In this document: piece after piece, positions 1 through 64,000 of the stretch
How positions within the stretch are numbered: the first letter of the stretch is position 1
Layout of the letters: each line of letters opens with the position of its first letter
Origin: a phage
Direction: 5' to 3' (one strand)
DNA length: 64,000 nucleotides
Sequence record: OZ346189.1
Made by a program: the position numbers and the translations under genes
Notes under the pieces: model-generated
What the model was told of the DNA's origin: nothing
Seen by the model: the letters and a program-made list of their open reading frames with translations, nothing else
The model's database searches: none

Positions 1-175
1 CTTATCTGGAGCCCTGTGGGTGAAATGGTGGTACATTGCTTCTGGCAAGCTTCTAAAATGATGGGAGTCCCGTTCCAGATCACAGGTGAATACTTGTGTG
101 GTCGTAATTGGGGTAATTGTCACTAATGTAAACTATCAACACATGGAAGTGTTGTTGAGCAAAGAGGAGACTTTT

Positions 176-460
176 ATGGTAGTAGAACCAACAAAAACAT
201 TTACATCCATGACTATCCCTGTTATTATGCAGGTGGAGTGTGTTCAGGTATCTCAAGTGTGGCCTGGCACCAAAATCCCAACAGGGCCTGATTTCTTTCA
301 GGTTGGGAAAGTGTACAATGTCTGGAAGGCACCAGATTGTTACCCTTTCATTAAAGATGACCGTGGGATGCTGTGGTATCTTGGAAATGACTTGACACTG
401 CACCTTGGGAATGCTATTATTGCAGTATTCAGACTTAACAAGAAGGAGACCGATCAATGA
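176..460 (+). CDS. hypothetical protein
   Basis: ORF track 86..460 (GTG); internal ATG at 176 preceded by AAAGAGGAG RBS; stop overlaps next start (ATGA). Confidence 0.4.
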   Translation: MVVEPTKTFTSMTIPVIMQVECVQVSQVWPGTKIPTGPDFFQVGKVYNVWKAPDCYPFIKDDRGMLWYLGNDLTLHLGNAIIAVFRLNKKETDQ

Positions 461-684
461 CGACTTTGGTTAAAGCCACCTTTGTAGAAGAAAAGATGAC
501 AGACATGTCATTCTTTAAAGAAGGAAAGACCTACGAGGTTTATTCCGATAAAGCTCGTGCAAACAAAATGATTAAAGACGAGGAAGGGGTTGACTGGTAT
601 ATCTCTCACCTGGCAAACGGTGAGTATCATATCTACGGAACCACTTTGCTTGCCAAGTTTGTAGTTGTTGAAGAGGACCTATGA
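457..684 (+). CDS. hypothetical protein
   Basis: ORF with RBS, translationally coupled to neighbours. Confidence 0.5.
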   Translation: MTTLVKATFVEEKMTDMSFFKEGKTYEVYSDKARANKMIKDEEGVDWYISHLANGEYHIYGTTLLAKFVVVEEDL

Positions 685-875
685 AAGTAAAGTATCTTGC
701 TGAAGGTATGAATAGGTATTTTACCCTTGGTGAAGAATATTGGCCCTTTACAAACAACGGCGATGTCTACGTGAAAGATAATTTCGGCACGCCGTGGTTT
801 CTGCACTCTAATGGGCTGGGATACTCCATTTACTGCGGTGCAGTGAACAACACAACTCTTGCAGAGTTCGTTTAG
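681..875 (+). CDS. hypothetical protein
   Basis: ORF, start overlaps previous stop. Confidence 0.45.
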   Translation: MKVKYLAEGMNRYFTLGEEYWPFTNNGDVYVKDNFGTPWFLHSNGLGYSIYCGAVNNTTLAEFV

Positions 876-885
876 AGGAGGTAGG

Positions 886-1257
886 ATGTTAGTAAAAGGT
901 ACCCACACAGTCAAACAACGTATTGAAGTTGAGATTGATGATTGTGAGCTGAAGCATATTTTACGGTCATGCTCCAACGTTTTGCTCCTTAGTATTCTTC
1001 AGGAGCGAGCGGAGAACGAGTTCTTAAATGCATTGGCAGGCCGTCCCGGTGACTTCTGTGTGCGTAAGCGTGGTGACAACAAGTCGTGGTTGTGGGAGAT
1101 CGATGCCGACTGGGATTACCACAAAAATGAGGGTATAGATGAGCCTATTCGTGAACTGACGGACAAAGAGATTCAGATGTACAATGAAGTTTGTCATTGG
1201 GCAACACGCCAACAAATTTACCTAGACCCTGTGTGGCTGATTGAAAATAGTCGTTGA
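886..1257 (+). CDS. hypothetical protein
   Basis: ATG at 886 after GAGGAGG RBS (track ORF 859..1257). Confidence 0.5.
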   Translation: MLVKGTHTVKQRIEVEIDDCELKHILRSCSNVLLLSILQERAENEFLNALAGRPGDFCVRKRGDNKSWLWEIDADWDYHKNEGIDEPIRELTDKEIQMYNEVCHWATRQQIYLDPVWLIENSR

Positions 1258-1282
1258 CAAGAAGTAAGGTTAGATGTAAGAT
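1254..1282 (+). promoter_or_regulatory. sigma70-like promoter (TTGACA-17-TAAGAT)
   Basis: -35/-10 hexamers with 17-nt spacer upstream of ORF 1334. Confidence 0.45.
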
Positions 1283-1333
1283 ACTCCTCACAAACAGAGT
1301 ATTGATTGTTAAATAATTAAGGAGACCTCTAAG

Positions 1334-1588
1334 ATGAAAATCATGTTGAAACCAGAATGCGTTGCAAACGACCGAGCTTTTAAAGATTGCACACTTGGCG
1401 CTACTTATGAAGCAGAGTTTTGTGAGAACCCTTTGGTAAAAGCCCTTTTGGAAGAAGGGGCCCCTCTATCACAAGAAGAGCTTGATGAGCTGGAAAACTC
1501 AGCACAGTGCCTTACCTTTAAAGATGATGAAGGAGACTCTGTCTGGTGCACTGTTAACGAAGTAGTTTTTGTAAAAACTGAACATTAA
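1334..1588 (+). CDS. hypothetical protein (paralog of 1652..1912)
   Basis: ORF with AAGGAGA RBS; shares KP-x-AF(K/R)DCT and DD(E/N)GD-x-V(W/F)CT motifs with next gene. Confidence 0.5.
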   Translation: MKIMLKPECVANDRAFKDCTLGATYEAEFCENPLVKALLEEGAPLSQEELDELENSAQCLTFKDDEGDSVWCTVNEVVFVKTEH

Positions 1589-1591
1589 TAC

Positions 1592-1620
1592 TTGACAACA
1601 GCGATAGGACCTAATACAAT
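1592..1620 (+). promoter_or_regulatory. sigma70-like promoter (TTGACA-17-TACAAT)
   Basis: consensus-like hexamers upstream of ORF 1652. Confidence 0.45.
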
Positions 1621-1651
1621 GGTCCTATCAAAACGAAAGGGGACCACAGCA

Positions 1652-1912
1652 ATGACCAAACAATATCAACGAATTAAAGCCAAGGTTAAGCCAGACTATC
1701 TAGAGAAGGACTCTGCTTTTCGGGACTGCACAGCTGACAAAGTTTACACAGGGGCCGTCCTGTTGAACGATAAACTTGAAGTAGATGTGCTGGGTAAAGA
1801 GGCCGTTATCGAGGATGACAACGGTGACTGTGTTTTCTGCACCACACGAGAGCTAGAAGTCTTAGAATATTTCGGTGAAATCTTCAACTCCTTAGACGAC
1901 GAGGAAGCGTGA
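1652..1912 (+). CDS. hypothetical protein (paralog of 1334..1588)
   Basis: ATG at 1652 after AAAGGGGA RBS and its own promoter (track ORF 1592..1912). Confidence 0.5.
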   Translation: MTKQYQRIKAKVKPDYLEKDSAFRDCTADKVYTGAVLLNDKLEVDVLGKEAVIEDDNGDCVFCTTRELEVLEYFGEIFNSLDDEEA

Positions 1913-2301
1913 TGAAAAATATTTGGGATATCGATATCTTTGAAGCCTCTAAGCTTGACGGTGCTGATGGAGTGATTATGGTGTCTGATGGCAAGGCAAC
2001 ACTAACTTCCGGAGATATCATCTATGCCTTGGACGAGCTGGCGCTTCTGAAATCTACCGGTAACACTTTGGAGGAGCGTCTTCAAGGATTCGCTTTCAAA
2101 GAAGGTACAAATACAGCCATGATGTGCACCACACGGACAGTTCAGGTTGGTAACGGTGTCTATATGATTATTGCTGTGTGTCCTAAATTCAGCAACGTCA
2201 ACAAAGATGATGCTGACGCGGTCAACGATGTGGTTGTTCTCTTCGTGGGTGACGCTATGGCAGATCTGATGAATGCAGGAGAAGCAGCAAATGAAGACTG
2301 A
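1909..2301 (+). CDS. hypothetical protein
   Basis: ORF, start overlaps previous stop. Confidence 0.45.
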   Translation: MMKNIWDIDIFEASKLDGADGVIMVSDGKATLTSGDIIYALDELALLKSTGNTLEERLQGFAFKEGTNTAMMCTTRTVQVGNGVYMIIAVCPKFSNVNKDDADAVNDVVVLFVGDAMADLMNAGEAANED

Positions 2302-2593
2302 AAACATCACCCCAGCAGGGTTCTTAAAAGTATACCGTGAACTGCTATATACTACAGAGGACAGTGTTCTAGAGTATCCAGAATATCTTTTGCTGTATAA
2401 GTATCTGCAGGAGGCTGGTGAAAATCTGCCAGTTAGTGCAGAAGGTGGTCCAAACTGGATATACAGCGCATGGAGAAAGGTTGACATTCTCCCAGACCCA
2501 GGTAAAGATATGGTAGTTTGGCAGCTTATCAACAACATCGGGATTCCAATCTTTGATGAAGCTGTTAAAATCTATTTTGAACTTGACGATTAA
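2291..2593 (+). CDS. hypothetical protein
   Basis: ATG at 2291 after GGAGAAG RBS (track ORF 2273..2593). Confidence 0.45.
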   Translation: MKTENITPAGFLKVYRELLYTTEDSVLEYPEYLLLYKYLQEAGENLPVSAEGGPNWIYSAWRKVDILPDPGKDMVVWQLINNIGIPIFDEAVKIYFELDD

Positions 2594-2610
2594 TATCAGG
2601 AGACCTTAAG

Positions 2611-2856
2611 ATGACTGAAGCAGTTGCTCGCGCAGGACAGAAAGTACGTTGTGTTGAAGTAGGTTTTGGTGGCAAAGGGTGTCAAAACTTGACTCAAGGC
2701 AAGGAATATGCTGTTATCTCTGGTGGTGGCGACGAAAGTATTGTGTTCGAGGGCCACATCCTGGATGCTGAAAACTTTGAAATCTTTGACGACGATGGGG
2801 ATCCGATCACCTGCCTGCTGGACGGGAATTGGGGAACTTTCGAAGTGATTGGCTAA
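2611..2856 (+). CDS. hypothetical protein
   Basis: ORF with CAGGAGA RBS. Confidence 0.5.
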   Translation: MTEAVARAGQKVRCVEVGFGGKGCQNLTQGKEYAVISGGGDESIVFEGHILDAENFEIFDDDGDPITCLLDGNWGTFEVIG

Positions 2857-2939
2857 CAAATACCTATTGTAATTTACAGAAGGGGATGCTAAAATAGTGT
2901 CTCCTTCTATGTTGTTCAAATAAAATCGGAGATTCCATA

Positions 2940-3308
2940 ATGGAACAAATGAACGATCAAGAGTCGGTTGCGATGAACGAGCAAGAACAACCTCAAGAAT
3001 TTTTCTTAGGGTTAAGTAAAGATCAAGTGTCTCTTTTGCTAGTGCTTTCTTCTTTCATGGGAAGACTTCAGGAGCTCACACAACAACCGGAGGCTGAACA
3101 ATTATTTCAGGCTCTGCGTGAAGAAGAAAAATATCGTCGTTTGGACTATGCCTTAGGTTGGGTAGCTCAACAACGAGATATGCTGATGGCCCTCTCTGGG
3201 ACCACAAGTTTTGCAATGGGCCTGTTGGCTCAAGTTCAGGACAAATTAATTCAAGCAGGGTTTGCACACACGGCAAACACTAACGAAGAACAAGGAGACA
3301 AAGAATGA
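2940..3308 (+). CDS. hypothetical protein
   Basis: ORF with GGAGA RBS. Confidence 0.5.
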   Translation: MEQMNDQESVAMNEQEQPQEFFLGLSKDQVSLLLVLSSFMGRLQELTQQPEAEQLFQALREEEKYRRLDYALGWVAQQRDMLMALSGTTSFAMGLLAQVQDKLIQAGFAHTANTNEEQGDKE

Positions 3309-4531
3309 GCGTTATTCAACAATTCGCTAACCCGATGAATCCGCGTGAAACTGTTTTACTGGCTCACGGCATGATTAAACGCGTCAGCATCAAGCCTATC
3401 AAAGGTGCTGATCCTACAACAGGTATTAAAACCACTGTGTGGCAAGGTAAGAAAATTGAATCCAGCCACACCATCTCTTTACTGATTTCTGAACTGGATT
3501 CCTCTGATAACCTACTTCAAGGTGGTGAAGAAGTTTGGATCAGTATGGGCGATAAGCTGCTTAAACCGGGTCATCAAGACTCTGTCTCTGTTAAAATTGA
3601 TGACAAGTGGGAAACCGTAACGCCAGGATGGATCGTAAATATCCCTTTGAAGGCAAACGAGCATAACGGTAAGACCTACTACAAAGGCTCACTGGCTAAG
3701 ATGGTTAAGCTGGGTGCAGGAGAGGCTCCAGCAGCGACTCAGCAGCAAAAACAGCAACAAGGTGCACAATCACAAGGCCAGAAGCAGAAACCTCAGCAGA
3801 ATGCCAATCAGGACGTTTTACGCATCTATGGTGATGTGACTCAGATTGTTGGCAACGTGGTTACTGTAAATGACCACAAGATTGGCGAAGGTGCTATGGT
3901 TGTAACTGATGAGCAGCTTAAAGACCTGGTGGTAGGTGGTCGTGTTGCAGCCATTGTTGACAAAGACACTGGAAACATTATCAGTGGTTTCAAGGCCTAT
4001 CCTCCTAAGGCAGAGAACGGCACTCAAGGCTCCGGTGGCAAGCGTAAATCCTCTTACGACCCTATCGGTGTGGAAACGGGGCATAGCATCAATGCGTTGC
4101 AGATCATCCTGGATCGCGGGTTTAAGGTAGACGACCCACTGGGCGTGGCTAAAACACTGCACGTAGTCACCATTGAGCTTAAGAAAGAGTATGCTCAAGC
4201 CACCAACCGAACTGAAGATGAAGTAGGTGCCAGTGTCGGTAATGCGGTGTTGAACGCTTGTCGCCGTATTGACAAGAAAACGAAAGTTGATGATTTTGCA
4301 GCGGCAATTACTGCAGAAGCAAAAGATGTCTTGACTAATCTGGCTGAGCCGTTGTACGATTGGATCAAGAACGGTGCTGGGTCAACTGACCATCAAGAAC
4401 CTCAGGCTGCCAAACAGGAAGCAGCTCCACAGCAAAACACTGTAGACGCTCCTCCTGTAAATGATGGGGAAGATGACCCGATGGATCAGAATCCAGCACA
4501 GTACGCCTTTGATGATGACATCCCTTTTTAA
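3305..4531 (+). CDS. ssb: single-stranded DNA-binding protein with acidic C-terminal tail
   Basis: 408 aa; C-terminus ends DDDIPF (the E. coli SSB protein-interaction tail); Q/G-rich linker; RBS GGAGACAAAGA. Confidence 0.65.
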   Translation: MSVIQQFANPMNPRETVLLAHGMIKRVSIKPIKGADPTTGIKTTVWQGKKIESSHTISLLISELDSSDNLLQGGEEVWISMGDKLLKPGHQDSVSVKIDDKWETVTPGWIVNIPLKANEHNGKTYYKGSLAKMVKLGAGEAPAATQQQKQQQGAQSQGQKQKPQQNANQDVLRIYGDVTQIVGNVVTVNDHKIGEGAMVVTDEQLKDLVVGGRVAAIVDKDTGNIISGFKAYPPKAENGTQGSGGKRKSSYDPIGVETGHSINALQIILDRGFKVDDPLGVAKTLHVVTIELKKEYAQATNRTEDEVGASVGNAVLNACRRIDKKTKVDDFAAAITAEAKDVLTNLAEPLYDWIKNGAGSTDHQEPQAAKQEAAPQQNTVDAPPVNDGEDDPMDQNPAQYAFDDDIPF

Positions 4532-4545
4532 CAATTAGTTAACAT

Positions 4546-4575
4546 AGCCCTGCCCGAAAGGGTGGGGCATTTTTG
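4546..4575 (+). terminator. rho-independent terminator
   Basis: GC-rich hairpin (agccctgccc-gaaa-gggtggggc) followed by a T run. Confidence 0.6.
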
Positions 4576-4593
4576 TATAAGGAGATCTGAAAA

Positions 4594-5010
4594 ATGACAT
4601 TAGAAGATATCATTGTTAAACCTGAGAACTATGACCAATACAACCTGTCAACTCAATCTGTAGACCTTGGATGCGCCACAGTTAGTGCGTGGCTGGTTAA
4701 TGGAAAAGAGCTGGACAAGTGCTTAGAAGCTCACATGTCTGTTAACAAGTTTCTGGATGAAAATACTCACTGGCTTGAGGGTGCTGGAGTATATGCTTCA
4801 TGGTTGGAGAGCATGGGCTTTGACTATCAATCTGATGAAGGGTGGTGGAGCTATCTGGCTATCTGTCCAGAAACACTGCAATGCTTCATGAAATACTCTG
4901 AAGATCTTGAGTACCGAGCGGTGGTTGATAGTGCTATTGCCCGTTATAGCCGTAAACCTTTTTCCCATGACATTAAAACTGTGGAAGAATTTGTTGAAGT
5001 TTTCTGTTGA
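4594..5010 (+). CDS. hypothetical protein
   Basis: ORF with TAAGGAGA RBS. Confidence 0.5.
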   Translation: MTLEDIIVKPENYDQYNLSTQSVDLGCATVSAWLVNGKELDKCLEAHMSVNKFLDENTHWLEGAGVYASWLESMGFDYQSDEGWWSYLAICPETLQCFMKYSEDLEYRAVVDSAIARYSRKPFSHDIKTVEEFVEVFC

Positions 5011-5106
5011 CACAGGTTGAAAGGTGTGCAATTATAACTTCATAAAACGGGAGGACGCGATGAACGAAGAAAACTGGGATGTATAACTAACAGGAGACCA
5101 CTGCCC

Positions 5107-5304
5107 ATGATTTATCGAATCCGTGTAAGAGAAGATGCACCAGGCTGTTACTTTGACTGGCGTGGGTGGTGGTTTCTCCACCCAATGGATGGACTCACAG
5201 ATAGAATGCTGGATGCTGCCCTTTATACAGATACCGACATAGAATATAATCTCTATCTGAAGGACGGTATAGATAACGGTCTATTTGAAGCAATTCCTGT
5301 GTAA
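5107..5304 (+). CDS. hypothetical protein
   Basis: ORF with CAGGAGA RBS. Confidence 0.45.
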   Translation: MIYRIRVREDAPGCYFDWRGWWFLHPMDGLTDRMLDAALYTDTDIEYNLYLKDGIDNGLFEAIPV

Positions 5305-5372
5305 GAGACTGTGATAGCCATGTTTTATGATCTTCCTGTAGCACCACCACCTGTTGAACCTGGAGAACTAAG

Positions 5373-5792
5373 ATGATCTATGAAATGCCAAAACTGATTC
5401 GTGACGATGCCCAAAACCACACCATTATTATGGGTAAACGCATGAATATCCTTTGCCGTAACGATTTCTGTGGTGTAGAATACGTTGCAGACTACTTCGG
5501 TGAGAATGGTAAACACCCTGTTCAGTTCTTCCTTGACCATGAGGATAACATTATCTGGGAGTTTGAAACTGAAGATATCCGCAACCTCTTCATCTTCCTC
5601 GGTGTCAAGGTTAAGGCCAATTTCGCGGAAGGTGAGTGCGACGATTGTGGATTTTATGAGGTGACAGACTTCTATCTCCCGAGTGGCAAGAACATTTACT
5701 ATGAGAGTCACTTCGGAAACACCAACATGCCTCAAAGCTGGGAAGAATTTTTCAGTATCGTAGAAGAGGAGCTGGCATACCGTGATTATTGA
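5373..5792 (+). CDS. hypothetical protein
   Basis: ORF with CTGGAGA RBS. Confidence 0.5.
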   Translation: MIYEMPKLIRDDAQNHTIIMGKRMNILCRNDFCGVEYVADYFGENGKHPVQFFLDHEDNIIWEFETEDIRNLFIFLGVKVKANFAEGECDDCGFYEVTDFYLPSGKNIYYESHFGNTNMPQSWEEFFSIVEEELAYRDY

Positions 5793-6240
5793 TACTGTAA
5801 AGGGAGATTTAATCTCCCTTTTTAAGAGCGGTGCTGGTCACCTAATCCACGGTTGTAACTGCTTCCACACAATGGGTAAGGGCATAGCAAAACAGATTGC
5901 CCGTGAGTTTCCTCAAGCATTGTCAGCCGACAAAGAGACCAGACACGGTTGCCTAAGTAAACTGGGTGCGTTCTCCCGATGGGAGCACTTATCTCCGAGA
6001 GGTATTGTCTACGGAATCAATCTGTATACTCAGTTCTACCCAGGGCCTAATGCTGAATATTTCTCAATCCTGAAAGGCTTTGAGCTAGTCAATGAGGTAT
6101 TCGAGGGATCGACTTTACCATTCTACATCCCTAAGATCGGATGCGGCATAGGCGGTTTGAAGTGGGAGCACGTAGAGGACGTTATTAACCTCGCCACTTT
6201 TGATATAGATATTATCGTGGTGGAGTACAAAGAGTGTTGA
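5782..6240 (+). CDS. macro-domain protein (TARG1/DarG-like ADP-ribose-processing fold)
   Basis: motif HGCNCFHTMGKGIAKQIAREFP resembles the TARG1/OARD1-type macro-domain signature (HC..DC.MGAGIA..F); GTG start with GAGGAG RBS. Confidence 0.5.
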   Translation: MIIDTVKGDLISLFKSGAGHLIHGCNCFHTMGKGIAKQIAREFPQALSADKETRHGCLSKLGAFSRWEHLSPRGIVYGINLYTQFYPGPNAEYFSILKGFELVNEVFEGSTLPFYIPKIGCGIGGLKWEHVEDVINLATFDIDIIVVEYKEC

Positions 6241-6266
6241 CAGCTGACTTTTGAGATGGTATAGTC
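6238..6266 (+). promoter_or_regulatory. sigma70-like promoter (TTGACA-17-TATAGT)
   Basis: hexamers upstream of ORF 6297. Confidence 0.45.
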
Positions 6267-6296
6267 ACCACAACGATTGAGAGAGGGAGCACCACT

Positions 6297-6497
6297 ATGG
6301 AGACTAAAATCTTAATTCTGGCTGTGATAGATACGACCGAAGGGGCCGTGTTCGAATCTGCAGGAGGGTATTTCTACCTGCCCTACGGAAAAATAACTTC
6401 CGAACCGAGTAAAGATTCAATCCTTAAAGTGTTCCCTTGTGCTTTCTGGCTGGAGATTCTGGTAGAAGATTGCAGAGGATTGGGGAGAGAATTATGA
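6297..6497 (+). CDS. hypothetical protein
   Basis: ORF with GAGGGAG RBS. Confidence 0.45.
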   Translation: METKILILAVIDTTEGAVFESAGGYFYLPYGKITSEPSKDSILKVFPCAFWLEILVEDCRGLGREL

Positions 6498-6688
6498 GAA
6501 ACAAGAAAGAGCTTTACTCTGGCGAGTGGATCAACGATCAACAGGTCGGAGAGGTAACCTGCTTCCGGTGTTTTACTCGGTACAATCTTAAAACTGCACC
6601 AAAAAGTGTTCCAAAGACTGACGGTTATTACATAAAAGAACCTCATTGCCCAAAATGTAAATGCCGATTGTACTGGAGCAATCTATAA
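6494..6688 (+). CDS. hypothetical zinc-ribbon protein
   Basis: ATG at 6494 after GGGGAGAG RBS; CxxC...CxxC pairs (CFRC, CPKC). Confidence 0.45.
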   Translation: MRNKKELYSGEWINDQQVGEVTCFRCFTRYNLKTAPKSVPKTDGYYIKEPHCPKCKCRLYWSNL

Positions 6689-6692
6689 GAGG

Positions 6693-6720
6693 TTGACATC
6701 TGAAAACTGCAGTGTATAGT
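6693..6720 (+). promoter_or_regulatory. sigma70-like promoter (TTGACA-16-TATAGT)
   Basis: hexamers upstream of ORF 6752. Confidence 0.45.
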
Positions 6721-6751
6721 ATACACATAAACTAACAGAGAGCGATGTATT

Positions 6752-6943
6752 ATGGTAATTTTTAACCGGGATGGTATCATAGTTAGACAGCACCCGTTCC
6801 TTGAATACTATCAAATTGAGCAATGGTGCTACGGGGATTGCAGTCACTCCTATGGGCAAAGTTGGGGATATCGTACAGTTTTTGAATCAACAGACCTTGA
6901 CAAAGTAAGACAGAAAGTTTTAGAACTTATTAACAACAAGTGA
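6752..6943 (+). CDS. hypothetical protein
   Basis: ORF. Confidence 0.4.
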   Translation: MVIFNRDGIIVRQHPFLEYYQIEQWCYGDCSHSYGQSWGYRTVFESTDLDKVRQKVLELINNK

Positions 6944-6952
6944 GTATGATAT

Positions 6953-7285
6953 ATGGTAACATTAGAAAGACGTAAAGCTATCGCCGCCACACTGGCAGAC
7001 ATCTTTTGGGATTGCAACTTAAAAGATACCAGAAATTGTGGCGCATCTGTAGATGTATTATTCCCACGGCCCACCATTGTTGCAATGGGAAACCTGTTAA
7101 ACGTAGTGTACGGAGCATGGGACAAAGAAGGTGGATTCTATATCTGGCAACCTGACTACAGAGCCTGGAAAGAGGTAAGGGGTGCGGTTGACTTTGGGCC
7201 TGCAAGTGCTAAGATGGATGGCTGGGAAATTTATGTTGGAAACGACATGAAGCTGAAAGGCGAGATTGTTTACTGGTTACCTTAA
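6953..7285 (+). CDS. hypothetical protein
   Basis: ORF. Confidence 0.45.
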   Translation: MVTLERRKAIAATLADIFWDCNLKDTRNCGASVDVLFPRPTIVAMGNLLNVVYGAWDKEGGFYIWQPDYRAWKEVRGAVDFGPASAKMDGWEIYVGNDMKLKGEIVYWLP

Positions 7286-7305
7286 GAGAATGCAGGAGAT
7301 AAAGT

Positions 7306-7551
7306 ATGAACAAAGGGTGGACATTTGTAGACGGCGTTGAAAACATGCCTCTAGGAAAGTATATTGTAGCCATGGCAGATGAGAATGGCAAGGTTGATTT
7401 CGGAGCTTGCGAGGTTGTTCTTGCAGGATCTGGTGACTATGCTCACAAAACTGGGATAATTAACGGTCATTTCTACTTTGATTACAACCCTGTTGTGGCG
7501 TATATGGCTATGCCAGAGTTCGAGCTCCCAAAGGAGGGTGCGGATGTTTAA
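7306..7551 (+). CDS. hypothetical protein
   Basis: ORF with CAGGAGA RBS. Confidence 0.45.
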   Translation: MNKGWTFVDGVENMPLGKYIVAMADENGKVDFGACEVVLAGSGDYAHKTGIINGHFYFDYNPVVAYMAMPEFELPKEGADV

Positions 7552-7741
7552 GCTTAAATCTGCATGGAACATCGCTGTGGGGGACGAGATCCGCATCCCA
7601 GGTGGAAAGACCATTATGAAGATATCTCGTATCGAGTACGAAGGTGATCGTGTATTTCATATCTTTGCAGAAGATGGTCGAGAAATTTATATACAGGCAG
7701 GCTCTCACATCTATATTCGTAAGAAAGGGGACGACAAATGA
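7544..7741 (+). CDS. hypothetical protein
   Basis: ATG at 7544 after AAGGAGGG RBS (track ORF 7478..7741). Confidence 0.45.
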   Translation: MFKLKSAWNIAVGDEIRIPGGKTIMKISRIEYEGDRVFHIFAEDGREIYIQAGSHIYIRKKGDDK

Positions 7742-8067
7742 CAGAGATCATCATTTCAACTGCAGGGTATGTGTTCCTGACAATCATTGCACTGACCATT
7801 TTGGTGGTGGTATATGGAATTGTTATTCTCCCTATTCTTGAGACAATTAGTTTGTGTCGGTGTTGGAGAAAGGCTTACGGTCCACAGCCGTGGAAGGACT
7901 GGCCCCACCTGGTGCACATAGCGTTCTCTTATGCTTATGATCACGCCAGCAGTGCATGCATAACCGGGTATCACGCCCACAACTGGAGCTGGGAAGGGTT
8001 GAGGAAATGGAATGTTACAAAGACCATACCTCTGCGCATGTACAAACCTAAAAACAAAGACAGCTGA
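7738..8067 (+). CDS. hypothetical membrane protein
   Basis: hydrophobic N-terminal segment; start overlaps previous stop. Confidence 0.45.
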   Translation: MTEIIISTAGYVFLTIIALTILVVVYGIVILPILETISLCRCWRKAYGPQPWKDWPHLVHIAFSYAYDHASSACITGYHAHNWSWEGLRKWNVTKTIPLRMYKPKNKDS

Positions 8068-8099
8068 TACTTGAAAATCCCTGGCATATCAAGTGTAAG

Positions 8100-8600
8100 G
8101 AGGATTTCTAAAATGGATTTCCTCCTTTTGATATTTCACCGGGCCAGATATTTTAAAATTCTTAGAAAATCAGAAAATGGATCGAAAACTAAAATGGATT
8201 TTTCAAGACAGGCACGATAAGATGTGCTGCTCATTCTATCGTTCGCACCGTACTTTAAGTCACTATTCCAGATTTTTCCGCACATACTCTCACCCTTCTA
8301 CCAGAACTTTCCCAGCTTACCTCTGACCTTTTATAACAATAAGTCCATTATTATCAGAAAGTTTCGGCACATCTCTTTCGGTACTCGATCTGTTTTTCAT
8401 TTCAAAGACCTGATTTTCTGAAAATTTTTCTCGATAAATTTCTTAGTACTCGATCTGTTTTTCGTTTTCTGAATCGGATTTTCTGGAAATCGTTCCAGCC
8501 CTCGACCTGAAATTTTTGGGGACGAAATCGATTTTTCGTTTTCAGAAATGGATTTTTAAAATTTCTATATGGGAATATTTTATGGGATACTGTTTTATAG
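8100..8600. repeat. iteron-rich AT-rich non-coding region
   Basis: repeated short motifs (aaatggattt x4, tactcgatctgtttttc x2, cgatttttcgttttc) with no convincing ORF. Confidence 0.5.
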
Positions 8601-8617
8601 GAAATTGTTACGGAGGG

Positions 8618-8635
8618 TAATTAGCATGCTAATTA
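8618..8635. promoter_or_regulatory. perfect 18-bp palindrome TAATTAGCATGCTAATTA
   Basis: perfect inverted repeat seen directly; operator-like. Confidence 0.4.
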
Positions 8636-8671
8636 AATTTATTAAATGCGAGGAGTTCTCATTTAGAATTT

Positions 8672-8745
8672 TGAATGATAATCATTCTCGTTTGCAGAAT
8701 AACGGGCAGGCCCGGTGATTGTCTCCCGGCCCCTGTTGCCCCGGC
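8672..8745 (+). repeat. repeat element R1 (core GGCAGGCCCGGTGATTGTCTCCC at 8705..8727)
   Basis: related direct copy R2 at 8803..8880; inverted copy of the core at 18492..18514 (22/23 nt identical). Confidence 0.55.
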
Positions 8746-8802
8746 TTGTTATTATAGTATCACACAGGACAAAGAAAGCAAGGATTTTTTGCATAAATTT
8801 TT

Positions 8803-8880
8803 AAATGATAATGATAACCGTTCTCATTTTATGCAGCGCCCATCCCCGGTGGTTGTCTCCCCCGTCACCGGTGCCTGCCG
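8803..8880 (+). repeat. repeat element R2 (R1-like)
   Basis: shares AATGATAAT...TCTC.TTT...CCGGTG.TTGTCTCCC with R1. Confidence 0.5.
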
Positions 8881-9344
8881 TCCTTTCGATAGGTATATTG
8901 TGCCACCTGGCGGGGCCGCTGTCAACACTTCTTCAAAAATTTTTTCTAACATAATGCACCAACCGCTGCAACCTGGCGGGGCCAGCCTGGCAGGACCTGA
9001 CTGACCAGGTAGGAGAGAGTGAAAACTTGCAAACCTGGTAGGCCTATGCTACAGGGCAGGTAACAATTGAAGAGGAGGTACAAAAATGAAAAGTAATATA
9101 ATCCCCTGGAAAATGTAGCGATCAACGCCGCTGAAGTTATCACCCTGGTTGAAAAGGCTATGGCGGGAGCGTTGGAACATAAAGAAGAGTACGAAAAATG
9201 ATGGTTAACCTGGCAGGGGCGGCGGCTGGAGAATTCTTCCCAAAAAATAATTCTAACTAATGGTTGACAGCTCGGAGAGTTCTGTTATTCTTATCCTCGC
9301 AAGGTGAACAACACCACACTAATTAACAGAGAGGATAAAAAATC

Positions 9345-9542
9345 ATGAACGCCTACGGAATTAAAGTACGTCGCAACACTCACCAGGCCGTCACCGATCA
9401 AATGGTTTGCCAGGTGGACGTAACCATCAACAACGGGCAAGGCCTTTATAAATTCCGTCGCGGTCAGAGCTATACCCGGCAACAGCTTAATCGTTGCGCC
9501 CTGACAAAAGGCCAGATCAACCACTGGTTTAATAAAAAATAA
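9345..9542 (+). CDS. hypothetical protein
   Basis: ORF with AGAGGA RBS. Confidence 0.5.
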   Translation: MNAYGIKVRRNTHQAVTDQMVCQVDVTINNGQGLYKFRRGQSYTRQQLNRCALTKGQINHWFNKK

Positions 9543-9606
9543 GTATTGACATATAGTCTGACACCAAATACACTAAAAGCACAAAAGACACTAAGAGGAT
9601 AAAATC

Positions 9607-10005
9607 ATGAAAACCACTACCTTTAATTTTGATAATGCGGACTTTTCTTTTTCTGATGTCAAGAACTGCCGCCGGGATCGTGGATTTTACAAGGCTTATA
9701 ATCTGGTGGGCCTGGACGATGACAATAATTTGCACGAAGTAGCTGAGATCCGGTATTATGCCGCCGCCAGCGGGAACACTCAATACTGCGTTTTTTGGAT
9801 TCACGACAACAAGAACAATAAGTACGGTTATACTGGCGGGAAGGCGAGCGGTCACGGTTACGATAAAGCTAATGCAGCACTTGAGAGCGCATTAAATGCT
9901 ATGGGGATCACTGCCAACGGCTGGATCTATGAAGAAGAGTTTTTGTCGGCACTTGCTGACCACCTGGGCTATAAAAAGCACATTGTAACATGCGCCCACG
10001 AATAA
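9607..10005 (+). CDS. hypothetical protein
   Basis: ORF with TAAGAGGA RBS and upstream TTGACA promoter. Confidence 0.5.
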   Translation: MKTTTFNFDNADFSFSDVKNCRRDRGFYKAYNLVGLDDDNNLHEVAEIRYYAAASGNTQYCVFWIHDNKNNKYGYTGGKASGHGYDKANAALESALNAMGITANGWIYEEEFLSALADHLGYKKHIVTCAHE

Positions 10006-10011
10006 AAATTG

Positions 10012-10039
10012 TTGACACGCTGCAAAATTCAAGTAAACT
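10012..10039 (+). promoter_or_regulatory. sigma70-like promoter (TTGACA-16-TAAACT)
   Basis: hexamers upstream of ORF 10088. Confidence 0.4.
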
Positions 10040-10087
10040 AGTCACAAAAGGCGGGAATGTTTCCCGCCAACACAAAGGAAAAAGATC

Positions 10088-10492
10088 ATGAATAAGAACG
10101 TACGCCGCATCATGAACGAACTGGCAAACGATGAAAAAATTATTGACATGCATTTGATCAACATTTGCCGCCGTTGTGTAACATATAACAACCGCGCCGC
10201 AAAAGCGCGTGAGATGAACGCAAAAGGCACCTTAAAGCCATTCCAGGTGGTGGTAAAGGCCATTAAAGATGTAGCTAATACGGCAAACCAGGTACAGGGG
10301 AACACCAACGAGAGTACCAATATTGATCCGGCTTACATCATGAAACGGATCCGGACCTGCAAGAACAAAGAGCAAGTGTATAATGTCATAGACTGGTTGG
10401 ATTCTATGGGCGATGTGGTGTACAATAGATTCTCGGCAGCTATTGAGATCCAGCTTGACAGGTTAGACGGTAAAGTACTTAAAACTTACTAA
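10088..10492 (+). CDS. hypothetical protein
   Basis: ORF with AAAGGAAAAAG RBS. Confidence 0.5.
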   Translation: MNKNVRRIMNELANDEKIIDMHLINICRRCVTYNNRAAKAREMNAKGTLKPFQVVVKAIKDVANTANQVQGNTNESTNIDPAYIMKRIRTCKNKEQVYNVIDWLDSMGDVVYNRFSAAIEIQLDRLDGKVLKTY

Positions 10493-10493
10493 A

Positions 10494-10539
10494 TTTATTT
10501 TTAGATGGCCTTGACTCCAGGGCCATCAATAAAGTAAAT
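10494..10539 (+). promoter_or_regulatory. repeated hairpin-promoter element, copy 1
   Basis: TTTATTTTTAG + ATGGCC/GGCCAT stem with TTGACT in the loop, then CAATAAAGTAAAT; near-identical copies at 11117 and 14853. Confidence 0.45.
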
Positions 10540-10771
10540 TAATCTCAGCTAAGCGAAAAAGGGGGCTTTAAGATGAGCACTACACGCCAATACACAAAGG
10601 TAACTATTATCGCCTGCGTTGTCGGTTACATCCTGGCGCAAATGTTAATGAGTAGCGCTAACAGTTTTGCAAAATTTTTCTTAAATTTTTAATTGACAAG
10701 CTAACTTAGATTGATATACTTAAACACGTAAACGGGAAAACTTCCCAGAACACACAAAAGGAGAAAACACC

Positions 10772-11113
10772 ATGACTACTATGACCGCCGCAGAAAAAGC
10801 TATTCAGATCGCCGCACTGAAAAAACAGATCGCAGACCTTGAGAACAAGATCGATAACTTTGAAATCGACGAGGACAAGTACGACGAAAACTATGATGAA
10901 TGGTTAGACGAGATCTACGGCGAAATTATGATCGGAAACATTTCTTTTCTTCCGTCGCGTATCCTCAAGGAGCTAGATCCTATCACTTACCGCTGCGGAT
11001 TTAGCGACTACATCGACAGCCTGGATATTGAGGACGATGAAGAATACCAGGAATTACAGACAGAGTTAGAAGAAGCAAAAGAAGAGCTTGCAGAACTGGA
11101 AGAAAACGAGTAA
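10772..11113 (+). CDS. hypothetical highly acidic coiled-coil protein
   Basis: ORF with AAAGGAGAAAA RBS; runs of D/E (DEDKYDENYDEW, DIEDDEEYQELQTELEEAKEELAELEENE). Confidence 0.5.
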   Translation: MTTMTAAEKAIQIAALKKQIADLENKIDNFEIDEDKYDENYDEWLDEIYGEIMIGNISFLPSRILKELDPITYRCGFSDYIDSLDIEDDEEYQELQTELEEAKEELAELEENE

Positions 11114-11116
11114 GAT

Positions 11117-11159
11117 TATTTTTAGATGGCCTTGACTCCAGGGCCATCAATAAAGTAAA
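11117..11159 (+). promoter_or_regulatory. repeated hairpin-promoter element, copy 2
   Basis: near-identical to 10494..10539. Confidence 0.45.
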
Positions 11160-11202
11160 CTTTATACTGTTAACACTGAACTAATGCATAGGAGTTAAAA
11201 CC

Positions 11203-11448
11203 ATGGCAGCACTAATCACCAAATATTATGCCCCTACCAACACCAAAAGCGCCCGTATCATGGTAAAAGGCTTCGGACGTAAAAAGGTGTACACCTGGGA
11301 TTATGCCTTAGACACGGAAGACAACTACACCAACGCGATGACCGATTTTATTAATGATCTGAACACGCGGATCTTGACAAATTATAAAATTACCGATATT
11401 GCCTATATAGGGGAAGGCGGGATCTGTTTTGTCGGTATCGTCAAATAA
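11203..11448 (+). CDS. hypothetical protein
   Basis: ORF with TAGGAG RBS. Confidence 0.5.
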   Translation: MAALITKYYAPTNTKSARIMVKGFGRKKVYTWDYALDTEDNYTNAMTDFINDLNTRILTNYKITDIAYIGEGGICFVGIVK

Positions 11449-11523
11449 GCTGTTTTTTCGGTGGTCCTGGTAGCAGGGCCATCTATAAAGATAGTTTATC
11501 AATACAATGAAAGGAGAAAGTAC

Positions 11524-11877
11524 ATGATCAGCGGGGCAAGTTTTATTATTGGCGCTATTGCTACGGCTTTAATTGTAAACAAGATCCAATCTAAAAACGA
11601 AAAAGATAGCAACGCCCTTACAGAATACCCGTTTTGGGTATTCAACGACAATGAAGACTATATTATCAAGTACAAGAATGAGAAGGGCGACCAGGTAACA
11701 CCGCGACCGATCCCGGCTTACAAGATGCAAGAAACACTATACCGCCTAAAGGCTGGAGGCGCAAAAATCGTAGACTTTTGGGGATACGATCACACAGATC
11801 AGGAAGTTATAAAGCGCCGTATCCGGGCTATTCAGGCCAATATTGAAGTTAGCAAGGGGGGAATATATGAAGATTAA
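11524..11877 (+). CDS. hypothetical membrane-anchored protein
   Basis: ATG at 11524 after AAAGGAGAAAG RBS; N-terminal TM segment (track ORF 11461..11877). Confidence 0.45.
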   Translation: MISGASFIIGAIATALIVNKIQSKNEKDSNALTEYPFWVFNDNEDYIIKYKNEKGDQVTPRPIPAYKMQETLYRLKAGGAKIVDFWGYDHTDQEVIKRRIRAIQANIEVSKGGIYED

Positions 11878-12064
11878 TTTTGAGAAGATTGTAAAGCGAT
11901 CTCATGCTTCCGAAGAGCTGCCGGAACGCCGCCAGCGCAACAATAAACTGAATAAGCCAAAAAGATTTGGGAAGATCTGGCGGAATCATTATGATCGCAA
12001 ATTACCGGGCCTGCTTTTGGAACGTGAACGACAGGCGGAACGATACCGCCACAAAGGCAAATAA
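11867..12064 (+). CDS. hypothetical basic protein
   Basis: ATG at 11867 after AAGGGGGG RBS; K/R-rich. Confidence 0.4.
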   Translation: MKINFEKIVKRSHASEELPERRQRNNKLNKPKRFGKIWRNHYDRKLPGLLLERERQAERYRHKGK

Positions 12065-12071
12065 CAACCAA

Positions 12072-12100
12072 CGCCCCGCCATTGTGCGGGGCTTTTTATT
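12072..12100 (+). terminator. rho-independent terminator
   Basis: hairpin CCCCGC-cattgt-GCGGGG followed by TTTTT. Confidence 0.65.
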
Positions 12101-12245
12101 TCTATCCTACGAATAGCGCCCCCGGTTGGCCCTGTAAGCGCCAAAAAGGCCCCACCTATGCAATCGCCCCCCTTTAACCTGAAAACATCGCTTAGGGCCG
12201 TTTTATGGCGTTAAAAATATCATTGATAGTGATTTTATTTAAAGC

Positions 12246-12273
12246 TTGACATCTTAAACAGGTTAGCTATACT
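12246..12273 (+). promoter_or_regulatory. sigma70-like promoter (TTGACA-16-TATACT)
   Basis: hexamers upstream of ORF 12306. Confidence 0.45.
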
Positions 12274-12305
12274 AACCACATCAAAGAGAGAAAGGAGTAA
12301 ACGCC

Positions 12306-12566
12306 ATGCGTAAATTAAAAAATTTTGATAAAGTTGATGTTGTCCTGAATAATTTTTACTACTGCAACAACAAGGCCATTTGGTGGCGTGATAGTTCCAC
12401 CGATAAAGTCAAGGCGCGCTTTCTCCAGGGGCACTGGCAAGGCCGTCCAGTGATTAAAATCATGGGGCAATTGGTAGCGTTTAAAAATTGCCGCCGTGTT
12501 GATGACGTTGAGGAGATTTTAAACATTTTGCGCCACAATAATTTAAAAAATAGTGTTGACAAGTAA
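12306..12566 (+). CDS. hypothetical protein
   Basis: ORF with AAAGGAG RBS. Confidence 0.5.
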   Translation: MRKLKNFDKVDVVLNNFYYCNNKAIWWRDSSTDKVKARFLQGHWQGRPVIKIMGQLVAFKNCRRVDDVEEILNILRHNNLKNSVDK

Positions 12567-12583
12567 ATCTCAATAAGTATAAT
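12556..12583 (+). promoter_or_regulatory. consensus sigma70 promoter (TTGACA-16-TATAAT)
   Basis: perfect -35 and -10 hexamers upstream of ORF 12641. Confidence 0.55.
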
Positions 12584-12640
12584 TAAACACACAGGCGGGA
12601 AAACTTCCCGCCACTAACAAAGAAAACAGGAGAAAATATC

Positions 12641-13264
12641 ATGACCACCGTTAACATTACCACAGGTTACAATTTAGCTTTCGACGTGCTGACCGACGAA
12701 CAAAAAGAAAAAGCCGTTGAAATGGTCCGCGAAAGAGAAGAACACAGCGGGGATAACTTTTTTGCAGAAAGTGTAATTGAAGACTATAAAGAATATATCT
12801 TTCCAGAGTATGGCCTTGAAGATACCGAAGTACATTGGTCCGGCTTTTGGTGCCAGGGCGACGGCGCATCAATCAGTGCGGAAAACGTGGATTTAGAAAA
12901 ATTCTTGCGTAAAGTCAAGTCTCTGACTAAATTCCGCTCAATTCGTCACTTGTTCGGCACAATGCACGATGGCGAGCTATCCGCAAGTGTTGAGCGCGAT
13001 CCATATAGCCGTTATAGTCACGAAAACACTGTAAGCGGGTACATCGATACTACATGGCTAGACCTGACCGCCAAACAAGAAAACAAAGTGGAAGACCTGG
13101 AAGAACTGATCACCGAGACGGTACGGGAGCTATCCCGCAAGGTTTACGTAGACCTGGAGGAGGCCTATCTAGAACAGTTCACCGCAGAAAACCTGATCGG
13201 CCTTATCGAGGCCAATGATTGGCGGTTTGATGTCGATGAATATGGTGAGATGACTTTTTCATAA
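12641..13264 (+). CDS. hypothetical acidic protein
   Basis: 207-aa ORF with AGGAGAAAA RBS; no family recognised. Confidence 0.5.
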   Translation: MTTVNITTGYNLAFDVLTDEQKEKAVEMVREREEHSGDNFFAESVIEDYKEYIFPEYGLEDTEVHWSGFWCQGDGASISAENVDLEKFLRKVKSLTKFRSIRHLFGTMHDGELSASVERDPYSRYSHENTVSGYIDTTWLDLTAKQENKVEDLEELITETVRELSRKVYVDLEEAYLEQFTAENLIGLIEANDWRFDVDEYGEMTFS

Positions 13265-13354
13265 ATAAAGTGTTGCAATAGCCTAAAAACCTGCTATATT
13301 AAAACTCAAGGGGGCAAGACGTTTGCCCCCACACAAAACAAAGAGGAAAACATC

Positions 13355-13735
13355 ATGAAAAACACTACTAAAGCTATTGACACTGTTATGTTTAACCTGG
13401 TTACATTCCGTGAAGATATGAAAGATCTTCCACGTGAAACAGTGTGCGATCACATTGAAAACTATCGCAAACTAATCAAAGAGTTGCCTTTAAAACGTGA
13501 CCAGTATGCGGCTAACGCTATGCTTAACGCCATGATCAAAAAGATGATTCAGTGTGATTTAACTCTGGCCTATGATTATGCAGGTGGTCGTTTTGCAGTA
13601 TACAATCAGCCCGTGCCTGGTATGAGCACCACCGAAGAATTGCACGCGTTAAATCTGAAACAAGATGTATGGGATAACATGCCCCGCGTGGTGGTGTGGG
13701 CAGAAAGCGGAAAGATTTACGGCGATAATTTTTAA
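13355..13735 (+). CDS. hypothetical protein
   Basis: ORF with AAAGAGGAAAA RBS. Confidence 0.5.
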   Translation: MKNTTKAIDTVMFNLVTFREDMKDLPRETVCDHIENYRKLIKELPLKRDQYAANAMLNAMIKKMIQCDLTLAYDYAGGRFAVYNQPVPGMSTTEELHALNLKQDVWDNMPRVVVWAESGKIYGDNF

Positions 13736-13799
13736 TCAGGTAACAGGCGGCATATTTGCCGCCTTATTGTTAAACAGAACTGCAAAAGAGGTACATAGA

Positions 13800-14171
13800 A
13801 TGGAATTTATTATTTTGGCTGTAGTAGTTGCCTTGTTCAACGCCTGGATCGCTGGCAAGATAGGTAGATCCGCTTTTCTATGGTTTGTTATATCTATTTT
13901 CCTGGGAGTGGTTGCAACTATTGTATTGGTTATCCTTGCAATTGTTGACAAGGGCGATAATAGAAAGGGTAAAGTGTTTTCCGACCTGTATGACGCACAA
14001 ACGTTTGTCAACGCCTATTATAGTGATCTTCCAGTCTCCCTACGCTGCAGCCTGGCACAACAGGTTTTTGATGAGGCTAAAACCAGAGACCAAGCCCATG
14101 AGATATGTTTAACTGAAGCGGATCGCCTATTTGAGAGGAATAGAAAATATGTGGACCAGCCGTTTAAATAA
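13800..14171 (+). CDS. hypothetical membrane protein
   Basis: ATG at 13800 after AAGAGG RBS; two predicted TM helices (track ORF 13665..14171). Confidence 0.45.
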   Translation: MEFIILAVVVALFNAWIAGKIGRSAFLWFVISIFLGVVATIVLVILAIVDKGDNRKGKVFSDLYDAQTFVNAYYSDLPVSLRCSLAQQVFDEAKTRDQAHEICLTEADRLFERNRKYVDQPFK

Positions 14172-14511
14172 CGCCACGTTAATTAATCCCTTTAGTGAAG
14201 ATTTGAAGCCAGCCGCCTGGCGTGACGGATTCAATAACGAACGCTTTATTTTCAGGCCTGATCTTGAGGAATTTTATAACAATGGATCGAACAACAGCGG
14301 AGATAATTTTTCTTGTGGTGTGCGTGGTGATAGGACTCCTGGGGGCCATTGTAAACCACGTCACTACTAACAGGAGGGAAGGGGGAGACGATGACAACCA
14401 AGGATAAGCCATGCGCTGATAAGGTGCGCCGTGTTATGGTATGGCTTGAGATTATCGCCCTTGAAATATTGTTAGGCGTAGGGATGTACTTTATCGCTGT
14501 AAGTAACTAAG

Positions 14512-14545
14512 AGCGGCCCCCGATCATGGGGGCCTATCTTTTTAA
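14512..14545 (+). terminator. rho-independent terminator
   Basis: hairpin GGCCCCC-gatcat-GGGGGCC followed by a T run. Confidence 0.6.
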
Positions 14546-14649
14546 AAAATTTTTCTTCCGGGGTGTTGCAATCCGGTCCGGAATGTGGATAATAACAATC
14601 AACGGGGAGCTAATCCCCACCACCACAAAAACCAGAAAGGAGAAACAAA

Positions 14650-14850
14650 ATGAGCAACAATATCCGCGTTATTAACTTCAAAAAAGAAGAAAAAATTGCC
14701 GTGCTGATTGACGGTCAAGAAATCTTCAAGGGCGACTATGAAGATCATCAAACGGCGATTAGTATCACTCGCGTGATTGGTTATCATAATTTCTACCCCC
14801 AAGGCGCTGAGGCAGCAGTTAAACGAATCAAAGAGATTGTAGGCCTGTAA
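14650..14850 (+). CDS. hypothetical protein
   Basis: ORF with AAAGGAGAAA RBS. Confidence 0.5.
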   Translation: MSNNIRVINFKKEEKIAVLIDGQEIFKGDYEDHQTAISITRVIGYHNFYPQGAEAAVKRIKEIVGL

Positions 14851-14852
14851 AA

Positions 14853-14898
14853 TTTATTTTTAGATGGCCTTGACTTCAGGGCCATCGATAAAGTAAAT
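14853..14898 (+). promoter_or_regulatory. repeated hairpin-promoter element, copy 3
   Basis: near-identical to 10494..10539 (TTGACTTCAGGGCCATCGATAAAGTAAAT). Confidence 0.45.
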
Positions 14899-14943
14899 TT
14901 AAACCCTGTTAAAATACCACGCAGTTAACAAGGAGTGATAGAC

Positions 14944-15243
14944 ATGTTTATCCAGGCTAATAATCTTTATTTCTTTGATGGTCAGATCGTAGATGGTGTG
15001 GAAGTGGAGATCACCGGGTGCCCTGGCGGTCAGGCTATGACTTTTCGGAATAATGCCTTTGATGATTCTCATATCGTTATGAGAATGGAAGTTACGAAGC
15101 TGGACGACAAGAAAACACTTATTGACTATTCTGTGAAAGATCATCCAGACTACCGCATGATCCATGGTGATTTGTGCATTGTTGACCGTGACAAGGTGGG
15201 CGGCATTGTGATCGCTATTGTGAACGATGTTTTCTCAAACTAA
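14944..15243 (+). CDS. hypothetical protein
   Basis: ATG at 14944, 11 nt after AAGGAG. Confidence 0.5.
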   Translation: MFIQANNLYFFDGQIVDGVEVEITGCPGGQAMTFRNNAFDDSHIVMRMEVTKLDDKKTLIDYSVKDHPDYRMIHGDLCIVDRDKVGGIVIAIVNDVFSN

Positions 15244-15260
15244 TTTCAGCAGGCGATTTT

Positions 15261-15611
15261 ATGAAAGTCAAACTATATTACCTTAATGAGCTTAACCCCC
15301 TTGCCCAGGTCCGCGCCCTAGCTAATACCTTGATTTGTGAGAAATCTGTATATTGTGTTGAGCTTAACGCCATGCGTGAACGTCTCAAAGGTGGTTACTT
15401 TGACATCCATGCTGCAATCAACGGCCTGAATATGGAATTTATACGCTTACGTAACAGCCGCCGGAATCTGGCAAGAATGGAACAAGATCCGGCCCACCTT
15501 CGTAAGCTGGTTATTGAAAATCATCTGATGTTTAATGCCGAGGGTGATTATTACCATTTTCACCGCAAACGCTGGTACCGTGGCGGCAATACAGGCAAGA
15601 ATGCAAAATAA
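15261..15611 (+). CDS. hypothetical protein
   Basis: ORF. Confidence 0.45.
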   Translation: MKVKLYYLNELNPLAQVRALANTLICEKSVYCVELNAMRERLKGGYFDIHAAINGLNMEFIRLRNSRRNLARMEQDPAHLRKLVIENHLMFNAEGDYYHFHRKRWYRGGNTGKNAK

Positions 15612-15647
15612 GGCCCCTAGCAGGGCCTGCAGCAATATAATCACATA

Positions 15648-15680
15648 AAGGCCATGCGGTTGCATGGCCTTTATTATTTT
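15648..15680 (+). terminator. rho-independent terminator
   Basis: 10-bp stem AAGGCCATGC/GCATGGCCTT followed by a T-rich tract. Confidence 0.65.
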
Positions 15681-15813
15681 GGCGTTACAACGGCATACGG
15701 GGCGCTTAAAAAATTTTTAAAGAAGTACTTGCATCATTCCCGACAATATGGATAATAAGAGTTGTCGAGGGGGAGGCCCCCAATCGTTGACCAGATAGAT
15801 AGGAGTTAAAATC

Positions 15814-16098
15814 ATGGCTATTGTTACCGCTGGCGATGTAGTAGAAATGGAAGCAAAATACTTAAAAGCGGGTATGCACATCCTACGGAATGATCAAGAG
15901 TTATTATTAACGATGGTTGACTATAATCACGGCCAGGATTATCCAAGCATCGACTACTTTTTTGAGTATGTTGATGAAGAGTTGAAAGAGGATGAGGCCT
16001 ATTGCGGTGAGTTCTGCAACTTCTTTTGTCCTGATGAGGTTGTAAAGGTTATTTATCAACCTGGCGTAGCTTTCCCGCTGCACGCTATCAATAAATAA
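15814..16098 (+). CDS. hypothetical protein
   Basis: ORF with TAGGAG RBS. Confidence 0.5.
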   Translation: MAIVTAGDVVEMEAKYLKAGMHILRNDQELLLTMVDYNHGQDYPSIDYFFEYVDEELKEDEAYCGEFCNFFCPDEVVKVIYQPGVAFPLHAINK

Positions 16099-16153
16099 AC
16101 CTGGCGGGGCCGAAAAGGCCCCCAATTATGAAAATAAAGAGAGGCAAATCATC

Positions 16154-16387
16154 ATGATGGAACAAATTAAACGCGCCGAGGCTATTAATGGCAACGTGAT
16201 CTATTTTGTCAGCAAAAACGAAAAAGGCGTACCATATGCGGCAGTAATAGTACAACCTGACGGCGATTATTGGTTTACTGTGTACGGCGCTTATTCTTTT
16301 GGGCGTCCAGTGCATGATAAAATTTTGAAAGTAGCGAACCCTACCGGGAAGAATATCACAGCAGAAAAATTTTTTGAAAATAGTTGA
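16154..16387 (+). CDS. hypothetical protein
   Basis: ORF with AAAGAGAGG RBS. Confidence 0.5.
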   Translation: MMEQIKRAEAINGNVIYFVSKNEKGVPYAAVIVQPDGDYWFTVYGAYSFGRPVHDKILKVANPTGKNITAEKFFENS

Positions 16388-16462
16388 CATGACCATATAA
16401 GACTGTAATATATAAATCAAAGGGGGCAACTAACCCCACCAACTACAAAGAGGATAAAAATC

Positions 16463-16642
16463 ATGGCTATTATTGCAAAGACTGAGATCGTAGGCTTAGA
16501 TTCTATTCTCCTCGCATATGAGGAAGCTATAGAAATGTATGTGGTTTCCTATGGTGAGTATATCCGTGAATATAAATCTATTGATCTGGCTTTTGAATGT
16601 TATATCCGCCAGGTTAATAAAGCGTACGATGATTATCGTTAA
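16463..16642 (+). CDS. hypothetical small protein (59 aa, below the ORF-track cutoff)
   Basis: ATG after AAAGAGGATAAAAA RBS and TTGACA-16-TAATAT promoter at 16384..16411. Confidence 0.4.
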   Translation: MAIIAKTEIVGLDSILLAYEEAIEMYVVSYGEYIREYKSIDLAFECYIRQVNKAYDDYR

Positions 16643-16729
16643 AATAGTTTGACAACAGCCATCTTACAAAGCATAATACATAAGGCGGTGGAATGGTCCG
16701 CCACCTGGAACAAAGAAGAGGTAAACACC

Positions 16730-16975
16730 ATGAAAAGCAATAAAGGTTATAACGGTTACAAAAACAAAACTCATTGGAATGTAAGCCTTTGGATTAATAA
16801 CGATGAGTCATTGTACCGGTTGGCCCAAGGCTTTATTAACGCCAATGCTAATCGTAATGATGCGGCGCGGGATATGATGCTTTTTCTGGAGCTAACCGGA
16901 CAAGATAAGACCCCGGACGGCTTCAAGTACAGCACTACGGCGATCCGTGCCGCGATGGTTGGAATGAAACACTAA
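16730..16975 (+). CDS. hypothetical protein
   Basis: ATG at 16730 after AAGAGG RBS (track ORF 16649..16975). Confidence 0.45.
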   Translation: MKSNKGYNGYKNKTHWNVSLWINNDESLYRLAQGFINANANRNDAARDMMLFLELTGQDKTPDGFKYSTTAIRAAMVGMKH

Positions 16976-17166
16976 AAGCACATAGCTGCCTTACCCTGGG
17001 GCTGTGGTAGCGGCCCCATGAATAAGGTTACTAACAGAAGAGAATAAACACCATGAAACAGAAATTAATCGATGCAGTGATCTTGGTTATTGCCCTGGGT
17101 ATTGGCCTGATTGCAACCATGTCTAATATGATCTTGTCTTCCAACGGTATCGGGTGAGGTTGGCAA

Positions 17167-17382
17167 ATGATCACTAACAAAACAGGCAAAACGGAATTTT
17201 TACGCAACTTACAGATCGGCAAGCCTGAGATCTGGTACTGCACTAAAACACCACGTGACGAAATGAAAGACTTCACCGCCACGCTGCAACGGGTAAAGAT
17301 ATCTATCACGCAGAAAAAGGCCTTACTAGTGGTGGAAGGGGAGATCCCCCAAACCGTTGTTATAGTTGAGCGTACAGCATAG
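17167..17382 (+). CDS. hypothetical protein
   Basis: ORF. Confidence 0.4.
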   Translation: MITNKTGKTEFLRNLQIGKPEIWYCTKTPRDEMKDFTATLQRVKISITQKKALLVVEGEIPQTVVIVERTA

Positions 17383-17473
17383 TTTAATTTATACAGATAC
17401 CTGAAAATTAACCAACAAAGCATAAACAGGCGGTTACCGCCGCCTTAAACGTAGCAGAAAGAGGATAGACACA

Positions 17474-17758
17474 ATGAAAAAGATGATCGCAGTGGTTACC
17501 CTGGTTGTTGGACTTAATGCGCCTGTAATGGCTAAAGAGCTGGCAAAAGAGGTTAATCTAACGGATATTCATGCCGTCAATCAAATCGGGGTTACTTATC
17601 GCTTATGCCTTGCCGCTAAAACTTTTAAGGACGGCACAACAGAGTACTACGGATTCGAGGGTATCCGGTGCGGTGAGCTTGCTCGCGACCTTAAGGAAGA
17701 TCCAGACCTGGAGGATCTGCCCATAACCGTGAACGGAAAAACTTACGTGAACCGTTAA
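17474..17758 (+). CDS. hypothetical secreted/periplasmic protein
   Basis: N-terminal signal peptide (MKKMIAVVTLVVGLNAPVMA); AAAGAGGA RBS. Confidence 0.5.
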   Translation: MKKMIAVVTLVVGLNAPVMAKELAKEVNLTDIHAVNQIGVTYRLCLAAKTFKDGTTEYYGFEGIRCGELARDLKEDPDLEDLPITVNGKTYVNR

Positions 17759-18092
17759 CCATGAGAAAGATAATTATTACCATGGGGATCGTGGCGGCAA
17801 TGTTGGCGATCTTTCCCTTTATGGTTAGGTATGTGCTGATTAATGTTGTCCTGGTAGTCAGCGATCTGGTGTTATATATTAACTCATTGTTTTAGGCGCG
17901 ATAATGACAGCGGAAGAAGTTAAAAAAAGTACTGGCGGTACTGCGTTATCATAATCATTGCAAGGTGAAGAATGATCCTGATTATCTTGATTCATCCCTT
18001 GAAGAGGATACACTACAAGCCATAAGCAACATGCAAGAATTGCTTAAGCGTATGACAGAGAAAAACCGACCGGACTACATAGGGGGTAAAAT

Positions 18093-18404
18093 ATGATCGC
18101 TATTACGCCAACCGTTTTAGATTGGTATCGGCAACGCATAGCGCCTCCGCTGGCTATCTTCAAAGATGCGGAAGCAAAACAACGCCGGATCTCAATACAT
18201 GAGATCATCAACCTTAACGCTGGAGGCACACCATACCGCCCAGGACCTGGCCGTGAGATGGACAATACATTGGCGATCCTGAAGATACGCCGTAAACGGT
18301 CCTCCCTTACGCTGGATTCATTACACACAATGCAGTCCCCGTTCCAGGTGACTGGGAAACGGATCGCCAGGTCCTGGACAAAGGCCAATGACCGGACCGT
18401 ATAA
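18093..18404 (+). CDS. hypothetical protein
   Basis: ORF with GGGGG RBS; preferred over the antisense ORF 18044..18568. Confidence 0.45.
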   Translation: MIAITPTVLDWYRQRIAPPLAIFKDAEAKQRRISIHEIINLNAGGTPYRPGPGREMDNTLAILKIRRKRSSLTLDSLHTMQSPFQVTGKRIARSWTKANDRTV

Positions 18405-18491
18405 ATAAAAAGTGTTTTGGTACTGATTTTGGGGTTGACTTGTTCGGCCCCTTTTGCTATTCTTATTAAACGGGCGGCACTTGGGAACAGG

Positions 18492-18514
18492 GGGAGACAA
18501 TCACCAGGCCTGCC
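18492..18514 (-). repeat. inverted copy of the R1 core (GGCAGGCCTGGTGATTGTCTCCC on the minus strand)
   Basis: 22/23 nt identical to 8705..8727 in inverted orientation. Confidence 0.55.
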
Positions 18515-18539
18515 TGTCATATAAGAACTATAAAAACCG

Positions 18540-18568
18540 TTGACATCTGCCAGGGGGTGGGGTAACAT
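18540..18568 (+). promoter_or_regulatory. sigma70-like promoter (TTGACA-17-TAACAT)
   Basis: hexamers upstream of ORF 18623. Confidence 0.4.
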
Positions 18569-18622
18569 TTATCTTGAAGGGGCAAAGGTGCCCACACAAC
18601 AACCAGAAGAGAGGAAAACACT

Positions 18623-18895
18623 ATGTCAAGCTGGATTAATCAAGAAGTCGAATCACGTTTTAATGCTATTTGGGATCTCATCGAAAAAGAAGACGGCACA
18701 TCAAGCCCCTACCTCAACAATTTGGAATTCCATTTTGTGGAAGCGATGAACGCAGAACATGATCACGAAGGTGGTGCGGACGAGTTCGCTAAAGGGTATG
18801 GCTTCAACAATGCCAACGAAATGATCGAGGCGGTTGTACTCCAGGCTGAGGAAGATTATCAATTAAAAACGCTTGAATTCTGCCGCCGTAAGTAA
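18623..18895 (+). CDS. hypothetical acidic protein
   Basis: ORF with AGAGAGGAAAA RBS. Confidence 0.5.
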   Translation: MSSWINQEVESRFNAIWDLIEKEDGTSSPYLNNLEFHFVEAMNAEHDHEGGADEFAKGYGFNNANEMIEAVVLQAEEDYQLKTLEFCRRK

Positions 18896-18955
18896 TAAGA
18901 TAATGACACGGGCCGGGAGGCCCACTAATCAGAACCACACAAAGAGGTAAACATC

Positions 18956-19219
18956 ATGAAACGTCTTGATCAGCTTAAACTAGTTCAGTACATGGCCTAC
19001 AAAGTTCTTGAAGTCCAAAAAGGTAGCAAAAAAGAGGTTTGCGAGAAAGCATATAAGATCTTTACCCGTAAAAAAGATGATTGGATGTTACGCCAGACCA
19101 AAAAAGCCGATATCCTGGGATACCTGGAAGAAGAGATCCGACTTGAAGAACAAGAAGAGATCCGCCGTAGTGAGGCAGATTATCAGGCAGCTTGGGAAAA
19201 CTGGATGAGCAACAAATAA
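18956..19219 (+). CDS. hypothetical protein
   Basis: ORF with AAAGAGG RBS. Confidence 0.5.
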   Translation: MKRLDQLKLVQYMAYKVLEVQKGSKKEVCEKAYKIFTRKKDDWMLRQTKKADILGYLEEEIRLEEQEEIRRSEADYQAAWENWMSNK

Positions 19220-19285
19220 TACAACAAGTTACATGGTCAGGGGCAATAAAGCCCCTTGATCACATAAAAATTATGCTATCCCTGG

Positions 19286-19314
19286 TTGACAGGGATCGGC
19301 AGTTTTGCTATATT
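19286..19314 (+). promoter_or_regulatory. sigma70-like promoter (TTGACA-17-TATATT)
   Basis: hexamers upstream of ORF 19364. Confidence 0.45.
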
Positions 19315-19363
19315 CTTTTTTGAAGGGAAGTTGTAAGAAAATTAACTAAGAGGTAAAAACACC

Positions 19364-19783
19364 ATGAACATTAAATCTAATAATCCGGCATATAGCTTTG
19401 ATAACGCTTTTTGTCACGGTCCGGCGGCGAAAGGATTCGAAATCGATGGTAAACTAATTATTGTCAATGTTGACGGGGAAGAGGTTGCAGTATATCCGGT
19501 GGCAGACGTAAAAAGCCGTTTACAATGCCGCATGGATGTTACCGCCTATCAGCTTGATCCGGTCCGCATAGTTGCCCTGGTCCTGGAAGAAGAAATTAAA
19601 GCCATGCACCATAGCAACAGATTTATTGGTGACGCGCAGGATAATATGAAAGTATGCCGCCATAAAGTTAATGAAGTGCTTAAAGAGTACGGCTATAAAG
19701 ATCTTATGATCAAACGTGAGGAAAAATTCCGCTACCGTAACGACCTGGCAAATCGGATTTTTGAAATATACGAATCATTATAA
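19364..19783 (+). CDS. hypothetical protein
   Basis: ORF with TAAGAGG RBS. Confidence 0.5.
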   Translation: MNIKSNNPAYSFDNAFCHGPAAKGFEIDGKLIIVNVDGEEVAVYPVADVKSRLQCRMDVTAYQLDPVRIVALVLEEEIKAMHHSNRFIGDAQDNMKVCRHKVNEVLKEYGYKDLMIKREEKFRYRNDLANRIFEIYESL

Positions 19784-19801
19784 TTTTTTAACTGAATTAT
19801 C

Positions 19802-19826
19802 AAGGGGCTTAGGCCCCTTTCTTTTT
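19802..19826 (+). terminator. rho-independent terminator ending the plus-strand block
   Basis: hairpin AAGGGGC-tta-GCCCCTT followed by TTTCTTTTT. Confidence 0.65.
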
Positions 19827-20212
19827 GTCTGCTCTTCCTCCTACCACAAACGGCCCAGCCTGGCAAGTGGAATAATTGACTAGCCATCAATCCCACACAC
19901 TGTACAAATATACATGGAAAATAACTATTGCATAATTTTTCATTGTGTGGTAGCAGGTCCATTTTTACCCGTTTTCTCTCTCAAAATTGCACGTAATGCC
20001 GCTATTGCACAAAATTTAACCTGATGCACATCTTCAATATCTTGTCAACAACTAAAAATCTTTATAAGTCATACACTTACACACTCACAAAAGCGTGTTC
20101 TACGTGAAAAATCGAGTATAACTATAGCCGCCAGATCTCAGAATTTACAAAGGCCATCATTAAAGCTTCAGTAAAATCAGTCATTCCTCACCTCTTGTTA
20201 GTCACTATACTA

Positions 20213-20476
20213 TCATTTATCCTTGTCGTCAAGAACTTTTTTAAATCTTTCAGGGATATCTCCCGTTCTTAGATAGTTCATGACCTCGCAAGGTTCCCAC
20301 TTGAATTTCTTACAGAGCAGGGCGGCTGAGATTGTTTCATTGCGAAAAGAAAGGATATTAATATCCCACTCTGAGAACCCCAACTTCCGAAGGGTAGCTA
20401 CAGAAATCCTCACCGCAACCCAGCAGCAAAAACATGCAACAAACGCCACTGCTACAACCCACATCAGGATGTTCAT
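20213..20476 (-). CDS. hypothetical membrane protein
   Basis: ORF with N-terminal TM segment. Confidence 0.4.
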   Translation of the reverse strand: MNILMWVVAVAFVACFCCWVAVRISVATLRKLGFSEWDINILSFRNETISAALLCKKFKWEPCEVMNYLRTGDIPERFKKVLDDKDK

Positions 20477-20565
20477 ATAAGCACCTTACTGAAATACAAG
20501 ACACAGTGTTAAGGTTACTGACCAGCAAATAATTAACAGTGCCGTTGCAACCTTGGCAAGATTTA

Positions 20566-20853
20566 TCATAGTGCCTCTAAGATTTCATATCCTTCGGGTC
20601 GGAATACAAGCCACTCCGTGGCTCCGTTTGGTCGATACGCTTTATACAGAACAACCTGGTCTCGGCACATGCACATGGCTACATAGTTTTCATCCACACC
20701 TGCAGCCTGCATTGCATCTTCTTCTCCGGCAACTGCTTTGCTTACAACTTCCTTGGTAGGCAGGTGTGCGATCAGCTCGTCACCATCATTAATTCCAAAA
20801 TGGCTGAGTTCGCCGTTGGTATCTTTAATCTTAATCTTAACCAGATCTTTCAT
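20566..20853 (-). CDS. hypothetical small protein (family A-like)
   Basis: ORF in a tandem minus-strand array; C-terminal E-x-x-E-A-L resembles the family A tail. Confidence 0.45.
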   Translation of the reverse strand: MKDLVKIKIKDTNGELSHFGINDGDELIAHLPTKEVVSKAVAGEEDAMQAAGVDENYVAMCMCRDQVVLYKAYRPNGATEWLVFRPEGYEILEAL

Positions 20854-21182
20854 TAGTCTTCCCCCAGGTTCAAAGGTCCTAAGATTTCATATGCCAGATT
20901 AGAAGTTACAAGAGGGTCTTCTGCGTCTTTAGTATTATACCACCCGTGAATAACCAGAGTCCCACTTTGTTTCATGTCCAACTGGAACTCTTCTGCCGTT
21001 TCCTCATCCAGCTCCAAGATTTCCATAAGGTATTTGATGTTAGGGAGGTATGCAGCTGTTACAGTCCCCTCTACCAGACCTTCAGGCCAACCTACATCTG
21101 GATGACAAGTAGGAACCAGATTGGTCAGCTTAATGGTGTACGCTTTTTCTGCACGAGCCTTCAGTAACGGGTCAATCTTCAT
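20853..21182 (-). CDS. hypothetical protein
   Basis: ORF, coupled start/stop. Confidence 0.45.
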   Translation of the reverse strand: MKIDPLLKARAEKAYTIKLTNLVPTCHPDVGWPEGLVEGTVTAAYLPNIKYLMEILELDEETAEEFQLDMKQSGTLVIHGWYNTKDAEDPLVTSNLAYEILGPLNLGED

Positions 21183-21532
21183 TATTCGTCCTCCTCTTCG
21201 GTACCTGCTTCCAGTAATAAGTTAAGAATATCTTCTGCACAAGGCTCATAGAACTCTTGGCCTTCATTATCGATGATTTTGTAGTCATCTCCGCGAATAA
21301 TCAGAGGATCACTCTCAAAATTATCGAGACCTTTAACAACGACAACACGATCGATTGCCATCATTGTAAGAACTTTATCGACATCTTCCTCTGCTACACC
21401 ATACTGCAGCAGAATGTCTTTGGTAGGAGGAACAGCATCCACCACAACACCGTTACCAAAACCTTCCGGTAAGTTAGCTAAAATATCTTCCGGAACCACA
21501 CTAACATCAAAACCAGTAATTTCTACTTTCAT
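21182..21532 (-). CDS. hypothetical acidic protein
   Basis: ORF, coupled. Confidence 0.45.
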   Translation of the reverse strand: MKVEITGFDVSVVPEDILANLPEGFGNGVVVDAVPPTKDILLQYGVAEEDVDKVLTMMAIDRVVVVKGLDNFESDPLIIRGDDYKIIDNEGQEFYEPCAEDILNLLLEAGTEEEDE

Positions 21533-21793
21533 TTACAGCACCTCTTCGTCAACTACTTCATAAAAATGGCCTGGGATTGCAATAGCGTTCTCACCTTCAC
21601 CTACAAACACAGTTCCGTCAAGAATCAACATCATAAGAGTTTCTGGAATATCCTCTTCCTGAACGTTGCCAAAACCTTTAATCAGCTCGTAGGTTGGAAG
21701 ATTTACCTCTAAGATGTCACCATCTTTAGAGCGGAAATCAACACCATCCTGAATCTCTGCCATTTCAAGGTTTTTCAGTTTAATCTTCATCAA
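21533..21793 (-). CDS. hypothetical small protein (family A-like)
   Basis: MMKIKLKNL... ends EVVDEEVL. Confidence 0.45.
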   Translation of the reverse strand: MMKIKLKNLEMAEIQDGVDFRSKDGDILEVNLPTYELIKGFGNVQEEDIPETLMMLILDGTVFVGEGENAIAIPGHFYEVVDEEVL

Positions 21794-21869
21794 TCAGTCT
21801 CCCGTCTTGTTAAGATGAAGGTATTATTTCACACAGGGTTGGCGTTGTCAACACCTGTGTGCAAGAAAA

Positions 21870-22265
21870 TTACTGAAACAGTGCGGATAAATTACCTTCT
21901 GGTGGGAACTTATCTGCCAAAAACGGTGTTAGCACAGTAGCCTTCTGAAGATCTGGGGTCCACTCGTTGTTCAGAACATCCCAGTAGTACGCAATGTTGC
22001 TGTGTGGGTGCCGCATTACGAACTTTTTCCCTTCGTAGTCATCTGAAACCTCTACAGAAGAAATAACAACAGAATCTTCAAGGGTTTCTTCATAGAAAGA
22101 TCCACCTTCAAATTTCCAACGAGATGCAAGAGCTCCTGCCTTGAACGCTGCAGATAACGGACTGTCTGCAAGAACATACATTTCTTGCACTCTGTCGCTG
22201 CGATCTTTGCTTCTTACGTTGTATACAGTATCTGAGCTATACTCAACACGGTATAGGCTTACCAT
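21870..22265 (-). CDS. hypothetical protein, paralog family B
   Basis: shares the HP-x-S...YW....W-TP motif with 24072..24470. Confidence 0.5.
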   Translation of the reverse strand: MVSLYRVEYSSDTVYNVRSKDRSDRVQEMYVLADSPLSAAFKAGALASRWKFEGGSFYEETLEDSVVISSVEVSDDYEGKKFVMRHPHSNIAYYWDVLNNEWTPDLQKATVLTPFLADKFPPEGNLSALFQ

Positions 22266-22597
22266 TACCGCACCTCCTCAATAACTTCCACATCTGAGCC
22301 CACCACAAATGCAAAAGGACAGGTTTCATGAAAGACATCCGGATCGCCGCCAAGCTTGCTAACAATCTCTCCACCACTAATAAACACAAGCTCACCGATA
22401 TTCATCAGATTGCTGAAATAGTACCCATAATGATTAAAGAATGCAGCAGGGTCAGGTAGACTAGTAGCCTCAAGCACTACATCAGTTGAGGTTACTTTCT
22501 TATCATAACCTCTCGCCTTTTGAGATGCAAGATCTGCAGAATCCTCAGGCGACCGGAGATGCACAGGAATTGTTTCACCAATAAAGCGTACTTTCAT
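22265..22597 (-). CDS. hypothetical small protein (family A-like)
   Basis: internal start MKVRFIG at 22597 (track ORF 22265..22624); ends DVEVIEEVR. Confidence 0.45.
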   Translation of the reverse strand: MKVRFIGETIPVHLRSPEDSADLASQKARGYDKKVTSTDVVLEATSLPDPAAFFNHYGYYFSNLMNIGELVFISGGEIVSKLGGDPDVFHETCPFAFVVGSDVEVIEEVR

Positions 22598-22601
22598 ATT
22601 A

Positions 22602-22865
22602 TCACCCAACAACCATAGCTTCAAAAGGGGTCATGAACGAATAAACGGCATCATCATCTGCTTCAGGGAATGCTCCCAAAGACTTCATGTCTGAGCCCTT
22701 GACAAATACAAGGTTTTGATCAAAAGCTTCTTGAGGATCAATCCGATACATATTTCGTAGAATATCGCCTACCTCCTCATCAAGAGGTGAGTATGCTGTG
22801 CACGTTTTTCCGATCAAGCTTTGAGAATCAGGGTATCCACCTGAAGTTTTAAAATAAACAATCAT
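22602..22865 (-). CDS. hypothetical protein
   Basis: ORF. Confidence 0.45.
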   Translation of the reverse strand: MIVYFKTSGGYPDSQSLIGKTCTAYSPLDEEVGDILRNMYRIDPQEAFDQNLVFVKGSDMKSLGAFPEADDDAVYSFMTPFEAMVVG

Positions 22866-22956
22866 ATAGTATCACCTCTGGTAAGAGATTGGGATTCCTT
22901 TCCCACAAATAATTACAAACCTTCCTTATCGAGGAAGTATGCTAATCCAAGCAGGA

Positions 22957-23226
22957 TTATTCCTCTACAATCTCATACACATCCGGAGTTACAATCAACT
23001 CTTCTCCGTTACCCGGTGCAACAAACACCACCATGCCTTCAGGTGTGTGCTTTTTAGCCATCTCGATAACATCTTCTCGCAGAGCTGGCTCCATCAGATC
23101 AAAACCTTCACCCAGGGCATCACGAACCACCTTCATATAGTCAACTGGTTGTGCTTCGACAATCATACCTTCAACCAGTCCACAGTTTTTGTCTGCCAGC
23201 TCAGTTTTGAATAATTTAATTTTCAT
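22957..23226 (-). CDS. hypothetical small protein (family A-like)
   Basis: MKIKLFK... ends YEIVEE. Confidence 0.45.
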   Translation of the reverse strand: MKIKLFKTELADKNCGLVEGMIVEAQPVDYMKVVRDALGEGFDLMEPALREDVIEMAKKHTPEGMVVFVAPGNGEELIVTPDVYEIVEE

Positions 23227-23363
23227 TTAGAGGTCTCCTCAATTATTTGATATTAATAGCCGTAACCTAACACATTAACTACAACTGCGATTGCAAACAT
23301 AATTTCAAAGCATGCAATCTCTACATTTGGAACTAATTTCTTGATCACACCCATTGTAGCACC

Positions 23364-23681
23364 TCATTCTCTAAAGTCAATCTTTACTTTGCCTTTCCCC
23401 TTACCTTTCTTTCCACCGCATTTAGCCAGTTGACGTGCTGCAACATCTACCATACGGTCAGTTGCCTCGTAAGCATCACTGCCTTTAGCTTTGGCAATAA
23501 CTTCTTTTCCAGAATTGTCAAAAATGAACGCCATAACTTCCTGGTGATCATTTTCAACTTTTACACTCACACGTGCATAGTTGGCAGAGGGATGCAAACG
23601 CTCCAGCTTAGACATTTTGTGGGAAATGAAAGACACCATACCTTCAGTGATTTCTACGTTGCCAGTGATTTCAATTTGCAT
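23364..23681 (-). CDS. hpf: ribosome hibernation promoting factor (HPF/RaiA/YfiA family) homolog
   Basis: MQIEITGNVEITEGM...KLE...VKVE...G.D.Y.A.D...ARQL aligns along its length with E. coli HPF (MQLNITGNNVEITEA...). Confidence 0.75.
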   Translation of the reverse strand: MQIEITGNVEITEGMVSFISHKMSKLERLHPSANYARVSVKVENDHQEVMAFIFDNSGKEVIAKAKGSDAYEATDRMVDVAARQLAKCGGKKGKGKGKVKIDFRE

Positions 23682-23763
23682 AACGTGTTCCTTTTAAAGA
23701 AGAGGGAACCAAACCCTCTTTGAAAACAATGATACTAAATCTGAAGCGTTGTGTCAACAGTTT

Positions 23764-24054
23764 TTACAGATTGTTGTCGATAGTTTTTAAAATATCCACA
23801 GCAAGATCTGCCATTTTTCGAACATACTCTGCAAACTCAACAGGATCCTTGATCAAAGAATTCACAGGGTCGTACCCTAGAGCGTTCAAAATGGCTGCAG
23901 CATCTACAACCTTCTCATCATTTGCGAAGATCTCTCCATCAAACTTGTAGGTCCATTTTGAGTCAATCTTGGCAGGGAATGATTGGTCAACGCTTGTTAC
24001 ACCATCCTTTTTAAACGCTCCGGTGTTATCAGTGTCTAGAACTAAATCCATCAT
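23764..24054 (-). CDS. hypothetical protein
   Basis: ORF. Confidence 0.45.
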   Translation of the reverse strand: MMDLVLDTDNTGAFKKDGVTSVDQSFPAKIDSKWTYKFDGEIFANDEKVVDAAAILNALGYDPVNSLIKDPVEFAEYVRKMADLAVDILKTIDNNL

Positions 24055-24071
24055 GTTAGTACCTCACCGTT

Positions 24072-24470
24072 TCAGTTTAGCTTTTCTTCAACAACCCCAT
24101 AGCTCGGGACAGAGTCAAGAGCTTTCTGGTTTAAAAGTGGTGTAGCAGAATCTGCAAACGGTGTCCAAGTTTTTGTTCTGGCATTCCAGTAATGCTTCAC
24201 TCTGGAATCTGGATGCACTATAACAAAAACTTTTTCACTTGTCAACACATTAATTTCTTCTACACCCTTGCTGATAATTTCTCCGTCATAGCCACCAGTC
24301 TGGTATCCTTCGTACCAGGTTCTTGCATATGCATAGCCAGCCTGCCAGCATGCAGCCTCCTCCGAGGTGGAGACTACGTAGAAGTCTTTCTCAAATTCTG
24401 GGATACGCCCTTGCTTTACGCTCCAAGCTCCGCGAATTTTCATTGTAACTTTGAACAGTTTATTTTTCAC
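24072..24470 (-). CDS. hypothetical protein, paralog family B
   Basis: VIVHPDSRVKHYWNARTKTWTP matches VMRHPHSNIAYYWDVLNNEWTP of 21870..22265. Confidence 0.5.
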   Translation of the reverse strand: MKNKLFKVTMKIRGAWSVKQGRIPEFEKDFYVVSTSEEAACWQAGYAYARTWYEGYQTGGYDGEIISKGVEEINVLTSEKVFVIVHPDSRVKHYWNARTKTWTPFADSATPLLNQKALDSVPSYGVVEEKLN

Positions 24471-24482
24471 AACGGTTACCCA

Positions 24483-24737
24483 TCACAGCTCTACAATCTC
24501 TGCATCTGACCCTGCCCCAAAGGCATAATAGGATTCTTCCCCGAAATAATATTCCGGTGCACCAGCAGCGATCAGGTCTGATCCCAAGATAAACACCACG
24601 TTGTGGCCTACATAACTGTGATGTTGCCGCACAGGATCATCCCACGGCAACCCTTCAAAGTATACCGCAGGAACGACCTTTCCCTTCAGGAAGGATTGTC
24701 CCAAGTAGACGTTAGAATCAAGAATTTTAACCTTCAT
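24483..24737 (-). CDS. hypothetical small protein, paralog family A
   Basis: MKVKILDSNVYLGQ...DLIAAGA...EIVEL; close paralog of 24727..24954. Confidence 0.5.
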   Translation of the reverse strand: MKVKILDSNVYLGQSFLKGKVVPAVYFEGLPWDDPVRQHHSYVGHNVVFILGSDLIAAGAPEYYFGEESYYAFGAGSDAEIVEL

Positions 24738-24954
24738 TCTCGTCCTCCACTATCTCTACATCCTCACCAAGGGCAAAGTTGTAGGTCCACTGGCTGTCAA
24801 AGCAGTCCTGAGATGCACCAGCGGAAATAAGATCTGCACCTTTTATTTTTAAAAGGTCAGGATAATCTTCGTTAGGGATAGCGGTAAACACTTTCCCCAC
24901 TAAGGGCTCCTGACCAATATAGAAGCTTGAATCTAAAACTTTAACTTTCATCAA
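24727..24954 (-). CDS. hypothetical small protein, paralog family A
   Basis: MMKVKVLDSSFYIGQ...DLISAGA...EIVEDENEG. Confidence 0.5.
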   Translation of the reverse strand: MMKVKVLDSSFYIGQEPLVGKVFTAIPNEDYPDLLKIKGADLISAGASQDCFDSQWTYNFALGEDVEIVEDENEG

Positions 24955-25238
24955 CGGTCTCCCTCAGGCGGTTGTGGGACGTAAACACTGTTACGAATAT
25001 CGTCAGCAGTGTAGTAATAAGTGGTTCCAACCCTATCTCGGGCTGCAATGTACTCTGCTATACCAATAAGTGCCATTGATTTGGTGGCGTATCTTCCCCA
25101 CTCGTTAGCTCCCCAGTAGAATTTAGACCAGTAGGGAATAATACCGAACAAATATACCTTTTGACGAACTTCCCAGTAAGTGCCTTTTCCGACAAGTTTA
25201 AACTCTACTTCACTACTGTTAATCTTTTTCATTATCAA
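24951..25238 (-). CDS. hypothetical protein
   Basis: ORF, coupled. Confidence 0.45.
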   Translation of the reverse strand: MIMKKINSSEVEFKLVGKGTYWEVRQKVYLFGIIPYWSKFYWGANEWGRYATKSMALIGIAEYIAARDRVGTTYYYTADDIRNSVYVPQPPEGDR

Positions 25239-25531
25239 TCTCCCTCTACCGTGGTCGGATTGTCAGTAAGAAATTGAGCATTGGCTGGAGGCACGCCTGA
25301 CATTTTCCACACAACCATAAGTTTGTAACCAGGAACTCTATTAAGTGCAGATCGAGTAGAGTTTGTGCACGTATACTTTCGCTTTCCAAACCCGTTCTCC
25401 ATCATAATCCAGTACCCAGTATCTTTGTCACCAGGTATCGGTAGACCACCTTCATCAACCCACTGAATGGACCACGGCACGATGGCTACAGCTTTATATT
25501 TAAACTTTTTAAACCACTCAAAAAGTTTCAT
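25235..25531 (-). CDS. hypothetical protein
   Basis: ORF, coupled. Confidence 0.45.
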   Translation of the reverse strand: MKLFEWFKKFKYKAVAIVPWSIQWVDEGGLPIPGDKDTGYWIMMENGFGKRKYTCTNSTRSALNRVPGYKLMVVWKMSGVPPANAQFLTDNPTTVEGD

Positions 25532-25626
25532 AATTCAGCCTCGCATAGACATAATCACTATAAACAGGCAAACAATGAATCCGAATGCCACGCCACCCAT
25601 AAACGTTAATATTGATGCAATCATAG

Positions 25627-25812
25627 TCAATCAGCCTCGCTTGGCAACTCTTCTACCTTAACATGCCGAAAAGTGTTACCGTAATGGTTGATCCATGACA
25701 TCAGCTCGCTTTCTTGCTCTTCCTCTGGGATGAACTCTCGAATGCTGACAAGTTTTAAGAAAACCCAATCACAATCTGCACCCATTCTACCAGACAGGCA
25801 ATAGTGCTTCAT
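25627..25812 (-). CDS. hypothetical protein
   Basis: ORF. Confidence 0.4.
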   Translation of the reverse strand: MKHYCLSGRMGADCDWVFLKLVSIREFIPEEEQESELMSWINHYGNTFRHVKVEELPSEAD

Positions 25813-25830
25813 AAAACCCCCCCACCTGGT

Positions 25831-26025
25831 TTAGAATATTGCTTCTTCCATTGCACCTGAGAGCAACAAAGAGGTGATCTGGCTAACATTCATCTCAGAC
25901 TCTACTTCCTCCCCTTTGAAAGGTTCGCGGCAGAATAGGACTGTTTCAGGACTTTTACTTCGAACAATATAATACAAATCATTCAATGTGTTGTAGTAAT
26001 AAGTGTTAAAACGTAAGTTTTTCAT
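25831..26025 (-). CDS. hypothetical protein
   Basis: ORF. Confidence 0.4.
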   Translation of the reverse strand: MKNLRFNTYYYNTLNDLYYIVRSKSPETVLFCREPFKGEEVESEMNVSQITSLLLSGAMEEAIF

Positions 26026-26309
26026 TTTCTAGTCCCCTTCTTAGATTTTTGTGTAGAAACGCTTTCTGCAATACGAGACAAACGTTCTTCTGAAGCCTTG
26101 CCTATTCCAGGTTTTTTGAGTGGGTTATCTTTATGACCACAATCCAATTGGATATTGGATACCTCTCCAACCTTGTAAGTCAATTCTAGCAAAAGGTTGT
26201 CGTCCTTGTCAAATGTTCTTACGATAAATTTTTTATCGTTCTCCTGAACTTCGTATCGGGTACCCGCAGTATACAACATGGTGCCATCCGCATAGGATAT
26301 CCAGATCAT
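26022..26309 (-). CDS. hypothetical protein
   Basis: ORF, coupled. Confidence 0.45.
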   Translation of the reverse strand: MIWISYADGTMLYTAGTRYEVQENDKKFIVRTFDKDDNLLLELTYKVGEVSNIQLDCGHKDNPLKKPGIGKASEERLSRIAESVSTQKSKKGTRK

Positions 26310-26653
26310 TGAACCTCCTTCTGCTGCAACAGCATTAACTCTTTGTTGGAGATTTTTACTGCTGTTTTTATTGTTCCATCTTCACGAAACCACGACCAGA
26401 ACTCTACAGTGTCCCCACTGTCAAGCAAAGCATACCCGTGGTAGAAGTCTTTGTCCTTAGACAGTTTCTCATCTATGTCTGCATCGACACATTCGTGATC
26501 CATAGCATTTTGCCTGAATGCATCGGTTATACCAATGCACGCCTTGCTCTCAAGACTGGTATATCCGATATCTTTTAATTCAGTTTCCCAAGTCCAGTAC
26601 CCTATAAAAGCTAAAACAGCTACCCACATTAATAACGTTTTAATCTTTGGCAT
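26306..26653 (-). CDS. hypothetical protein with N-terminal signal/TM segment
   Basis: ORF; hydrophobic N-terminus. Confidence 0.45.
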   Translation of the reverse strand: MPKIKTLLMWVAVLAFIGYWTWETELKDIGYTSLESKACIGITDAFRQNAMDHECVDADIDEKLSKDKDFYHGYALLDSGDTVEFWSWFREDGTIKTAVKISNKELMLLQQKEVQ

Positions 26654-26715
26654 TCTCTCTACCTCTTTCTTAGTTTATTTCACTATGGCACATCCTTTGT
26701 GCCATATCTCAACCA

Positions 26716-27177
26716 CTACTTAAATAGTAGTCCAAAATAGTGCAAAATTAACAGAAGTTGAACTACACCTAGTGCAACGGCGAGTATGTTAATCTTAGAA
26801 TCGAAAAACTTCTTAACTTTTACTCTAAAAGGTTCCTTAATGTCCTTTACGATCCTATTTATAGATGATTTCATATCCCTGATTACCATCCTAAACATTA
26901 GAGACGGATCTTCCTTCTCTGTAATAGAATCGAAAACATACTCTCTTCGGTCATAAGGACCTCCAGATCTGCGTATTAACCTCTCCACAGAGACCTCGTA
27001 CGACACACCTGTAACGTAATCATCTATGATAAGTAGTGACGGGTCTTTATCGTCCAAGGGTATTAAAGTTATCTTTCCAGATTTTGTTAAAATTTCTCCT
27101 TTTTCAAGCAAGGTGTACCAATGCTCTCTACCAAGATTGTTGAGGCACGTTTTTACATATTTAACAAACATCGTCAC
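26716..27177 (-). CDS. hypothetical protein with C-terminal TM helix
   Basis: ORF. Confidence 0.45.
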   Translation of the reverse strand: MTMFVKYVKTCLNNLGREHWYTLLEKGEILTKSGKITLIPLDDKDPSLLIIDDYVTGVSYEVSVERLIRRSGGPYDRREYVFDSITEKEDPSLMFRMVIRDMKSSINRIVKDIKEPFRVKVKKFFDSKINILAVALGVVQLLLILHYFGLLFK

Positions 27178-27359
27178 CCCTCATAGCACGTCTGATATAA
27201 CCACTCTATGAAATCTTGATACCATTCGCCCTCTGAGCGCTCCGTAGGCCAATAATCTTCACCCTCTCGTGCATTAAAATCTGAGTATTCAACTTTCCAC
27301 TCCTTTACCAGCTCGTGGAGAAGGTTTTCAGCCTGCTCTAAAGATTTATTTTTTGCCAT
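27174..27359 (-). CDS. hypothetical protein
   Basis: internal start MAKNK at 27359 after AAAAGGAGACAGC RBS. Confidence 0.4.
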   Translation of the reverse strand: MAKNKSLEQAENLLHELVKEWKVEYSDFNAREGEDYWPTERSEGEWYQDFIEWLYQTCYEG

Positions 27360-27578
27360 TGCTGTCTCCTTTTTCAAGATAGTTATACATCAGAACTGCA
27401 CCACCTAAGATGGCTACCAGTAACAATATCCCAGATAGCATCTCAATAAACATGGCTTGAAACACTGGAAGGTCTCCCTAAATTAACGCACCATTTTAAA
27501 TACATGCTCTTTTCCCATAAAGGTGCCTGGCTAAGATCTGCGTAGAACGCAATCTCTTTAAGAACAGTATAGATAGTT

Positions 27579-27806
27579 TTAGGTGCGGTCTCCATCCCTA
27601 CTCTCCTTCCTGATATTCTTGTAGTAATCAACTAGGCACATTATTACGATGAAGATAACAACAGGCCAAAAAGGTGCAGCAGTGATGATGGTGATAAAAT
27701 CATCAAACTTCACCCTTCGTCTGGACACGATGCATACACCTGTCAAGAATACCGCTGTTATAACGGACATTACCAGGTAACCTATTAGCACAACATTTAT
27801 ACTCAT
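27579..27806 (-). CDS. hypothetical membrane protein
   Basis: start MSINVV at 27806 after AAAGGGGAGGA RBS; two TM helices. Confidence 0.4.
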   Translation of the reverse strand: MSINVVLIGYLVMSVITAVFLTGVCIVSRRRVKFDDFITIITAAPFWPVVIFIVIMCLVDYYKNIRKESRDGDRT

Positions 27807-27837
27807 TGGTCCTCCCCTTTGTAGGTTAAATTGTATA

Positions 27838-28371
27838 CTACAAATGGTCGCTGAGGGTGTCAAGAAAATTATCCCGTTCTTTCTCAGAGTTTTCATGTGT
27901 GTAGCTGAAAAACATATCGAGAATAACCTTATTGATATATTCCAGCTCCTCTGTGTTCAGATGCTTAGCAGGATCTACAATGACATCCCAAATATCATAC
28001 AGACCACACTCATGATACCCATAACGCCACTCAATTGTCAAGCTGAGCGGCAAATCTTTACCGTCACAAACAACCTTCCATCTACATATGTTGGTATCTG
28101 GTCGTACCTGTGCACGGTACACCTGTACAAAATCCAATTTGAATTTGAGGTACTCGTCATACAATTTAAGCACAAAGCTCTCGATTTGTGGAGACACTTT
28201 TGCAGCAAACTGTGCGTATTTGTACTTGCACTGGATGATCTTTCTGCGTTTTGCAGTTAAATTTTTTGCCGCCAGTTGTTCTTCAGTGTATCTCCACCTA
28301 CGATCAACAAACGCAACAGGGTCTTTGTCCCCATAGAGGTCTTCCCAGTTAATCAGAAGCATACCTGTCAC
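27838..28371 (-). CDS. hypothetical protein
   Basis: ORF, coupled. Confidence 0.45.
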   Translation of the reverse strand: MTGMLLINWEDLYGDKDPVAFVDRRWRYTEEQLAAKNLTAKRRKIIQCKYKYAQFAAKVSPQIESFVLKLYDEYLKFKLDFVQVYRAQVRPDTNICRWKVVCDGKDLPLSLTIEWRYGYHECGLYDIWDVIVDPAKHLNTEELEYINKVILDMFFSYTHENSEKERDNFLDTLSDHL

Positions 28372-28601
28372 TCCTCCACAACTTCAAGGCCTTTACCGCC
28401 TCGCTCTGGCAGATTACTTAAAGATAGGTAATACATATAATCAGGAGAGATCCTGCCAGACTCTGCACCTGCAGCTAGTAAATCCTTCCCTTTAACCAGG
28501 ACAACATTCTCGTTTGCAGATAGCCGTTTTGCTTCCACAATTTTACCAACACAGTCAACCAAGGAAGGGTACCCTAAATCTGTAAGAAATTTAACTTTCA
28601 T
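28368..28601 (-). CDS. hypothetical small protein, paralog family A
   Basis: MKVKFLTDLGY...DLLAAGA...EVVEE. Confidence 0.5.
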   Translation of the reverse strand: MKVKFLTDLGYPSLVDCVGKIVEAKRLSANENVVLVKGKDLLAAGAESGRISPDYMYYLSLSNLPERGGKGLEVVEE

Positions 28602-28638
28602 GCTACCTCCTACCTACCATCCCTGGTAAGATAAATTA

Positions 28639-29037
28639 TTACTGAACAGAGCGCGGTGCTGGGAAGGATAACTCTTCTAAAGAGAAGATTTCATTTCCTA
28701 CCACCCAAGTTGCTGGGTCATCTGGATCAACAGGTTGGATAATCATTACCTCATCAGCCTCGCACACACGTTTCCCACCCATAGTAGCGTCAGCCACTAA
28801 CATACGCGGCTCTTCAGAAATGCACAGGTAGCCACCTCGGCCCACTGTTCCTTCCACGGGATCCTGCCCTTTGACCACAATGAATACCTTCTCTCCTGTG
28901 GCGATATTACTTTTCACACTAACAGTTTGACCAACTTTAGATGTACCGATCTTGGTGGCTTCAAACATTAAATCCCGAATTACTGTTGCATAGTTGCCGG
29001 ACACTTTCTTACCTTCTTTAGTAATCTCAATCTTCAT
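28639..29037 (-). CDS. hypothetical protein
   Basis: ORF. Confidence 0.45.
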   Translation of the reverse strand: MKIEITKEGKKVSGNYATVIRDLMFEATKIGTSKVGQTVSVKSNIATGEKVFIVVKGQDPVEGTVGRGGYLCISEEPRMLVADATMGGKRVCEADEVMIIQPVDPDDPATWVVGNEIFSLEELSFPAPRSVQ

Positions 29038-29273
29038 AATCTAGGCTCCTTAAATGAATCTATGTAATCAATTAAATCCCAAGCATCGCGATGGGCTGTC
29101 AGAGGGTATACTTCTCCGAGAGGGATCATAGCAATAAGTCTATCAAAAACCCAGTCTGGACGCAACATTTTATGGTGATATTCCCACTCACCTTCCACAG
29201 ATTTTTTCTGAGTTATCAGGATCTCTGTGTAGTGTTTCTCCTGTCTTGAGTAGATTGAAAATGACTTGTACAT
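29034..29273 (-). CDS. hypothetical protein
   Basis: internal start MYKSF at 29273 after AGAGGGGG RBS. Confidence 0.4.
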   Translation of the reverse strand: MYKSFSIYSRQEKHYTEILITQKKSVEGEWEYHHKMLRPDWVFDRLIAMIPLGEVYPLTAHRDAWDLIDYIDSFKEPRL

Positions 29274-29309
29274 AAATGACCCCCTCTTGTTGAAAACAAC
29301 AATACACAA

Positions 29310-29594
29310 CTACCAGGTTACTGTCAAGTAGGCAACCGTATTATTTTTCTCTGGGGAGATGCCAACAACATCTACCTGCAGACCTCCTGCCCTTAAATCT
29401 CCAACAATGTGAGGGAAGTAATCTGAGAGATGCGAGGGTAGATTTATCGAAAATCCGCACCCCAGAAAGCCTGCTAACGCTTTATTTTGTATCTCCCCCA
29501 CAATCGCATCATAAATGGAGTTAAGCTCGTCAGGGAGCGTTACAGGACGTTTTAGCGCTAACTGGTGTAATTTGTCCTTAGCACTCATTTTCAT
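29310..29594 (-). CDS. hypothetical protein
   Basis: start MKMSAK at 29594 overlapping the upstream stop. Confidence 0.4.
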   Translation of the reverse strand: MKMSAKDKLHQLALKRPVTLPDELNSIYDAIVGEIQNKALAGFLGCGFSINLPSHLSDYFPHIVGDLRAGGLQVDVVGISPEKNNTVAYLTVTW

Positions 29595-30124
29595 TTCAGG
29601 TCTACCTCTGGAGGTGCCAACCACATAAACGGCGGCAAGTCTAAACGGTTTTTCTTATCCCACACAAAATATGCATATGCTTGCCCGTCAGTTCTGCCGT
29701 TTGATTGAAATGATGGACGCTTAGATATTGTGATCACAGTAGTAGGTGCATTATCAAGCCACCATTCAAATCTGGCTTTGCTTTCCAGAAAATTAAGACG
29801 CAAAAGCATAATAACTACGTCAGCATCTTTCAACGCCTTGTCTACAAACTCACGAGCCAGGCTGTATGGTGGGTTGGTGATAATACAGTCAACATGGTTG
29901 TATTCTGTATTCAGATAGTCAACACCTTCTTGTATTTCTCCCCATGCAGATCCTAACGGCATACGGGAGTAGAACACACCTGAGGCACTATTCCTGCAAG
30001 GCTCTAAGTAGGTCCAGTCTTCTGGGAACGGAATAAGGTCATACAGCCCTTCTGCACACCACTCCGGTGTCACATACTCATCGTAGGCGTTACGTTGTTC
30101 ATCAGGTTTTCGAGCACAAGTCAT
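29591..30124 (-). CDS. phage Dam-type DNA N6-adenine methyltransferase (small)
   Basis: ITNPPYS catalytic motif plus N-terminal YVTPEW...LEPC pattern typical of small phage N6-adenine methyltransferases. Confidence 0.5.
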   Translation of the reverse strand: MTCARKPDEQRNAYDEYVTPEWCAEGLYDLIPFPEDWTYLEPCRNSASGVFYSRMPLGSAWGEIQEGVDYLNTEYNHVDCIITNPPYSLAREFVDKALKDADVVIMLLRLNFLESKARFEWWLDNAPTTVITISKRPSFQSNGRTDGQAYAYFVWDKKNRLDLPPFMWLAPPEVDLK

Positions 30125-30175
30125 GCAAATCTCCAGATCATAAAAGCCCTCCGAAGAGGGCTTTAGAATTAATGT

Positions 30176-31225
30176 TTAAGCTTCTTCGACAATTCCTGCA
30201 CCCAGGATTTTTTCATTGAGCTCTTTTGCTGTTTTAATAATATTGTCCACCAGACGCTTGCGAGTCTTATCTTTTACCTTAACCTCTTCACCGCCGTTTA
30301 GGGTTGTCTTCAATTGGGACAAAATGTCTTGAAGTTCAACGACAGAGAATCGCTGCAGATCTTCTGAGGTAATCTCACCTAAGGCAATCTTAACGGTCTC
30401 ACCACTTTCCATCTGCAGGTTCAGGAACACAGTGTGAACATCACCTTTCGAACCACCAGCTTTTGCAGATTCAACAGCATGAACTAACTCATCTAAAGAG
30501 GTACACTGGTGAATCTCCGGGAGACCTGCTTCACCTAACACACCTTCTTCATCACCTTTTGCCAGAAGCTTTTTCGGTTTTTGTCCGTTCTGGATGCGTT
30601 GTATGTTACCTTCATCCAGAATGATAGCTCCAGTTCGAGCTGCCAGCTCCTCTCCGTCCAACCACACTTCACCACCAGCTGTGATGGATGCGATCTCATC
30701 TTCTGTCAGCACCCAACCGTAGTATTTTTCGATCAGGCGTTCGAAACGCTTTTTCCAGTAGCTGACCTGAGTATTCATGTTCACACCGTTACCATAAGTG
30801 CCACCTTGATAGTAGTGGAACATAAATTCTGTGTCCGGAGCCACAGTACGTTCTTTGCAACCCAGCCATAAGATTGTTCCCGCAGAGCAGCACATCCCTT
30901 CCGCATGTGCAACAACGCTTGCCTGAGACTCGCGGAATGCCTGCAGATAAGCCATCGCAATGTGCACGCAACCACCAGGGCTGTTAATGATCACTCGAAT
31001 GCTTTCTTCAGGCTGAGCCATACGGATCGTCTGCAGGCGAGACATATGATCCTGCAGGTCTTCCAAATCGTCGATATAAAGAACGTGGTCAACAACAGGT
31101 GTTGGGTAGCTGTATGTCTCCATAATACCACCCGGCATACCGAACATTTTATTACTCATAGGTTCGAAACCGTTCTGTTTTTCTTTCATGCCGTGTACCA
31201 TGGTGCTGCGAGGTGTTAAATTCAT
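30176..31225 (-). CDS. ClpP/S49-family serine protease-like protein
   Basis: INSPGG motif in the N-terminal half; acidic coiled C-terminal half. Confidence 0.55.
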   Translation of the reverse strand: MNLTPRSTMVHGMKEKQNGFEPMSNKMFGMPGGIMETYSYPTPVVDHVLYIDDLEDLQDHMSRLQTIRMAQPEESIRVIINSPGGCVHIAMAYLQAFRESQASVVAHAEGMCCSAGTILWLGCKERTVAPDTEFMFHYYQGGTYGNGVNMNTQVSYWKKRFERLIEKYYGWVLTEDEIASITAGGEVWLDGEELAARTGAIILDEGNIQRIQNGQKPKKLLAKGDEEGVLGEAGLPEIHQCTSLDELVHAVESAKAGGSKGDVHTVFLNLQMESGETVKIALGEITSEDLQRFSVVELQDILSQLKTTLNGGEEVKVKDKTRKRLVDNIIKTAKELNEKILGAGIVEEA

Positions 31226-31285
31226 GAGAAATCCTTAATATTGGAAGTTGAAAGCTATTTATTTAAACCTGATTCACATTTACCT

Positions 31286-31597
31286 TTATTTAGCAATCAC
31301 TAGTGAATACTTACGATTGTCAGAAGCATCACAGCTCAATGATTGCCAGTCTACCACATACCACGTATCATTGTCAACAATTACTTTATCGCCTGTTCTG
31401 TAGCAGGTACTGCTTTCAATAATCCGAGACTCGATAAAGAATCTGTGTCGGCGCTCACGTAGCAACGCTAAGTTGATTATATTACCACCGCTGTCCTTGA
31501 TCCACACATTCTTGGATCCTTTATTTGCCAAAATTGTCTCGCCGTTGTAGACAAACAGGCAGTATATTTTATTCAGTTTCTCTTGTATTGTAGCCAT
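31286..31597 (-). CDS. hypothetical protein
   Basis: ORF. Confidence 0.45.
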   Translation of the reverse strand: MATIQEKLNKIYCLFVYNGETILANKGSKNVWIKDSGGNIINLALLRERRHRFFIESRIIESSTCYRTGDKVIVDNDTWYVVDWQSLSCDASDNRKYSLVIAK

Positions 31598-31698
31598 ACT
31601 GTCCTTCTCTCTGTTTTGTCCGATAATAATATCTAAAGCTTACCTATTTGTCAACAACTGTTTTAGATATTTAAGGGTGGAATAACCACCCTTCTGTA

Positions 31699-32487
31699 TT
31701 ACTCGGAAACAGGGGTCCAAATATGGTTTGCACGATCCTCAATAAGATTGAGTGCGATCTGACGACCCAACCCGGAACGAACGACATCGTCTGGACTATC
31801 AAAGCTGATCATTCCAACCTCAGGATCTGGATGACGAGTAAAGAAATCCGTCACCCATGCAAGGCCAGATTTACCAGGGATGTCACGTTGGCTATTATCA
31901 CCCATAATTACAAGGGTGGCCTGATCAGAGATCCTTGTGATAATTGACAACATTTCTTCAGGGTTAGTTTGCTGTGCCTCGTCAATCAGGACAAAGCATC
32001 GCTCATCGAAACTACGACCACGAATGCTTTCAACTTCACAAATCTCGATACGACTGTTCTGACCGTCTCCCAGCATTGCGGCAAAAGCACCTTTGCCAAC
32101 ACGACGACAAATCGTGTCCATCATGCTTCGAAGATAGGGCCACAGTTTCTGCATTGCATTTCCGGGTTTAAATCCTGAAGTCTTTCCTGTCTGGACGTAA
32201 GGACGTGCAACAATGATCTTATCAATCTCGTTCTTACGCAGAAGATCACCTGCATATGCAGATGCCATAAATGTCTTACCGGATCCAAACACACCGTTTA
32301 CAATAATAATCTTACGTGACCCCAGATAATCAAGATACTTTTGCTGCTTCTTATTCATTGGTCGGAGAGCTGGAGCGGTGTGCTCTCTTTCGTCAGCAAA
32401 TTTCTCAGCAGCCTTACGCAGGCGATCAGATTTGCGAGCCTCTCTAGCTTCATCACGCATGCGTTTTGTTTCTTTAGCTCGACCCAT
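31699..32487 (-). CDS. phoH: PhoH-like ATPase
   Basis: Walker A GVFGSGKT and PhoH-like core. Confidence 0.75.
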   Translation of the reverse strand: MGRAKETKRMRDEAREARKSDRLRKAAEKFADEREHTAPALRPMNKKQQKYLDYLGSRKIIIVNGVFGSGKTFMASAYAGDLLRKNEIDKIIVARPYVQTGKTSGFKPGNAMQKLWPYLRSMMDTICRRVGKGAFAAMLGDGQNSRIEICEVESIRGRSFDERCFVLIDEAQQTNPEEMLSIITRISDQATLVIMGDNSQRDIPGKSGLAWVTDFFTRHPDPEVGMISFDSPDDVVRSGLGRQIALNLIEDRANHIWTPVSE

Positions 32488-32525
32488 GTTGGGACTCCTT
32501 TCAGATTGAGATGTGCCAAGTACTT

Positions 32526-32876
32526 TTACTGCAACAGTTTTTCAATAGCCGCTTCCATGCTGCTTGCAACAGCCTGAACTCGGATATTCATCTCTTCTTG
32601 GTGGATCAGCTCCTTAAGCTCTTTAATGGTAAATTCTTTAGAGAAACCTTCCACCATAATCTTGTGCAAGGCTTCTTGCGTGTCTACTTGCAAGAACTTT
32701 TCCAGTTTGTTGGCAGAGGCTTCTAAATCAGCCCGAATACGAGGGTCATCTGTGCGATTCAGCATTAGGCGTAAGCCATCAAGATTAGTAGAAATAGCAT
32801 CTGCATGTTGAGTAACTAACCGTGGCAAAATGAGGTCTACAAACTTATTAGCCAAATCGATACGTTCTTGTGTCAC
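32526..32876 (-). CDS. hypothetical protein
   Basis: ORF (GTG start). Confidence 0.4.
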   Translation of the reverse strand: MTQERIDLANKFVDLILPRLVTQHADAISTNLDGLRLMLNRTDDPRIRADLEASANKLEKFLQVDTQEALHKIMVEGFSKEFTIKELKELIHQEEMNIRVQAVASSMEAAIEKLLQ

Positions 32877-32986
32877 TGTTGCACCCCCTCTTCATCTTCA
32901 TGATGTTTCTTTTCACGCTTGTGTTTTTTCTTAAGCTCAAGCGCAATCTCTTTCTTGTACGCCTTCTTCAAGGCTTTTTTAGCCAT
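32873..32986 (-). CDS. hypothetical lysine-rich small protein (37 aa)
   Basis: MAKKALKKAYKKEIALELKKKHKREKKHHEDEEGVQQ; GGAGGTG RBS; not in the ORF track. Confidence 0.3.
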   Translation of the reverse strand: MAKKALKKAYKKEIALELKKKHKREKKHHEDEEGVQQ

Positions 32987-33048
32987 TTGGCACCTCCTCT
33001 GCTTTCATTACGCTAATTATAACCAACTTAACAAAACTTTGTCAACAA

Positions 33049-33522
33049 TTAGTCAACCTGAACCCAACCACCTGCTGCCTTTTTAAACATTCTTTGGTTA
33101 TCACTACCTCTGAAGGGTTTTTTGGTTGGGTTATCTTTTTCGTACTTACCATCCATAATGTAATCGACACTATCTTTAATGTAATCGGGAACCTCTTCAA
33201 ACAAATACCCTGTGTACACCCAGATAGTTTTTGTGTTGCCGAAGTGTTCACGGATAGCGCTAATGATCGAGTACATACCCTCAATATTGTAAGGCGCTAA
33301 AGGTTCGCCACCGCATAATGTAACGCCAGTAATGTGTTTCGGCTCTATAGAGTGAAGTATACTCTCAATAGTGTCATTTGTTAACGGTTCCCCTTTAGCT
33401 GGTGACCAAACACTTTTGTTTTGGCAACCGACGCAGTGATGTGGGCAACCAGAACAGAACACCGTTGTCCTAATGCCTGGGCCGTCAACCATGCTACACT
33501 CTATAATATTAACAACATTCAT
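33049..33522 (-). CDS. nrdG: anaerobic ribonucleotide reductase activating protein
   Basis: CPHHCVGCQNKSVW radical-SAM cysteine cluster typical of NrdG; about 157 aa. Confidence 0.75.
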   Translation of the reverse strand: MNVVNIIECSMVDGPGIRTTVFCSGCPHHCVGCQNKSVWSPAKGEPLTNDTIESILHSIEPKHITGVTLCGGEPLAPYNIEGMYSIISAIREHFGNTKTIWVYTGYLFEEVPDYIKDSVDYIMDGKYEKDNPTKKPFRGSDNQRMFKKAAGGWVQVD

Positions 33523-33755
33523 TCCTTATCCTCTTTTAGGTAAGGATATTCAGGCCCACAATAAGCTCTATCCAAGAAAACAGCTTCTTCCCCTCTGGAA
33601 TCAGTAGATCTATAATACCCATCACCATGGTAACTAACGAACCAGTGGCACCCATCATCGCTTTCTACTGTTGTGGCTCTGTCCGAATGAAAGATAATTT
33701 CGTAATCCTTACCGAATGTAAACCATCTGTTAGCTTTTACACAGACACCTATCAT
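33519..33755 (-). CDS. hypothetical protein
   Basis: ORF, coupled. Confidence 0.4.
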   Translation of the reverse strand: MIGVCVKANRWFTFGKDYEIIFHSDRATTVESDDGCHWFVSYHGDGYYRSTDSRGEEAVFLDRAYCGPEYPYLKEDKE

Positions 33756-34086
33756 AAGGAACCTCTCTTCTGTGGTGTGCTTCTATTCAAGATAAACCTA
33801 TAAAAGTCCATTTGATGAAGCCGTATAACTTTTTATACTTACGCTTCAGTGCTAACAATTTTATCTTGATTTTCTTGATAGATTCCCGCATTTCGACCCC
33901 TTATGCTTATAAGTACTCCGCATCGCATTCAGGGCAATGCCAAATAAAATCGTCCAGTGCCTTGCACCAACGAAGATTGCAACGACAACCACACTTGCAA
34001 ATTTTATAAATACCTTTAGACATACTGTACCCCCCAGCTCACTGTGTGTCAATAATATGCCACATCCTTGTGGCTTTTGTCAAGTA

Positions 34087-35292
34087 TCAGCAACTACAAC
34101 TTCCATAGTGCTTAACTCGCTCGATAACTTCCGCTTGCTTACCTTTATTGTAAGGACGGGAGTTAGGACTGGAAAGGTATCCAGACACACGTCGAATTAC
34201 ACTGATCGTTCCCTCTTCATGGTTTCCACACTCTGGGCATACAAAGCCTTTAGCTGTTGCACTGAACTCACCAGAGAAACCACACTTGAGACATTTATCC
34301 ACAGGTTGGTTAATACCAAAATACATAATATGTTTATACCCGAAGTCAACAAGAGCCTCTAAAGCATCCAGGTTGTTTTTCAGGTTAGGTGTCTCTACGT
34401 ATCCAATGTTGCCACCAGAGGAGATCATAGCAAAACCTTCCTCATACTCCCACTTATCAAAAGGAGAGCTATTTATCCACACTGGCTGATGGAAACTGTT
34501 GGTGAGATATTCATGCTCGTGCTTTAACACTTCTGGATATTCACGATCCAGACAGGTTGCAGCTTTATAGCATAGACTCTCAGAAGGAGTGCCGTACAAG
34601 CTAAATGCTAGTCTACTTTCCTTCTTGTATCGCTCACAAGCATCTCTCATGTGCTGAAGGATTCCAAGAGCTAAAGCCTTGTCACCTTCTCTGCCCAAAA
34701 TCTGACAGGTTTCATACACACCAATATACCCAATACTGATGGAAGCGTACCCGTCATAGAAGAGTTTATCAATACTTTCTTCGGGATCCAGGCGAGCAAG
34801 AGCGCCTTCACACCACATGATGGGGTTCTGCCCTGCCTTTGTTCCTTTTAGACGGTTAACCCTTACAAGGTGAGCCTCGTATGCAAGATCCAAGTATTCG
34901 TCAAGAACTGCAAAGAAATCAACACATTCCGTCTTAGCTTTTGCCGCAATCATTGGCAGGTTAAGGCTAACAACACCCAAGTTGAATCTGCCGAGGTATT
35001 TCTCCTCACCTGTTTCCAAGTCATTGTATTTGCTAAGAAAACTCCGGCAACCCATACTCGTTACTTTGCCATCTGTCGAGCCTGTCACTTTACGATTTAG
35101 TGGAACAGAAACAAAGTCAGGATAAATCCGCTCTGCAGAGCATTCCAGAGCTAATCGTTTCAAATCATAGTTAGGATCTCCGGGGTTCATGTTGACACCC
35201 TCTTCTAGGAAGAACAGCACTTTAGGGAACACAGGTGTGATACGTTCTTCACCAAGACCCATTTTGTGGACTTTCAAGTAATTTTTGGTAAT
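34087..35292 (-). CDS. nrdD: anaerobic ribonucleoside-triphosphate reductase, exon 2 (C-terminal part)
   Basis: C-terminal zinc ribbon (CLKCG...CPECG) and glycyl-radical motif RRVSGYL; the 5' boundary (3' splice site) is approximate. Confidence 0.65.
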   Translation of the reverse strand: MTKNYLKVHKMGLGEERITPVFPKVLFFLEEGVNMNPGDPNYDLKRLALECSAERIYPDFVSVPLNRKVTGSTDGKVTSMGCRSFLSKYNDLETGEEKYLGRFNLGVVSLNLPMIAAKAKTECVDFFAVLDEYLDLAYEAHLVRVNRLKGTKAGQNPIMWCEGALARLDPEESIDKLFYDGYASISIGYIGVYETCQILGREGDKALALGILQHMRDACERYKKESRLAFSLYGTPSESLCYKAATCLDREYPEVLKHEHEYLTNSFHQPVWINSSPFDKWEYEEGFAMISSGGNIGYVETPNLKNNLDALEALVDFGYKHIMYFGINQPVDKCLKCGFSGEFSATAKGFVCPECGNHEEGTISVIRRVSGYLSSPNSRPYNKGKQAEVIERVKHYGSCSC

Positions 35293-36143
35293 CATTCTAC
35301 CAAAGACCGAGGTATCCAGTCCTAAACTTAATGTGATGAATGGAGTCTGCTGTCTCCTCCCTGTGTTTCCACAGGGCCAGACTATCTATTACTCTACTTC
35401 AATAAGATAATAACCCTTTATTGTGAGATGCTTACCTTCGGCATTTCCTTCGATAGCCCTGTGAACGTTACCTACGTTCAAATTTAAGGCTTTTGCACAG
35501 GCGTAGAGTGAAGGATATTCACCCACCAAGATTTTCCCTTTGTATGCCTGCACTTTCCTATAGCACTTACCTGGACAAAGTCCTGTTCGGAAAGCATGTC
35601 TCTTATTATCTTCCGGCAAAACCCACTCTAGGTTAGACGGATGATCATTCAATGTATTGCCATCTTTATGATTCACTTCCCAGTTTTCAGGGTCTTCTGG
35701 GACATCTGGCAAACAATACAAGGCAACAACCCTTGAGGTTTGGATTCGAATCTTTTTACCTTTGTGGTTGAAAGAGTACATATAACGGCGTTTAACATGC
35801 TTATTACCTTTTCCATAACCTCCCCACAATATTGGGTGCAGCATTCCACGTTTTCCGTATACGTTTCCAACTTCATCAATCACATAGTTTGATTCTTCAC
35901 CATTAAGAATGATCTTTTTCATAGAGCCTCTCCATTTCGAAGTTAGTATTTCAACTAACCCCTACACTACTTGGTTCAGAAATGTTTGTCAAGCATCTCT
36001 GCCTTTCGTTAGTCGTTACAACCGTTCCAACTCCTGTAAGAACTAGTCACGGGATTGGCATAGCTTTCGCCTTAGCGTTCCCCGTTAGCCGGATTTACCG
36101 ACCCCTCTTATGAGGTTAGGAGAGTTTTACAACGGCCAGTTTG
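35293..36143 (-). other. group I intron (IA2-like) within nrdD
   Basis: exon 1 ends ...AACGGU then UAA; intron contains UAACGGGGAAC and CAAUCCCGUGACUAG as in the T4 td intron, an R-like GUAACGACUAAC element, and UAGAUAGUCUGG (S-like) after the HEG; boundaries approximate. Confidence 0.55.
35389..35922 (-). mobile_element. HNH homing endonuclease encoded within the nrdD intron
   Basis: HNH motif EVNHKDGNTLNDHPSNLEWV; GGAGAG RBS. Confidence 0.7.
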
Positions 36144-37007
36144 TTAACCGTTGACAGAAGTTAACGTATTGATTTGATAGAGCAAAGTCTGCATGCTGTC
36201 AAATACGTCTTTATCTGTCATTTGCATTGCAACAGTCTCAGCATCTGGCAACCAATGTTCCTGGCAAAATTTAAGGTTCTTCTCATAAGTCGCCTCAGCA
36301 TACTGTGCCAAATAATGGTCAATATGGCTCATAGTCTGACCCCCATATTGAGCACTAGCTACTGCACTAGAGATTTGGCTAAGGATTGTTGTTGCAACCC
36401 CTATTGACTTCGGCTTACTGACATGGGCGTTACCAATGTTGAATCCGTTTTCCAACATATCTGGATAATTTACCAAACAACAGTTTGTTAACGGACTGAT
36501 CAAGTAGTCAAGATCATGCACATGGATGAAGCCTTTATTGTGCTCTTCTGAGACACGGTCTGGCAGGATCTGTGTTGATGCAAGGTGTTTGCTAAGGATG
36601 CCTGCAAGCAGGTCACGATGAGTGTGTACATGATTGGTAGGCTTATTTGCGTTTTCTTTTGTAAATTCATCACAAGTTCGATCCAAGAAGCCACTAATAT
36701 CTGCAAGCAGTTTTCCACCTGCCTCTCTGTTATTATCTCTTGTCTGTCTATACTGGATGTATTCTCTGGCTGCACATTTTAAACCCATATCCATAAGAGC
36801 ATCTTCAACAAGGATATGGATATTTTTTACAGAGATCGTGCACTGGTCGGTTGGTAGATTGTTAGCAACAACTTCATTAACCGCACAAGCGATCCGGTAA
36901 GCTTCTTCTTCAGTATGTCCAGACTCAAGTAAGGCGGACTCTGCCGCCTTGATCACCTTAATTCCGTTATAGACCTCTTCTCTACCGTCCCGTTTTACAA
37001 CTTTCAC
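36144..37007 (-). CDS. nrdD: anaerobic ribonucleoside-triphosphate reductase, exon 1 (ATP cone and N-terminal catalytic part)
   Basis: FIHVHDLDYLISPLTNCCLVNYPDMLENGF is the NrdD signature; ORF ends in a stop at the 5' splice site. Confidence 0.75.
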   Translation of the reverse strand: MKVVKRDGREEVYNGIKVIKAAESALLESGHTEEEAYRIACAVNEVVANNLPTDQCTISVKNIHILVEDALMDMGLKCAAREYIQYRQTRDNNREAGGKLLADISGFLDRTCDEFTKENANKPTNHVHTHRDLLAGILSKHLASTQILPDRVSEEHNKGFIHVHDLDYLISPLTNCCLVNYPDMLENGFNIGNAHVSKPKSIGVATTILSQISSAVASAQYGGQTMSHIDHYLAQYAEATYEKNLKFCQEHWLPDAETVAMQMTDKDVFDSMQTLLYQINTLTSVNG

Positions 37008-37282
37008 TTTTTCTCTCCAAAACCATTCTTAACAAAAGAGATGAAATCGTCGGCACCGCCTATATGGACACTTTCAAGATTGCTTTCTAAGAAGATCTGC
37101 GGCAACGTTCTGGGGACAATTGGACTACACTTCTCAATAAGCTCTTCTTTTGTGTAGCCCTCGCCAAGTGTCTTATATACAAAAGGCAGACCTTTGCTGA
37201 TTGCAAATTCTTTTGCTCTGACACAGTGTGGGCAGTTATCCTTACCGTAAATGATGATGAAAAAAGATTTTTCGCAGCTCAT
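37004..37282 (-). CDS. glutaredoxin/NrdH-like redoxin
   Basis: CPHC active site in a 92-aa thioredoxin-fold ORF next to the RNR genes. Confidence 0.7.
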   Translation of the reverse strand: MSCEKSFFIIIYGKDNCPHCVRAKEFAISKGLPFVYKTLGEGYTKEELIEKCSPIVPRTLPQIFLESNLESVHIGGADDFISFVKNGFGEKK

Positions 37283-37285
37283 ATA

Positions 37286-38374
37286 TTAAAACTCCCAAAT
37301 TTCTTCTTCAGCGTCGTTAACAGTTGTGTTGACGCGGTAGTCAGTGTTCGACATTTCTTGGTTCGCCGTCTGTTGCAATGAAGGTTTCATCCACACCTGC
37401 ATAAACGGTAGCGGGTCCTTTGTTGGCGGCACAAAGTCTTTGTCGATGTCGTAGTAATCATAAATCGGTGAGCAGTTATAGTCAACCCATTCTTTAAGCA
37501 ACGGTGAGTTAAGACCTATAATCGCTCTTCCTTCGCTGAAAATATAGTCACTCCAACCGTACTCTTTGGTTCGCACTTCATCAAGAATCTCTTTTAACTC
37601 CCCTTTTATCTCAAGGAAGCTTTTCTCCCATGCGGGATCATTAAGCAGGATATCAATGATGGCAAAATCACCTTTCGAATGTAGCATTTCGTCAAGCATG
37701 ATTTTTTGAACAAGCTGCGCCACCTGAACAAAGATACCCTGTTCAGCTACTGCGAAAGTGCATGCAAAACTTGCAATAAACTCAATACTTTCCAGAGCTA
37801 AAAGTGCAAAAAGCGCTCTAAGAATGCATTTCCGCACAACATCTTCTTCAACACTAGAAGGATCCAGTCGGTATTTTGCACCAATAACCTCAAGCTCTTG
37901 CATGTATTTGACAATAACGCCGGATCTGCTCAGAACGTTTTGGTTTTCCTGAATCTCTTCTATAATCTCACGGGCATTGGGGAGGCATTGTCTAACAATC
38001 TCTGAGTAAGTTAGTGCGTGAAGAACTTCAATCTCCGACTGTTTCATCAATAGAGTGAAAAGCTCACTATTAGTGATGAATGGTGAAAAGAGGCAGATGA
38101 TCGATCTTGCCGCAACGCTATCAGCCTCCCATTGCCACATCAAGGTCTGAACCATCACATCATAAGTTGACTTTGAGCATGTTACAAAATCTGAAATAGA
38201 TTGCGACAAATCCACTTCATCCTCTGCCCAGTCTTGTTCTTTTTGTTTTTTGTACAGTTCGAACAGTTGTGGATATTTTTTGTTGATAGAGTCGTACATA
38301 CCCATTTGCTGTCCCAGAAACAGCGGATAGTCACCAGTTTTATGAGCGGTGTTCTCAGCATTAAATACAGCCAT
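37286..38374 (-). CDS. nrdB: ribonucleotide reductase class Ia beta subunit
   Basis: NrdB-like sequence; start MAVFNAENT at 38374 after GAGGTAG RBS (track ORF extends to 38434). Confidence 0.8.
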   Translation of the reverse strand: MAVFNAENTAHKTGDYPLFLGQQMGMYDSINKKYPQLFELYKKQKEQDWAEDEVDLSQSISDFVTCSKSTYDVMVQTLMWQWEADSVAARSIICLFSPFITNSELFTLLMKQSEIEVLHALTYSEIVRQCLPNAREIIEEIQENQNVLSRSGVIVKYMQELEVIGAKYRLDPSSVEEDVVRKCILRALFALLALESIEFIASFACTFAVAEQGIFVQVAQLVQKIMLDEMLHSKGDFAIIDILLNDPAWEKSFLEIKGELKEILDEVRTKEYGWSDYIFSEGRAIIGLNSPLLKEWVDYNCSPIYDYYDIDKDFVPPTKDPLPFMQVWMKPSLQQTANQEMSNTDYRVNTTVNDAEEEIWEF

Positions 38375-38412
38375 TATTCTACCTCTAAAATGGGGCCGAA
38401 GCCCCTTTAAAA

Positions 38413-40728
38413 TTATAGTGCACAGCTTTCGCAATACGGATCTTCAACTGAACTATCTGCAATCAAAGGATAGTTCTTTCTGGTTTCATCTTCAGCCTGT
38501 TTCTTGGCATGAAGTTCCTCTGCCAAGGAGTCACCCGCACCAACCCTAGAGTTTAAATAATACCATGTCTTCATTCCGAATTTAGTGGCACGGATAAGGT
38601 ACCCTAGCTGCTCCTTCATTGAAATTTTACCATCTTTCAACTTGGTGTAGTCTATGTATAAATCCGCGCTGATTGCCTGACCTGTGAATTTTTGAATCAC
38701 AGCATACATATCGATCATGTCGTTAGTATCAACGTCCCAAGCCGAAGTGTAATACTCTTTCAACTCATCATAGTCAGGAACGATAAACAGCACCTGCCCT
38801 TGTGGCGACTTTTTAAAGATAATGTGCTCACGGACAGGATAAACCCCGTTAGTGGTGTTTGTTGCCAGCGAAGAGCTTTCATTAGGCATATATGCTTCAA
38901 GAACGCTATTACGTAGCCCACCATTTTCAACGATTTCTTTACGTAACCCTTCCCAATCCTGTTTAAGAGAAGGATCTTTCACCACGCTATCGACCTCTTT
39001 GTTATAGGTGTCGATTGGTAACCAACCTTCTGGATATTTTGTTTTATGCATCCACTCGCAGACACCACGCTCTTTTGCCAACCGTAAACTTGCCTTATGC
39101 AAGCTGTAGCTGTGAAGTTCTGCAAGATCGTGAACGAGCTGTTTACTTTCAGGAGACCCGTAAGTAACCTTGTGGCTGGCAATAAAATGTGCAACATTGG
39201 TAAGGCCAACCCCGATGGATCTGCGTTTTTTAACTGTGCTTTCCATATTTTCATACGGATATGTCATGATTTCCATAACATTGTCAATCATAAGCACCGT
39301 ATAGTATGCAACATCCTCATACTCCTCTGGAGTAACCCTCCCAGCTACAAGAGATGACAGGAAGCACAATGCAACCTCTCCATCATCAGCATCGTACTTG
39401 AAGATATTACGCATATCTGAATAGCCTTTTGTCGGGAGGGCTATTTCTGCACACAGGTTGCTTGAATAGATCACATCTTTAAAAGGTGTATGTCTATTCA
39501 TCTCATCTGTCCAGTATACGTACAGCCTTCCCACCTCAGTGCGCTGCGTGATCAGTTCAACAGCAAGATCTCTAGCTCGGATCCATGTTTTAGGAATACT
39601 GTCATCTTTAGCAATACGATCAACCTCTGCATCAAACTCCTCTATAGACATGGTGAAGATACCCTCATGCAGTTGAGGCGCGTGCTTATAAGAAACAAGC
39701 ATCCAATCTAAATTCTTAGCCACACGGTTGATAAACGACCTATTAATACCGATGGAGTAGTCCATGGTGTTGATTCTTTTTGAAGCAACAGTCATAGGGT
39801 TTCTCAAACGGATTAGCTCATCAATCTGCGGGTCCAGTGCAAGGAATGATACTGTTGCAGAACCACCACGTGATTGTTGTCTGTTCTCCTTAACCCCAGC
39901 ATCAATACCTCGATAATATGGAATCTTACCCATATGTTTAATAGTGTTACCACGAACACCATCGCCTGCAGATCTTGAGGATAAGTAGTAGCCGATACCT
40001 GCTTGGTTAACCGTCATTGTGTACGCAACTTCACGTGCCACACCAATAGATTTTGCTGTATCGTCAGCTTTTATTACACAACAAGATGCATACCCTGTCT
40101 TACCTGTGCGCAGCCCGTTTAAGTACGGTGTCGGGGCATTGATCTTTAAGTCGGACAGGTAAGTGTATAATTTTACAACATCGTTGATACGACGTTCTTT
40201 CGGCATATTCTTCATGACAGCCATTGCTATCCCCATAAACATCATCTGGGGAGATTCAAACAAGGTGTCTTTAAGAGTATCCTTGATCCCGTATTTGTCG
40301 CGAAACTGTTTAAGGACTGCATAGCCATAACCGAGATCTTTACTGTGATCAATAACAGTGCCTAAAGTGTTTAACTCGGTAAAGCTATAACCCATATCCT
40401 CCCAATACCCTTTCTCAACCATGTCGTTGTAAAATGATGGTAAGGAAGGGATCTTTGTAAACCCTCCAAAAGCCTCTTTATAAATCTGACCAATAAGAAC
40501 ACGACCAGCCATACGGGAATGTGCTTCGTCTTTACGGCTAACACAGGAGTCTATGATAGCTTGGTTAACTTCTTTGGTTGTACATCCATCATACAGTCGT
40601 TTGTATGCATCCAGTGCAATGTGTGACCAATTGCCGTTACCGTCGTCACCGAAAATAGCTGCCTTATTTAAACGTTCTGGATCGAATGCCACTTCACATC
40701 CGTTGCTTTTAATTACCTTGGTGATCAA
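38413..40728 (-). CDS. nrdA: ribonucleotide reductase class Ia alpha subunit
   Basis: 771 aa; N-terminal ATP cone; active-site motif SNLCAEIALPT. Confidence 0.85.
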   Translation of the reverse strand: MITKVIKSNGCEVAFDPERLNKAAIFGDDGNGNWSHIALDAYKRLYDGCTTKEVNQAIIDSCVSRKDEAHSRMAGRVLIGQIYKEAFGGFTKIPSLPSFYNDMVEKGYWEDMGYSFTELNTLGTVIDHSKDLGYGYAVLKQFRDKYGIKDTLKDTLFESPQMMFMGIAMAVMKNMPKERRINDVVKLYTYLSDLKINAPTPYLNGLRTGKTGYASCCVIKADDTAKSIGVAREVAYTMTVNQAGIGYYLSSRSAGDGVRGNTIKHMGKIPYYRGIDAGVKENRQQSRGGSATVSFLALDPQIDELIRLRNPMTVASKRINTMDYSIGINRSFINRVAKNLDWMLVSYKHAPQLHEGIFTMSIEEFDAEVDRIAKDDSIPKTWIRARDLAVELITQRTEVGRLYVYWTDEMNRHTPFKDVIYSSNLCAEIALPTKGYSDMRNIFKYDADDGEVALCFLSSLVAGRVTPEEYEDVAYYTVLMIDNVMEIMTYPYENMESTVKKRRSIGVGLTNVAHFIASHKVTYGSPESKQLVHDLAELHSYSLHKASLRLAKERGVCEWMHKTKYPEGWLPIDTYNKEVDSVVKDPSLKQDWEGLRKEIVENGGLRNSVLEAYMPNESSSLATNTTNGVYPVREHIIFKKSPQGQVLFIVPDYDELKEYYTSAWDVDTNDMIDMYAVIQKFTGQAISADLYIDYTKLKDGKISMKEQLGYLIRATKFGMKTWYYLNSRVGAGDSLAEELHAKKQAEDETRKNYPLIADSSVEDPYCESCAL

Positions 40729-41033
40729 TTTGCTTCCTCCACTTCATTAACGTATTTATCAAGGCAGGTATCAGTATCTTGCTGGATAAAGGTATCCTCT
40801 TCTACAGAGATATTTATAATTTTACCTGTATACTCGTCATAATAAACATCATCATACATTTTAATATCGTTTGTCAGGCCGTTGAACCAAAGCCAACCAA
40901 CATACTCTGCCCGACTTGCAAAACCAAGATCCTTCCACTTGGAGTTATGACTCATCTTCACCACCTTAGCTTTCAATACCGAATAATTTTTCCAGGCGAT
41001 GCAGATCTTCAAAATTAAAAGGTTCATCAACAA
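40725..41033 (-). CDS. hypothetical protein
   Basis: ORF, coupled. Confidence 0.4.
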   Translation of the reverse strand: MLMNLLILKICIAWKNYSVLKAKVVKMSHNSKWKDLGFASRAEYVGWLWFNGLTNDIKMYDDVYYDEYTGKIINISVEEDTFIQQDTDTCLDKYVNEVEEAN

Positions 41034-41466
41034 TATGAATATCTTCAGCCTTTTCAGATTGTTTTGTATACTTTCTTACATTAACACGATCCTCTACAGG
41101 GATATCATACGGAAGATCTTGAACAAGCATTGCCTCACCGGGTGCTTTATCTACATCTAAAATATCTACACCGTTATACATTTGCGGGTATCTAAAGTCT
41201 GCACGCATGACACCAGCAAATACATCTGCCTTTCGATAATGTGTTGGCTTATTTTTGCATCGAACGTTTTTTCCACGAAGAACATCAATACTTTTTAAAT
41301 CAAACCCTACGGCAAAGAGTGCAGCTCGGAGACCGTTTCGTGTGCGAACGTTAAACCCGGGAACGGTAGATAGGAAATCCAAAGTAACTGAAATAAATGT
41401 CTTTTTAGGAATCATAACATTACTCATATCTGTCTCCATTTCTGGCCCACTAACAAAGTGAGCCAT
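40966..41466 (-). CDS. hypothetical protein
   Basis: ORF; start uncertain (overlaps the downstream gene). Confidence 0.35.
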   Translation of the reverse strand: MAHFVSGPEMETDMSNVMIPKKTFISVTLDFLSTVPGFNVRTRNGLRAALFAVGFDLKSIDVLRGKNVRCKNKPTHYRKADVFAGVMRADFRYPQMYNGVDILDVDKAPGEAMLVQDLPYDIPVEDRVNVRKYTKQSEKAEDIHIVDEPFNFEDLHRLEKLFGIES

Positions 41467-41525
41467 TATTATAGATTATCTAATACTATTAGTCAACACA
41501 AAAATTACCTATCGCTGTGATAGGA

Positions 41526-42509
41526 TTAACCTTTCACGAAGTGGTTATTAAGCAGTTGTCTGTGCTGAACCCACCCACAAAAGTTGGCAGACCAGAATTT
41601 ACCATCACGATCTTGATGGGTTACACCTTCCTGCCAAGTACTGATGTCTTGTGTGATTTCACATGAAGACAGGTAGTAGTTTAAACGTTCCATTGCGTTA
41701 TCGTGATCCATAGGTGTCGCCTGGTGCTCGTAAGGGCTTGCATGAATACGATCCCCACCAATCAATTTTTTAGCCACACTGTCTGCCTTTTCAAACGTGC
41801 TGTCAATATTTCGATAAGATACTTGTGCACAGCAACTAGCACTGATAGACAGAGCTTCTTTAGTATCGAGAATGCAAAGCTTTCCTTCTGTGTCACGTAC
41901 AGCGTAGTTAAACTCTCCGTCCAAATAAACGTGCTCTACATATGGGGTGTGCCATTGACCCGGTTTAAGGATTTCAGGAGTGCTATTCCCAAGAGCCTCC
42001 CACATACAATTAGCCAACATCTGAATCGTAGGATCCGCATCGTGCCAGCAACGGAGGTGGAAAAAATTATTCCACTCGGTGCTTGTTACAACTGTTTTCA
42101 TGCGCTGGAATGGCTCCACTAAGCGGTTACATACTTGCTTATGGTAACCAGCAAGGGCGAACTTCTCTGCATGCCAAGCGGCGTTTTTTGCAGCTTCTTT
42201 CCAAAACTCTTCAGGAGTTAGCTCCATGTCAGTGTACTCTACACGGATCTTTTGATCGTGTTCCCCACCATCTTCCATTCCTCGCTTATTTACACCGAAG
42301 CGAACTGGCATTGCCGGATTCTCCACAATCTGTTGCAGCATCTTGCCGACAGGTACTGCACGGGAAGACATGGCGTTTCGGCTGAACACTCGGTGCGTCA
42401 TAAGCTCTGAGTGAATAATTCGAGGATACTCTAGTTCAAAAGTGGTGATACGCTTACCTTTCTCGGAAATGCTGTCAGCAATAATCTTTGCAGTGCACAG
42501 TTTTAGCAT
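41526..42509 (-). CDS. ThyX-like protein (flavin-dependent thymidylate synthase family)
   Basis: HSELMTHRVFSRNAMSSR matches the ThyX signature (H-E-L-I-R-HR-x-FS-x-S-x-x-S-x-R) with T for the first R; 327 aa is long for ThyX. Confidence 0.45.
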   Translation of the reverse strand: MLKLCTAKIIADSISEKGKRITTFELEYPRIIHSELMTHRVFSRNAMSSRAVPVGKMLQQIVENPAMPVRFGVNKRGMEDGGEHDQKIRVEYTDMELTPEEFWKEAAKNAAWHAEKFALAGYHKQVCNRLVEPFQRMKTVVTSTEWNNFFHLRCWHDADPTIQMLANCMWEALGNSTPEILKPGQWHTPYVEHVYLDGEFNYAVRDTEGKLCILDTKEALSISASCCAQVSYRNIDSTFEKADSVAKKLIGGDRIHASPYEHQATPMDHDNAMERLNYYLSSCEITQDISTWQEGVTHQDRDGKFWSANFCGWVQHRQLLNNHFVKG

Positions 42510-42709
42510 TATTTAGCTCTCCTTGTTTTAATTTTGGAAATTTCGTCTGGGTTTATGTTGGCCTTAAATGCAAGGTATCTGTTGAACATGTCAGAGCACA
42601 TATCTTGGGTGATCCTAGAGGCATACACTAGCTTACCTCCTAGATCATACACCTCTAGCCAGTCACCGTATCTGACTACAGGATCGCCACCTTTAGAACA
42701 TCTGCCCAT
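42509..42709 (-). CDS. hypothetical protein
   Basis: ORF. Confidence 0.4.
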   Translation of the reverse strand: MGRCSKGGDPVVRYGDWLEVYDLGGKLVYASRITQDMCSDMFNRYLAFKANINPDEISKIKTRRAK

Positions 42710-42710
42710 T

Positions 42711-43304
42711 TCAAATACCTTCTAAAAATTTTCCTATTTTATACCAGCTATTAGCGGTATAGTCAACACTGACCTTTAACTCCTCGAATTGCTCATAAGG
42801 CGTATCTTTTAGGATTTTAATAACTTCAGGTCGTGAAGCGAATTGGTTCAGGTATTCATGCCTGTCGTCAATTATAACATCTACAGCCACATTCCCTTTG
42901 AAATGTGTGGCGTAGAAGCCGTGGCCCTGGGTGTGATCGTCCAGATCCATAAAATCACTGGTCCAACGCTTTAAGAACCTTGATTTAGATGCAAGGTGAC
43001 CTTTCTTGCATACCGAGATAAATGCAAGCTTGTGACCACGAGCCACCAAATCTTTCATAACCTCAATAGCCCCCTCTTCAGGCTTAAGGAAGTCGTAGAG
43101 GAACGGATCACTCCAGAAATCAAAAGGTCCTATGATGTTTTCTTTGGGACGATCAGGCCAATACTTTGACAGATCGTAGTACATTAGCCCATTAGAAGGT
43201 TTAGCTACTGTCTTACTGGCTGGACCATACAAACGCTCCAACCACTCCCACCATGCTGTTCCTGAATCTACCAGTGTCAGATCTACATCAATTCCGATTA
43301 ACAT
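42711..43304 (-). CDS. HAD-superfamily phosphatase (nucleotidase-like)
   Basis: N-terminal DxDxT motif (IGIDVDLTLVD). Confidence 0.55.
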   Translation of the reverse strand: MLIGIDVDLTLVDSGTAWWEWLERLYGPASKTVAKPSNGLMYYDLSKYWPDRPKENIIGPFDFWSDPFLYDFLKPEEGAIEVMKDLVARGHKLAFISVCKKGHLASKSRFLKRWTSDFMDLDDHTQGHGFYATHFKGNVAVDVIIDDRHEYLNQFASRPEVIKILKDTPYEQFEELKVSVDYTANSWYKIGKFLEGI

Positions 43305-43912
43305 TCTTCTTGGGCCTCTTTAGCATCAATATACTTGCACACAATCTCCGATGCACACTCCCAAGGTGCACCTTCAGGGTTTACAACATCAAACTCAACC
43401 CCTTTTATTCCGTTCTTTTCCAGACTTAGATAGGTTCTGGAATCATTTCCCCAGTCATATCCTACACGGTGAATACGGAACAACAACAGATCTCCACCTG
43501 TGCTGTATGCGTACTCGCTAAGGCATGCCAGCTCCTCTTTGAATCCCCCATCGGAGTAAACAATAACCCCTTTACCTTCAGGGAAATCTTTCTTCAAAGA
43601 TGCGACTGAGGCTTTACCGAAAGCATCTTCACCAAAGATAGGTTTAATCAGATTTTCACTACAATGGATCATCCATTCTCGCGGAGAAACATGCTTGCCG
43701 TCTATCATTAAGAAAGGGCAAGGCTCTTCTTTGTAGTGGCGGTCATAAAGTGCATTCCAGAGTTGAGGAGTTACACCAGCTGCCTTAATTGCCACACTGA
43801 AGAGCATTTCCTTAACCTCACGGTGGTGTGAGTTAGGAATAGCTTCCAACAAGAGATCTGCAATGTGATCCTTACCACTGCTGGGTGGGGCGTTAAGAAC
43901 AATAATATCCAT
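43298..43912 (-). CDS. P-loop nucleotide kinase (dNMP kinase-like)
   Basis: P-loop LNAPPSSGKD near the N-terminus, similar to T4 gp1-type kinases. Confidence 0.5.
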   Translation of the reverse strand: MDIIVLNAPPSSGKDHIADLLLEAIPNSHHREVKEMLFSVAIKAAGVTPQLWNALYDRHYKEEPCPFLMIDGKHVSPREWMIHCSENLIKPIFGEDAFGKASVASLKKDFPEGKGVIVYSDGGFKEELACLSEYAYSTGGDLLLFRIHRVGYDWGNDSRTYLSLEKNGIKGVEFDVVNPEGAPWECASEIVCKYIDAKEAQEEC

Positions 43913-44115
43913 TAAAAACCTCCGTGGTATTCTTCAACTGCATCAATAATACTTTTACACTTATCTACCAGCTCGTTAGCCACTACAGCATCGTCTTCCC
44001 AAACAGCCTCCTCAATCTGATCAAGCAATGATCGCATCTTACTCATCATTTCTGGGATAAAGTTTTCTGAAAAGCTGTCTGGAATTGTTAACTCTAGTGT
44101 CATTTCGGTCTCCAA
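43912..44115 (-). CDS. hypothetical acidic protein
   Basis: ORF. Confidence 0.4.
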   Translation of the reverse strand: METEMTLELTIPDSFSENFIPEMMSKMRSLLDQIEEAVWEDDAVVANELVDKCKSIIDAVEEYHGGF

Positions 44116-44130
44116 TCATACTATGCGTTA

Positions 44131-44589
44131 TTAGAAGTTTGTTTTTACACGTCCCTTCTCATCAACCTCGTTGTTAGCTAAAAGCGTTACAAAGTCTGTG
44201 AAACGAACATGAAGAACCCTTTTCTTATCAAGGTATCCTAAAGCCACCCCTGAGAAATTTAGCATCAAAGGGGCTAAAGAAGCTCTGGCACTGAAATGCT
44301 GTTGTTCTACCCTTCCAACACCCTTAGTGTAGGATGGGTTAAGATTGTAAGTTCTGAATCCCAGTTTTGTTGGAGCTTTAGAATTAAAAACGACTTTATA
44401 GCGTTTCTTACTCAACTTATGCTCCAGGATAAGCATTCCCTTATCACCTTTGATAAGTTGAAAATCTGTAAAGTGCTCTTTTAAGACGAAAGGTAGTGCC
44501 AGTCCCATCGCCTGTCCTCTTTGTACCGCTGTCTCACCAAAAGCTTTTGCATCAGTAAGTTCTTTGGTCAAGTCTATGCTTTTGATCAT
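44131..44589 (-). CDS. hypothetical protein
   Basis: ORF. Confidence 0.4.
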   Translation of the reverse strand: MIKSIDLTKELTDAKAFGETAVQRGQAMGLALPFVLKEHFTDFQLIKGDKGMLILEHKLSKKRYKVVFNSKAPTKLGFRTYNLNPSYTKGVGRVEQQHFSARASLAPLMLNFSGVALGYLDKKRVLHVRFTDFVTLLANNEVDEKGRVKTNF

Positions 44590-45400
44590 ACCTGGTCTCC
44601 AAAATGTATTGTAGTTCTTTCTTACCTATACTCTTCATTCCAGCAGTCTTACCTGCTTCTTCTTGAAAAGAAGAATAGCATTCAGCAAACACTCTGTCAA
44701 CACCGTTAACTAAAGATTTTATGAAATATGTTGATTCTTCAGATTTTGGGTCATCATCCCCCAATACTTTTCCAGCATTATACCCAACACGTCTTACACA
44801 GAAGTCGTAGTCATCTGGTGTGCTAAAAGAAAATAACTTATTCTCTCCAATCTCTACAGGATCCCTATTGCACGCCTTTTTCTCCCAAATTTGGAAAACA
44901 CATGGCACGTCATAAGGTTTGCCATTAAGTAAAAACGAATTCTTAGGGCACCTTTCGCTGTAGACAAGGTGCATCGACATGTCCAGTTTGTTTGCAAAAA
45001 ATATTTTTTCAAATGTCCGTGGCAAGATGAAGGCTATAGCCCCTCCAAGCTCTAGCAATGATGCACAATGGTTAAAGAATTTGCAAGCTAAGGATGAATT
45101 CTTGCCAAATGGTGGGTTACCTATGAAGACATCTGCCTTGGGATGCACCTCCAAGAAGTTTGCCTGAATGCACGGTGTTGGTCCTTCAAATTCAGGATCT
45201 GGTACTAAATCGTACGACAGTATCTCTGAAAATAGTTTTGAAAAAGAACCCCTTCCAGCAGAAGGCTCAACGTATGCACAATTCCCATACTTATCTTTTA
45301 CTTTACCAACAAGATATTCTGCATACTCAGGGTTTGTGTAGTATTTGTCGTTGGACTCTTTCTTGCTCAAAGTGCCTCCAAAAGGAAAAGGGAGGCGCAA
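44552..45400 (-). CDS. DNA N6-adenine methyltransferase
   Basis: SAM-binding motif VEPSAGRGSF and catalytic IGNPPFG. Confidence 0.6.
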   Translation of the reverse strand: MRLPFPFGGTLSKKESNDKYYTNPEYAEYLVGKVKDKYGNCAYVEPSAGRGSFSKLFSEILSYDLVPDPEFEGPTPCIQANFLEVHPKADVFIGNPPFGKNSSLACKFFNHCASLLELGGAIAFILPRTFEKIFFANKLDMSMHLVYSERCPKNSFLLNGKPYDVPCVFQIWEKKACNRDPVEIGENKLFSFSTPDDYDFCVRRVGYNAGKVLGDDDPKSEESTYFIKSLVNGVDRVFAECYSSFQEEAGKTAGMKSIGKKELQYILETRYDQKHRLDQRTY

Positions 45401-45415
45401 GCCTCCCTATAATTG

Positions 45416-46399
45416 TTAGATTATCTGAATCAGGGTATTTTTCATTTCTTCTCTGGTGCGGATGTTGTTACGGTCACGAACAACAGATCCACAACCTTCG
45501 CAGCGGTATGTTTTAAATGCACTCAGTTGAGTATACGCCAAAGCTTCTTCCTCGTGAAGGTGTTCTCCACCACAGCGTGGGCAACGAACTTTTGGCTCCT
45601 CATCCTGGTAGTACAATGACATGTTGGGGTGCTGCTTAGCAAACGGGCGAGCCAGCAAATACAGGCCTTCCAGAGATAGGATATCGCCAACATTGTACTC
45701 CCGCATCTGTTTAAACGCCTCAAGATCACCGTGAACACACTTGATCCACATTTCAAATGTGTGGTCAATCAGTTTCTGTCGGGCAAGTTGGAAGTATTTG
45801 CATGCATACTCCAAAGTGTTTGCATTCAAACGGAATGCCTTCTTGATCATTTTAAGGGTGTCAACCTCTTTGTAGGGGCTTGTTGGAGGCAATCCGTGAA
45901 ATGCAAATCGTTGGTTGGCCCACCCACAGTCAAAACCTGAATTGTGGGCTACTGCGACATCACATTTATCCAGATAATACCACAAATCCTGAATCAATTC
46001 GAGATCATTGTGAATATCCTCATCCCACATTTTGTAATCAGGAAGAGCGCAGTCAACCACACTAGGACTGTCTAACCACTTACCTGCGAAAGTTAGCATG
46101 TAGGGCATAATTTCAATACCGCAGGTTTGAATGTTGGTCTTATAGTGCCCAAAGAACCAGCCGTTTGTTGGAGATGTCTCTGTATCATACACCCAAACTT
46201 TAGCACCTTTGTGCTCTTCAAGGAAGCGCTCCGTTGCTTCTCCTACAATCTCTGACATATTCTCTTGTGCACGTTTAAGCTGTAGTCGGATCCAGCTCTC
46301 ACGTGACTCACGGCCTAAAAATTCACGAGCAATTTGTCTATTAGTGTATCCCTGTTGCTTTAGTGTTAAAATTTGCTCAAGAGTTAACTTTGTCATCAT
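45416..46399 (-). CDS. DnaQ-like 3'-5' exonuclease with C-terminal zinc finger
   Basis: Exo I VYDTETS, Exo II AHNSGFD; CPRCGG...CEGCGS. Confidence 0.55.
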   Translation of the reverse strand: MMTKLTLEQILTLKQQGYTNRQIAREFLGRESRESWIRLQLKRAQENMSEIVGEATERFLEEHKGAKVWVYDTETSPTNGWFFGHYKTNIQTCGIEIMPYMLTFAGKWLDSPSVVDCALPDYKMWDEDIHNDLELIQDLWYYLDKCDVAVAHNSGFDCGWANQRFAFHGLPPTSPYKEVDTLKMIKKAFRLNANTLEYACKYFQLARQKLIDHTFEMWIKCVHGDLEAFKQMREYNVGDILSLEGLYLLARPFAKQHPNMSLYYQDEEPKVRCPRCGGEHLHEEEALAYTQLSAFKTYRCEGCGSVVRDRNNIRTREEMKNTLIQII

Positions 46400-46411
46400 C
46401 GTTAAGATTCC

Positions 46412-46633
46412 TTAGTAAAACTGAAGAATGTCTTTTAAAGCGAAGTCACGATATTCGCCCTTGTCTACATCGAAGGCACGCATCAACCACTGCTCTTCTT
46501 TATGATACTCTGTAGAGCCAAACCATAAATTAGGCTCAGTAACGCAGCGATCTGCAACAACACCTTTCCAGTTACGGTATTTCATCCTGATCAGGACTGA
46601 GTCGCAAGGATTGAATACCTTTTTCATCCCCAT
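46412..46633 (-). CDS. hypothetical protein
   Basis: ORF. Confidence 0.4.
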   Translation of the reverse strand: MGMKKVFNPCDSVLIRMKYRNWKGVVADRCVTEPNLWFGSTEYHKEEQWLMRAFDVDKGEYRDFALKDILQFY

Positions 46634-47177
46634 AGAAATCTCTCTCCTCAGTTTTCTTTATAAACTCCTGCATGTAGGACTCAATAGCCTCATGCTTGGT
46701 GCACTCTGGATTAATGACAAGATTGAGATCTGATTCTGCTCGTGCAATGATCGTAGCTTTAGAGCATCTCCTCAAGAACTTTGTCATATCATCTCTGTAG
46801 TTTTTGTGGAGCGGGAAGTCGCTGTAGTCTTTCTCCAAATAGTCAGCCATCCGGCGCAACGCCTCTGATAAACTGCAATCTGTATACTCGTTACAGTATT
46901 TCATCCAGTATTTAAGCACATACCCCTCAAAGGTATTAGTGCATTGTGACAAAACACCCCTGCAACGACCAGTCAGATGGTCATGATCCAAACAAGGCTT
47001 ACGAAGTGGCTCGCACAAGATCGGATCAAGACCATCCTGCTCCTCTGACAATTCTTTTCGAAAGTTGGCTATGTCCTTAGAATCTTTTAGCCACCCGCTA
47101 TGAACGGGGGCTTTGACAGCTTTCTTTCTTATTTTACGCTTTGCGATAACCCCTCCAGATGCGCCCTGCCTATCCAA
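46572..47177 (-). CDS. Endonuclease VII-like (T4 gp49 family) nuclease
   Basis: CLDHDHLTGRCRGVL...C motif of the Endo VII/HNH family; true start may be internal. Confidence 0.55.
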   Translation of the reverse strand: MDRQGASGGVIAKRKIRKKAVKAPVHSGWLKDSKDIANFRKELSEEQDGLDPILCEPLRKPCLDHDHLTGRCRGVLSQCTNTFEGYVLKYWMKYCNEYTDCSLSEALRRMADYLEKDYSDFPLHKNYRDDMTKFLRRCSKATIIARAESDLNLVINPECTKHEAIESYMQEFIKKTEERDFYGDEKGIQSLRLSPDQDEIP

Positions 47178-47758
47178 TAAGCATCGGCGAGATCGGCCTT
47201 ACCTTGTACCAAATTGATCCCATCTAGGAACCCAGGTTCAGATACTTCGCAGGCCTTAACCATCAACTTTTTATCCATCGTAACAGGTTTCTTCACAGTA
47301 TGCTCTTTACCTGTCTTTTTGTCAAGCTTTTTCTTCTCCTCAAAAGCAAGTTCCTCAGGAAGATGACTACGAGCAAACTTTTTGGCAGTTGTTGGTGTCA
47401 CGGTGTGGACCTTAAACAGGCCGTCATTTTCACAATCAGCTAAAGCATCCCAAAGCATAACTTCAAGACCGTAAAACAACCCAGCCAGTTCGCGTGTGGC
47501 ATCCCCGCGTGATCCAAAGGAAAGCCCTTCCATAACCACGGTGTCAACGCCGTGCGTGTGGATGTAATATCTGACCTGTTTGCAGATCCAGTCAATACGC
47601 TCAGCAGCTGTTGCAAAAGAAACCGTCCCTGGTTTCTTCTCTTTTGCAGATGAGCTTTGAGTTCGTAACACAACCTTATGAACAGGCTTTCCATCGTCCC
47701 ATACAACGCAAGCTGTGTGTGTCAACGACTGGTCTATGGATAATAGACGCTCTCTCAT
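47129..47758 (-). CDS. RuvC-like Holliday junction resolvase
   Basis: RNase H-fold pattern LLSIDQS...VVMEGLSF...LADAYWIG consistent with RuvC-type catalytic residues. Confidence 0.45.
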   Translation of the reverse strand: MRERLLSIDQSLTHTACVVWDDGKPVHKVVLRTQSSSAKEKKPGTVSFATAAERIDWICKQVRYYIHTHGVDTVVMEGLSFGSRGDATRELAGLFYGLEVMLWDALADCENDGLFKVHTVTPTTAKKFARSHLPEELAFEEKKKLDKKTGKEHTVKKPVTMDKKLMVKACEVSEPGFLDGINLVQGKADLADAYWIGRAHLEGLSQSVK

Positions 47759-48087
47759 GCTTCCTCGTCCTCCTCTCCTTCATCAGGAGCATAAGCCTTA
47801 TCTTTGAACAAGACGAGAGAGCAAAGCTTAACATCTGTTTCCACACTGGTGAACATGCATAACCGCTCGCCCTCAATCAGCTCACAATCCTCTTTTAAAA
47901 CAGCAGACCATACACGGTCATCTGCGTAATCATCCGTGTACAGGATGTATGAAATGGTGTCATCTTCATACAACCGCCACATACCTGTGGCAACAACGAA
48001 TGTATTTTTTGTTTTAAGTGTCCCTGTTGTGTGATCATCCTCAAAAACAGCTTCCATAATTGCGTTATCTACAGCATTTTTAGTCAT
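47755..48087 (-). CDS. hypothetical protein
   Basis: ORF, coupled. Confidence 0.4.
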   Translation of the reverse strand: MTKNAVDNAIMEAVFEDDHTTGTLKTKNTFVVATGMWRLYEDDTISYILYTDDYADDRVWSAVLKEDCELIEGERLCMFTSVETDVKLCSLVLFKDKAYAPDEGEEDEEA

Positions 48088-49226
48088 CAGATTGCTCCAA
48101 CATTTCTAAGAACGTTAACAAGTTTTGTCTGGTCATTAAATGTCCGCTTCATATACAAACAGTCAAAAATTATACTCATCCATTGACCTACGGAAATTCT
48201 ACGATCAATACCATTGAAGTCAGTATACTTAACAACACCTTTCGGGAACCACTTCTTGTACTGATCAATAATAGCCACCCACATCTCCTTTGGAGTGCTG
48301 CACTGAGACAGTAGGTAGAATGCTGAGGCATCCCCGAACTTACCCTTACCGATAAGTCCTTGATACGGCTTGATGTTGTCAGCAGAGTCACCACACAGCA
48401 TTTGGTATCCGAAGAACAGCATCCCGTAACCGCCAACCTCTCCATTAGGCTTCATGAAGATGTTCCCCATACCGTTATCGATCAGCATAGGGGTTTCCCT
48501 TACAAAATCTCCCTTATCGTTTCGCATGGGATCGAACACAAGCCCCGGTAGTGTTCTTTGGTCCTTATCAATAGAGATAATAAACTTGTTGAACTTACCT
48601 GTTTTTTGGTAGTGGTTCCAACCTTCAAATTGCTGGATAGCTAACCAGTCGTCAGCCTCGATACCGTTGATCACTTGAGCATTATACTGCTTTTGGAGAT
48701 ACTGTCTTGCATCTCCAAGCAGCAGTGGTCTAAGAGTATTGTTACGGTTGGCTTTATATCTTTCCGGCATGGGAAGATCTAGTCTGAAATTACCTGTGCC
48801 TCCAAGTACCCCCACGCACCGATCTTCCGGAATACCGAGATAATTAAGGACTGCATTAGCTTTACACTTAATTGTGTGCAAGCAGTTCTCTACAGGATCA
48901 GGGGTTTGGATATCCAAGACATCGAAATCTTCTCGTGTCCACGGAATAAACTCCTTGCCAGCCTTTTTACATGCAGCTTCACGGTTGGTATTCTCAGCTT
49001 TTAACCAACCACCAACGGTGTTCTTCTGCCGCCCCCAGAACTCTGTTCGTGTTTTAAACATCTTCTTACGTCCGGAGGCTTTGTGTGTTACCTCAATTGT
49101 CCTTTTTTCACAACTTGCTGCAGCTTGATATGCAACCTGATCGAAGTCATAATAAACTATAGCGTCAGGTTCAAGAAGATCAGCTAGACAATCTATGGAC
49201 TCAATAAGTGGATATTCTCTACTCAA
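48087..49226 (-). CDS. 5'-3' exonuclease / flap endonuclease (FEN/RNase H-type)
   Basis: EADDWLA motif and H3TH-like CGDSADNIKPYQGLIGKGKFGDA. Confidence 0.5.
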   Translation of the reverse strand: MSREYPLIESIDCLADLLEPDAIVYYDFDQVAYQAAASCEKRTIEVTHKASGRKKMFKTRTEFWGRQKNTVGGWLKAENTNREAACKKAGKEFIPWTREDFDVLDIQTPDPVENCLHTIKCKANAVLNYLGIPEDRCVGVLGGTGNFRLDLPMPERYKANRNNTLRPLLLGDARQYLQKQYNAQVINGIEADDWLAIQQFEGWNHYQKTGKFNKFIISIDKDQRTLPGLVFDPMRNDKGDFVRETPMLIDNGMGNIFMKPNGEVGGYGMLFFGYQMLCGDSADNIKPYQGLIGKGKFGDASAFYLLSQCSTPKEMWVAIIDQYKKWFPKGVVKYTDFNGIDRRISVGQWMSIIFDCLYMKRTFNDQTKLVNVLRNVGAI

Positions 49227-49527
49227 AGACCCTCCTGTTAGTTATTCTGCAAGATGGTTGGATGCTGTAATGAAATGCATCATCACTCTCTGCAATAAGT
49301 GACTCAACATCCCAATACTTTTCAAAAAGGAACGGATTAGACCCCCAGTGGTGGGTTATTTTCATCAATGAGTCTGGTAGCAGATAGCCACAGATCTTAA
49401 TTACATCACCAGGTTGAATTGTGTTTTCATAGAGGTTGCTTTCCTTCTTCAGAATAATACCTTTATGATTCTCGTTTGCATACAACTGGACAATATCTTT
49501 ATCTTCAACAATAAAAATTTTAAGCAT
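49219..49527 (-). CDS. hypothetical protein
   Basis: ORF. Confidence 0.4.
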   Translation of the reverse strand: MLKIFIVEDKDIVQLYANENHKGIILKKESNLYENTIQPGDVIKICGYLLPDSLMKITHHWGSNPFLFEKYWDVESLIAESDDAFHYSIQPSCRITNRRVFE

Positions 49528-49586
49528 GTCTAGTTCTCCTAGTTTATAAATATCTGACTGATAATATCAGATTAATAACACTTTTG

Positions 49587-49883
49587 TCAAGACTTTTTAG
49601 TCTTTCTTGGAGAGCTTTTTGTTGATCTTTTCCTTTTGTGGTAGATTCCAAGTGCAGCGTTTTCTTGGGCGCACGTTTTAACAGTTCTCAGAGAAGAACT
49701 TTCAGCTTTAGGCAGGTTTAACTCCCACCAACCGAGCCAGTAAAGTTCTGATTCCGACAGCTGCTCAGATTCAGCCTTCCGATACAATGATTGCATACCT
49801 CTAATGATGTCGTCCAGAGGTGTATCGAATACAAAAGCTGTCTTATCAAATTTCTCTTTTACAGGTTTCTTAGCCATGCTCAC
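49587..49883 (-). CDS. hypothetical basic protein
   Basis: ORF. Confidence 0.4.
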   Translation of the reverse strand: MSMAKKPVKEKFDKTAFVFDTPLDDIIRGMQSLYRKAESEQLSESELYWLGWWELNLPKAESSSLRTVKTCAQENAALGIYHKRKRSTKSSPRKTKKS

Positions 49884-50754
49884 CTCTCACACAATCATCC
49901 ACTGACTTCATAAACTCTTGCACCCAAAGTGCCCCTATTTGAGGAACTATGGCGTTACCGAAGCCTTTGTGGCGAGACAATCCCATTGGGGTGGATAGCC
50001 CATCAACCAACAAGGGAATGCCGGGTTCAGGAAGTTTACGCCATTTTCCGTCTCGGCATAGATACTGTCTTGTATGCTCCCACACCCGTAATACATCCTC
50101 ACCTGCTCCCACAGATTCCCAGGACTTAATGACTTCCTGCCAGTTGCTAAGCGTTGTTGCTTGCGCCTTTCCATCGCTTCCTGAGATCTGCACCCTACCT
50201 GAGTTACCGTAGGGGTTAACCACGTTGCTAACTGCCCCGAAGTAAAGTCGTTCGCGGCGGTGCGGGGCGTTGAGGATTGCAGCATTAAGTATGGAAGCCC
50301 CGAAGCTGTAACCAGCGTTTTCCATTTCATTCTGCATATCGTCGAGCCATCCGGATTCAATCGCTTTTGCAACCTGCTCTCCAAACATGAACTCAGGTTT
50401 AAGCTGTTTAACGAGCCGGAGGTATGTTGGTGCAAGATGTCTTGGGTCAAATTTTCCACGTTGCTTACCTGCTTGAGAGAAAGGTTGGCAGCACGGAGAT
50501 CCTGTGCATACCGACCAAGTTTCTGGAATGCCAGCAAGTTTCAAGGCCAAAGGCCATCCACCTATACCAGCGAAGAAGTGCCACTGTGTGAAACCTCTAA
50601 GATCTTCTACAGTAACCTCTGTAATAGAACGATCATCCACCTCGCCTTGAGGAAGTAGTCCTAAAGATATTAGATTCTTCAACCAAGCAACTGCATCTTT
50701 ATCATTGTCATTGTAGTATACCACACTTAATTCTCCAAATACTGATGTATCCAA
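49870..50754 (-). CDS. DNA (cytosine-5)-methyltransferase
   Basis: motif I FFAGIGG, motif IV GSPCCQPFSQAG, motif VIII HRRER, motif X GNAIVPQ. Confidence 0.65.
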   Translation of the reverse strand: MDTSVFGELSVVYYNDNDKDAVAWLKNLISLGLLPQGEVDDRSITEVTVEDLRGFTQWHFFAGIGGWPLALKLAGIPETWSVCTGSPCCQPFSQAGKQRGKFDPRHLAPTYLRLVKQLKPEFMFGEQVAKAIESGWLDDMQNEMENAGYSFGASILNAAILNAPHRRERLYFGAVSNVVNPYGNSGRVQISGSDGKAQATTLSNWQEVIKSWESVGAGEDVLRVWEHTRQYLCRDGKWRKLPEPGIPLLVDGLSTPMGLSRHKGFGNAIVPQIGALWVQEFMKSVDDCVRGEHG

Positions 50755-51173
50755 GAAAAGTCAGTCTTCCATTCCGGAACCTTGCTAAGCTCCCGCCACT
50801 CTGCAAAGCAGTCTCGATAATAAGCCTCTGCCATGCCCTTGGTGATCTTATTCACCTTAGCCAACTGATTAACTGCCTGAGCATACTTTCCACGGATATT
50901 TGCTAACCCAGGGTGCACCGATGTGTGACAATCCGGGCACAACGCTATCAGTCCGACAAGACGGATCACTCCATCTTCGAAAGTGTAAAGTTCATGACAC
51001 TCCACTGGGTGTTTGCTGCCCTTACCGCCGCACACCTCACAAGTGTAGTTGGCTTCTCTGTAGCACTTCTTACGGATCTTATCCCACTCACTCTTCTTCA
51101 CAGCGTTTCGGAGGTTATTATACCAAGCTGTTTCTGGGATCAGTTGCACAATAAGCCTGCGTTCAGACTTCAT
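50727..51173 (-). mobile_element. HNH endonuclease (free-standing)
   Basis: CEVCGG...HPVECHELY...CPDCH motif; start MKSERR at 51173 (track ORF to 51242). Confidence 0.5.
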
Positions 51174-51201
51174 TAAACGTCCGTCTTCCACGTGTTCTCC
51201 C

Positions 51202-51408
51202 TCATTCAAAGAAATGGGTGCGAGGGCAGGAACCTGCCTCACCTTGTTTCACAAGCTCGTAGAGCTCACCTTGGCCTGTCTCATAAAGGCAAATACGTTT
51301 ACCATTGTCCCGATATACATCGACAAGATACGCTGTTTCACCTGCAAACACGACACCACAGGCCAGACATGCTGTCATGAACAAAATTGCCAACAGAAAA
51401 TCTTTCAT
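51202..51408 (-). CDS. small secreted protein (signal peptide)
   Basis: MKDFLLAILFMTACLACGVVFA signal-like N-terminus; immediately downstream of the endolysin. Confidence 0.4.
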   Translation of the reverse strand: MKDFLLAILFMTACLACGVVFAGETAYLVDVYRDNGKRICLYETGQGELYELVKQGEAGSCPRTHFFE

Positions 51409-51471
51409 GGTTAAACCCTCCTAAACATTTTATGAGGTAACAATACCACGTCCGTGTGGTTATGTCAATGA

Positions 51472-51942
51472 TCAATCCAGGACAACGCCACCTGCTTTTT
51501 TAAACACATCGATCAACTTCTCGATCTTCTGTTCATGCTGACCATATCCAGCACCAGGTAGCGAAGCCCAGCGGGAACGGCATTTGTGGATAGCTTCGTG
51601 GATACGCCCTTCGTCAATGTCAGCGAGAGCCTTGCACTCACGGATCAGTTGCAACGCAATCTTGTCCTGACTGGCAGGGCCAAAATCTGGTAATCCTAGC
51701 TGCTTCATATAGTGTTTAGCGAACTTCTCCAAAACCTGGTAACGCCCAGCAGCGGAGGAGGTAAGTTTAGCATTTAGCTTAACGTAAACACCGGGATGCT
51801 TGCTGTAATCGCTGAACAGCTTGCCACCGACTATGACATCGTATCCACGATCCTTGGTAGGTTGTCTACCATTATCTGTGCCTTCCGAATATGCGATCAT
51901 ATCCAAGAAAGCTTTTCGTTGAACATTTTTATCAAGTTTCAT
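51472..51942 (-). CDS. endolysin, lambda R-like lytic transglycosylase
   Basis: QRKAFLDMIAYSEGTDNGRQ...GYDVIVGG...AGRYQ...WASLPGAGYGQ closely matches phage lambda R. Confidence 0.85.
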   Translation of the reverse strand: MKLDKNVQRKAFLDMIAYSEGTDNGRQPTKDRGYDVIVGGKLFSDYSKHPGVYVKLNAKLTSSAAGRYQVLEKFAKHYMKQLGLPDFGPASQDKIALQLIRECKALADIDEGRIHEAIHKCRSRWASLPGAGYGQHEQKIEKLIDVFKKAGGVVLD

Positions 51943-52066
51943 TTTTCATACTCTCCAGTTTACTCATAACTAACCCGATCAACAACACTGCATAGTGTGG
52001 TTATGTAGGTGCCAATTGAAAAACCATCATTCAATTGACTACCGTTGCCTACTAAACCTTCCTACA

Positions 52067-53350
52067 TCATTCCAGCACCTCCCAAGTGTCTGGGTTAACA
52101 TTCCGGACGCAGATACCGACAGGGAATTGGTAGTTGTTGTCTTCTGTCCTTGCTTGATATTTGAAGGTGACAAACTTGCCGATCATTTCCTGCATTCTGT
52201 CATAGCTACGCTCCTCGTGCGTACCTTTCATCTTCATTTTAACAACAACACCTTCCTTGTCAACACAGATAAGAACACCTTCATCATTCTTATCTTTCTC
52301 AACGTCAATAACTTTCACCTCTGCGTCGTTGAACTTTTTCCATTTCAATGCTTCAGATGTTCGCTGACCATACTCATATTTACCGCAGAAATTACGCATG
52401 ATAGTACCTTCATATCCTTCGGACATGAATATACCAACAGATTCTTCGCAATGATCAACTGTGTACGCAAGCTCTGCGTCAACAACCTTGATATGATCAA
52501 GCATCAGAGTGGTAACGGTATCCTCTGCATCCATAAGATCCTTGCAGCGTCCAGACTCTGTTTCTGGATCCCACCACACCTTGTCGCTAGGAATATCAAA
52601 AATGTGATACTCCAGATCGTAGCTACAGTATCCACCGTAACGCAAATCATCACGAACAGGCTCAACATCGACAGGAATATCTACCTTGTTGAAGTTTTTG
52701 TATGTTGATAAGCCTGCCTTAATTGCTGCATGACGGCGTTTTTTATCTGCCTCATAGTCTTTATCGATCTCGGCCTGAATCTCTTCCTGTGTGCGCCACC
52801 GTTTAGCAAGAGACACTATTTTCTGCAAAGGAAGACCATGAATGTATAGTTCCCCATCAAGTTGTTTAATCCCAGTGGTAGAATGGAAAGAACGAAGTTG
52901 CTCTAAAAGCTTTCCTTGAATAGGGTAGGACTTATTACCACGGGAAATAAATTTAGGCTCACCATTTTGGAAAACAACAAGCAGACGAAGGCCATCTAAC
53001 TTACGCAAGATCCAGCAAGGTAATTTAAGTGCCTTGCCACGCTTCAGGTAGTCATGCACCAGCATAGGTAAAAGATCAACACCCTGCTCGCAATCTTCCA
53101 TGTTTTCAACATACCCCAGACGGACTTGTTTTTCCCACTTGCTGATAGCCTCAAGCTCGGCCTGTTGCTCAGCTGTAGTCTCGTTGGCACGACCTACGTT
53201 TTTAGGTGTGCATACCGTCTCTTTGTACTGCAATTTACCGTCAAGCTTGCCAAACTCTACGATAACCTTTTCGCCATCAGTGAATACTTTCCACTGTTGG
53301 TAGCTGCCATCTTTGTTCAGTGCGTACAGTGTTGTTTTGATTTGATGCAT
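52067..53350 (-). CDS. ATP-dependent DNA ligase
   Basis: adenylation motif I RKLDGLR (KxDG), motif IV EGTIMR, motif V LKWKK. Confidence 0.75.
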   Translation of the reverse strand: MHQIKTTLYALNKDGSYQQWKVFTDGEKVIVEFGKLDGKLQYKETVCTPKNVGRANETTAEQQAELEAISKWEKQVRLGYVENMEDCEQGVDLLPMLVHDYLKRGKALKLPCWILRKLDGLRLLVVFQNGEPKFISRGNKSYPIQGKLLEQLRSFHSTTGIKQLDGELYIHGLPLQKIVSLAKRWRTQEEIQAEIDKDYEADKKRRHAAIKAGLSTYKNFNKVDIPVDVEPVRDDLRYGGYCSYDLEYHIFDIPSDKVWWDPETESGRCKDLMDAEDTVTTLMLDHIKVVDAELAYTVDHCEESVGIFMSEGYEGTIMRNFCGKYEYGQRTSEALKWKKFNDAEVKVIDVEKDKNDEGVLICVDKEGVVVKMKMKGTHEERSYDRMQEMIGKFVTFKYQARTEDNNYQFPVGICVRNVNPDTWEVLE

Positions 53351-53619
53351 TACTCGGCCTCTTCCTTAAAAATTTTAAACATCTCTTCTTTACTCATTAC
53401 CAACCAGTCTCCCATAAAGTCAACTAACCAATCTCCCTGGTACAAAACCAAGTTGCCAAACGGCTCAACAAGCTCACACATGCGACGAATATCTCTGGTC
53501 CGAACAGGTGACGATGTAAACACACCTGTATCAATCCACCGTTGCAGATCAGATACTGATGAAGAGCTTCCATCAAACTGGTGTGCTTCTACAGGTTTAG
53601 CAAGATTAAATAACGGCAT
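53350..53619 (-). CDS. hypothetical protein
   Basis: ORF, coupled. Confidence 0.4.
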   Translation of the reverse strand: MPLFNLAKPVEAHQFDGSSSSVSDLQRWIDTGVFTSSPVRTRDIRRMCELVEPFGNLVLYQGDWLVDFMGDWLVMSKEEMFKIFKEEAE

Positions 53620-53914
53620 TGCAGTCCTCCTTCTGTAGTAGGTCTTTTATAGGATAAACAAGTAAGTGTGGATCGGAATAACGTATAGTCCTATTCTGCC
53701 ATACTATGAACTTTATTACAACCAAATTTACAATATCTTTATCACCATGTAGCCCAACACACACATTTGTCCATATTTTGTGGTTGAAGATCTTGCTATC
53801 GATGTAGATTTTAGTGTCAAACTTATCTTCCATTCTACCTATAAGTTTGATCAGCTCCTTCATCTGGTCGCCAAACACAGCATCTTTTTCAAGATCTCTG
53901 GAATGCTTGTACAT
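53606..53914 (-). CDS. hypothetical protein
   Basis: ORF. Confidence 0.4.
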   Translation of the reverse strand: MYKHSRDLEKDAVFGDQMKELIKLIGRMEDKFDTKIYIDSKIFNHKIWTNVCVGLHGDKDIVNLVVIKFIVWQNRTIRYSDPHLLVYPIKDLLQKEDCNAVI

Positions 53915-53976
53915 AACTAACTACCTCACTGCATACTTTCCATAATAAGTAAAGCCGGGTAATCCCGGCTATGTTG

Positions 53977-54690
53977 TTAAATATACTCTGTTACATCCTT
54001 GAAGCTCGAAGGCTTCATAATCTTACCTTTACTGTCAAGGAATATAATAGCTTTATTACCGTTGTAGAACTCCTCTTTAGCAACGAAACCTTCGTAGCGA
54101 CCACCAAAACGACGCTCAAGATCTTCAATCTCTAACTCTATGAGCAATTCAGTAGACATATCTGCACTGGCACCGTGAGAATATCGTAGATGGTTGATCC
54201 GTGCAAACTTGCTGTCATTAGATTTGAGAACCTTCCGCATCATCCCACACACATCGCCGCGAAGCTGGAACAGCAAAGCTGTTGACAACTCCGCTAAGCG
54301 GTAAGCTGACGCTCTTTGCTTGGATGTGTTTTTCGCAGCGATCAGTGTATCATAGAACTCACCGATCTTGAACTTAAGACCTCGTGGATTATCAAACAGG
54401 TTTGACCACTTTTCGTGATTATCATTAACAAGATAAGCGGCATAACTTGTGACAACGTGAAGATCGCAGGCCTCTTTTAGCAGGTGATCTCCACCATCAC
54501 CTTTCTCCAGCTCTTCCAAAACCTCATTGAACTCTTCCTCAATGAAGCTAAGCTGTAATTCGAATGGTGTGTATGATTTTTTCACTTTAGCTGCCACACG
54601 GTTCCAGTTTTCCACCCAGTTGGCAGACCAAAGGTAGTTTTCAGGCTGAGACAGTTTTTCCAGGTTGTCGATCAGTTTAGTATTCAGCAT
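53977..54690 (-). CDS. hypothetical protein (weak MazG-like EExxE pattern)
   Basis: ORF; EEEFNEVLEELEK resembles all-alpha NTP pyrophosphatases but is not diagnostic. Confidence 0.35.
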   Translation of the reverse strand: MLNTKLIDNLEKLSQPENYLWSANWVENWNRVAAKVKKSYTPFELQLSFIEEEFNEVLEELEKGDGGDHLLKEACDLHVVTSYAAYLVNDNHEKWSNLFDNPRGLKFKIGEFYDTLIAAKNTSKQRASAYRLAELSTALLFQLRGDVCGMMRKVLKSNDSKFARINHLRYSHGASADMSTELLIELEIEDLERRFGGRYEGFVAKEEFYNGNKAIIFLDSKGKIMKPSSFKDVTEYI

Positions 54691-54703
54691 TGAAGGTCTC
54701 CTT

Positions 54704-55465
54704 TTAAAGTTCCATAAAGTTTTCTACAGTTTCAATAAATGCTTTATCAGAGAAAGCGTCAACAGCACCGTTAAACCATACAGGGATCCCGCGATCCTCA
54801 TATTGATAAAGGTCGCTACGTGAAATGCCACTTCCATCTGCACTCTGCGAGTCATACTTGTTTACAATCAGCAGTTTTGTGCCTTTACAAGTAGCAGGAA
54901 ACAATTCCCAGTTAAAATTAATAACTGTGTTAGAACAACCTACTAGGATCACCATATCATTGCTTGTGAGAGATGTCAACAGGTCATACATGTCTGTATA
55001 CTTAGGAGCAACCTCACCGAAGAACACTACATTGGGCTTAACCCAGGTATACTTGCCTGTATCTACCTCCGTGTATCCGATATTTTTAATTACATCATTA
55101 CCTTCAGCATCTTCGTAGGTGATTTCAGGCAAATACCCGTGGACATGTAAAATATCTTCATGTTTTACACCAGCACGCTCCAGCAAATCATCTACATTGG
55201 TGGTAAGGTTGATCACACGACCAGACCAGCGGGAATACCACTCAGCGATCCGAAGATGTGCAAGGTTAGGATCAACACTGCCCAGAGCTACACGACGTGC
55301 ATTGTAAAAGTCATGCACCTTATAGTAATTCTTGGCAAAGGTGTGAATGTTGCACACCTCATCGATGCTGAAATTCTCCCACATTGCAGTGCTACCAGAT
55401 CGGAAAGTGGGAATACCAGATTCAGCGCTCAAACCAGCACCGGAGATAATAATCAGTCGTCGCAT
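54704..55465 (-). CDS. Sir2-family (sirtuin-like) NAD-dependent protein
   Basis: N-terminal GAGLSAESGIPTFRS matches the sirtuin NAD-binding signature (GAG.S..SGIP.FR); no obvious CxxC zinc ribbon. Confidence 0.65.
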   Translation of the reverse strand: MRRLIIISGAGLSAESGIPTFRSGSTAMWENFSIDEVCNIHTFAKNYYKVHDFYNARRVALGSVDPNLAHLRIAEWYSRWSGRVINLTTNVDDLLERAGVKHEDILHVHGYLPEITYEDAEGNDVIKNIGYTEVDTGKYTWVKPNVVFFGEVAPKYTDMYDLLTSLTSNDMVILVGCSNTVINFNWELFPATCKGTKLLIVNKYDSQSADGSGISRSDLYQYEDRGIPVWFNGAVDAFSDKAFIETVENFMEL

Positions 55466-55473
55466 AAGTGTCC

Positions 55474-55824
55474 TCAGTAGATGTTTTGTTTAATCTCTAT
55501 TCCAAACTTCTTGAATGAGTCAGCAGCAAGCATAAATTTACGAGCTGCCGATGGATTAGAAGTATGCACGAAAATAATCACGTTGTCAATAAGTGGTGGC
55601 TTTCCGAATACAAGTTTCTCCTCTAGCGCAGAGAAGCAGTCGTACCCTTCAAGCACTTCACCTAGATCATTGTCAAAATACCACTCAGATACGCGTCTGT
55701 AGAGCTTTCTCTTATCATTAAGAAAATCCATAAACTCAGAAGAATTCTTTAGCCACAGAGCGTCTGGGAGTCCATAATCTGACGGATCTCTAAAATCATC
55801 AAGCCACACAATCCACTTCTTCAT
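55474..55824 (-). CDS. receiver-like (CheY-fold) small protein
   Basis: KKWIVWLDDFRD, FDNDLGE, IIFVHTSNP and a late K resemble the receiver-domain layout; weak. Confidence 0.35.
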   Translation of the reverse strand: MKKWIVWLDDFRDPSDYGLPDALWLKNSSEFMDFLNDKRKLYRRVSEWYFDNDLGEVLEGYDCFSALEEKLVFGKPPLIDNVIIFVHTSNPSAARKFMLAADSFKKFGIEIKQNIY

Positions 55825-56756
55825 TGCATATAGTCCTCGTTGTGGAAATAGTAGTCCAGTATCTCACGACGCTCCTGCTCTAATAAGCAATTCCACACAT
55901 CTTCTGTATAGTTGCTACGAATAAATTTTACCATACCGTAAAACTCTTCGTCAACACGTTTAAAGATATCATCATCCCAAATCTTCCAAGCTTTACCCCT
56001 CATTACTGCCTTCTGTGCCAGATAGTATGGAGACTTGATCTTCAGCTGCAGATCATAAGGGTAGTAAGGCTTACGAATCATATACCCTTCACCTCTTGTT
56101 TCTGCAGCTAATTCTTTTGCATAGCTGAACGGAATTTCACGCACAGTGTTAGGACGTTTTGCACCAAGGTATTTGGCAATCCCATCTAAAGCTGCTTCTG
56201 GTAGCATTATTCCAGAATCATTATATCTGCAACCTATCAAATATGCGCCATGGTCTTCTTGAACAATATGCGGATCTGAAGGGTGACAAATTTCAAACAT
56301 GAATGTCATGTTTTCATTGCCCATAACCTTCTTGATAAGATCTAAATTACCACATTGCTCTTGGATGGTTTCCTTTGCAAGGTTACAATATGGAGAATCA
56401 AGAGACCCGGTTGTTGAGAACAATAGGTCACCTTTATGAGATGATACCACACCAAGGAATCCGTTCTTTTTCTCTACCGCAGTCACAAGCTTATTGTCAG
56501 GCAGGTTGGTGGAGTTTTCTCCCAAGTTAAACACTTTTGTGAAGGGCCATGCCACAACATTTCCTTCATTACCTACAACAATGCCTCGGCACTCCAGTAA
56601 ACGAGGGGACAAATGCCATAAATTGTTGTAAAATACTTTTCTAGCATATTTATAGATCTTTAACCCGAGATCTGGGTAATACCTACTGGTTGCAAGACCT
56701 TTGTCAACTAGGTCGTCTGCATTAAAATACTTCATTATATGTTCCTCATTTGTCAT
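55821..56756 (-). CDS. RNA ligase-like nucleotidyltransferase
   Basis: ligase-superfamily motifs KKNGF (motif I variant), EGYMIR (motif IV), LKIK (motif V); adjacent to polynucleotide kinase. Confidence 0.5.
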   Translation of the reverse strand: MTNEEHIMKYFNADDLVDKGLATSRYYPDLGLKIYKYARKVFYNNLWHLSPRLLECRGIVVGNEGNVVAWPFTKVFNLGENSTNLPDNKLVTAVEKKNGFLGVVSSHKGDLLFSTTGSLDSPYCNLAKETIQEQCGNLDLIKKVMGNENMTFMFEICHPSDPHIVQEDHGAYLIGCRYNDSGIMLPEAALDGIAKYLGAKRPNTVREIPFSYAKELAAETRGEGYMIRKPYYPYDLQLKIKSPYYLAQKAVMRGKAWKIWDDDIFKRVDEEFYGMVKFIRSNYTEDVWNCLLEQERREILDYYFHNEDYMQ

Positions 56757-56856
56757 TTTGTCAGTCTATCCTGCCACACAAATAACTTAGTGTCAACACT
56801 TGAAATTAACAAAACAGTTAGGTATACTACCGTTGAAATTAAAACGGAGGGTCGCT

Positions 56857-57267
56857 ATGTCTAAAATGCTATATATCGTGCGTGGTCTACCAGGGTCTGG
56901 CAAATCAACACTGGCAAATGCGCTATCTTTAGAGGGTCTGTATCCACATTTTGAGAACGACATGTTCTGGTATGACGATGACGGCAATTACAACTGGGAT
57001 GCAAGTAAAGTAACACTCGCAGCAAAATGGTGCAAAGATAACGTAGAAGATATGATGCGTATGGGATACGACCGTATCGTGGTAAGTAATACGTTTACAA
57101 AAGAAAAACATGTGCAGGAATATGTTGACATGGCAATCACTCATGGGTATAGTTATACCGTGATCGTGGTTGAAAACCGCCACGGCAATAAAAGCATTCA
57201 TGATGTTCCAGACAAGGTTGTGGATCGTATGGAACGCCAGCTTAAAAACTGCATTAAACTTAAATGA
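56857..57267 (+). CDS. polynucleotide 5'-kinase (T4 Pnk kinase-domain-like)
   Basis: P-loop GLPGSGKST and C-terminal HDVPDKVVDRM resembling T4 Pnk; ACGGAGGG RBS. Confidence 0.65.
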   Translation: MSKMLYIVRGLPGSGKSTLANALSLEGLYPHFENDMFWYDDDGNYNWDASKVTLAAKWCKDNVEDMMRMGYDRIVVSNTFTKEKHVQEYVDMAITHGYSYTVIVVENRHGNKSIHDVPDKVVDRMERQLKNCIKLK

Positions 57268-57274
57268 GGAATGT

Positions 57275-57829
57275 ATGAAATACTTTGTAACAAGCGACAC
57301 ACACTTTCTCCACCAGCGGGTCATGGAGTTTGATTCATGTCAAAAACACAGATCTCAGTATGATCACAATCTTGACAGTATGAATGCGGGAATCATCACC
57401 AAGTGGAACTCTGTTGTGTCACCTGCAGACACTGTGTTCCACTTGGGAGATATTGCATGCACTAATGATAAGAATATCAACAAATTGCTCCCAGATATTC
57501 TAAATATGTTGAACGGACATATTATTCTTGTTCGTGGCAACCATGACACAAGGACGACTGTCAAAATTATGAAAGAGTTCGGTCATGAGGTTGTAGATTA
57601 TTACGAGCTTCGCCACAACAAGAATTTGATCTGTATGAGCCATTACCAGTTTGCAAAGTGGAACAGAAAGCCTCACGGATCAGTCCAACTGTTCGGTCAT
57701 GCTCACGGAACCACACAACAGTTGTTTGGCAGGCAGCTTGATGTCGGTTGGGATGTGTGGGGGAGACTCTTACCATTAGAAGAGGCATACCGTATTGCAA
57801 TGAGTTTTGATATTGACAGCAGGGAGTAA
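57275..57829 (+). CDS. calcineurin-like metallophosphoesterase
   Basis: motifs SDTHF, GDIA, GNHD. Confidence 0.65.
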   Translation: MKYFVTSDTHFLHQRVMEFDSCQKHRSQYDHNLDSMNAGIITKWNSVVSPADTVFHLGDIACTNDKNINKLLPDILNMLNGHIILVRGNHDTRTTVKIMKEFGHEVVDYYELRHNKNLICMSHYQFAKWNRKPHGSVQLFGHAHGTTQQLFGRQLDVGWDVWGRLLPLEEAYRIAMSFDIDSRE

Positions 57830-57876
57830 TCCCTGCTATTTTAAAGAAAATTGCCACACAAGGAGAATCAGGAGAT

Positions 57877-58227
57877 ATGAAAGATGGGGATAAGCTGCTA
57901 TATCTTAAAGTCCCCCTTGAAATACTATCTATGTCAAAAGTTTTGAATGACACAACTGGGGAGGTTGTTGTTCTTGACTTGTATGACAAGATCGTATACT
58001 GCTACCTGCACAACTGGTATAAGCTTGGAGGAAATTCACGCTTCACACCAAGCACAAGGAAAATTGCAGCAGATGTTGGGATAAAGAAAACAAAAGCAGC
58101 AGCGTGCGTTAAAACTTTAGAATGTGCAGGAGTGGTTGAAACATCCACACAAGGGAGAGGTAAAAGATGCACATTTTCCAAAGTTTTGCCACCAGAAGAA
58201 GTTATTCGGATGTCAACAACTGGTTAG
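57877..58227 (+). CDS. putative HTH DNA-binding protein
   Basis: helix-turn-helix-like segment PSTRKIAADVGIKKTKAAACVKTLECAGVV; GGAGAA RBS; directly upstream of palindromic repeats. Confidence 0.4.
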   Translation: MKDGDKLLYLKVPLEILSMSKVLNDTTGEVVVLDLYDKIVYCYLHNWYKLGGNSRFTPSTRKIAADVGIKKTKAAACVKTLECAGVVETSTQGRGKRCTFSKVLPPEEVIRMSTTG

Positions 58228-58297
58228 ACCAGTAAAAACTTAAATATCTGTACTATAAGGATTCGTATGTTTTATGTTCGCCATGGAACGGATACTA

Positions 58298-58366
58298 TTA
58301 ACTGTCCGTGATACGGACACATCTGCCCGTAATACGGACACTAACTGTCCGTGATACGGACACATA
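58298..58366. promoter_or_regulatory. two identical palindromic sites TAACTGTCCGTGATACGGACACAT plus a related half-site, followed by an AT-rich tract
   Basis: perfect inverted repeat TGTCCG-N5-CGGACA at 58303..58319 and 58349..58365; CCGTAATACGG between. Confidence 0.55.
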
Positions 58367-58866
58367 AAGAATATAACTAAAATAACTAAATAATAAAAAA
58401 TAAAAGATCTAGTACTTATGGTACTAAGTACATATACTTAACTTATGTAGAATATACTAGATCCTAAGTACCATGTTTTAAATTTATTACTTACTATGGG
58501 CAGTGTCGGCCCTTCATTGGCACTCGCCTACGAGGGGCGAGATGCCGGGCCTCCTTGGTGCACACAATAACAGAAGTTCATACATGCAGGTCTGTTAACA
58601 TGTGTGGGAGCGAAGCGATAGCGCAGGCCAAAGGCCGAGCACTGATGTGGACCACCGACGAAAGCTTGCCAGCGCCGTAAGGAGTCGGTTGAGAGTCTCC
58701 CGCACGAGCTTGGATGAAGTTTATGTGTGGAAACTGACAAGAAGGCCCCTAAATCGCTCCACAGCTATATAAACTATACCAGGTAATGCAATCGCACCAG
58801 TTTGATAGAAAAGCTCGTTACAAAGCGATACAGTGAGTTTTTCTATAACTTGAAGAGGAGGCAGCT

Positions 58867-59445
58867 ATGGGTTCACGCAAAGATGACCGTGAAAAGATTG
58901 CAAAACGTTATCAGAATGAAGAACAGATGGAGAAAACTTTCAAGTGGAAGCCAGGTTTCCAGCGTAATCATTCTAACGCTCGTGATCGTAAGCATCCGGA
59001 TAAGTGGTTAACACCGCCAAATGATGGCATGCAGGTTGGGGATGAGAAGGAGCTGTCACCTGGAAAAGATGGCAACTACATTCGCACTAAGGAAGCAGGT
59101 CCAAAGGATGACAGCTATCTTGTAGATAAGGTTCTTGACGGTGTTGATGTAGGTGTTGACACTGTACGAAACCTTTTTCTTGGTTGGTATCGCACAGGGT
59201 TTTTCGACATCAAGGCTATTCGTCGTGTTTGTGATATTAAAAAGTCTGCCTACGATGATGATTCCCTACATCGCACTCTGAGACAATACTCAGAGAGGTA
59301 CGGTCATCCAGTTATCACTCTTGACGATATTAACGAAGTTATGTATCATGTAGAGGTTGTTGCAGGTAGGTTCGGTGATGCATATCTCGGTATTCTTTCT
59401 GCAAAGGATGAGGTAATGTTAAATAAGATTTACTATGAACGCTGA
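58867..59445 (+). CDS. hypothetical protein
   Basis: ORF with GAGGAGG RBS. Confidence 0.5.
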   Translation: MGSRKDDREKIAKRYQNEEQMEKTFKWKPGFQRNHSNARDRKHPDKWLTPPNDGMQVGDEKELSPGKDGNYIRTKEAGPKDDSYLVDKVLDGVDVGVDTVRNLFLGWYRTGFFDIKAIRRVCDIKKSAYDDDSLHRTLRQYSERYGHPVITLDDINEVMYHVEVVAGRFGDAYLGILSAKDEVMLNKIYYER

Positions 59446-59455
59446 GGGGCGATTA

Positions 59456-59644
59456 ATGAACAATCCGGTAGCAAAGAACTGTAATAAATTCAACAAGTCT
59501 GCGATTCACACTGACAGGAAAAAGAGTTGGTTTCCTGACATTGACGAGGAGCTTGAGAGTTACTTTGAAGATTTAGTCACCAATGCAGATGAGGTTGCGA
59601 TTAAAGAATACGCAGACAGGAGGGATAAGGCCGGAATCTGTTGA
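59456..59644 (+). CDS. hypothetical protein
   Basis: ATG at 59456 after GAGGGG RBS. Confidence 0.4.
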   Translation: MNNPVAKNCNKFNKSAIHTDRKKSWFPDIDEELESYFEDLVTNADEVAIKEYADRRDKAGIC

Positions 59645-59669
59645 CAAAAATAATGTTACCTGATAAGAT
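59641..59669 (+). promoter_or_regulatory. sigma70-like promoter (TTGACA-17-TAAGAT)
   Basis: hexamers upstream of ORF 59721. Confidence 0.45.
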
Positions 59670-59720
59670 CTGCAATATGATGTGATACAATTTTAACTTA
59701 CGAGGTCTACAGGTAATGCT

Positions 59721-59963
59721 ATGTTTAAGGTTAAGCTCGTTTTTCGTTCCATGAATGAGGATTATTTAGAAGATGAAGGTGAATTTCGTGCACTGGATGA
59801 TGCAATAGATTTTGCCAACGACTTAGCTTGTATGAATACGGGTTATGGGCTATGCTGTTGGGATGGTGGTGTTCAGATCGGTGATAGCAAGATCTTCTAC
59901 TTCTACCCTGAGCCTGATAACAAACAAATTAAGTATGTTTTATTTATTTGTGCTTTACAATGA
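59721..59963 (+). CDS. hypothetical protein
   Basis: ORF. Confidence 0.45.
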   Translation: MFKVKLVFRSMNEDYLEDEGEFRALDDAIDFANDLACMNTGYGLCCWDGGVQIGDSKIFYFYPEPDNKQIKYVLFICALQ

Positions 59964-60250
59964 GGTTGTTTTCGTGTATCATGATGAATATCCAATTTAA
60001 AGATGAATTTGATGGCTTTATCTCCGGATGCTTTGAAACAGGGTTCGGAGAAGGCTGAGTTCCCCTTAGAGGGCTTGATAGTGCACCACACTTAAAATGG
60101 TAGGGGCAGCCAGCACATGACGATGTGACCCCAGCCAACCTGTAATAAGGTCGAGCCAAAGTGCGGTAATGGGCTCTGGTAACCCACTTGTTGGGTCTTG
60201 CTGGTCCAGGACGCTGGACAAGTCGCAGGGAATACCACCCTGCGGCGAAC

Positions 60251-60279
60251 TTGACAATCAGTATTTGCTATGATAAAAT
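60251..60279 (+). promoter_or_regulatory. sigma70-like promoter (TTGACA-17-TAAAAT)
   Basis: hexamers upstream of ORF 60308. Confidence 0.45.
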
Positions 60280-60307
60280 CCACCTATCACGTGATAATGG
60301 AGGAAAC

Positions 60308-60646
60308 ATGGCGGATACAACTAAAAAGCGTCGCCGTAGAGGCAGACCTCTGAAAGAGGAGTCCAACGCCATTCAGCTAGAGAAGAACATCCTTGATATG
60401 AAGGAATCTTTTATAGCGATGGTTCCAGAAGCTCACAAAGTTTTAAGAGAGCTGATGTTGGACCCGAAAACCAAACAAAATATTCGTCAAAGCATTGCAG
60501 AGTATGTTCTTGATAAGGCAGACCGAATGCAGGAAGAATATGATGAGATGTTTGGTGAAGAGGAAGAGGTGGTAGTGGAAGAGGCTGAAAAACCAGCACC
60601 TTTTATGCCATTTACTACAGAAATACAGCCTGTTAGCAATAGCTAA
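60308..60646 (+). CDS. hypothetical protein with basic N-terminus and acidic C-terminus
   Basis: ATG at 60308 after GGAGGAAAC RBS (track ORF 60188..60646); KKRRRRGRP. Confidence 0.45.
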   Translation: MADTTKKRRRRGRPLKEESNAIQLEKNILDMKESFIAMVPEAHKVLRELMLDPKTKQNIRQSIAEYVLDKADRMQEEYDEMFGEEEEVVVEEAEKPAPFMPFTTEIQPVSNS

Positions 60647-60655
60647 AATATTTTC

Positions 60656-60684
60656 TTGACAAACTTTGCTTAACAGTGTAATAT
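60656..60684 (+). promoter_or_regulatory. sigma70-like promoter for the tRNA cluster (TTGACA-17-TAATAT)
   Basis: hexamers about 60 nt upstream of the first tRNA. Confidence 0.5.
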
Positions 60685-60742
60685 TGTAAACATGGTCTCC
60701 CACCTTTTCTGGCGGCTAAGGTGTAAAAGAAAGCCACCCAGT

Positions 60743-60817
60743 GCCCTGTTAGCTTAGTGGATAAAGCAGCGGCCTTCTAAGCCGTTGACACTGGTTCGAG
60801 TCCAGTACGGGGTGCCA
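60743..60817 (+). tRNA. tRNA-Arg (anticodon TCT)
   Basis: hand-folded cloverleaf: acceptor GCCCTGT/ACGGGGT, anticodon stem GCGGC/GCCGT with loop CTTCTAA, T-arm ACTGG-TTCGAGT-CCAGT, encoded CCA. Confidence 0.65.
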
Positions 60818-60821
60818 AATT

Positions 60822-60900
60822 GGGGAGTTATCCCGTAGAGGTAGCGGTGTAGACTGTAAATCTATTGTCATTGCGACTCGGGTGGTTCGACTCCACCACT
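60822..60900 (+). tRNA. tRNA-Tyr (anticodon GTA)
   Basis: acceptor GGGGAGT/ACTCCCC, anticodon loop CTGTAAA, long variable arm, T-arm GGTGG-TTCGACT-CCACC, CCA. Confidence 0.65.
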
Positions 60901-61022
60901 CCCCACCAAATTTATATTTTTAGATGCATAAATAATACAGATAATGGCATTGATATTTATCGTCGTTTATACTAGTCACTAACTGCTCGAAAATCAGTGT
61001 CATTATCAGTATAATTTATAAA

Positions 61023-61113
61023 GGAGGGTAGGGAGCAATGGTGCTCAAGCGGTCTTGAAAACCGTCCCGTTGAGGATGACTCGATGATGGTTCGATTCCA
61101 TTACTCTCCGCCA
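61023..61113 (+). tRNA. tRNA-Ser (anticodon TGA)
   Basis: class II fold: 3-bp D stem, anticodon loop CTTGAAA, long variable arm, T-loop TTCGATT, CCA; acceptor has one G-U pair. Confidence 0.55.
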
Positions 61114-61210
61114 CATTGTTGACCTTGTAATTAAGCGAAAGCCGGAAGCAGAACCGGATTATCAAATGTTACAGTCGTCATCGCCGACTAGCAACATGGT
61201 CAACATACTG

Positions 61211-61308
61211 AGCTAGGTAAGCCCTTTGGCAAGGGCGAGGATTTTTAATCCTGAAAATAGACGAGGTAGTCGTTGAATACATAGGTGGTTCGATTCCATC
61301 ACCTAGCA
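61211..61308 (+). tRNA. atypical tRNA-like sequence (anticodon loop reads TTTTTAA, possibly Lys-TTT) with an approximately 30-nt insertion in the variable region
   Basis: acceptor GCTAGGT/ACCTAGC, D-arm GCCC/GGGC and T-arm GGTGG-TTCGATT-CCATC are recognisable; anticodon stem has only 4 bp; no encoded CCA. Confidence 0.3.
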
Positions 61309-61315
61309 CCTTTTT

Positions 61316-61391
61316 GCTGATGTAGCACAATCGGTAGTGCAATTGATTTGTAATCAATAGGTTGTAGGTTCAAGTCCTGCCATCAGCACCA
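61316..61391 (+). tRNA. tRNA-Thr (anticodon TGT)
   Basis: acceptor GCTGATG/CATCAGC, anticodon stem ATTGA/TCAAT with loop TTTGTAA, T-loop TTCAAGT, CCA. Confidence 0.65.
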
Positions 61392-61392
61392 A

Positions 61393-61467
61393 GGCCCTGT
61401 AGCTGGAAGGTTCAAGCAAGCGACTCATAATCGCCAGACGGTGGTTCAATTCCACCCAGGGCCACCA
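61393..61467 (+). tRNA. tRNA-Met or tRNA-Ile2 (anticodon CAT)
   Basis: acceptor GGCCCTG/CAGGGCC, anticodon loop CTCATAA, T-arm GGTGG-TTCAATT-CCACC, CCA. Confidence 0.6.
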
Positions 61468-61478
61468 AATAGTAAATA

Positions 61479-61555
61479 CTCCGCGTAGCTCAGCTTGGTA
61501 GAGCGCCTGATTTGGGATCAGGAGGTCGAGTGTTCGAATCACTCCGTGGAGACCA
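61479..61555 (+). tRNA. tRNA-Pro (anticodon TGG)
   Basis: acceptor CTCCGCG/CGTGGAG, D-arm GCTC-AGCTTGGTA-GAGC, anticodon stem CCTGA/TCAGG with loop TTTGGGA, T-arm GAGTG-TTCGAAT-CACTC, CCA. Confidence 0.7.
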
Positions 61556-61601
61556 CTTTCAGTTATACTTTAAACATATATAAACAAAAGGAACCTTTAA
61601 A

Positions 61602-61871
61602 ATGTATACACTTAAAATTGTAGAGCGTGTAAATCCAACTCATACCGTAGATTTTCGTGACGATTTCAATCCTCTGGCTGTAAATCTTCGAGAGTCATAT
61701 CATGAACTCAGCTGCGATGCAGTGGTGGTCTTTTTTGAAGACAACTCTGAAGGGGCGGTAGCTTGTGTTGTTGATAGTGAGCAGAAGTTTTATATTTACA
61801 GAGATGTAGATGCATACTTGATGAATGAAAATGCAGTTACTGTTAGAATCATCCACCGAGTGCCTCGATAA
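61602..61871 (+). CDS. hypothetical protein
   Basis: ORF with AAAGGAA RBS. Confidence 0.45.
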   Translation: MYTLKIVERVNPTHTVDFRDDFNPLAVNLRESYHELSCDAVVVFFEDNSEGAVACVVDSEQKFYIYRDVDAYLMNENAVTVRIIHRVPR

Positions 61872-61923
61872 GTATTAGTCTCCTTTTAGTTAGTTTCGAT
61901 CTATTTAGGTTACTCAATTTTAA

Positions 61924-61958
61924 CCCGCCCCGTTAGCTGTATAGCTGCGGGGTTTTTT
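61924..61958 (+). terminator. rho-independent terminator
   Basis: GC-rich hairpin followed by TTTTTT. Confidence 0.55.
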
Positions 61959-61976
61959 CGTTTCTGGAGCCTTAAA

Positions 61977-62375
61977 ATGATTTCAGTTTTAACATGGCTG
62001 AGCAGGTATAAAGGGATCATAAAAGGTTTAGTTTTTGCAGCTGCGATAGGTACAGCTTATCTTGGGGCCGTGTATTGGTTTAACTCTAAGCTTAATGATG
62101 CCTACCAAGAAGGTGTGTCAGCAACAGAGTTAAAGTGGGAACGGATCCTTGATCAGCAACAAAAGCAGGCCGACAAAATTAAAATGGGCCACGCAGAGGA
62201 GGTTAAAAACCTTGAAAAATCCCTTTCTGATCTGCAGGATAAATTAAATATAGCTGAGAAGGCAGGTAAAGAAAAGCAGATTATCTACCTCCAGTCACCT
62301 GAAGGCAAGAAGTCAACACTTCCTGATCAGCTTATAGATATTTATAATGAGAGTATCAATCAGGAGGATCAATGA
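61977..62375 (+). CDS. i-spanin (Rz-like inner-membrane spanin)
   Basis: N-terminal TM helix then coiled-coil periplasmic domain; followed by an overlapping lipoprotein gene. Confidence 0.55.
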   Translation: MISVLTWLSRYKGIIKGLVFAAAIGTAYLGAVYWFNSKLNDAYQEGVSATELKWERILDQQQKQADKIKMGHAEEVKNLEKSLSDLQDKLNIAEKAGKEKQIIYLQSPEGKKSTLPDQLIDIYNESINQEDQ

Positions 62376-62659
62376 GAGTTGCTACACTGTTTATTGTGTG
62401 CTTGTTATTATGTGGGTGTGCAACCAGCGTTGAGAGAGAATACAAGATTGACCCTCCTGATGTAGGAAGGTTGATTGTTAAACCCCCGGAAGGTGCCATG
62501 AAACCACCTGCTAAAGCTATGCCTTTGAAGAAAGGTGCGCCAGATGCAGTGAATTCTGGCATTATGAGGGATAATAATCTGTCTTGTAGCAATGATAGAG
62601 CTAAATTGATCATTTTGCAAGACTATATTAGAACACTTTTTCCAAAGGAGAGAGGTTAA
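62372..62659 (+). CDS. o-spanin (Rz1-like outer-membrane lipoprotein)
   Basis: signal peptide with lipobox-like LLCGC; proline-rich mature region. Confidence 0.55.
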   Translation: MRVATLFIVCLLLCGCATSVEREYKIDPPDVGRLIVKPPEGAMKPPAKAMPLKKGAPDAVNSGIMRDNNLSCSNDRAKLIILQDYIRTLFPKERG

Positions 62660-63087
62660 TGTCTAAGATTTACGGACCGTGTTCTGAAAAGCAGAAGATG
62701 ATCCTAGAAAACGATGCAGATATTTTGGTAATCGGCGGTGCCGCAGGGTCTGGCAAGTCGTTCCTCTTGCAATTGATGCCACTTAAAATTATTGATGACC
62801 CCCACAGCTCTGTGGTTATGTTCCGAAGAACAACCCCACAGTTGGAAGGTGAGGGTGGATTATGGCCTAAAGCAGTAGCTATTTATAGTGATCTGCCTGA
62901 AAACATTAAGCCAAAGTTTAGAGAGAAGGATCATAAGTTCATTTTTCCACGGTTTGATCCGAACACTGGCAAGTGGGATAGAAGCAAAAAGGGAGCTGTT
63001 GTAAAATACTGCCACATGGAGTATGTACAAGATAAGCTTAACCATCAGGGGCTTGAGTACACCATGGTTTGCTTCGATGAGGGTTAA
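62659..63087 (+). CDS. terminase large subunit, exon 1 (ATPase N-terminus)
   Basis: Walker A GGAAGSGKS preceded by Q..L..DADILVIGG; RRTTPQL; Walker B MVCFDE; ORF ends with a stop directly after the exon-final GGT. Confidence 0.6.
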   Translation: MSKIYGPCSEKQKMILENDADILVIGGAAGSGKSFLLQLMPLKIIDDPHSSVVMFRRTTPQLEGEGGLWPKAVAIYSDLPENIKPKFREKDHKFIFPRFDPNTGKWDRSKKGAVVKYCHMEYVQDKLNHQGLEYTMVCFDEG

Positions 63088-64000
63088 TTTGTAGCTCTCG
63101 TAAAACCTCCCTAATTGCGGGGAAATCTTTATTATTGACACCACCAACCTGTCATGGTAACATGACAGAGGCTTCGAAGAGAGATCGAAGGTATGGTAAC
63201 AGTGTGTTAATTTAGATAATCCGCAGCGAAGCATCCGAGAGGATGAACGTTCAACGACTAGTCGAAAGACGTAGAATCAAGCGATTCGAAACGGGAGGGT
63301 GAATGTGTAATACTAAGAAATGTATGGATTGCCAAAGAGTTCTACCTATTGATGATTTCTTTTTATCATCTAAGAGCAAGGATGGATACTCAGGTACATG
63401 CAAGGAATGCTATATGTACTACAGGAAGGGTGGATCTCGTAAAAACAAAAATATGGTTAAGAGAGATGATGCAGCATTGTTTATTCAAGACTTGCTGAAG
63501 AAAGGTGAACTTTTTGAATGCAAATCTTGTCATGAAAGTATGCTCGCTGATAGTTTTTACACAAAACGTGACTATGGTAAAGTATATCTGGTTACGAACA
63601 GGTGTAAGATGTGTGAAAAGTTTTATCAGATTGAGAAGAAATTTAACATAACAAAAGATGAATACTATCGTCTACTCTCAGATCAAGATCATAAGTGTGC
63701 CATTTGTAGAATATCCCTTGATGAGTATAGGACGCAAGGGTATAGAGATTTCTTTTGTGTTGATCATGACCATAAAACTGGTGCTGTAAGAGGGTTGCTT
63801 TGTGATAAATGCAACAGAGCTTTAGGTTTCTTCCAAGAGGATGAGGAAACTATTCTTAGAGCGGCAGAGTATTTACACATTCATAAGATATAGTCTGGTC
63901 TGCATGGAGACATGCAGCTGCCTGAAAATGGCGGGGCAAGACTAGCGACCTTGCCCGAACATAAACGACACAATTCGAATGGGAGCAGATAGACTACCTG
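63088..64000 (+). other. group I intron in the terminase large subunit gene (partial; continues beyond the window)
   Basis: begins after an exon-final U; contains P element AATTGCGGGGAAA (63113..63125) and R-like GTTCAACGACTAG (63248..63260); UAGUCUGG follows the HEG stop. Confidence 0.55.
63303..63893 (+). mobile_element. Endonuclease VII-type (HNH-like) homing endonuclease within the terminase intron
   Basis: CAICRISL...FCVDHDHKTGAVRGLLCDKCN, the T4 Endo VII family motif; GGGAGGG RBS. Confidence 0.7.

Follow-up and report, generated by a model that had tools for sequence, protein, structure and literature searches.

Three predicted orphan DNA methyltransferases in an rV5-like phage: a GATC adenine enzyme, a probable GTAC enzyme, and a putative cytosine-5 enzyme with rearranged motifs

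Among the closest described counterparts of the enzymes discussed here is the N6-adenine methyltransferase of Escherichia phage WalterGehring (Bas51), which triggers two retrons, Retron-Asa1 and Retron-Squ1, and is toxic when expressed alone (PLoS Biol 2025, PMC12548924). Bas51 escapes the retrons through mutations D69G, D79G, and T83P in this enzyme, and the point mutants plate equally to wild type on a retron-free host. The published nanopore run, which called 6mA only, counted 1405 m6A at GATC, 509 at GTAC, and 576 at other positions in wild-type phage, as opposed to 35, 511, and 349 in the T83P mutant, and detected two adenine motifs and no more (PMC12548924). Another retron, Ec86/Eco1, is triggered by the “Dcm-like” methyltransferase of the Drexlerviridae phage K42 (bioRxiv 10.1101/2023.08.16.553469). 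The BASEL paper describes the Vequintavirinae as “exceptionally susceptible” to restriction-modification systems. Among cytosine-5 (C5) methyltransferases, the natural permuted enzymes M.BssHII, M.Alw26I, M2.Eco31I, M.Esp3I, and M2.BsaI are circular permutants in which motifs IX–X precede I–VIII, and engineered “type B” permutants of M.MpeI and M.SssI, in which motif I is detached from II, retain about wild-type activity (PMC5944983).

The DNA analyzed here is a 64,000-nucleotide window of sequence record OZ346189.1, whose source is an rV5-like E. coli phage (Vequintavirus) with 98–100% nucleotide identity to APECc02, pangalan, and CarlMeissner. The initial annotation had placed three methyltransferases in a replication module, and three minus-strand ORFs with methyltransferase motifs are indeed present (M1, M2, and M3; Table 1), in a neighborhood of nucleotide metabolism, replication, and recombination genes that broadly fits this description. 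Across ~120 Vequintavirus genomes, M1 and M2 keep identities of 94% or more, and M3 has a dN/dS of 0.23 against an 80%-identical homolog, so these are real conserved genes and not chance ORFs. The proposed coordinates are exact for M1, which begins at ATG 30124 behind a GGAG ribosome-binding site, but the other two starts have to be moved. M2 is best started at TTG 45370, which has GGAGG 4 nt before it and gives the 272-aa product annotated in relatives, and not at TTG 45400, a codon inside the loop of a terminator hairpin with an 8-bp stem; M3 is best started at GTG 50724, which is preceded by GGAG and comes 2 nt beyond the stop codon of the HNH gene ahead of it, and not at 50754, from where it would overlap that gene. 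The genomes of relatives hold two more methyltransferase genes, not in the window and not remarked on earlier, for up to five per genome. We consider it probable that M1, the likely GTAC enzyme M2, and the rearranged M3 are three functional, separately translated orphan methyltransferases that mark a few specific sequences and do not methylate the genome broadly.

Table 1. Positions in the window of the methyltransferase genes, their motifs, and adjacent features
Feature	Position	Strand	Description and evidence
M1	29591..30124	-	177 aa GATC-specific N6-adenine DNA methyltransferase; ORF and translation, phrog_799, bas51_0176 identity
M1 catalytic motif IV, NPPY	29864..29875	-	Residues 84–87; translation
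GC-rich hairpin AGCCCTC-TTCG-GAGGGCT, then TTTT	30145..30162	-	Between ClpP-like gene and M1; read by eye
M2	44552..45370	-	272 aa gamma-class (TaqI/BseCI-like) N6-adenine DNA methyltransferase, probable GTm6AC enzyme
M2 catalytic motif IV, NPPF	45107..45118	-	G84-N85-P86-P87-F88-G89 invariant in 59 homologs
M2 motif I, EPSAGRGSF, AdoMet-binding loop	45242..45268	-	E35, P36, G39, G41, F43 invariant in 59 homologs
Intrinsic-terminator-like hairpin upstream of M2	45389..45408	-	Terminator scan: 8 pairs, 6 GC, T-rich tail
M3	49870..50724	-	284 aa accessory putative cytosine-5 DNA methyltransferase of rearranged II-III-I-IV phage family; PF00145, phrog_363
M3 cassette, 870 nt	49878..50747	-	Presence/absence polymorphism, replaces 13 nt of M3-less relatives; megablast against Bas51, junction sequences
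M3 motif IV, GSPCCQPFS	50476..50502	-	Catalytic Cys79, preceded by Cys instead of near-invariant Pro
M3 motif I, FFAGIGGW, relocated between III and IV	50554..50577	-	phmmer: residues 46–76 to M.HhaI 3–33
M3 motif III, VDDRSITEV	50614..50640	-	M.HhaI GDITQV; V29, D30, R32, I34, V37 invariant
M3 motif II, YYNDND, N-terminus	50701..50718	-	Family consensus YYNEWD; M.HhaI YSNEWD
HNH-type putative homing endonuclease	50727..51242	-	Directly upstream of M3; ORF with CxxC...H...CxxCH; so annotated in relatives

The published Bas51 enzyme can be matched to a gene by residue identity: of the three adenine methyltransferases annotated in Bas51, only bas51_0176 has D69, D79, and T83, so the escape mutations fit it alone and the published methyltransferase maps to it. 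M1 is 99.4% identical to bas51_0176, and the T83 codon directly precedes its NPPY motif. The Bas51 genome contains 703 GATC and 258 GTAC sites, or 1406 and 516 adenines, and the nanopore counts set over these site counts give m6A at 1405/1406 GATC and 509/516 GTAC adenines (counts from PMC12548924). The GATC signal is lost in T83P; GATC m6A in Bas51 depends on the M1 ortholog, and the GATC function of M1 is already published. The earlier proposal of self-methylation is borne out to this extent, Bas51 carrying m6A at both motifs with near-identical M1 and M2 orthologs (99.3% for M2). “Dam-type” is likewise an apt label for the specificity of M1. In sequence, M1 lies below the cutoffs of the phage Dam families PF05869 (19.2 bits versus 28.1) and TIGR01712 (16.1 versus 97). 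A Pfam search gave only sub-threshold matches to EcoRI_methylase and Dam, and there was no sequence homolog in the PDB, while phrog_799 “DNA methyltransferase” was matched with an E value of 8e-67. M1 is a core Vequintavirinae gene, syntenic with a ClpP-like protease; the hairpin between the two was unflagged by the automatic terminator scan. M1 would put m6A on essentially every GATC of the replicating phage genome, as seen for the Bas51 ortholog, and would assume a job that host Dam cannot finish during lytic growth.

In an E. coli host, where Dam is present anyway, GATC methylation adds no protection. This, the location of the genes among those of replication, recombination, and nucleotide metabolism, the lack of GATC avoidance in the window (observed/expected 1.07), and the retention of M1 across the subfamily despite retron triggering and toxicity when expressed alone would all fit M1 and M2 methylation serving mainly phage DNA metabolism and not anti-restriction, for instance by keeping MutH from nicking GATC sites that lack the mark, or by labeling DNA that is to be replicated, recombined, or packaged. 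We regard this putative role as possible but somewhat unlikely, because the wild-type plating of the M1 point mutants on a retron-free host makes M1 function dispensable in the laboratory; nor do we know of any housekeeping role of GTAC methylation. Under our preferred reading of a few specific marks, these would protect solely against nucleases with GATC, GTAC, or the M3 site as their target, and may serve phage DNA metabolism in addition.

In M2, motif X is invariant across the same 59 homologs as motifs I and IV, and the AF2 model has a pLDDT of 93. No Pfam or NCBIfam threshold was reached (Pfam Eco57I, 15.5 versus 25.3) and no sequence-detectable relative was present in the PDB; M2 does match PADLOC Type II methyltransferase models over its full length, and a bacterial homolog is separated by 9 nt from a small downstream ORF that weakly matches a Type II restriction enzyme. 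M2 is predicted to be a monomeric TaqI-like enzyme with a small C-terminal target-recognition domain. Since the GTAC counts of wild type and T83P are almost the same (509 and 511), GTAC methylation in Bas51 is independent of M1. No GTAC methyltransferase is known from E. coli K-12, and the sole other candidate, bas51_0070, is homologous over its full length to Type III Mods (E 1.5e-205). Type III Mods normally recognize asymmetric sites, typically of 5–6 bp, and methylate one strand. By elimination, M2 is the likeliest source of the M1-independent mark, and would most likely make GTm6AC at ~99% of GTAC sites.

The competing explanation is that the Mod-like enzyme, whose gene lies outside the window, methylates GTAC and that M2 has some other substrate, such as a rarer DNA motif among the “other” m6A, single-stranded or replicating DNA, or RNA. 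Bas51 does encode both enzymes, 349 unexplained “other” calls remain in the M1 mutant, and some sources call M2 homologs “predicted RNA methylase.” We nevertheless think it unlikely. Structural alignments of M2 over 227–252 residues, including the target-recognition domain, were to DNA m6A methyltransferases only (M.BseCI, MmeI, M.TaqI, and CamA), whereas RNA methyltransferases cover only a core of ~150 residues; the full-length match to Type II models and the typically asymmetric sites of the Mod class point the same way, and M2 occurs in all ~121 Vequintavirus records while the Mod-like gene is found in Bas51 and 87 of the records.

M3 matches PF00145 above cutoff (E 3e-20), over motifs IV–VIII only, as well as phrog_363 (E 4e-60), and scores 57.9 against TIGR00675, under the cutoff of 100.65. 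The unusually short spacing between motifs I and IV that had been noticed earlier is real, with 27 residues from FxGxGG to (P/C)CQ in contrast to 62 in M.HhaI; 219 of 220 family members have a spacing of exactly 27. It does not, however, reflect a shortened linker: motifs II–III come first in the protein, at its N-terminus, and are followed by the motif I module and then by motif IV, which makes the short spacing a motif rearrangement and not a deletion. The N-terminus aligns to M.HhaI 37–64, residues 46–180 align to M.HhaI 3–33 plus 69–176, and hhalign places a 36-residue gap where M.HhaI carries motifs II–III. Residues 1–70 of the AF2 model (pLDDT 86–94) form a strand-helix-strand-strand-helix-strand, suggesting that the beta1/Gly-loop/alphaA module has been relocated from its N-terminal place into the interval between motifs III and IV and that, in the predicted structure, the Rossmann-type AdoMet pocket is kept with altered connectivity. 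At an E value of 1e-10 or better, the rearranged 85-residue module recurs in at least 3,258 protein clusters (50% identity), and of the best 150 listed matches almost all begin at protein residues 1–10; this non-circular rearrangement is carried by a very large phage and prophage family. We found no description of a II-III-I-IV order of C5-methyltransferases in the literature, and the search criterion of the survey of permuted enzymes (PMC5944983) would have missed it.

M3 is carried by only 4 of ~120 Vequintavirus records (at least 99% identity), and the cassette, a clean insertion, is apparent from annotation as well, in a comparison of CarlMeissner with JeffSchatz. The HNH gene, which has no Pfam match, occurs in M3-carrying and M3-less genomes alike. 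M3 is an optional gene, gained or kept as a cassette beside it. Its rarity could mean that M3 is no working 5mC methyltransferase, being instead a decaying passenger, a non-catalytic DNA-binding protein, or an enzyme of non-methyl transfer. Consistent with this, a Cys precedes the catalytic Cys in only 2 of 136 family members, the M3 clade has Asp for Glu in motif II, the variable region is very short (~50 residues) and poorly modeled (AF2 pLDDT <50), phage Bas48 enjoys no extra protection in the BASEL assays, and Foldseek matches include a natural phage C5-carboxymethyltransferase (PDB 8yf3). We consider this improbable, however, as M3 retains Cys79, Glu116, Arg157/Arg159, and the motif X GN, none of which varies within the family, its gene is preceded by a ribosome-binding site of its own, and the 80%-identical homolog, at the syntenic position in a more distant phage, keeps both unusual residues at the low dN/dS given above; 8yf3 is one among many canonical C5-methyltransferase folds at similar scores, and the top Foldseek matches are M.HhaI structures. 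M3 would accordingly be expected to make 5-methylcytosine at a probably short target.

Orphan phage methyltransferases are classically anti-restriction, and the initial annotation took the three enzymes jointly as a broad self-methylation shield against host restriction. The several methyltransferase genes per genome and, in Bas51, the almost full methylation of two 4-bp motifs speak for such a shield, but two tetranucleotides and a putative cytosine motif do not amount to breadth, and no more than two adenine motifs were detected. Bas48, the nearest M3-carrying relative, carries M1, M2, and M3 and in the BASEL data still plates at ~5e-4 on EcoRI (restricted ~1000-fold), forms no plaques on EcoRV, and plates at 0.02–0.09 on EcoCFT_II; Bas49 plates likewise in the same tables, M3 carriage being established, of the two, for Bas48. 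Together with the described susceptibility of the subfamily, this makes the broad-shield reading very improbable, and for the tested restriction systems it is already contradicted.

Phage methyltransferases are also a liability, because retron defenses sense them, a cost that had been overlooked. Like M3, the K42 enzyme is an orphan phage cytosine methyltransferase, and it is retron-sensed; its homolog of the bas51_0074 type is core in Vequintavirus genomes, lies outside the stretch studied here, and is not encoded in the window. This type belongs to a different family from M3, with 236–254 aa, motif I in the canonical position, an FPPCT motif, and no Pfam match.

Compared with known systems, M1 and bas51_0176 have the same length and the same position by the ClpP-like protease, and differ by a single conservative residue change near the C-terminus, with no functional difference known. 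With E. coli and T4 Dam (alpha class) and the PF05869/TIGR01712 family M1 shares the target and the product Gm6ATC; like PF05869 members it is small, and it has the (D/N)PPY catalytic motif. Unlike classical Dam, it has the motif order X, I, IV (as does M2); its Gly loop, EPCRNSASG, is degenerate, and a separate recognition domain is nearly absent. M2 follows M.TaqI, M.BseCI, CamA, and the methyltransferase domain of MmeI in its order X, I, II, III, IV (NPPF) with a C-terminal recognition domain, but is much smaller (272 aa versus 382–751) and is an orphan in the phage, with putative GTAC specificity. M3 aligns with M.HhaI and canonical PF00145 enzymes in motifs IV–VIII (E 4e-13) and shares their catalytic Cys, motif VI Glu, motif VIII RxR, and motif X GN, but has the order II-III-I-IV...X in place of I-II-III-IV...X, SPCCQ in place of PCQ, and its abbreviated variable region. 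The circular permutants show that the C5-methyltransferase fold tolerates motif re-ordering; in M3, unlike in those permutants, motif X stays C-terminal and the motif I module alone has moved internally.

The window matches rV5-like E. coli myoviruses of the genus Vequintavirus (APECc02, pangalan and CarlMeissner/Bas48) at 98% to 100% nucleotide identity, and by alignment its counterpart in WalterGehring/Bas51 is positions 74158-140659, continuing into 1-2024. The arbitrary record start of the deposited relatives, with the spanin and terminase genes, falls inside the window at 61977-64000, corresponding to Bas51 1-2024, and a window that spans the ends of its relatives' records fits a circularly permuted genome. 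Seven tRNA genes cluster at 60743-61555; one is a 99-nt tRNA call whose anticodon has four bases ("tRNA-???", 61212-61310), at approximately the place of an annotated 97-nt tRNA-Lys in Bas51. The 1-kb Bas51 endonuclease gene bas51_0186 is missing at window 34031-34055, a homing-endonuclease polymorphism.

The initial annotation claimed three methyltransferases in this stretch: M1 and M2, both N6-adenine enzymes, and M3, a cytosine-5 enzyme. All three ORFs are present and their translations carry methyltransferase motifs, although the start codons proposed for M2 and M3 had to be corrected (see table). The three lie within a long minus-strand block (approximately 20 to 56 kb of the window) among genes for a ClpP-like protease, PhoH, ribonucleotide reductases, thymidylate synthase, a DnaQ-like exonuclease, endonuclease VII, a 5'-exonuclease, endolysin, and DNA ligase. 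Related genomes have 2 more methyltransferase genes approximately 10 kb upstream of the window start, beside helicase/primase and absent from the window. One of these, the bas51_0074 type, is kin to the Drexlerviridae Dcm-like (K42) family and is encoded by Vequintaviruses outside the window region.

Methyltransferase genes of the window and its relatives, with adjoining features
Feature	Position	Strand	Description
M1	29591-30124	-	NPPY motif; ATG with GGAG ribosome-binding site; GC-rich hairpin upstream
M2	start TTG 45370	-	GGAGG 4 nt upstream; 272 aa as annotated in relatives; start initially placed at 45400
Terminator-like hairpin, 8 bp	45389-45408		loop holds the initially proposed M2 start, TTG 45400
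M3	start GTG 50724	-	GGAG upstream; start 2 nt past the stop of the HNH gene; initially proposed start 50754 overlaps the HNH gene
HNH-like ORF adjoining M3	50727-51242		CxxC...H...CxxCH; no Pfam family match
bas51_0070	L005:14456-15781		441-aa Type III Mod-like adenine methyltransferase; 87 records including pangalan
bas51_0074	L005:17042-17806		254-aa "Dcm-like", no Pfam hit; 116 Vequintavirus records and approximately 1350 other phages

In Pfam and NCBIfam only M3 scores above threshold (PF00145, 73 bits), with M1 and M2 giving sub-threshold matches. PHROG matches are strong for both adenine enzymes, M1 falling in phrog_799 ("DNA methyltransferase") and M2 in phrog_5172 ("unknown function"). 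Both are core genes, at least 94% identical across approximately 120 Vequintavirus records, with homologs in related genera at 47% to 66% identity for M1 and 54% for M2. Sequence searches of the PDB found no relatives of either. Among the searches as a whole, BFVD contributed a single additional same-family model. Dozens of GenBank records labelled as Campylobacter jejuni phages (MG0656xx, "Campylobacter phage A116, A138, A142, D1, C9, C12 ...") are 98% to 100% identical to E. coli rV5-like phages over M1, M2, and the Mod-like gene; probably the host label is wrong or the phage preparations were contaminated.

The function of M1 is already known through its 99.4% identical Bas51 ortholog, bas51_0176. 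A 2025 study isolated mutants of Bas51 (WalterGehring, MZ501111) that escape Retron-Asa1 and Retron-Squ1, and found the N6-adenine methyltransferase of this phage to be toxic when expressed on its own (PMC12548924). Native nanopore sequencing of Bas51 revealed a GATC m6A motif that is nearly gone in T83P phage (PMC12548924), with m6A counts of 1405 at GATC, 509 at GTAC, and 576 elsewhere in the wild type against 35, 511, and 349 in the mutant (PMC12548924 supplement). Because Bas51 has 703 GATC and 258 GTAC sites, or 1406 and 516 adenines, these counts correspond to methylation of approximately 99% to 100% at both motifs. The calls outside GATC and GTAC, of which 349 survive M1 mutation and 227 more are M1-dependent (PMC12548924, S4 table), may represent noise, methylation at off-target sites, or the target motif of a third enzyme, the Type III-like Mod being one candidate. 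Among the 3 annotated Bas51 adenine methyltransferases, Asp69, Asp79, and Thr83 occur together in bas51_0176 only; mismatches at residues 69, 79, and 83 rule out M2 or the Type III-like Mod as the published retron trigger.

M1 is therefore correctly called "Dam-type" as a functional statement, its ortholog losing GATC methylation with T83P. The same label fails as an assignment by family score, since M1 stays below the phage Dam cutoffs of PF05869 (19.2 versus 28.1 bits) and TIGR01712 (16.1 versus 97.05). The catalytic motif IV of amino-methyltransferases (N6A/N4C), (D/N/S)PP(Y/F), is present as NPPY at residues 84-87, while a degenerate EPCRNSASG occupies the place of the glycine-rich AdoMet loop (motif I), EPSAGRGSF in M2. 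This degenerate loop notwithstanding, the Bas51 ortholog is active (PMC12548924).

M2 has the motif order X, I, II, III, IV followed by a C-terminal recognition domain, which is that of gamma-class (M.TaqI/Eco57I-like) enzymes. Across 59 homologs, motif X (D..YT.P, with D8 and T12), motif I (EPSAG.G.F, E35-F43), the acidic motif II residue D54, and GNPPFG (G84-G89) are invariant, and approximately 130 C-terminal residues follow. The match to PF07669 (Eco57I) reaches 15.5 bits, under the gathering score of 25.3, while the PADLOC MTase_II model PDLC03255 matches M2 over its full length (E = 3.3e-34, residues 8-253 on profile positions 2-249 of 269). AlphaFold models M2 with confidence (pLDDT 93), and the structural similarity to gamma-class enzymes takes in the recognition domain as well as the Rossmann core. 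Downstream of a Poseidonibacter homolog, separated from it by 9 nt, lies a 199-aa ORF, and Type I restriction-modification genes adjoin. Because of the invariant motifs, the predicted structure, the full-length PADLOC match, and this neighborhood, M2 is classified as a predicted gamma-class DNA adenine methyltransferase. The 199-aa ORF was considered as a cognate restriction enzyme that might point to the specificity of M2; it gives none, as searches of the PDB, Pfam, and NCBIfam returned nothing for it and PADLOC REase_II matched weakly. Many M2 homologs, P0129, P0130, and P0132 among them, carry a precomputed assignment to the Pfam family PF26055.

Methylation at GTAC in Bas51 is independent of M1, and E. 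coli K-12 is not known to have a GTAC methyltransferase, which leaves M2 (bas51_0200 in Bas51) and bas51_0070 as the phage candidates. The latter matches Type III Mod enzymes over its full length (PF01555, E = 4e-42; PADLOC MTase_III, E = 1.5e-205), and the Type III Mod class typically recognizes asymmetric sites of 5 to 6 bp. By elimination, GTm6AC is probably the product of M2, and this proposed role gives a directly testable assignment to a core gene of "unknown function" in PHROGs. A literature search found no paper combining GTAC, methyltransferase, and Vequintavirus; among sources on Vequintavirus methylomes or restriction digests, methylation data are absent from the rV5 genome paper, and the Durham collection paper contains nothing relevant. 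Over window 1-64000, observed/expected ratios of palindromic tetramers are 0.56 for CTAG, 0.69 for GTAC, 0.70 for ACGT, 0.71 for CGCG, and 1.07 for GATC, so that GTAC is under-represented despite its almost full methylation in the close relative Bas51.

The methyltransferases had been taken together to imply broad self-methylation against host restriction. Self-methylation itself stands, given the near-complete m6A at GATC and GTAC in Bas51, but it is narrow. The BASEL study described Vequintavirinae as "exceptionally susceptible" to restriction-modification systems, and Bas48, which has M1, M2, and M3, plated there at approximately 0.5 to 0.9 on EcoKI, 0.02 to 0.09 on EcoCFT_II, 0.09 to 0.56 on EcoPI, and approximately 5e-4 on EcoRI, with no plaques on EcoRV. 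Restriction this strong indicates that the methyl marks can block only enzymes reading GATC, GTAC, or the M3 site. An M3-specific phenotype was sought in the same plating data and none emerged, as values for Bas49, which may or may not have M3, are approximately those of Bas48. The marks may serve phage DNA metabolism instead of, or besides, blocking restriction. They also come at a cost in opening the phage to retron sensing, as the M1 ortholog triggers Retron-Asa1 and Retron-Squ1 (PMC12548924) and a Drexlerviridae Dcm-like enzyme (the K42 member methylates CCWGG) triggers retron Ec86 (bioRxiv 10.1101/2023.08.16.553469). The tempting step from many methyltransferase genes to broad anti-restriction is thus corrected by a phage group that is strongly restricted in published platings despite near-complete GATC and GTAC methylation.

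M3, in comparison with the 2 core adenine enzymes, is an accessory gene. Most Vequintaviruses lack it, many records covering just 88% of query 44000-51500, and in JeffSchatz (Bas55) the segment missing from this query is exactly M3. At 99% identity or more it occurs in only 4 phage records (HdK5, pangalan, CarlMeissner, and Alma). Relative to Bas51, 870 nt (window 49878-50747) stand in place of 13 nt; the junctions have no flanking repeats, and the cassette recreates the ATGGCTAAG overlap of the downstream gene. The next-closest homolog, at 80% identity, is in a more distant metagenomic phage with a syntenic arrangement (SIR2, ligase, ..., M3, exonuclease), and because dN/dS against it is 0.23, M3 is under purifying selection.

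The PF00145 match of M3 (73.3 bits, cutoff 22) covers residues 80-177 of the 294-aa ORF, and its best PDB matches by Foldseek are M.HhaI structures. C79 (motif IV), E116 (VI), R157/R159 (VIII), and G256-N257 (X) are intact and invariant in 75 family members. The TIGR00675 dcm score (57.9 bits) is under the cutoff of 100.65. The residue before the catalytic Cys is Cys in place of a near-invariant Pro (2 of 136 family members), motif II in the M3 clade has Asp for Glu, and the variable region is approximately 50 residues long and poorly modelled (alignment A1 columns approximately 250-490). The Bas51 methylation study called 6mA only, in a phage without M3 (PMC12548924), and no methylome that includes 5mC calls turned up for any phage carrying M3. 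On motifs and modelled structure, M3 belongs among predicted cytosine-5 DNA methyltransferases, as a structurally rearranged variant.

The canonical linear order from motif I to motif X is absent in M3. An unusually short spacing between motifs I and IV had been noted, and it is real, measuring 27 residues in 219 of 220 family members; its cause lies in the placement of motif I. In phmmer, M3 46-76 aligns with M.HhaI 3-33 (motif I) and M3 76-180 with M.HhaI 69-176 (motifs IV-VIII), leaving out M.HhaI 34-68, and hhalign with the 75-member family profile gives the same gap of 36 residues. The skipped segment is found at the family N-terminus, where YYNEWDK...VDERSITEV corresponds to M.HhaI 37-64, YSNEWDK...GDITQV (motifs II and III), and the TIGR00675 alignment begins at M3 residue 8 at profile position 20, past motif I. 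These alignments together give the order II-III-I-IV-V-VI-VII-VIII-variable-IX-X, in which the beta1/Gly-loop/alphaA module has left the N-terminus and now lies 27 residues ahead of the catalytic loop. AlphaFold predicts residues 1-70 at pLDDT 86-94, with the order strand (2-5), helix, strand (27-30), strand (47-50), helix, strand (72-74). Truncation of M3 with loss of motif I upstream was considered and rejected: only 2 nt separate the end of the HNH gene from the M3 start, and in none of the family members examined does FxGxGG precede motif II.

The relocated module is also widespread. An exhaustive search with the 85-residue rearranged module recovered at least 3,258 cluster representatives at E = 1e-10 or better, and in nearly all of the best 150 matches listed the module starts at protein residues 1-10. 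Phage members include N15 (gene 58), epsilon15, Dhillonvirus (K1G), Klebsiella phage Seifer, and Rhodobacter, Burkholderia, and Xanthomonas phages, and members also occur in Pantoea, Salmonella, and E. coli genomes. We consider it very improbable that the rearranged family constitutes a separate mechanistic class of phage cytosine-modifying enzymes, in which a rebuilt cofactor pocket would alter what is transferred or when, combined in the M3 clade with the active-site Cys-Cys and a minimal recognition region. Were it so, these enzymes might use a different cofactor from AdoMet or modify phage DNA, replicating or single-stranded, almost irrespective of sequence, and plain site-specific 5mC would be the wrong description.

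Cytosine-5 methyltransferases have been held to be uniform in motif order, the sole natural exception in a 2018 REBASE survey being circular permutation in the variable region, with motifs IX-X first in all natural permuted enzymes (PMC5944983). M3 is not such a circular permutant: M.BssHII-type enzymes place IX-X before I-VIII (PMC5944983), whereas M3 and all its aligned relatives have motif X (GFGNAIVP) at the C-terminus. Full-text literature searches found no description of the M3-type arrangement, although an earlier mention elsewhere is possible. At least 3,258 clusters with a non-circular relocation of the AdoMet-loop module would be a new structural point, and annotation and surveys based on motif order overlook or mis-parse such proteins. 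Engineered cytosine-5 methyltransferases with motif I detached are active, yet in nature this arrangement "does not seem to occur" (PMC5944983); the rearranged family would represent a natural experiment on Rossmann-fold connectivity.

Follow-up and report, generated by a model that had tools for sequence, protein, structure and literature searches.

A probable self-splicing group I intron of the SPO1 type, carrying an HNH endonuclease gene, in nrdD of a Vequintavirus

Introduction

In the stretch of 64,000 nt of phage DNA that was analysed (the window), nrdD, the gene for the class III ribonucleotide reductase, is present as two ORFs with the gene of an HNH endonuclease in between. This raises the question whether NrdD is made as two polypeptides, whether the gene has decayed, or whether the inserted segment is an intron. 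The initial annotation favoured a group I intron like that of T4 td, in a genome otherwise not organised as T4. The source phage is a Vequintavirus (rV5-like), its genome organisation is indeed not of the T4 type, and the three ORFs were present as claimed, with Pfam domains that agree: the N-terminal part of NrdD (36144..37007, ending ...SVNG and then TAA), the HNH protein (35389..35922) and the C-terminal part of NrdD (34087..35295, with an in-frame ATG at 35295). The analysis described below makes us confident that the element is a mobile, self-splicing subgroup IA group I intron of the SPO1 type.

Results

Limits of the intron and restoration of the NrdD frame

The limits of the insertion were set by the intron-less allele of phage APECc02. 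A block of 797 nt is missing exactly from this allele and from those of rV5, Murica, HMD-6 and ECP26, so that the intron occupies 36146..35350 of the minus strand and separates codon 287 from codon 288. The interval 35293-36143, which had been proposed earlier, is thus not the intron. Its 5' edge was 3 nt short because the TAA that opens the intron had been excluded, and its 3' edge (35293) overshot by 57 nt, the exon having been assumed to start at the first ATG of the downstream ORF. Exon 2 does not resume at about 35292 but at the CAG at 35349, and the 18 codons QTPFITLSLGLDTSVFGR (35349..35296) upstream of the ATG at 35295 are part of it. The intron ends in ...GACAG (35350), with the terminal G of group I introns.

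Conceptual splicing at the predicted junction, ...GTCAACGGT joined to CAGACTCCA... (AACGGU and CAGACU in the RNA), gave a NrdD of 707 aa that aligned without gaps and with 99.6% identity to the uninterrupted NrdD of APECc02. The alignment of the joined exons recommended by the initial annotation recovered the protein, with the splice site moved to 36147/35349. The spliced product is a single NRDD match over profile positions 1-562 (Pfam, 537.6 bits); exon 1 holds the ATP-cone and positions 1-154, and exon 2 positions 156-562 and the Gly_radical domain. The group I core of the RNA, and the stop codon that comes right after exon 1, led us to dismiss an intein and a group II intron.

It was also considered whether the insertion stays unspliced and NrdD is assembled from two separately made polypeptides. 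Most GenBank records have two separate nrdD ORFs and an HNH gene annotated, the ATG at 35295 could serve the downstream ORF, and a split ribonucleotide reductase that functions without splicing has a precedent in nrdA of Aeromonas phage Aeh1, which is divided by mobE (PMC3045599, as described in PMC3653736). However, a start at 35295 would cost the protein 18 conserved residues and the seamless continuation of the NRDD profile from 154 to 156. The structure of the RNA, described in the next section, also argues against it.

The possibility that nrdD is a decaying pseudogene, and the intron-like sequence a dead relic, was raised by V18, a relative with frameshifts at both nrdD intron sites in which nrdD is not annotated. 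In the window, however, both exons are open and differ from the uninterrupted allele of APECc02 by 44 synonymous and 3 non-synonymous changes, which indicates that the host gene is under selection, and neither the intron helices nor the endonuclease ORF are disrupted. Decay is thus extremely improbable.

Fold of the intron RNA

The helices assigned to the intron RNA are given in Table 1. Unconstrained MFE folding of the ORF-deleted intron and of a natural ORF-less intron found in relatives gave in each case P1, P3, P4-P6, P7.1, P7.2, P8 and P9. The folding z-scores were -5.5 and -3.75, respectively, and none of 200 shuffles folded as well.

Table 1. Positions of the exons, the intron, its ORF and its predicted helices in the window.
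Feature	Position	Strand	Description
nrdD exon 1	36147..37007	-	GTG start, 287 codons, ends GTC AAC GGT; edge from intron-less allele
P1	36130..36153	-	exon CAACGGU (36147..36153) with intron guide GCCGUUG (36130..36136); MFE fold
Group I intron	35350..36146	-	first bases UAACAAACUG, last ...GGAGACAG, terminal G at 35350
P3 5' strand	36119..36124	-	CUCUCC, pairs with 35928..35933; MFE folds of both variants
Two hairpins between P3 and J3/4	36088..36115	-	CCUC-AUAA-GAGG, GUCGG-UAAAU-CCGGC; both folds
J3/4, P4 and P5/P5a	36050..36087	-	J3/4 UAA; P4 CGGGG/UCCCG around P5/P5a with GAAA loop; fold and partial Rfam match (model 60-149)
P6/P6a	36020..36048	-	GAC...GUU; GUUCUUAC-AGGA-GUUGGAAC; two compensatory pairs relative to the ORF-less variant
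P7 5' strand	36010..36014	-	GACUA, pairs with UAGUC 35380..35384; pseudoknot with P3
P7.1	35977..36001	-	8-bp hairpin, only in the ORF-containing lineage
P7.2	35939..35962	-	GUAGGGG...CUUC, then GAAAU
P3 3' strand	35928..35933	-	GGAGAG; doubles as Shine-Dalgarno of the endonuclease ORF
P8 stem	35921..35926 and 35392..35397	-	CUCUAU (includes AU of AUG) with GUAGAG (last two sense codons)
HNH homing endonuclease gene	35389..35922	-	177 aa; looped out of P8
P7 3' strand	35380..35384	-	UAGUC
P9 hairpin	35359..35376	-	CCCUGUG-GAAA-CACAGGG; then 9-nt tail to terminal G 35350
nrdD exon 2	34087..35349	-	420 codons and stop; opens CAG ACU CCA (QTPF...); glycyl-radical domain

The 86 proposed pairs were examined in an alignment of seven sequences, which was N-padded, segmented by hand and fitted to the structure, and hence leans towards it. 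In this alignment 97.8% of the cells were paired, and ten pairs were changed on both sides (one each in P1, P3, the second hairpin, P7.2 and P9, two in P6a and three in P8) versus 0-1 in slid controls. This covariation amounts to one evolutionary contrast, because the alignment holds essentially two lineages. A plain MAFFT alignment of both lineages, in which the P7.1-P3'-P8 region was misaligned, was dropped.

P1 was paired in 100% of the cells and places a U·G wobble (U36147·G36136) at the 5' splice site. Its compensatory change, C-G to A-U in the ORF-less lineage, lies between the exon and the intron. The U at position -1 (GGT) was found in all intron-bearing alleles, whereas the five intron-less alleles (5/5) have GGG. 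CUG (36137..36139) could form a P10 with the CAG that opens exon 2. P3 shows a C-G to G-C change between the variants, and covariation of its long-range pairing CUCUCC/GGAGAG was seen in viral contigs, among at least 18 distinct related introns; P1 likewise covaries across many of these. P7 was assigned by direct complementarity, is invariant in 7/7 sequences and fits the Rfam consensus GACUA...AUAGUC. P7 is separated from the 3' strand of P3 by P7.1 and P7.2, the hallmark of subgroup IA, and the GUAGGG...CGAAAY motif of P7.2 is common to this intron and those of T4 td and nrdB.

The two hairpins that follow the 5' strand of P3 were at first sight a new structural variant. This was rejected, as the SPO1 intron is arranged in the same way; so are the related viral-contig introns, but not those of T4 td, nrdB or nrdD. 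Literature searches yielded no name for these hairpins.

The folding and covariance-model checks proposed in the initial annotation gave the P1-P9 folds described above and sub-threshold matches to the Rfam model Intron_gpI (RF00028): 23.3 bits (E = 0.0015) for the window and 29.8 bits (E = 5.7e-5) for the ORF-less variant, at a gathering score of 50. A scan of the whole window at the gathering threshold returned tRNAs only and nothing at the intron. The proven introns of T4 td (40.3 bits) and T4 nrdB (35.7 bits) are also below this score. Because these introns fall short as well, the gathering score has no discriminating power for introns of this kind that hold an ORF or extra hairpins. The Rfam helix assignments for the window were discarded, as the alignment draws a portion of the endonuclease ORF into the model, and the Rfam P3 of the ORF-less variant was rejected in favour of the covarying CUCUCC/GGAGAG because it is not conserved in the window.

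These results bear on the reading of nrdD as two polypeptides. The exon ends given by the intron-less alleles exactly enclose a complete group I core, whose helices are kept by compensatory changes, one of them between exon 1 and the intron guide. Fixation of the U at -1 is confined to intron-bearing alleles, and unspliced expression gives no reason for the conserved 257-nt spacer of the ORF-less variant. We consider it very unlikely that the insertion stays in the message, and the results favour a spliced intron.

The endonuclease gene

The 177-aa protein encoded within the intron matched the Pfam family HNH_3 (PF13392) with 29.5 bits (cut-off 24.8) and PHROG 59 (3.6e-26). With phmmer a weak similarity to I-HmuI (1U3E) was found over residues 8-160 of 177 (E = 1.8e-4), in which His85 and Asn106 align with the HNH motif. 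The division of nrdD by a group I intron holding an HNH gene with its own ribosome binding site, as claimed initially, is thus borne out by the intron-less allele, the gapless NrdD, the P1-P9 fold and an HNH_3 match above the cut-off.

The endonuclease ORF has the 3' strand of P3 as its Shine-Dalgarno sequence and its start codon within P8. Folding of the intron and translation of the endonuclease therefore probably compete. Inside the intron no sigma-70-like promoter for the endonuclease gene passed the criteria of the scan; TTGACA-N17-TAGTGT in P7.1, a candidate internal promoter, failed them and was dropped.

The intron might splice while the HNH protein no longer drives homing, being inactive, directed at another target or used otherwise, for example as a splicing aid; the patchy distribution would then reflect recombination and loss. 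The residue preceding the catalytic His, a metal-ligand Asp in I-HmuI, is Asn here, and the match to PF22083 (I-HmuI NUMOD-like C-terminal DNA-binding domain) is below the Pfam cut-off (18.4 bits versus 27). On the other hand, the His and Asn of the HNH motif are in register with I-HmuI, and the ORF is intact, and at least 98% identical, in 28/28 records. Compared with phage FV3 it has 17 synonymous and 2 non-synonymous differences, and by this count it is under strong purifying selection.

Distribution and probable mobility

Among about 118 phage records, all from one genus, approximately 75 are without the intron, 14 have an ORF-less intron and about 29 an intron with the endonuclease gene. 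The position of the junction is identical in all alleles compared, so that the intron is polymorphic for presence and absence at one site. Murica, which is intron-less, and isim, a carrier, belong to the same species. MaxBurger is a further phage with the intron, and JohannBauhin and MaxTheCat are further ones without it. This pattern fits active homing.

In the ORF-less alleles, synonymous changes are clustered in a delimited segment between about -40 and +12 relative to the site, which resembles a co-conversion tract. A long tract is not visible in the endonuclease-carrying lineage, because its exon flanks differ from those of intron-less alleles at only two positions. The ORF-less intron keeps a 20-nt remnant of the 5' end of the endonuclease gene in its P8 loop (17/20 matches; 0/2000 shuffles as good). 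The allele of V18 has co-converted flanks, no intron and a 2-nt deletion, and is a candidate for imprecise loss, unless it reflects an error of assembly. A second nrdD intron occurs in some relatives.

For a loss of the homing function it may be said that the ORF-less intron persists in 14 records, so that its own endonuclease is dispensable for keeping the intron, and that the flanks of endonuclease-carrying alleles lack a long tract. The occurrence of carriers and non-carriers within the same species and the purifying selection on the intact ORF speak against it. Loss of homing function is therefore improbable, although less so than the two readings of nrdD discussed above, and an endonuclease that would still promote homing is preferred.

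Outside this genus, a search for an intron at the same nrdD site was made among 44 viral contigs sharing the P4 core; in one of these the core lies in nrdD, and this contig is itself rV5-like. No match in GenBank phages was obtained by blastn when a member of this intron class from a gut metagenome served as query.

Discussion

According to the mechanism we propose, nrdD would be transcribed as a single pre-mRNA. The intron would fold such that P1 presents the U·G at U36147, with P3/P7/P8 and P4-P6 as the catalytic core. Free guanosine would attack the 5' splice site, and the freed exon 1 would then attack after the terminal G 35350, so that AAC GGU is joined to CAG ACU and the 707-aa NrdD is restored. 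The I-HmuI-like HNH endonuclease of 177 aa would cut or nick the intron-less nrdD of co-infecting Vequintaviruses near the insertion site, and recombinational repair from the intron-bearing genome would copy the intron together with some flanking exon, which constitutes homing.

In architecture the intron matches most closely, as judged from sequence, that of the DNA polymerase gene (gene 31) of Bacillus phage SPO1, which encodes I-HmuI and has relatives in SP82 and phi-e, and not that of T4 td. In both, two hairpins part the 5' strand of P3 from J3/4-P4 (the SPO1 layout being CCCAGU ... GAA-hairpin-GUGU-hairpin-GC-UAA-CAGGGG, with GCUGGG as P3 3' strand after GAAGC), P7.1 and P7.2 are present, and an HNH ORF is looped out of P8 (CAACCGUUGAG/CUCAACGGUUG in SPO1). 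Almost all of the 177-aa protein can be aligned with I-HmuI. The two differ in the gene that is interrupted, in phage family and in bacterial phylum; their nucleotide sequences share no extended similarity, and that of the proteins is weak. Splicing of the SPO1 intron and nicking by I-HmuI have been established experimentally, whereas the intron described here is known from its sequence. I-HmuI has been reported to nick intron-containing as well as intron-less DNA.

The likeness to T4 td that had been proposed holds for short core blocks of the IA type (13-28 nt). The blocks quoted in its support, TAACGGGGAAC (36077..36087), CAATCCCGTGACTAG (from 36057), TAACGACTAAC (about 36010..36019) and TAGATAGTCTGG (about 35377..35388), are present and have TAAACGGGGAAC, CAATCCCGTGCTAAAT, CTAACGACTAT and GATATAGTCTGC as counterparts in td. 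Near-identity is seen in P4 (UAAACGGGGAAC / CAAUCCCGUG), in P7 (AACGACUA / AUAGUCUG) and in GUAGGG...CGAAAC of P7.2. It does not extend to the overall architecture, which is that of SPO1/I-HmuI. The td intron lies in another gene, has a P2, lacks the P3-P4 hairpins and carries its ORF, I-TevI of the GIY-YIG family, in the loop of P6. The blocks in which it resembles the window intron are 14-24 nt long. No T4 match was found by blastn with the window intron, and the best local block shared with the T4 nrdD intron is 17 nt.

An intron in nrdD had also been considered a T4 hallmark at a plausible site. The gene is the same, and so is the conserved region of NrdD; the T4 intron (sunY) is likewise a mobile coliphage intron with a subgroup IA core, P2 is absent in both, and P1 and P3 are joined by the same GUAAAA linker. 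However, in the alignment of the homologous sequences the T4 insertion point falls 32 nt upstream and interrupts the Tyr codon of AYE-Y-EVNTLFSSNG, whereas the insertion here follows ...SVNG. The T4 endonuclease I-TevII is of the GIY-YIG family and encoded downstream of the core, in contrast to the HNH gene in P8, and the T4 intron has no P3-P4 hairpins and scores 105 bits on RF00028 versus 23-30 here. The window intron is thus inserted 32 nt from the site of an unrelated one, and nrdD provides another instance of ribonucleotide reductase genes as hot spots for homing elements. It also places an intron of the SPO1/I-HmuI type, known from Bacillus phages, in coliphages.

The element as such is ordinary, already annotated as an intron in the BASEL phage records, and nothing in it will surprise a specialist. 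The BASEL paper states only that intron boundaries were annotated. In most GenBank records of this phage group nrdD is entered as two fragments beside a stray HNH gene; what should stand there is the single 707-aa NrdD encoded by 37007..36147 joined to 35349..34087. In automated annotation, pan-genome counts and Vequintavirus phylogenies both nrdD intron sites should be handled as mobile insertions whose flanks undergo gene conversion.

It is conceivable, though we hold it with some reserve, that a single site in one genus displays every stage of a homing endonuclease (empty GGG/CAA, invaded, endonuclease-less and candidate loss) and that splicing and endonuclease translation are mutually exclusive for each transcript. 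If so, the BASEL Vequintaviruses, which can be cultured, would lend themselves well to measuring rates of intron gain, decay and loss.

Introns at other sites are known from the same subfamily, the Vequintavirinae. A survey of ribonucleotide reductases does not mention rV5-like phages, and no literature on rV5_ev genomes was found. Pectobacterium phage CB7 carries HNH-containing group I introns in terL, the DNA polymerase gene, nrdA and nrdB, with splicing demonstrated by RT-PCR (PMC7344957). They differ from the window intron in gene and sequence, and nrdD of CB7 is uninterrupted (PMC7344957). The HNH-carrying group I introns of rV5, which has none in nrdD, lie in the terminase gene and are the only ones that the rV5 paper mentions (PMC3606486). 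A terminase intron is also present within the 64,000-nt window.

Boundaries of the nrdD intron

The 3.1 kb around the nrdD insertion matched 121 phage records with 90-98% identity, nearly all from Vequintavirus (rV5-like coliphages). By match length these relatives fell into three allele states: full-length matches shared the insertion, those about 540 nt shorter had it without the endonuclease gene, and those about 797 nt shorter had no insertion at all. The three ORFs of the initial annotation were recovered in the ORF list with identical coordinates. In Pfam, the upstream ORF matched the ATP-cone and positions 1-154 of NRDD, and the downstream sequence, read from 35349, matched NRDD positions 156-562 and the glycyl-radical domain. 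The insertion was placed by aligning the window with APECc02 (empty site), AlexBoehm (short insertion), MaxBurger and phita32. Comparison with the intron-less allele showed that the 3' limit proposed earlier, 35293, overshoots by 57 nt, because the downstream ORF had been taken to start at its first ATG.

Features of the nrdD locus in the window
Feature	Position or sequence	Strand	Basis
Gene order	nrdA, nrdB, glutaredoxin gene, nrdD, small ORF, nrdG	-	ORF list
nrdD exon 1 end	...GTC AAC GGT, 36147	-	alignment with APECc02, AlexBoehm, MaxBurger, phita32
nrdD intron	36146..35350, 797 nt, UAACAA...GACAG	-	alignment with APECc02, AlexBoehm, MaxBurger, phita32
nrdD exon 2 start	CAG ACT CCA, 35349	-	alignment with APECc02, AlexBoehm, MaxBurger, phita32
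P7	GACUA 36010..36014 with UAGUC 35380..35384	-	complementarity, as Rfam consensus

Joining the exons in silico gave a 2124-nt ORF, the 707-aa product of which aligned without gaps to the uninterrupted NrdD of APECc02 (99.6% identity) and yielded one Pfam NRDD match spanning the entire profile. The exons differed from those of APECc02 by 44 synonymous and 3 non-synonymous changes and are still under purifying selection. Evidently the phage still requires NrdD, and the intron is hence presumably spliced. Both the seamless junction and the selection on the exons argue against a split gene that is not spliced and against a decaying nrdD pseudogene.

The GTG start of nrdD (window 37007) overlaps the glutaredoxin stop codon and is also used in other records. 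In the BASEL records (CDS start of the relatives' loci L002 and L003, locus 607) nrdD begins 213 nt downstream of it, which would cut most of the ATP-cone domain (Pfam: residues 1-91). Between nrdD and nrdG lies a conserved 38-aa Cys-rich ORF (MSKGIYKICKCGCRCNLRWCKALDDFIWHCPECDAEYL, window about 33907..34023, minus strand), which every relative has as a hypothetical 117-nt ORF; its product looks like a small zinc-ribbon protein.

In FV3 (2012) and most later records, nrdD is annotated as two fragments together with an 'HNH homing endonuclease'. The BASEL records join the nrdD CDS across a 'putative homing endonuclease', comparative annotation having been used to set intron boundaries (PMC8594841). 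The nrdD intron is ordinary and already recognised in database annotation. It is absent from rV5, for which terminase introns alone were reported (PMC3606486). Introns with HNH genes occur in terL, the DNA polymerase gene, nrdA and nrdB of the related Certrevirus CB7, and RT-PCR showed that they splice (PMC7344957). Our literature search found no paper on the structure of this nrdD intron or testing its splicing or homing.

Group I fold and covariation

The RNA blocks quoted in the initial annotation were found in the window and resemble the T4 td intron core. The Rfam Intron_gpI model did match the intron (23.3 bits; E = 0.0015 when 1 kb was searched), albeit below the gathering score; the ORF-less variant reached 29.8 bits (E = 5.7e-5). 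For calibration, the T4 td and nrdB introns, which carry ORFs and are proven to self-splice, scored 40.3 and 35.7 bits, both below gathering, and T4 nrdD 105. Unconstrained folding of the window intron with the ORF interior removed, and of the natural 257-nt variant, gave the same architecture (z-scores -5.5 and -3.75). The predicted fold comprises P1, with a U·G wobble at the 5' splice site defined by the intron-less allele, a long-range P3, two hairpins, P4-P5, P6/P6a, P7.1, P7.2, P8 and P9.

In a seven-sequence alignment of two intron lineages, fitted to the structure by hand, standard pairs made up 97.8% of 550 pair cells. Both sides had changed in ten pairs (P1, P3, second hairpin, two in P6a, P7.2, three in P8, and P9), against 0-1 when partners were slid 1-3 columns as a control. 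The compensatory change in P1 spans exon and intron (exon GTC to GTA, guide sequence G to U). As these ten changes represent roughly one evolutionary contrast, wider support was sought in viral contigs. A scan for the P4 core (TAACGGGGAAC...CAATCCCGTG) returned 44 loci in diverse phages, only one of them in nrdD (an rV5-like contig). At the 44 loci the P1 guide sequence fits the preceding exon, whatever that exon is, and at least 18 distinct members have freely covarying P3 pairings (e.g. CACAUCU/GGAUGUG, GGUGGU/GCCACC and CGAUGU/GCAUCG). The P3 3' strand always follows GAA(A/G)(C/U), downstream of P7.2, and all members have two hairpins between the P3 5' strand and J3/4-P4.

Comparison with the SPO1 and T4 introns

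The SPO1 DNA polymerase intron is the host of I-HmuI. It has the same two hairpins between P3 (CCCAGU/GCUGGG) and P4, as GAA-hairpin-GUGU-hairpin-GC-UAA ahead of P4, and an 11-bp P8 encloses its endonuclease ORF. The idea that the two hairpins were new was rejected on this ground. In contrast, the T4 td, nrdB and nrdD introns lack them and share just 13-28-nt blocks with the core of the Vequintavirus intron in local alignment; blastn gave no T4 match. The T4 nrdD intron interrupts the Tyr codon in AYE-Y-EVNTLFSSNG-QTPF, and its endonuclease, the GIY-YIG enzyme I-TevII, is encoded downstream of the core. The insertion site in the window, after ...SVNG, is 32 nt farther downstream in the gene. 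The description 'td-like' therefore holds for the subgroup IA core motifs only. The closest described relative is the SPO1/I-HmuI type.

The HNH endonuclease gene

The 177-aa ORF in the intron matched Pfam HNH_3 (29.5 bits, cut-off 24.8). Its protein aligned over residues 8-160 with I-HmuI (PDB 1U3E, E = 1.8e-4) and also with PHROG 59; a match to a NUMOD-like DNA-binding domain fell under the Pfam cut-off. At 98% or higher amino-acid identity the endonuclease occurred in 28 phage records, all in Vequintavirus nrdD, and the next best matches, from unrelated phages, reached at most 42%. Between this gene and its FV3 counterpart there were 17 synonymous and 2 non-synonymous changes, which shows purifying selection on the endonuclease. 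This selection, like that on the exons, the seamless junction and the compensatory changes, argues against a third alternative, an intron with an endonuclease that is no longer active, as well as against the unspliced split gene and the pseudogene. The fold, the compensatory changes, HNH_3 and the exon junction bear out the original claim of a group I intron with an HNH gene in nrdD. We read the element as a mobile SPO1-type group I intron at codon 287/288, with an I-HmuI-like HNH gene in P8; its splicing and homing are strongly implied.

The Shine-Dalgarno sequence of the endonuclease gene, GGAGAG, is the P3 3' strand, and the P8 stem is made by its AUG and its last two codons, so that ribozyme folding and endonuclease translation should compete. 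A search for a sigma-70-like promoter within the intron found none.

Distribution and signs of mobility

Among 118 records with this part of nrdD (GenBank/RefSeq duplicates included), about 75 were intron-less (rV5 included), 14 had the ORF-less intron and about 29 the window's version. Murica (empty site) and isim (occupied) are assigned to one species. The site read GGG/CAA in 5/5 intron-less alleles examined and GGT in 7/7 intron-bearing ones, which supplies the U required for P1. ORF-less-intron alleles showed a bounded patch of synonymous changes, about nine within 40 nt upstream and four within 12 nt downstream, which is what would be left by co-conversion from a diverged donor. The P8 loop of their intron (L002 1440..1475, AlexBoehm) contains a hairpin-capable 20-nt stretch resembling nt 26-45 of the endonuclease ORF (window 35878..35897; 17/20 identical, 0/2000 shuffles as good). 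This remnant indicates that the ORF-less intron is a deletion derivative of an ORF-containing ancestor, rather than one that never acquired the gene.

rV5_ev146 (L060, LR699804) has the intron with its endonuclease gene, whereas the intron is missing from rV5, rV5_ev156 and rV5_ev168. The three 'ev' genomes are named as rV5 derivatives and, if laboratory-evolved lines, would document intron gain directly; we found no paper on them. Escherichia phage V18 (L061, KY683736; 1691..1998), in which nrdD is not annotated, has the co-converted flanks typical of ORF-less alleles without the intron. It shows a 2-nt deletion right at the insertion site (GGT/AACCCC versus GGT/CAAACCCC), regains the frame near residue 362 and changes frame again precisely where the second intron inserts (387/388). 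Either both introns were lost imprecisely and left a pseudogene, or the sequence has an artefact of assembly or editing. Furthermore, 18-19 'Campylobacter phage' records (MG0656xx, host C. jejuni) contain an nrdD with 95-99% identity to this Vequintavirus gene, and all three intron states occur among them. Their labels look doubtful, the phages being otherwise indistinguishable from coliphages.

Other probable introns and RNA genes

The second nrdD insertion, after residue 387 (window about 35050/35049), is absent from the window and occurs in phita32, 241Ecol014PP, probably JEP1, and an IMG/VR rV5-like contig (relatives' loci L004 2352..3068, L054 and L016). It matched RF00028 (35.3 bits in phita32) and holds another HNH ORF (about 170 aa) in some carriers; the L016 copy, of about 250 nt, has no ORF. 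In the terminase region RF00028 gave a second group I signal in the window (63075..63917, plus strand; 47.5 bits, E = 5.6e-9). It begins at the end of ORF 62659..63087, which has a terminase large-subunit Walker A motif, and holds a 196-aa ORF (63303..63893) with a Cys-rich, endonuclease VII-like motif. Most likely it is the intron that was described in the rV5 terminase gene (PMC3606486). A tRNA gene cluster at 60743..61552 (plus strand) comprises at least six genes, with two further weak tRNA-like matches at 60822..60904 and 61023..61109.

Follow-up and report, generated by a model that had tools for sequence, protein, structure and literature searches.

Does the divergent gene cluster at positions 53977–57829 of this phage genome encode a machinery for the repair of broken RNA, and which of its enzymes would take part? 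The analysed window, a stretch of 64,000 nucleotides (record OZ346189.1), is 99.7% identical to Escherichia phage CarlMeissner (Vequintavirus) and derives from an rV5-like E. coli phage. The original prediction had recognised five of the genes and read them as an RNA end-healing and sealing toolkit accompanied by a Sir2-like and a receiver-like protein.

Gene content and transcription units

The cluster consists of two divergent gene units (Table 1). On the minus strand lie the genes for an Rnl1-type RNA ligase, a receiver-fold protein (cREC), a zinc-less CobB-like sirtuin (Sir2) and a MazG-like pyrophosphatase; the plus-strand unit comprises those for a T4-Pnk-like kinase and a calcineurin-type phosphoesterase. 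All five open reading frames described before exist, and the motifs quoted for them are present: KKNG (K90), EGYMIR and LKIKS in the ligase, GAGLSAESGIPTFRS in the Sir2-like protein and GLPGSGKST in the kinase. The longest open reading frame of the RNA ligase spans 55821–56756 (minus strand), but an upstream GAGGA Shine-Dalgarno sequence, together with the agreement with homologue N-termini and the GenBank annotation, makes 56738 (MKYF..., 305 aa) the likely start rather than 56756.

Within the minus-strand unit, the ligase stop and the cREC start overlap by 4 nt, and gaps of 8 nt and 13 nt separate cREC from Sir2 and Sir2 from the MazG-like gene. The latter gene, which was omitted from the original prediction, was assigned to the Sir2 transcription unit because of the 13-nt gap and because the unit's only terminator-like hairpin follows 6 nt past its stop codon. 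Transcription of ligase, cREC, Sir2 and MazG as one unit probably ends at this hairpin; terminator hairpins were called by consensus scan only, and the region has no more such sites than expected from shuffled sequence. The region between the two units contains, by consensus match only, a sigma-70-like site (TTGAAA-17-TATACT, 56800–56828, plus strand) and the Shine-Dalgarno sequence GGAGGG of the kinase gene.

The gene set is real and conserved, and its clustering is far beyond chance, as the 6.3-kb region is conserved at an identity of at least 90% in 122 of 123 matching phage records and the kinase-ligase-phosphoesterase triad recurs across unrelated viral contigs.

Table 1. Features of the cluster and of related genes in the window.
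Feature	Position	Strand	Basis
Macro-domain protein, T4 Tk.4 / DarG / Poa1p-like, 152 aa	5782..6240	+	Pfam Macro 28.5 bits
ATP-dependent DNA ligase, 427 aa	52067..53350	-	Pfam DNA_ligase_A_M + OB_2; PHROG 114 2.8e-83
Protein of unknown function, PHROG 7684, 102 aa	53606..53914	-	PHROG match, co-variation
Terminator-like GC-rich hairpin AGCCGGG-loop-CCCGGCT	53953..53970	-	Consensus scan
MazG-like all-alpha nucleotide pyrophosphohydrolase, 237 aa	53977..54690	-	PHROG 671 E=5.7e-22
Sirtuin (Sir2), class III / CobB-like, 253 aa	54704..55465	-	Pfam SIR2 6.9e-28
cREC (cyclic-phosphate-processing receiver) protein, 116 aa	55474..55824	-	Pfam cREC_REC 52.3 bits (cut-off 27)
Rnl1-type ATP-dependent RNA ligase, 305 aa (likely start)	55821..56738	-	Pfam RNA_lig_T4_1 1e-14, motifs
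Divergent intergenic region, ligase unit vs kinase unit, 118 bp	56739..56856	.	Consensus match
Stand-alone polynucleotide-kinase-like P-loop kinase, 136 aa	56857..57267	+	Pfam AAA_33 9e-11
Calcineurin-superfamily binuclear metallophosphoesterase, 184 aa	57275..57829	+	Pfam; PHROG 547 1.8e-51

Core and add-on enzymes

In Pfam searches, all five proteins of the original prediction scored above the respective cut-offs. The RNA ligase (RNA_lig_T4_1, 55.4 bits, cut-off 28.3) carries its adenylylation lysine K90 within KKNG and has motifs Ia, III, IV and V intact; R51, K68, F70, K90, G93, E149, E217, G218, K233 and K235 are invariant in 33 ligase sequences. Its family, comprising 662 phage records, matches T4 Rnl1 (2c5u) over residues 51–250 with a profile E=3.5e-13, while the C-terminal region is short, unlike that of T4 Rnl1. 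Assignment as a DNA ligase was rejected based on this match and on the separate DNA ligase encoded nearby, so that the protein is an RNA ligase, as originally proposed. The profile search revealed no homologue of a 2'-phosphate-requiring ligase and no similarity to Trl1-type ligases.

The kinase (AAA_33, 42.7 bits, cut-off 27) features the P-loop and an invariant D35 that is aligned to the catalytic Asp35 of T4 Pnk, and lacks a phosphatase domain. Its profile matches T4 Pnk (1ly1/1ltq, 1.5e-8), Pnkp1 (4xrp) and the Clostridium thermocellum Pnkp kinase (4gp7), which are its best solved relatives, as well as PSTK. The phosphoesterase scores 28.3 bits for Metallophos_2 (cut-off 27) and 27.8 bits for Metallophos (cut-off 21.5). 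All five metal/phosphate motifs (DxH, GD, GNH, H, GHxH) are present, with H10, D59, N89, H90, H123, H142 and H144 invariant and D8 nearly so, and among solved structures Aquifex aq_1665 (1xm7, profile E=1.2e-22) comes closest.

Neighbours within 8 kb were recorded for 80 divergent viral loci found through the ligase family. The kinase was present in 73 of them, in 11 cases as one polypeptide with the ligase (fusion checked with Pfam), and the phosphoesterase in 62; both genes usually abut or overlap the ligase gene. At about 40% protein identity, the triad recurs in most of these unrelated contigs: kinase, ligase and phosphoesterase are a conserved end-healing and sealing core. Sir2, cREC and MazG each occur in only 11–13 ligase loci and are therefore regarded as a lineage-specific add-on, which is not needed for repair as such, since the triad is complete without it in about 85% of the ligase loci. 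Of the 11 ligase loci that contain Sir2, 10 also encode the PHROG 7684 protein, which no other ligase locus does; it may be a further member of the Sir2/MazG set.

Sir2 reaches 98.2 bits for Pfam SIR2 (cut-off 24), and with the cREC_REC match (Table 1) both the sirtuin and the receiver assignment withstood the profile searches. Among solved structures, Sir2 is most similar to E. coli CobB (1s5p, E=3.2e-21), and its AF2 model (pLDDT 90) superimposes on CobB with TM scores of 0.77/0.86. The NAD pocket and the catalytic His109 are kept, and the deacylase-type active site is complete down to the class III Tyr/Arg pair (Y54, R57). GAGxSxxSGxxxFR, FYNxRR, TTNVD and HxHG are invariant in its clade, as are F21, R22, N90, D92 and H109. 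The lack of a zinc ribbon was borne out, with no cysteine between H109 and K143 and no conserved cysteine pairs among 37 clade members. The clade, comprising 1,012 records mostly from T5-like phages, is acidic (median pI 5.1), and Tpt1 is unlike it in charge.

The MazG-like protein gave no match in a Pfam search. It shows the metal-binding motifs EExxE...DxxD, with E52, E53, E56 and D76 invariant among 12 homologues and D72 nearly so, and a weak profile match to HisE (1yvw) over the motif. In cREC, a family defined in PMC7824862, the acidic pocket of the receiver fold (D9, D10, D51, D53, T88/S89) is kept and invariant across divergent homologues. Five ligase operons (L044, L073, L069, L007 and L008) contain cREC with no Sir2 within 8 kb, so that the association of cREC is with RNA-end chemistry and not with Sir2 alone.

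Predicted chemistry and competing readings

Sir2 and the receiver protein are not the unusual companions they had been taken for. The identical set of sirtuin, T4-like ligase, cREC, nucleotide kinase, MazG-superfamily pyrophosphatase and calcineurin-like phosphoesterase was described as configuration 2 of a sirtuin-centred phage RNA-repair neighbourhood, with Escherichia phage V5 and Proteus phage Mydo as prototypes (Iyer, Burroughs, Anantharaman, Aravind, Viruses 2022, PMC9503650 section 3.7.3). The gene set is thus known since 2022 from comparative genomics, as a prediction, and its composition adds nothing new. The sirtuin was predicted to act like Tpt1/KptA on RNA 2'-phosphates and cREC to open cyclic phosphates (PMC9503650), which is the same coupling to NAD or ADP-ribose chemistry that the original prediction considered possible. 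A literature search found no experimental test of this chemistry or of the activities of these proteins.

On balance, we favour a two-layer RNA break-repair cassette. The analysis establishes how the genes are built and ordered, to which families and folds the proteins belong, that their catalytic residues are intact, and how far the set is conserved and fused across loci; what each enzyme does, on which RNA and in which order, we infer. A role of the core triad in RNA repair is quite probable: the kinase would phosphorylate the 5'-OH, the metallophosphoesterase would open or remove a cyclic or terminal phosphate, and the ligase, adenylylated on K90, would seal the 3'-OH to the 5'-phosphate. 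In the add-on layer of rV5-like and Mydo-like phages, the ligase would be co-transcribed with cREC, Sir2 and the MazG-like pyrophosphatase. cREC would most likely be a phosphoesterase acting on the RNA end or on cyclic ADP-ribose phosphate; its Asp pocket has a further invariant Asp two residues past the acceptor and in this recalls the DxD of HAD phosphatases. Within this scheme, Sir2 would most likely resemble Tpt1/KptA and spend NAD+ on removing a 2'-phosphate once the RNA is healed or sealed, with nicotinamide and ADP-ribose 1'',2''-cyclic phosphate as products; the MazG-like enzyme would then degrade the ADP-ribose by-product.

Taken alone, the NAD-dependent 2'-phosphate removal is the least secure step and is proposed tentatively. 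In both Tpt1 and sirtuin catalysis, nicotinamide is expelled when an oxygen of the substrate attacks C1'' of NAD+, and attack of the ribose 2''-OH on the substrate centre then yields a 1'',2''-cyclic species, so that Tpt1 chemistry performed by a sirtuin is mechanistically plausible. The step is opposed by the resemblance of the ligase to T4 Rnl1, which needs no 2'-phosphate, and by the retention of a full deacylase-type active site in an acidic clade.

In a second census, 76 Sir2-centred loci were searched for 11 gene families nearby. Only 11 of these loci have the ligase within 8 kb of Sir2, T5-like phages yielded no member of the ligase family (662 phage records), and in phi92-like genomes more than 20 kb separate Sir2 from the cREC/phosphoesterase cluster. 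These observations speak against the two-layer picture, as do distant cREC homologues with no recognisable repair genes nearby. In its favour, T5-like phages encode an orthologous Sir2 about 320 bp upstream of a HAD_SAK_2 'RNA-repair' phosphatase, with two small ORFs in between (28 of the 76 Sir2 loci).

A serious rival, possible though rather unlikely in our judgement, assigns Sir2, and possibly also cREC and MazG, no part in repair: they would serve a separate NAD/ADP-ribose-directed function and share only a genomic island with the repair triad. Candidates are host take-over by protein deacylation or ADP-ribosylation, and counter-defence by destruction of NAD-derived signals. Sir2 is nearest in sequence and structure to the deacylases CobB and SIRT5, the acyl-carboxylate-binding Tyr/Arg pair is kept and the clade is acidic. 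Moreover, most Sir2-bearing phages lack the ligase, and 19 of the 76 Sir2 loci have none of the searched families nearby. Elsewhere, ligase loci are frequently found amid NAD-salvage and anti-defence genes: NAMPT-like ones in 40/80 and Prs-like ones in 36/80, both of the NARP1 type, besides NUDIX and macro domains and the anti-Thoeris protein Tad3. The shared location may thus mark an island instead of a pathway. A counter-defence role has been demonstrated by experiment for NARP1 and for its macro-domain phosphatase (bioRxiv 10.64898/2026.01.28.702374). Repair is favoured, however, by the tight operons that Sir2 forms in rV5-like phages (with ligase and cREC) and in Mydo-like phages (with the kinase), and the T5-like partner HAD_SAK_2 again belongs to an RNA-end phosphatase family. 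Scores far below the CobB equivalog cut-offs, loss of the zinc module and the change from TQN to invariant TTN indicate that the clade has diverged from housekeeping deacylases. PADLOC gave no match to defence-type NADase Sir2 models. An NAD consumer would also be odd beside NAD-restoring genes unless the products are recycled.

The functional link suggested for the macro-domain protein is weak. Its gene lies about 49 kb from the cassette, and NCBIfam and PADLOC DarG macro matches are below cut-off. It matches (E=1.3e-36) a macro family located within 8 kb of the ligase in 20 of the 80 other loci, but never together with Sir2, cREC or MazG, and this T4 Tk.4-type family is widespread (2,727 phage records). 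The protein may handle ADP-ribose-phosphate.

It is improbable that kinase and phosphoesterase form mainly a DNA nick/break repair unit, healing 5'-OH and 3'-phosphate DNA ends for the adjoining DNA ligase. T4 Pnk-type kinases accept DNA as well as RNA, and 40 of the 80 loci have a DNA ligase within 8 kb of the RNA ligase, the distance in the window being 2.4 kb. Yet the RNA ligase is abutted by the kinase and phosphoesterase genes far more consistently than the DNA ligase, it is the RNA ligase that serves as fusion partner of the kinase in 11 loci, and the weak match of the phosphoesterase to the ligase-associated DNA-damage phosphoesterase PdeM stays far below threshold (21 bits, cut-off 150).

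We give even less credence to a cassette for the phage's own RNA metabolism instead of an anti-nuclease function, in which it would mature or re-join phage tRNAs or transcripts cut by a phage-encoded RNase. A seven-gene tRNA cluster, including an atypical 97-nt tRNA-like gene, is located 3 kb downstream on the strand of the kinase unit, and 29 of the 80 loci have tRNA genes within 8 kb of the ligase; their density there, 1 per 15 kb, is not shown to exceed the genome-wide one, and neither an intron-like interruption nor a phage endoribonuclease was identified. T4 Pnkp and Rnl1, which repair tRNA-Lys after PrrC cleavage, are a precedent for such an enzyme set in counter-defence. The tRNA genes that the original prediction connected with the cluster are indeed close by, a link of proximity only.

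Very improbable and already disfavoured is a tail-fibre attachment factor, a reading that stems from the GenBank/PHROG name 'RNA ligase and tail fiber protein attachment catalyst' (from T4 gp63 via PHROG 562), as the protein has only the nucleotidyltransferase domain in common with T4 Rnl1 and lacks its C-terminal domain, its gene is surrounded by nucleic-acid enzymes and not structural genes, and all ligase catalytic residues are strictly conserved.

Relation to known systems

The proposed two-layer repair cassette shares with T4 Pnkp and Rnl1 a P-loop 5'-kinase with the same catalytic Asp position, an Rnl1-type nucleotidyltransferase domain and the heal-then-seal logic. In contrast to T4 Pnkp, the kinase stands alone without the HAD DxDxT 3'-phosphatase domain, and end healing is assigned to the metallophosphoesterase and possibly cREC. 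The ligase reaches 38.5 bits against the 242-bit cut-off of the RnlA equivalog, and T4 has no sirtuin partner.

Bacterial Pnkp systems (Clostridium thermocellum Pnkp/Hen1; Capnocytophaga Pnkp1-Rnl-Hen1) likewise unite a kinase, to whose domains 4gp7 and 4xrp the phage kinase profile matches, with a calcineurin-superfamily phosphoesterase and an ATP-dependent ligase. The label of a split Pnkp-type toolkit thus holds functionally, given the kinase relatives and the 11 fusions, but the genes are separate, the ligase is of the Rnl1 type, and the phosphoesterase belongs to the aq_1665/YfcE-like branch with no match to Pnkp1. A Hen1 methyltransferase was not seen among the genes examined.

With the class III deacylases CobB and human SIRT5, its closest relatives, Sir2 shares the NAD pocket, the catalytic His and the FYNxRR Tyr/Arg pair, whereas it lacks the zinc-binding cysteines, has TTNVD in place of TQN(I/V)D and is phage-borne, adjoining RNA-end enzymes. 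NARP1 and NARP1-AP (Adps, Namat and the macro phosphatase Adpp) reconstitute NAD+ in phages (bioRxiv 10.64898/2026.01.28.702374), a function in NAD restoration and not RNA repair; their Prs-like and NAMPT-like genes, absent from the 64-kb window, and the macro family represented in it are the commonest ligase-cluster neighbours in other phages.

To the 2022 description, our analysis adds that the triad is the conserved core and Sir2/cREC/MazG a minority add-on, that kinase-ligase fusions exist, that cREC occurs in ligase operons without Sir2, and that NARP1-type genes are the commonest neighbours. If the published prediction is true, the cassette would follow the logic of fungal and plant tRNA splicing (Trl1 ligase-kinase-CPDase, Tpt1, then Cpd1 and Poa1p), although the Sir2 fold is unrelated to Tpt1, cREC is unrelated to 2H phosphoesterases and the ligase is not of the Trl1 type. 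A cyclic phosphate would be converted to a 2'-phosphate, whose NAD-dependent removal would yield ADP-ribose 1'',2''-cyclic phosphate for further enzymes; the phage also has a gene for a Poa1p-like macro protein.

Organisation of the cassette and its phage context

Escherichia phage CarlMeissner (Vequintavirus murica, BASEL collection) matches the 6.3 kb segment 52000-58300 at 99.7 % identity, and 122 of 123 matching rV5-like phage records share at least 90 % identity with this segment. In such records the genes carry the GenBank labels RNA ligase, sirtuin-domain deacetylase, polynucleotide kinase and phosphoesterase. The segment is also matched by 18 GenBank records titled 'Campylobacter phage' (e.g. 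MG065654 and MG065666, host C. jejuni), at ~97 % identity in those listed, and their host labels are probably wrong or derived from contamination.

All five ORFs of the original prediction, an RNA ligase, a receiver-like protein, a Sir2-like protein, a kinase and a metallophosphoesterase, were found where it had placed them, together with every motif quoted for them, but the cluster has a further member that had been left out, a gene for a 237-aa MazG-like protein. As a GC-rich hairpin follows this last gene, the ligase, receiver-like (cREC, see below), Sir2 and MazG-like genes look like a single transcription unit. Counts from promoter and terminator scans were not above shuffle expectation, the only notable sites being this hairpin and one site upstream of the kinase. 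The listed start of the ligase is favoured because of a GAGGA Shine-Dalgarno sequence, the N-termini of homologues and the GenBank record.

Features of the cassette and of further genes discussed in the text
Feature	Coordinates	Strand	Remark
Macro-domain ORF	5782-6240	+	152 aa, intact
ATP-dependent DNA ligase	52067-53350		distinct from RNA ligase
102-aa protein	53606-53914	-	PHROG 7684
GC-rich hairpin	53953-53970		6 nt past MazG-like gene
MazG-like gene	53977-54690	-	237 aa; 13-nt gap after Sir2
Sir2	54704-55465	-	8-nt gap after cREC gene
Receiver-like gene (cREC)	55474-55824	-	start overlaps ligase stop by 4 nt
RNA ligase	55821-56738	-	longest ORF to 56756
Divergent spacer			118 bp between minus- and plus-strand units
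Kinase	56857-57267	+	136 aa
Metallophosphoesterase	57275-57829	+	3' of kinase
HTH protein	57877-58227	+	directly downstream of phosphoesterase
tRNA-like gene	61212-61308	+	97 nt, atypical

The HTH protein (DUF6945/HTH_36; PHROG 12838 'replication initiation protein') is named a transcriptional regulator in GenBank. In about 8 other loci its homologues adjoin the cassette and are encoded on the opposite strand, and a role in regulating the unit is conceivable.

Assignment of the six proteins

PDB searches with single sequences were of no use for the ligase, kinase, cREC and MazG-like protein, and family profiles were required to reach the solved relatives of the ligase, kinase, MazG-like protein and phosphoesterase. 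The ligase scores 55.4 bits against Pfam RNA_lig_T4_1 (PF09511, gathering 28.3) and carries complete nucleotidyltransferase motifs I (KxxG), Ia, III, IV and V. R51, K68, F70, K90-x-N-G93, S108/T110/G111, E149, E217/G218 and K233/K235 are invariant in 33 homologues at ~45 % identity. Its family profile matches T4 Rnl1 (2c5u, E=3.5e-13) over T4 residues 51-250 only, and the ~65 residues past motif V do not align to the C-terminal tRNA-specificity domain of T4 Rnl1, which comprises residues about 255-374. Because this region is short and the T4 RnlA equivalog cut-off (TIGR02308) of 242 is missed widely at 38.5 bits, the protein is classified by its sequence as a member of a separate and shorter subfamily of Rnl1-type RNA ligases, for which ATP-dependent sealing of RNA 3'-OH/5'-phosphate ends is predicted. 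It is not a DNA ligase, an enzyme encoded separately nearby, so that the RNA ligase reading of the original prediction stands. The subfamily spans 662 phage records, among them rV5-like, phi92-like, Mydo-like, Pseudomonas PaP1-like, Vibrio, Acinetobacter and Streptomyces phages. The profile search returned no Trl1-type (2'-phosphate-requiring) ligase at E<=1.

The kinase, a Pfam AAA_33 match, consists of the kinase domain only and lacks a HAD-type DxDxT 3'-phosphatase domain. Its P-loop (GLPGSGKST) and Asp35 are common to 31/31 family members, Asp35 being invariant. Among solved proteins, its profile best matches T4 polynucleotide kinase (1ly1/1ltq at E about 1e-8, where D35 falls on T4 Asp35), Capnocytophaga Pnkp1 (4xrp), the C. 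thermocellum Pnkp kinase domain (4gp7) and PSTK. The protein thus has the hallmarks of the T4 Pnk clade, and polynucleotide 5'-kinase activity is predicted. The phosphoesterase scores just over gathering in Pfam, while its five calcineurin-type motifs (DxH, GD, GNH(D/E), H and GHxH) are kept across 33 sequences, with D8 (nearly invariant)/H10, G58/D59, G88/N89/H90, H123 and H142/H144 as motif residues. Its sole clear solved relative is the uncharacterised Aquifex protein aq_1665 (1xm7, profile E=1.2e-22); a placement in the lambda-phosphatase/Pnkp1 branch was rejected, the profile having no match to Pnkp1 (4xrp).

Sir2 scores 98.2 bits against Pfam SIR2 (PF02146, cut-off 24). E. coli CobB and SIRT5, both class III sirtuins, are its nearest solved proteins (E about 3e-21), and its model (pLDDT 90) superposes best on CobB (TM 0.77/0.86). 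Among 37 clade members the residues of the NAD pocket, namely the GAGxSxxSGxxxFR motif (G9-A10-G11, S16, F21, R22), N90 and D92, and the catalytic H109 are invariant, as is the Tyr/Arg pair of the class III FYNxRR motif (Y54, R57), and every member has TTNVD in place of the usual TQN(I/V)D. The zinc-ribbon hairpin is retained as beta-strands and is cysteine-less, in line with the predicted lack of a zinc ribbon, as no cysteine lies between H109 and K143. The clade is acidic, with a median pI of 5.1. A CobB orthologue was rejected at scores far under both equivalog cut-offs (104 bits vs 320; 122.6 vs 243), and so was a defence-type NADase, since no PADLOC defence-Sir2 model (ThsA, DSR and similar) matched at E<=1e-3. 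Sequence and model both argue for a sirtuin and not for the KptA ADP-ribosyltransferase fold; any relation to Tpt1/KptA would be one of functional analogy only.

The receiver-like protein belongs to the cyclic-phosphate processing receiver domains (cREC, PF20274; 52.3 bits, cut-off 27), which upholds the predicted REC fold. It keeps the acidic pocket of this fold, with conserved aspartates ending strands 1 (D9/D10) and 3 (D51) and T88/S89 after strand 4, and adds the residues conserved specifically in cREC, R12, D53, H87, N90, P91 and K96. The invariant aspartate two residues past the acceptor aspartate recalls the DxD motif of HAD phosphatases, which fits a putative enzyme rather than a signalling module. 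Eight distant cREC loci (L099-L106) provide no independent support for a repair role: their neighbours are mostly unannotatable and include no recognisable repair genes beyond one NUDIX. No histidine kinase was noticed in passing among the genes around cREC. The MazG-like protein has no Pfam match. It was assigned tentatively through PHROG 671 'nucleotide pyrophosphohydrolase' (5.7e-22) and its conserved EExxE...DxxD metal-binding motifs, and HisE is its only match among solved structures, a marginal one (E=0.025).

Conserved core and lineage-specific add-on

For a ligase-centred census, 80 viral contigs were fetched via the ligase and profile-searched with the window proteins within +-8 kb. 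The kinase was found near the ligase in 73/80 loci and the phosphoesterase, usually abutting the ligase, in 62/80, followed by a DNA ligase in 40/80, cREC and the MazG-like gene in 13/80 each and Sir2 in 11/80. These counts thus define kinase, ligase and phosphoesterase as a conserved core, to which rV5-like and Mydo-like lineages have the NAD-linked genes as an add-on. The 102-aa protein, which has no Pfam match, occurs in 10/11 Sir2-bearing ligase loci and in none of the other ligase loci, and could belong to the add-on as a component overlooked so far.

In 11 of the 80 loci kinase and ligase form one polypeptide, as checked with Pfam. The fused proteins (L043, L045, L049-L051, L055, L056 and L059-L062) are ~420-430 aa long, with the kinase at the N-terminus and an Rnl1-type ligase at the C-terminus; the flanks fetched for these loci contain no aq_1665-type phosphoesterase. 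That the kinase is fused to an RNA ligase speaks against a role of the core in healing DNA ends for the adjacent DNA ligase, an explanation we regard as improbable, and processing of the phage's own RNA appears less probable still. The label 'tail fibre attachment' carried by the ligase is an inherited name, was rejected as an annotation and has next to no chance of describing its function.

Linkage of cREC to the ligase does not depend on Sir2, as five ligase operons (L044, L073, L069, L007 and L008) contain cREC with no Sir2 within 8 kb, Sir2 being more than 20 kb distant in two of these genomes. The ORFs occupying the cREC position in loci with Sir2 and no cREC (e.g. L010, 9325-9810) have no Pfam match. 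A Sir2-centred census of 76 loci, searched for 11 gene families, found the ligase near Sir2 in 11/76, a HAD_SAK_2 phosphatase in 28/76 (T5-like phages; T5.105), the metallophosphoesterase in 16/76 and none of the 11 families in 19/76. In T5 itself (L002, record 57588-58927), the orthologous Sir2 (T5.102) precedes T5.105, a HAD_SAK_2 phosphatase of the 'RNA-repair' kind, and the DUF7415 proteins T5.106 and T5.107; no homologue of the window's RNA ligase family turned up in T5-like phages.

The flanks of the ligase are rich in NAD genes: within +-8 kb, NAMPT-like genes are present in 40/80 loci and PRPP-synthetase-like (Prs-like) genes in 36/80, the pair that makes up the NAD+ reconstitution pathway NARP1. 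Tad3 (anti-Thoeris), NUDIX and HAD_SAK_2 are among the gene families lying up to 4 kb from the ligase in some loci. Loci L006-L084 suggest a recurrent island of RNA-repair and NAD-restoration genes. The 64-kb window itself contains no Prs-like or NAMPT-like gene.

The macro-domain protein, which the original prediction had tentatively linked to the cassette, belongs to a T4 Tk.4/DarG/Poa1p-like family of 2,727 phage records; the 99.7 % identical CarlMeissner record annotates its region as two small hypothetical ORFs. The same family (E=1.3e-36) does lie within +-8 kb of the ligase in 20/80 loci, but never with Sir2, cREC or MazG within 8 kb, and it is extremely widespread, so that a functional link between macro protein and Sir2 is speculative. 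A phage Poa1p-like macro protein, Adpp, is an ADP-ribose-1''-phosphate phosphatase acting with NARP1 (2026 preprint, bioRxiv 10.64898/2026.01.28.702374), a result relevant to this family.

Proximity to tRNA genes was discarded as evidence: they lie within 8 kb in 29/80 ligase loci, a count that, from these loci alone, is not demonstrably an enrichment. The tRNA-like gene of the window reaches only 35.5 bits with Rfam tRNA, and ARAGORN assigns it a four-base anticodon, 'atcc'. Its sequence can be read as an anticodon hairpin, AGGAUUUUUAAUCCU (possible UUU, Lys), with an extra arm of roughly 25 nt; the gene folds well below shuffles (z = -4.1) and is named tRNA-Lys (AAA) in the closest GenBank record. 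PrrC and PARIS both target tRNA-Lys(UUU), so that its altered structure might let this copy serve as a nuclease-resistant substitute.

Relation to known systems and a possible repair route

By composition, the cassette is a member of a published configuration. Configuration 2 of Iyer et al. 2022 (PMC9503650) co-locates a sirtuin, a T4-like RNA ligase, cREC, a nucleotide kinase and a MazG-superfamily pyrophosphatase, with a calcineurin-like phosphoesterase as an optional member, and all six genes are present in the window within 3.9 kb. The authors proposed a KptA/Tpt1-like removal of 2'-phosphates by the sirtuin, and that cREC and other phosphoesterases open a cyclic phosphate or process ADP-ribose cyclic phosphate. 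cREC had first been defined by the same authors in a 2021 jumbo-phage paper (PMC7824862) and is called experimentally uncharacterised in the literature, and our search there brought up no experimental work on either cREC or the phage Sir2.

As gene set, phage prototype and interpretation are in print and over 100 genomes carry the annotation, nothing in the finding is new as a discovery. New here are quantitative additions: the division between a conserved core and an add-on specific to certain lineages, the fusions of kinase and ligase, the linkage of cREC to the ligase independent of Sir2, and NARP1-type genes as dominant neighbours of the ligase cluster. The same holds for the class III Tyr/Arg pair, TTN substitution and cysteine-less ribbon of the Sir2 clade and for the confirmed REC fold of cREC with its DxD-like pair.

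Following the logic of T4 Pnkp/Rnl1 and bacterial Pnkp, the core probably serves RNA repair. Compared with T4 Pnkp/Rnl1, the working logic is similar, whereas the cassette kinase lacks the HAD domain and the ligase subfamily is a different one. Bacterial Pnkp of the C. thermocellum type unites kinase, phosphatase and ligase in one polypeptide and uses a lambda-phosphatase-like phosphoesterase, in contrast to the separate genes and the aq_1665-matching branch of the window. The 'split Pnkp-type toolkit' of the original prediction is therefore apt as a description of how the core would work, but not as family membership, given its separate genes, other phosphoesterase branch and other ligase subfamily. 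Hen1, the RNA 2'-O-methyltransferase that partners bacterial Pnkp, did not turn up in a scan of the ORFs at 52-58.3 kb. The fungal Trl1/Tpt1/Cpd1/Poa1 route may be a parallel achieved with non-homologous enzymes.

For the add-on, Sir2 would transfer ADP-ribose from NAD+ onto a 2'-phosphate and then release it as ADP-ribose 1'',2''-cyclic phosphate, a predicted step that we put forward tentatively. Such phosphotransferase chemistry is plausible because Tpt1 and sirtuins share a two-step mechanism, in which C1'' of NAD+ is first attacked by an oxygen of the substrate and the substrate centre is next attacked by the 2''-OH of the ribose. cREC would open or remove a phosphate at the RNA end or on a by-product. 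Together, Sir2 and cREC would create a 'yeast-style' repair route passing through a 2'-phosphate, whose by-products are nicotinamide and ADP-ribose cyclic phosphate. The MazG-like enzyme would break down the ADP-ribose product, and in related phages the macro phosphatase and the NARP1 genes beside the same ligase cluster would recycle the by-products to NAD+. That the zinc-less Sir2 is a sirtuin-fold RNA 2'-phosphotransferase replacing Tpt1/KptA, and cREC a receiver-fold phosphoesterase with an aspartyl-phosphate (HAD-like DxD) mechanism, is a possibility we hold with considerable doubt.

The main rival explanation, equally doubtful, is that Sir2, alone or together with cREC and MazG, serves a distinct NAD- or ADP-ribose-directed function and only happens to lie in one island with the repair genes. 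The CobB-like active site of Sir2 and the acidic pI of its clade would suit such a role, as would the absence of the ligase from most Sir2-bearing phages, the position of Sir2 apart from the cluster in phi92-like genomes and the abundance of NAD and anti-defence genes around the ligase cluster.

The cassette's value is that of a well-defined and biochemically attractive experimental target, and it is no surprise to a specialist who knows the 2022 survey. If the published prediction of 2'-phosphate repair were true, the chemistry of two enzyme superfamilies would widen, with sirtuins working on an RNA phosphate rather than acyl-lysine and receiver domains serving as stand-alone phosphoesterases, and phages would perform NAD-dependent RNA repair, a route so far known from tRNA splicing in eukaryotes. 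The same outcome would link tRNA cleavage to NAD+ depletion, both of them major fronts in the conflict between phage and host; NAD-reconstitution genes adjoin the ligase cluster in roughly half of the examined loci. Phages of the rV5-like and T5-like groups are often considered for therapy, and identifying the host nucleases that the cassette neutralises would aid host-range prediction.
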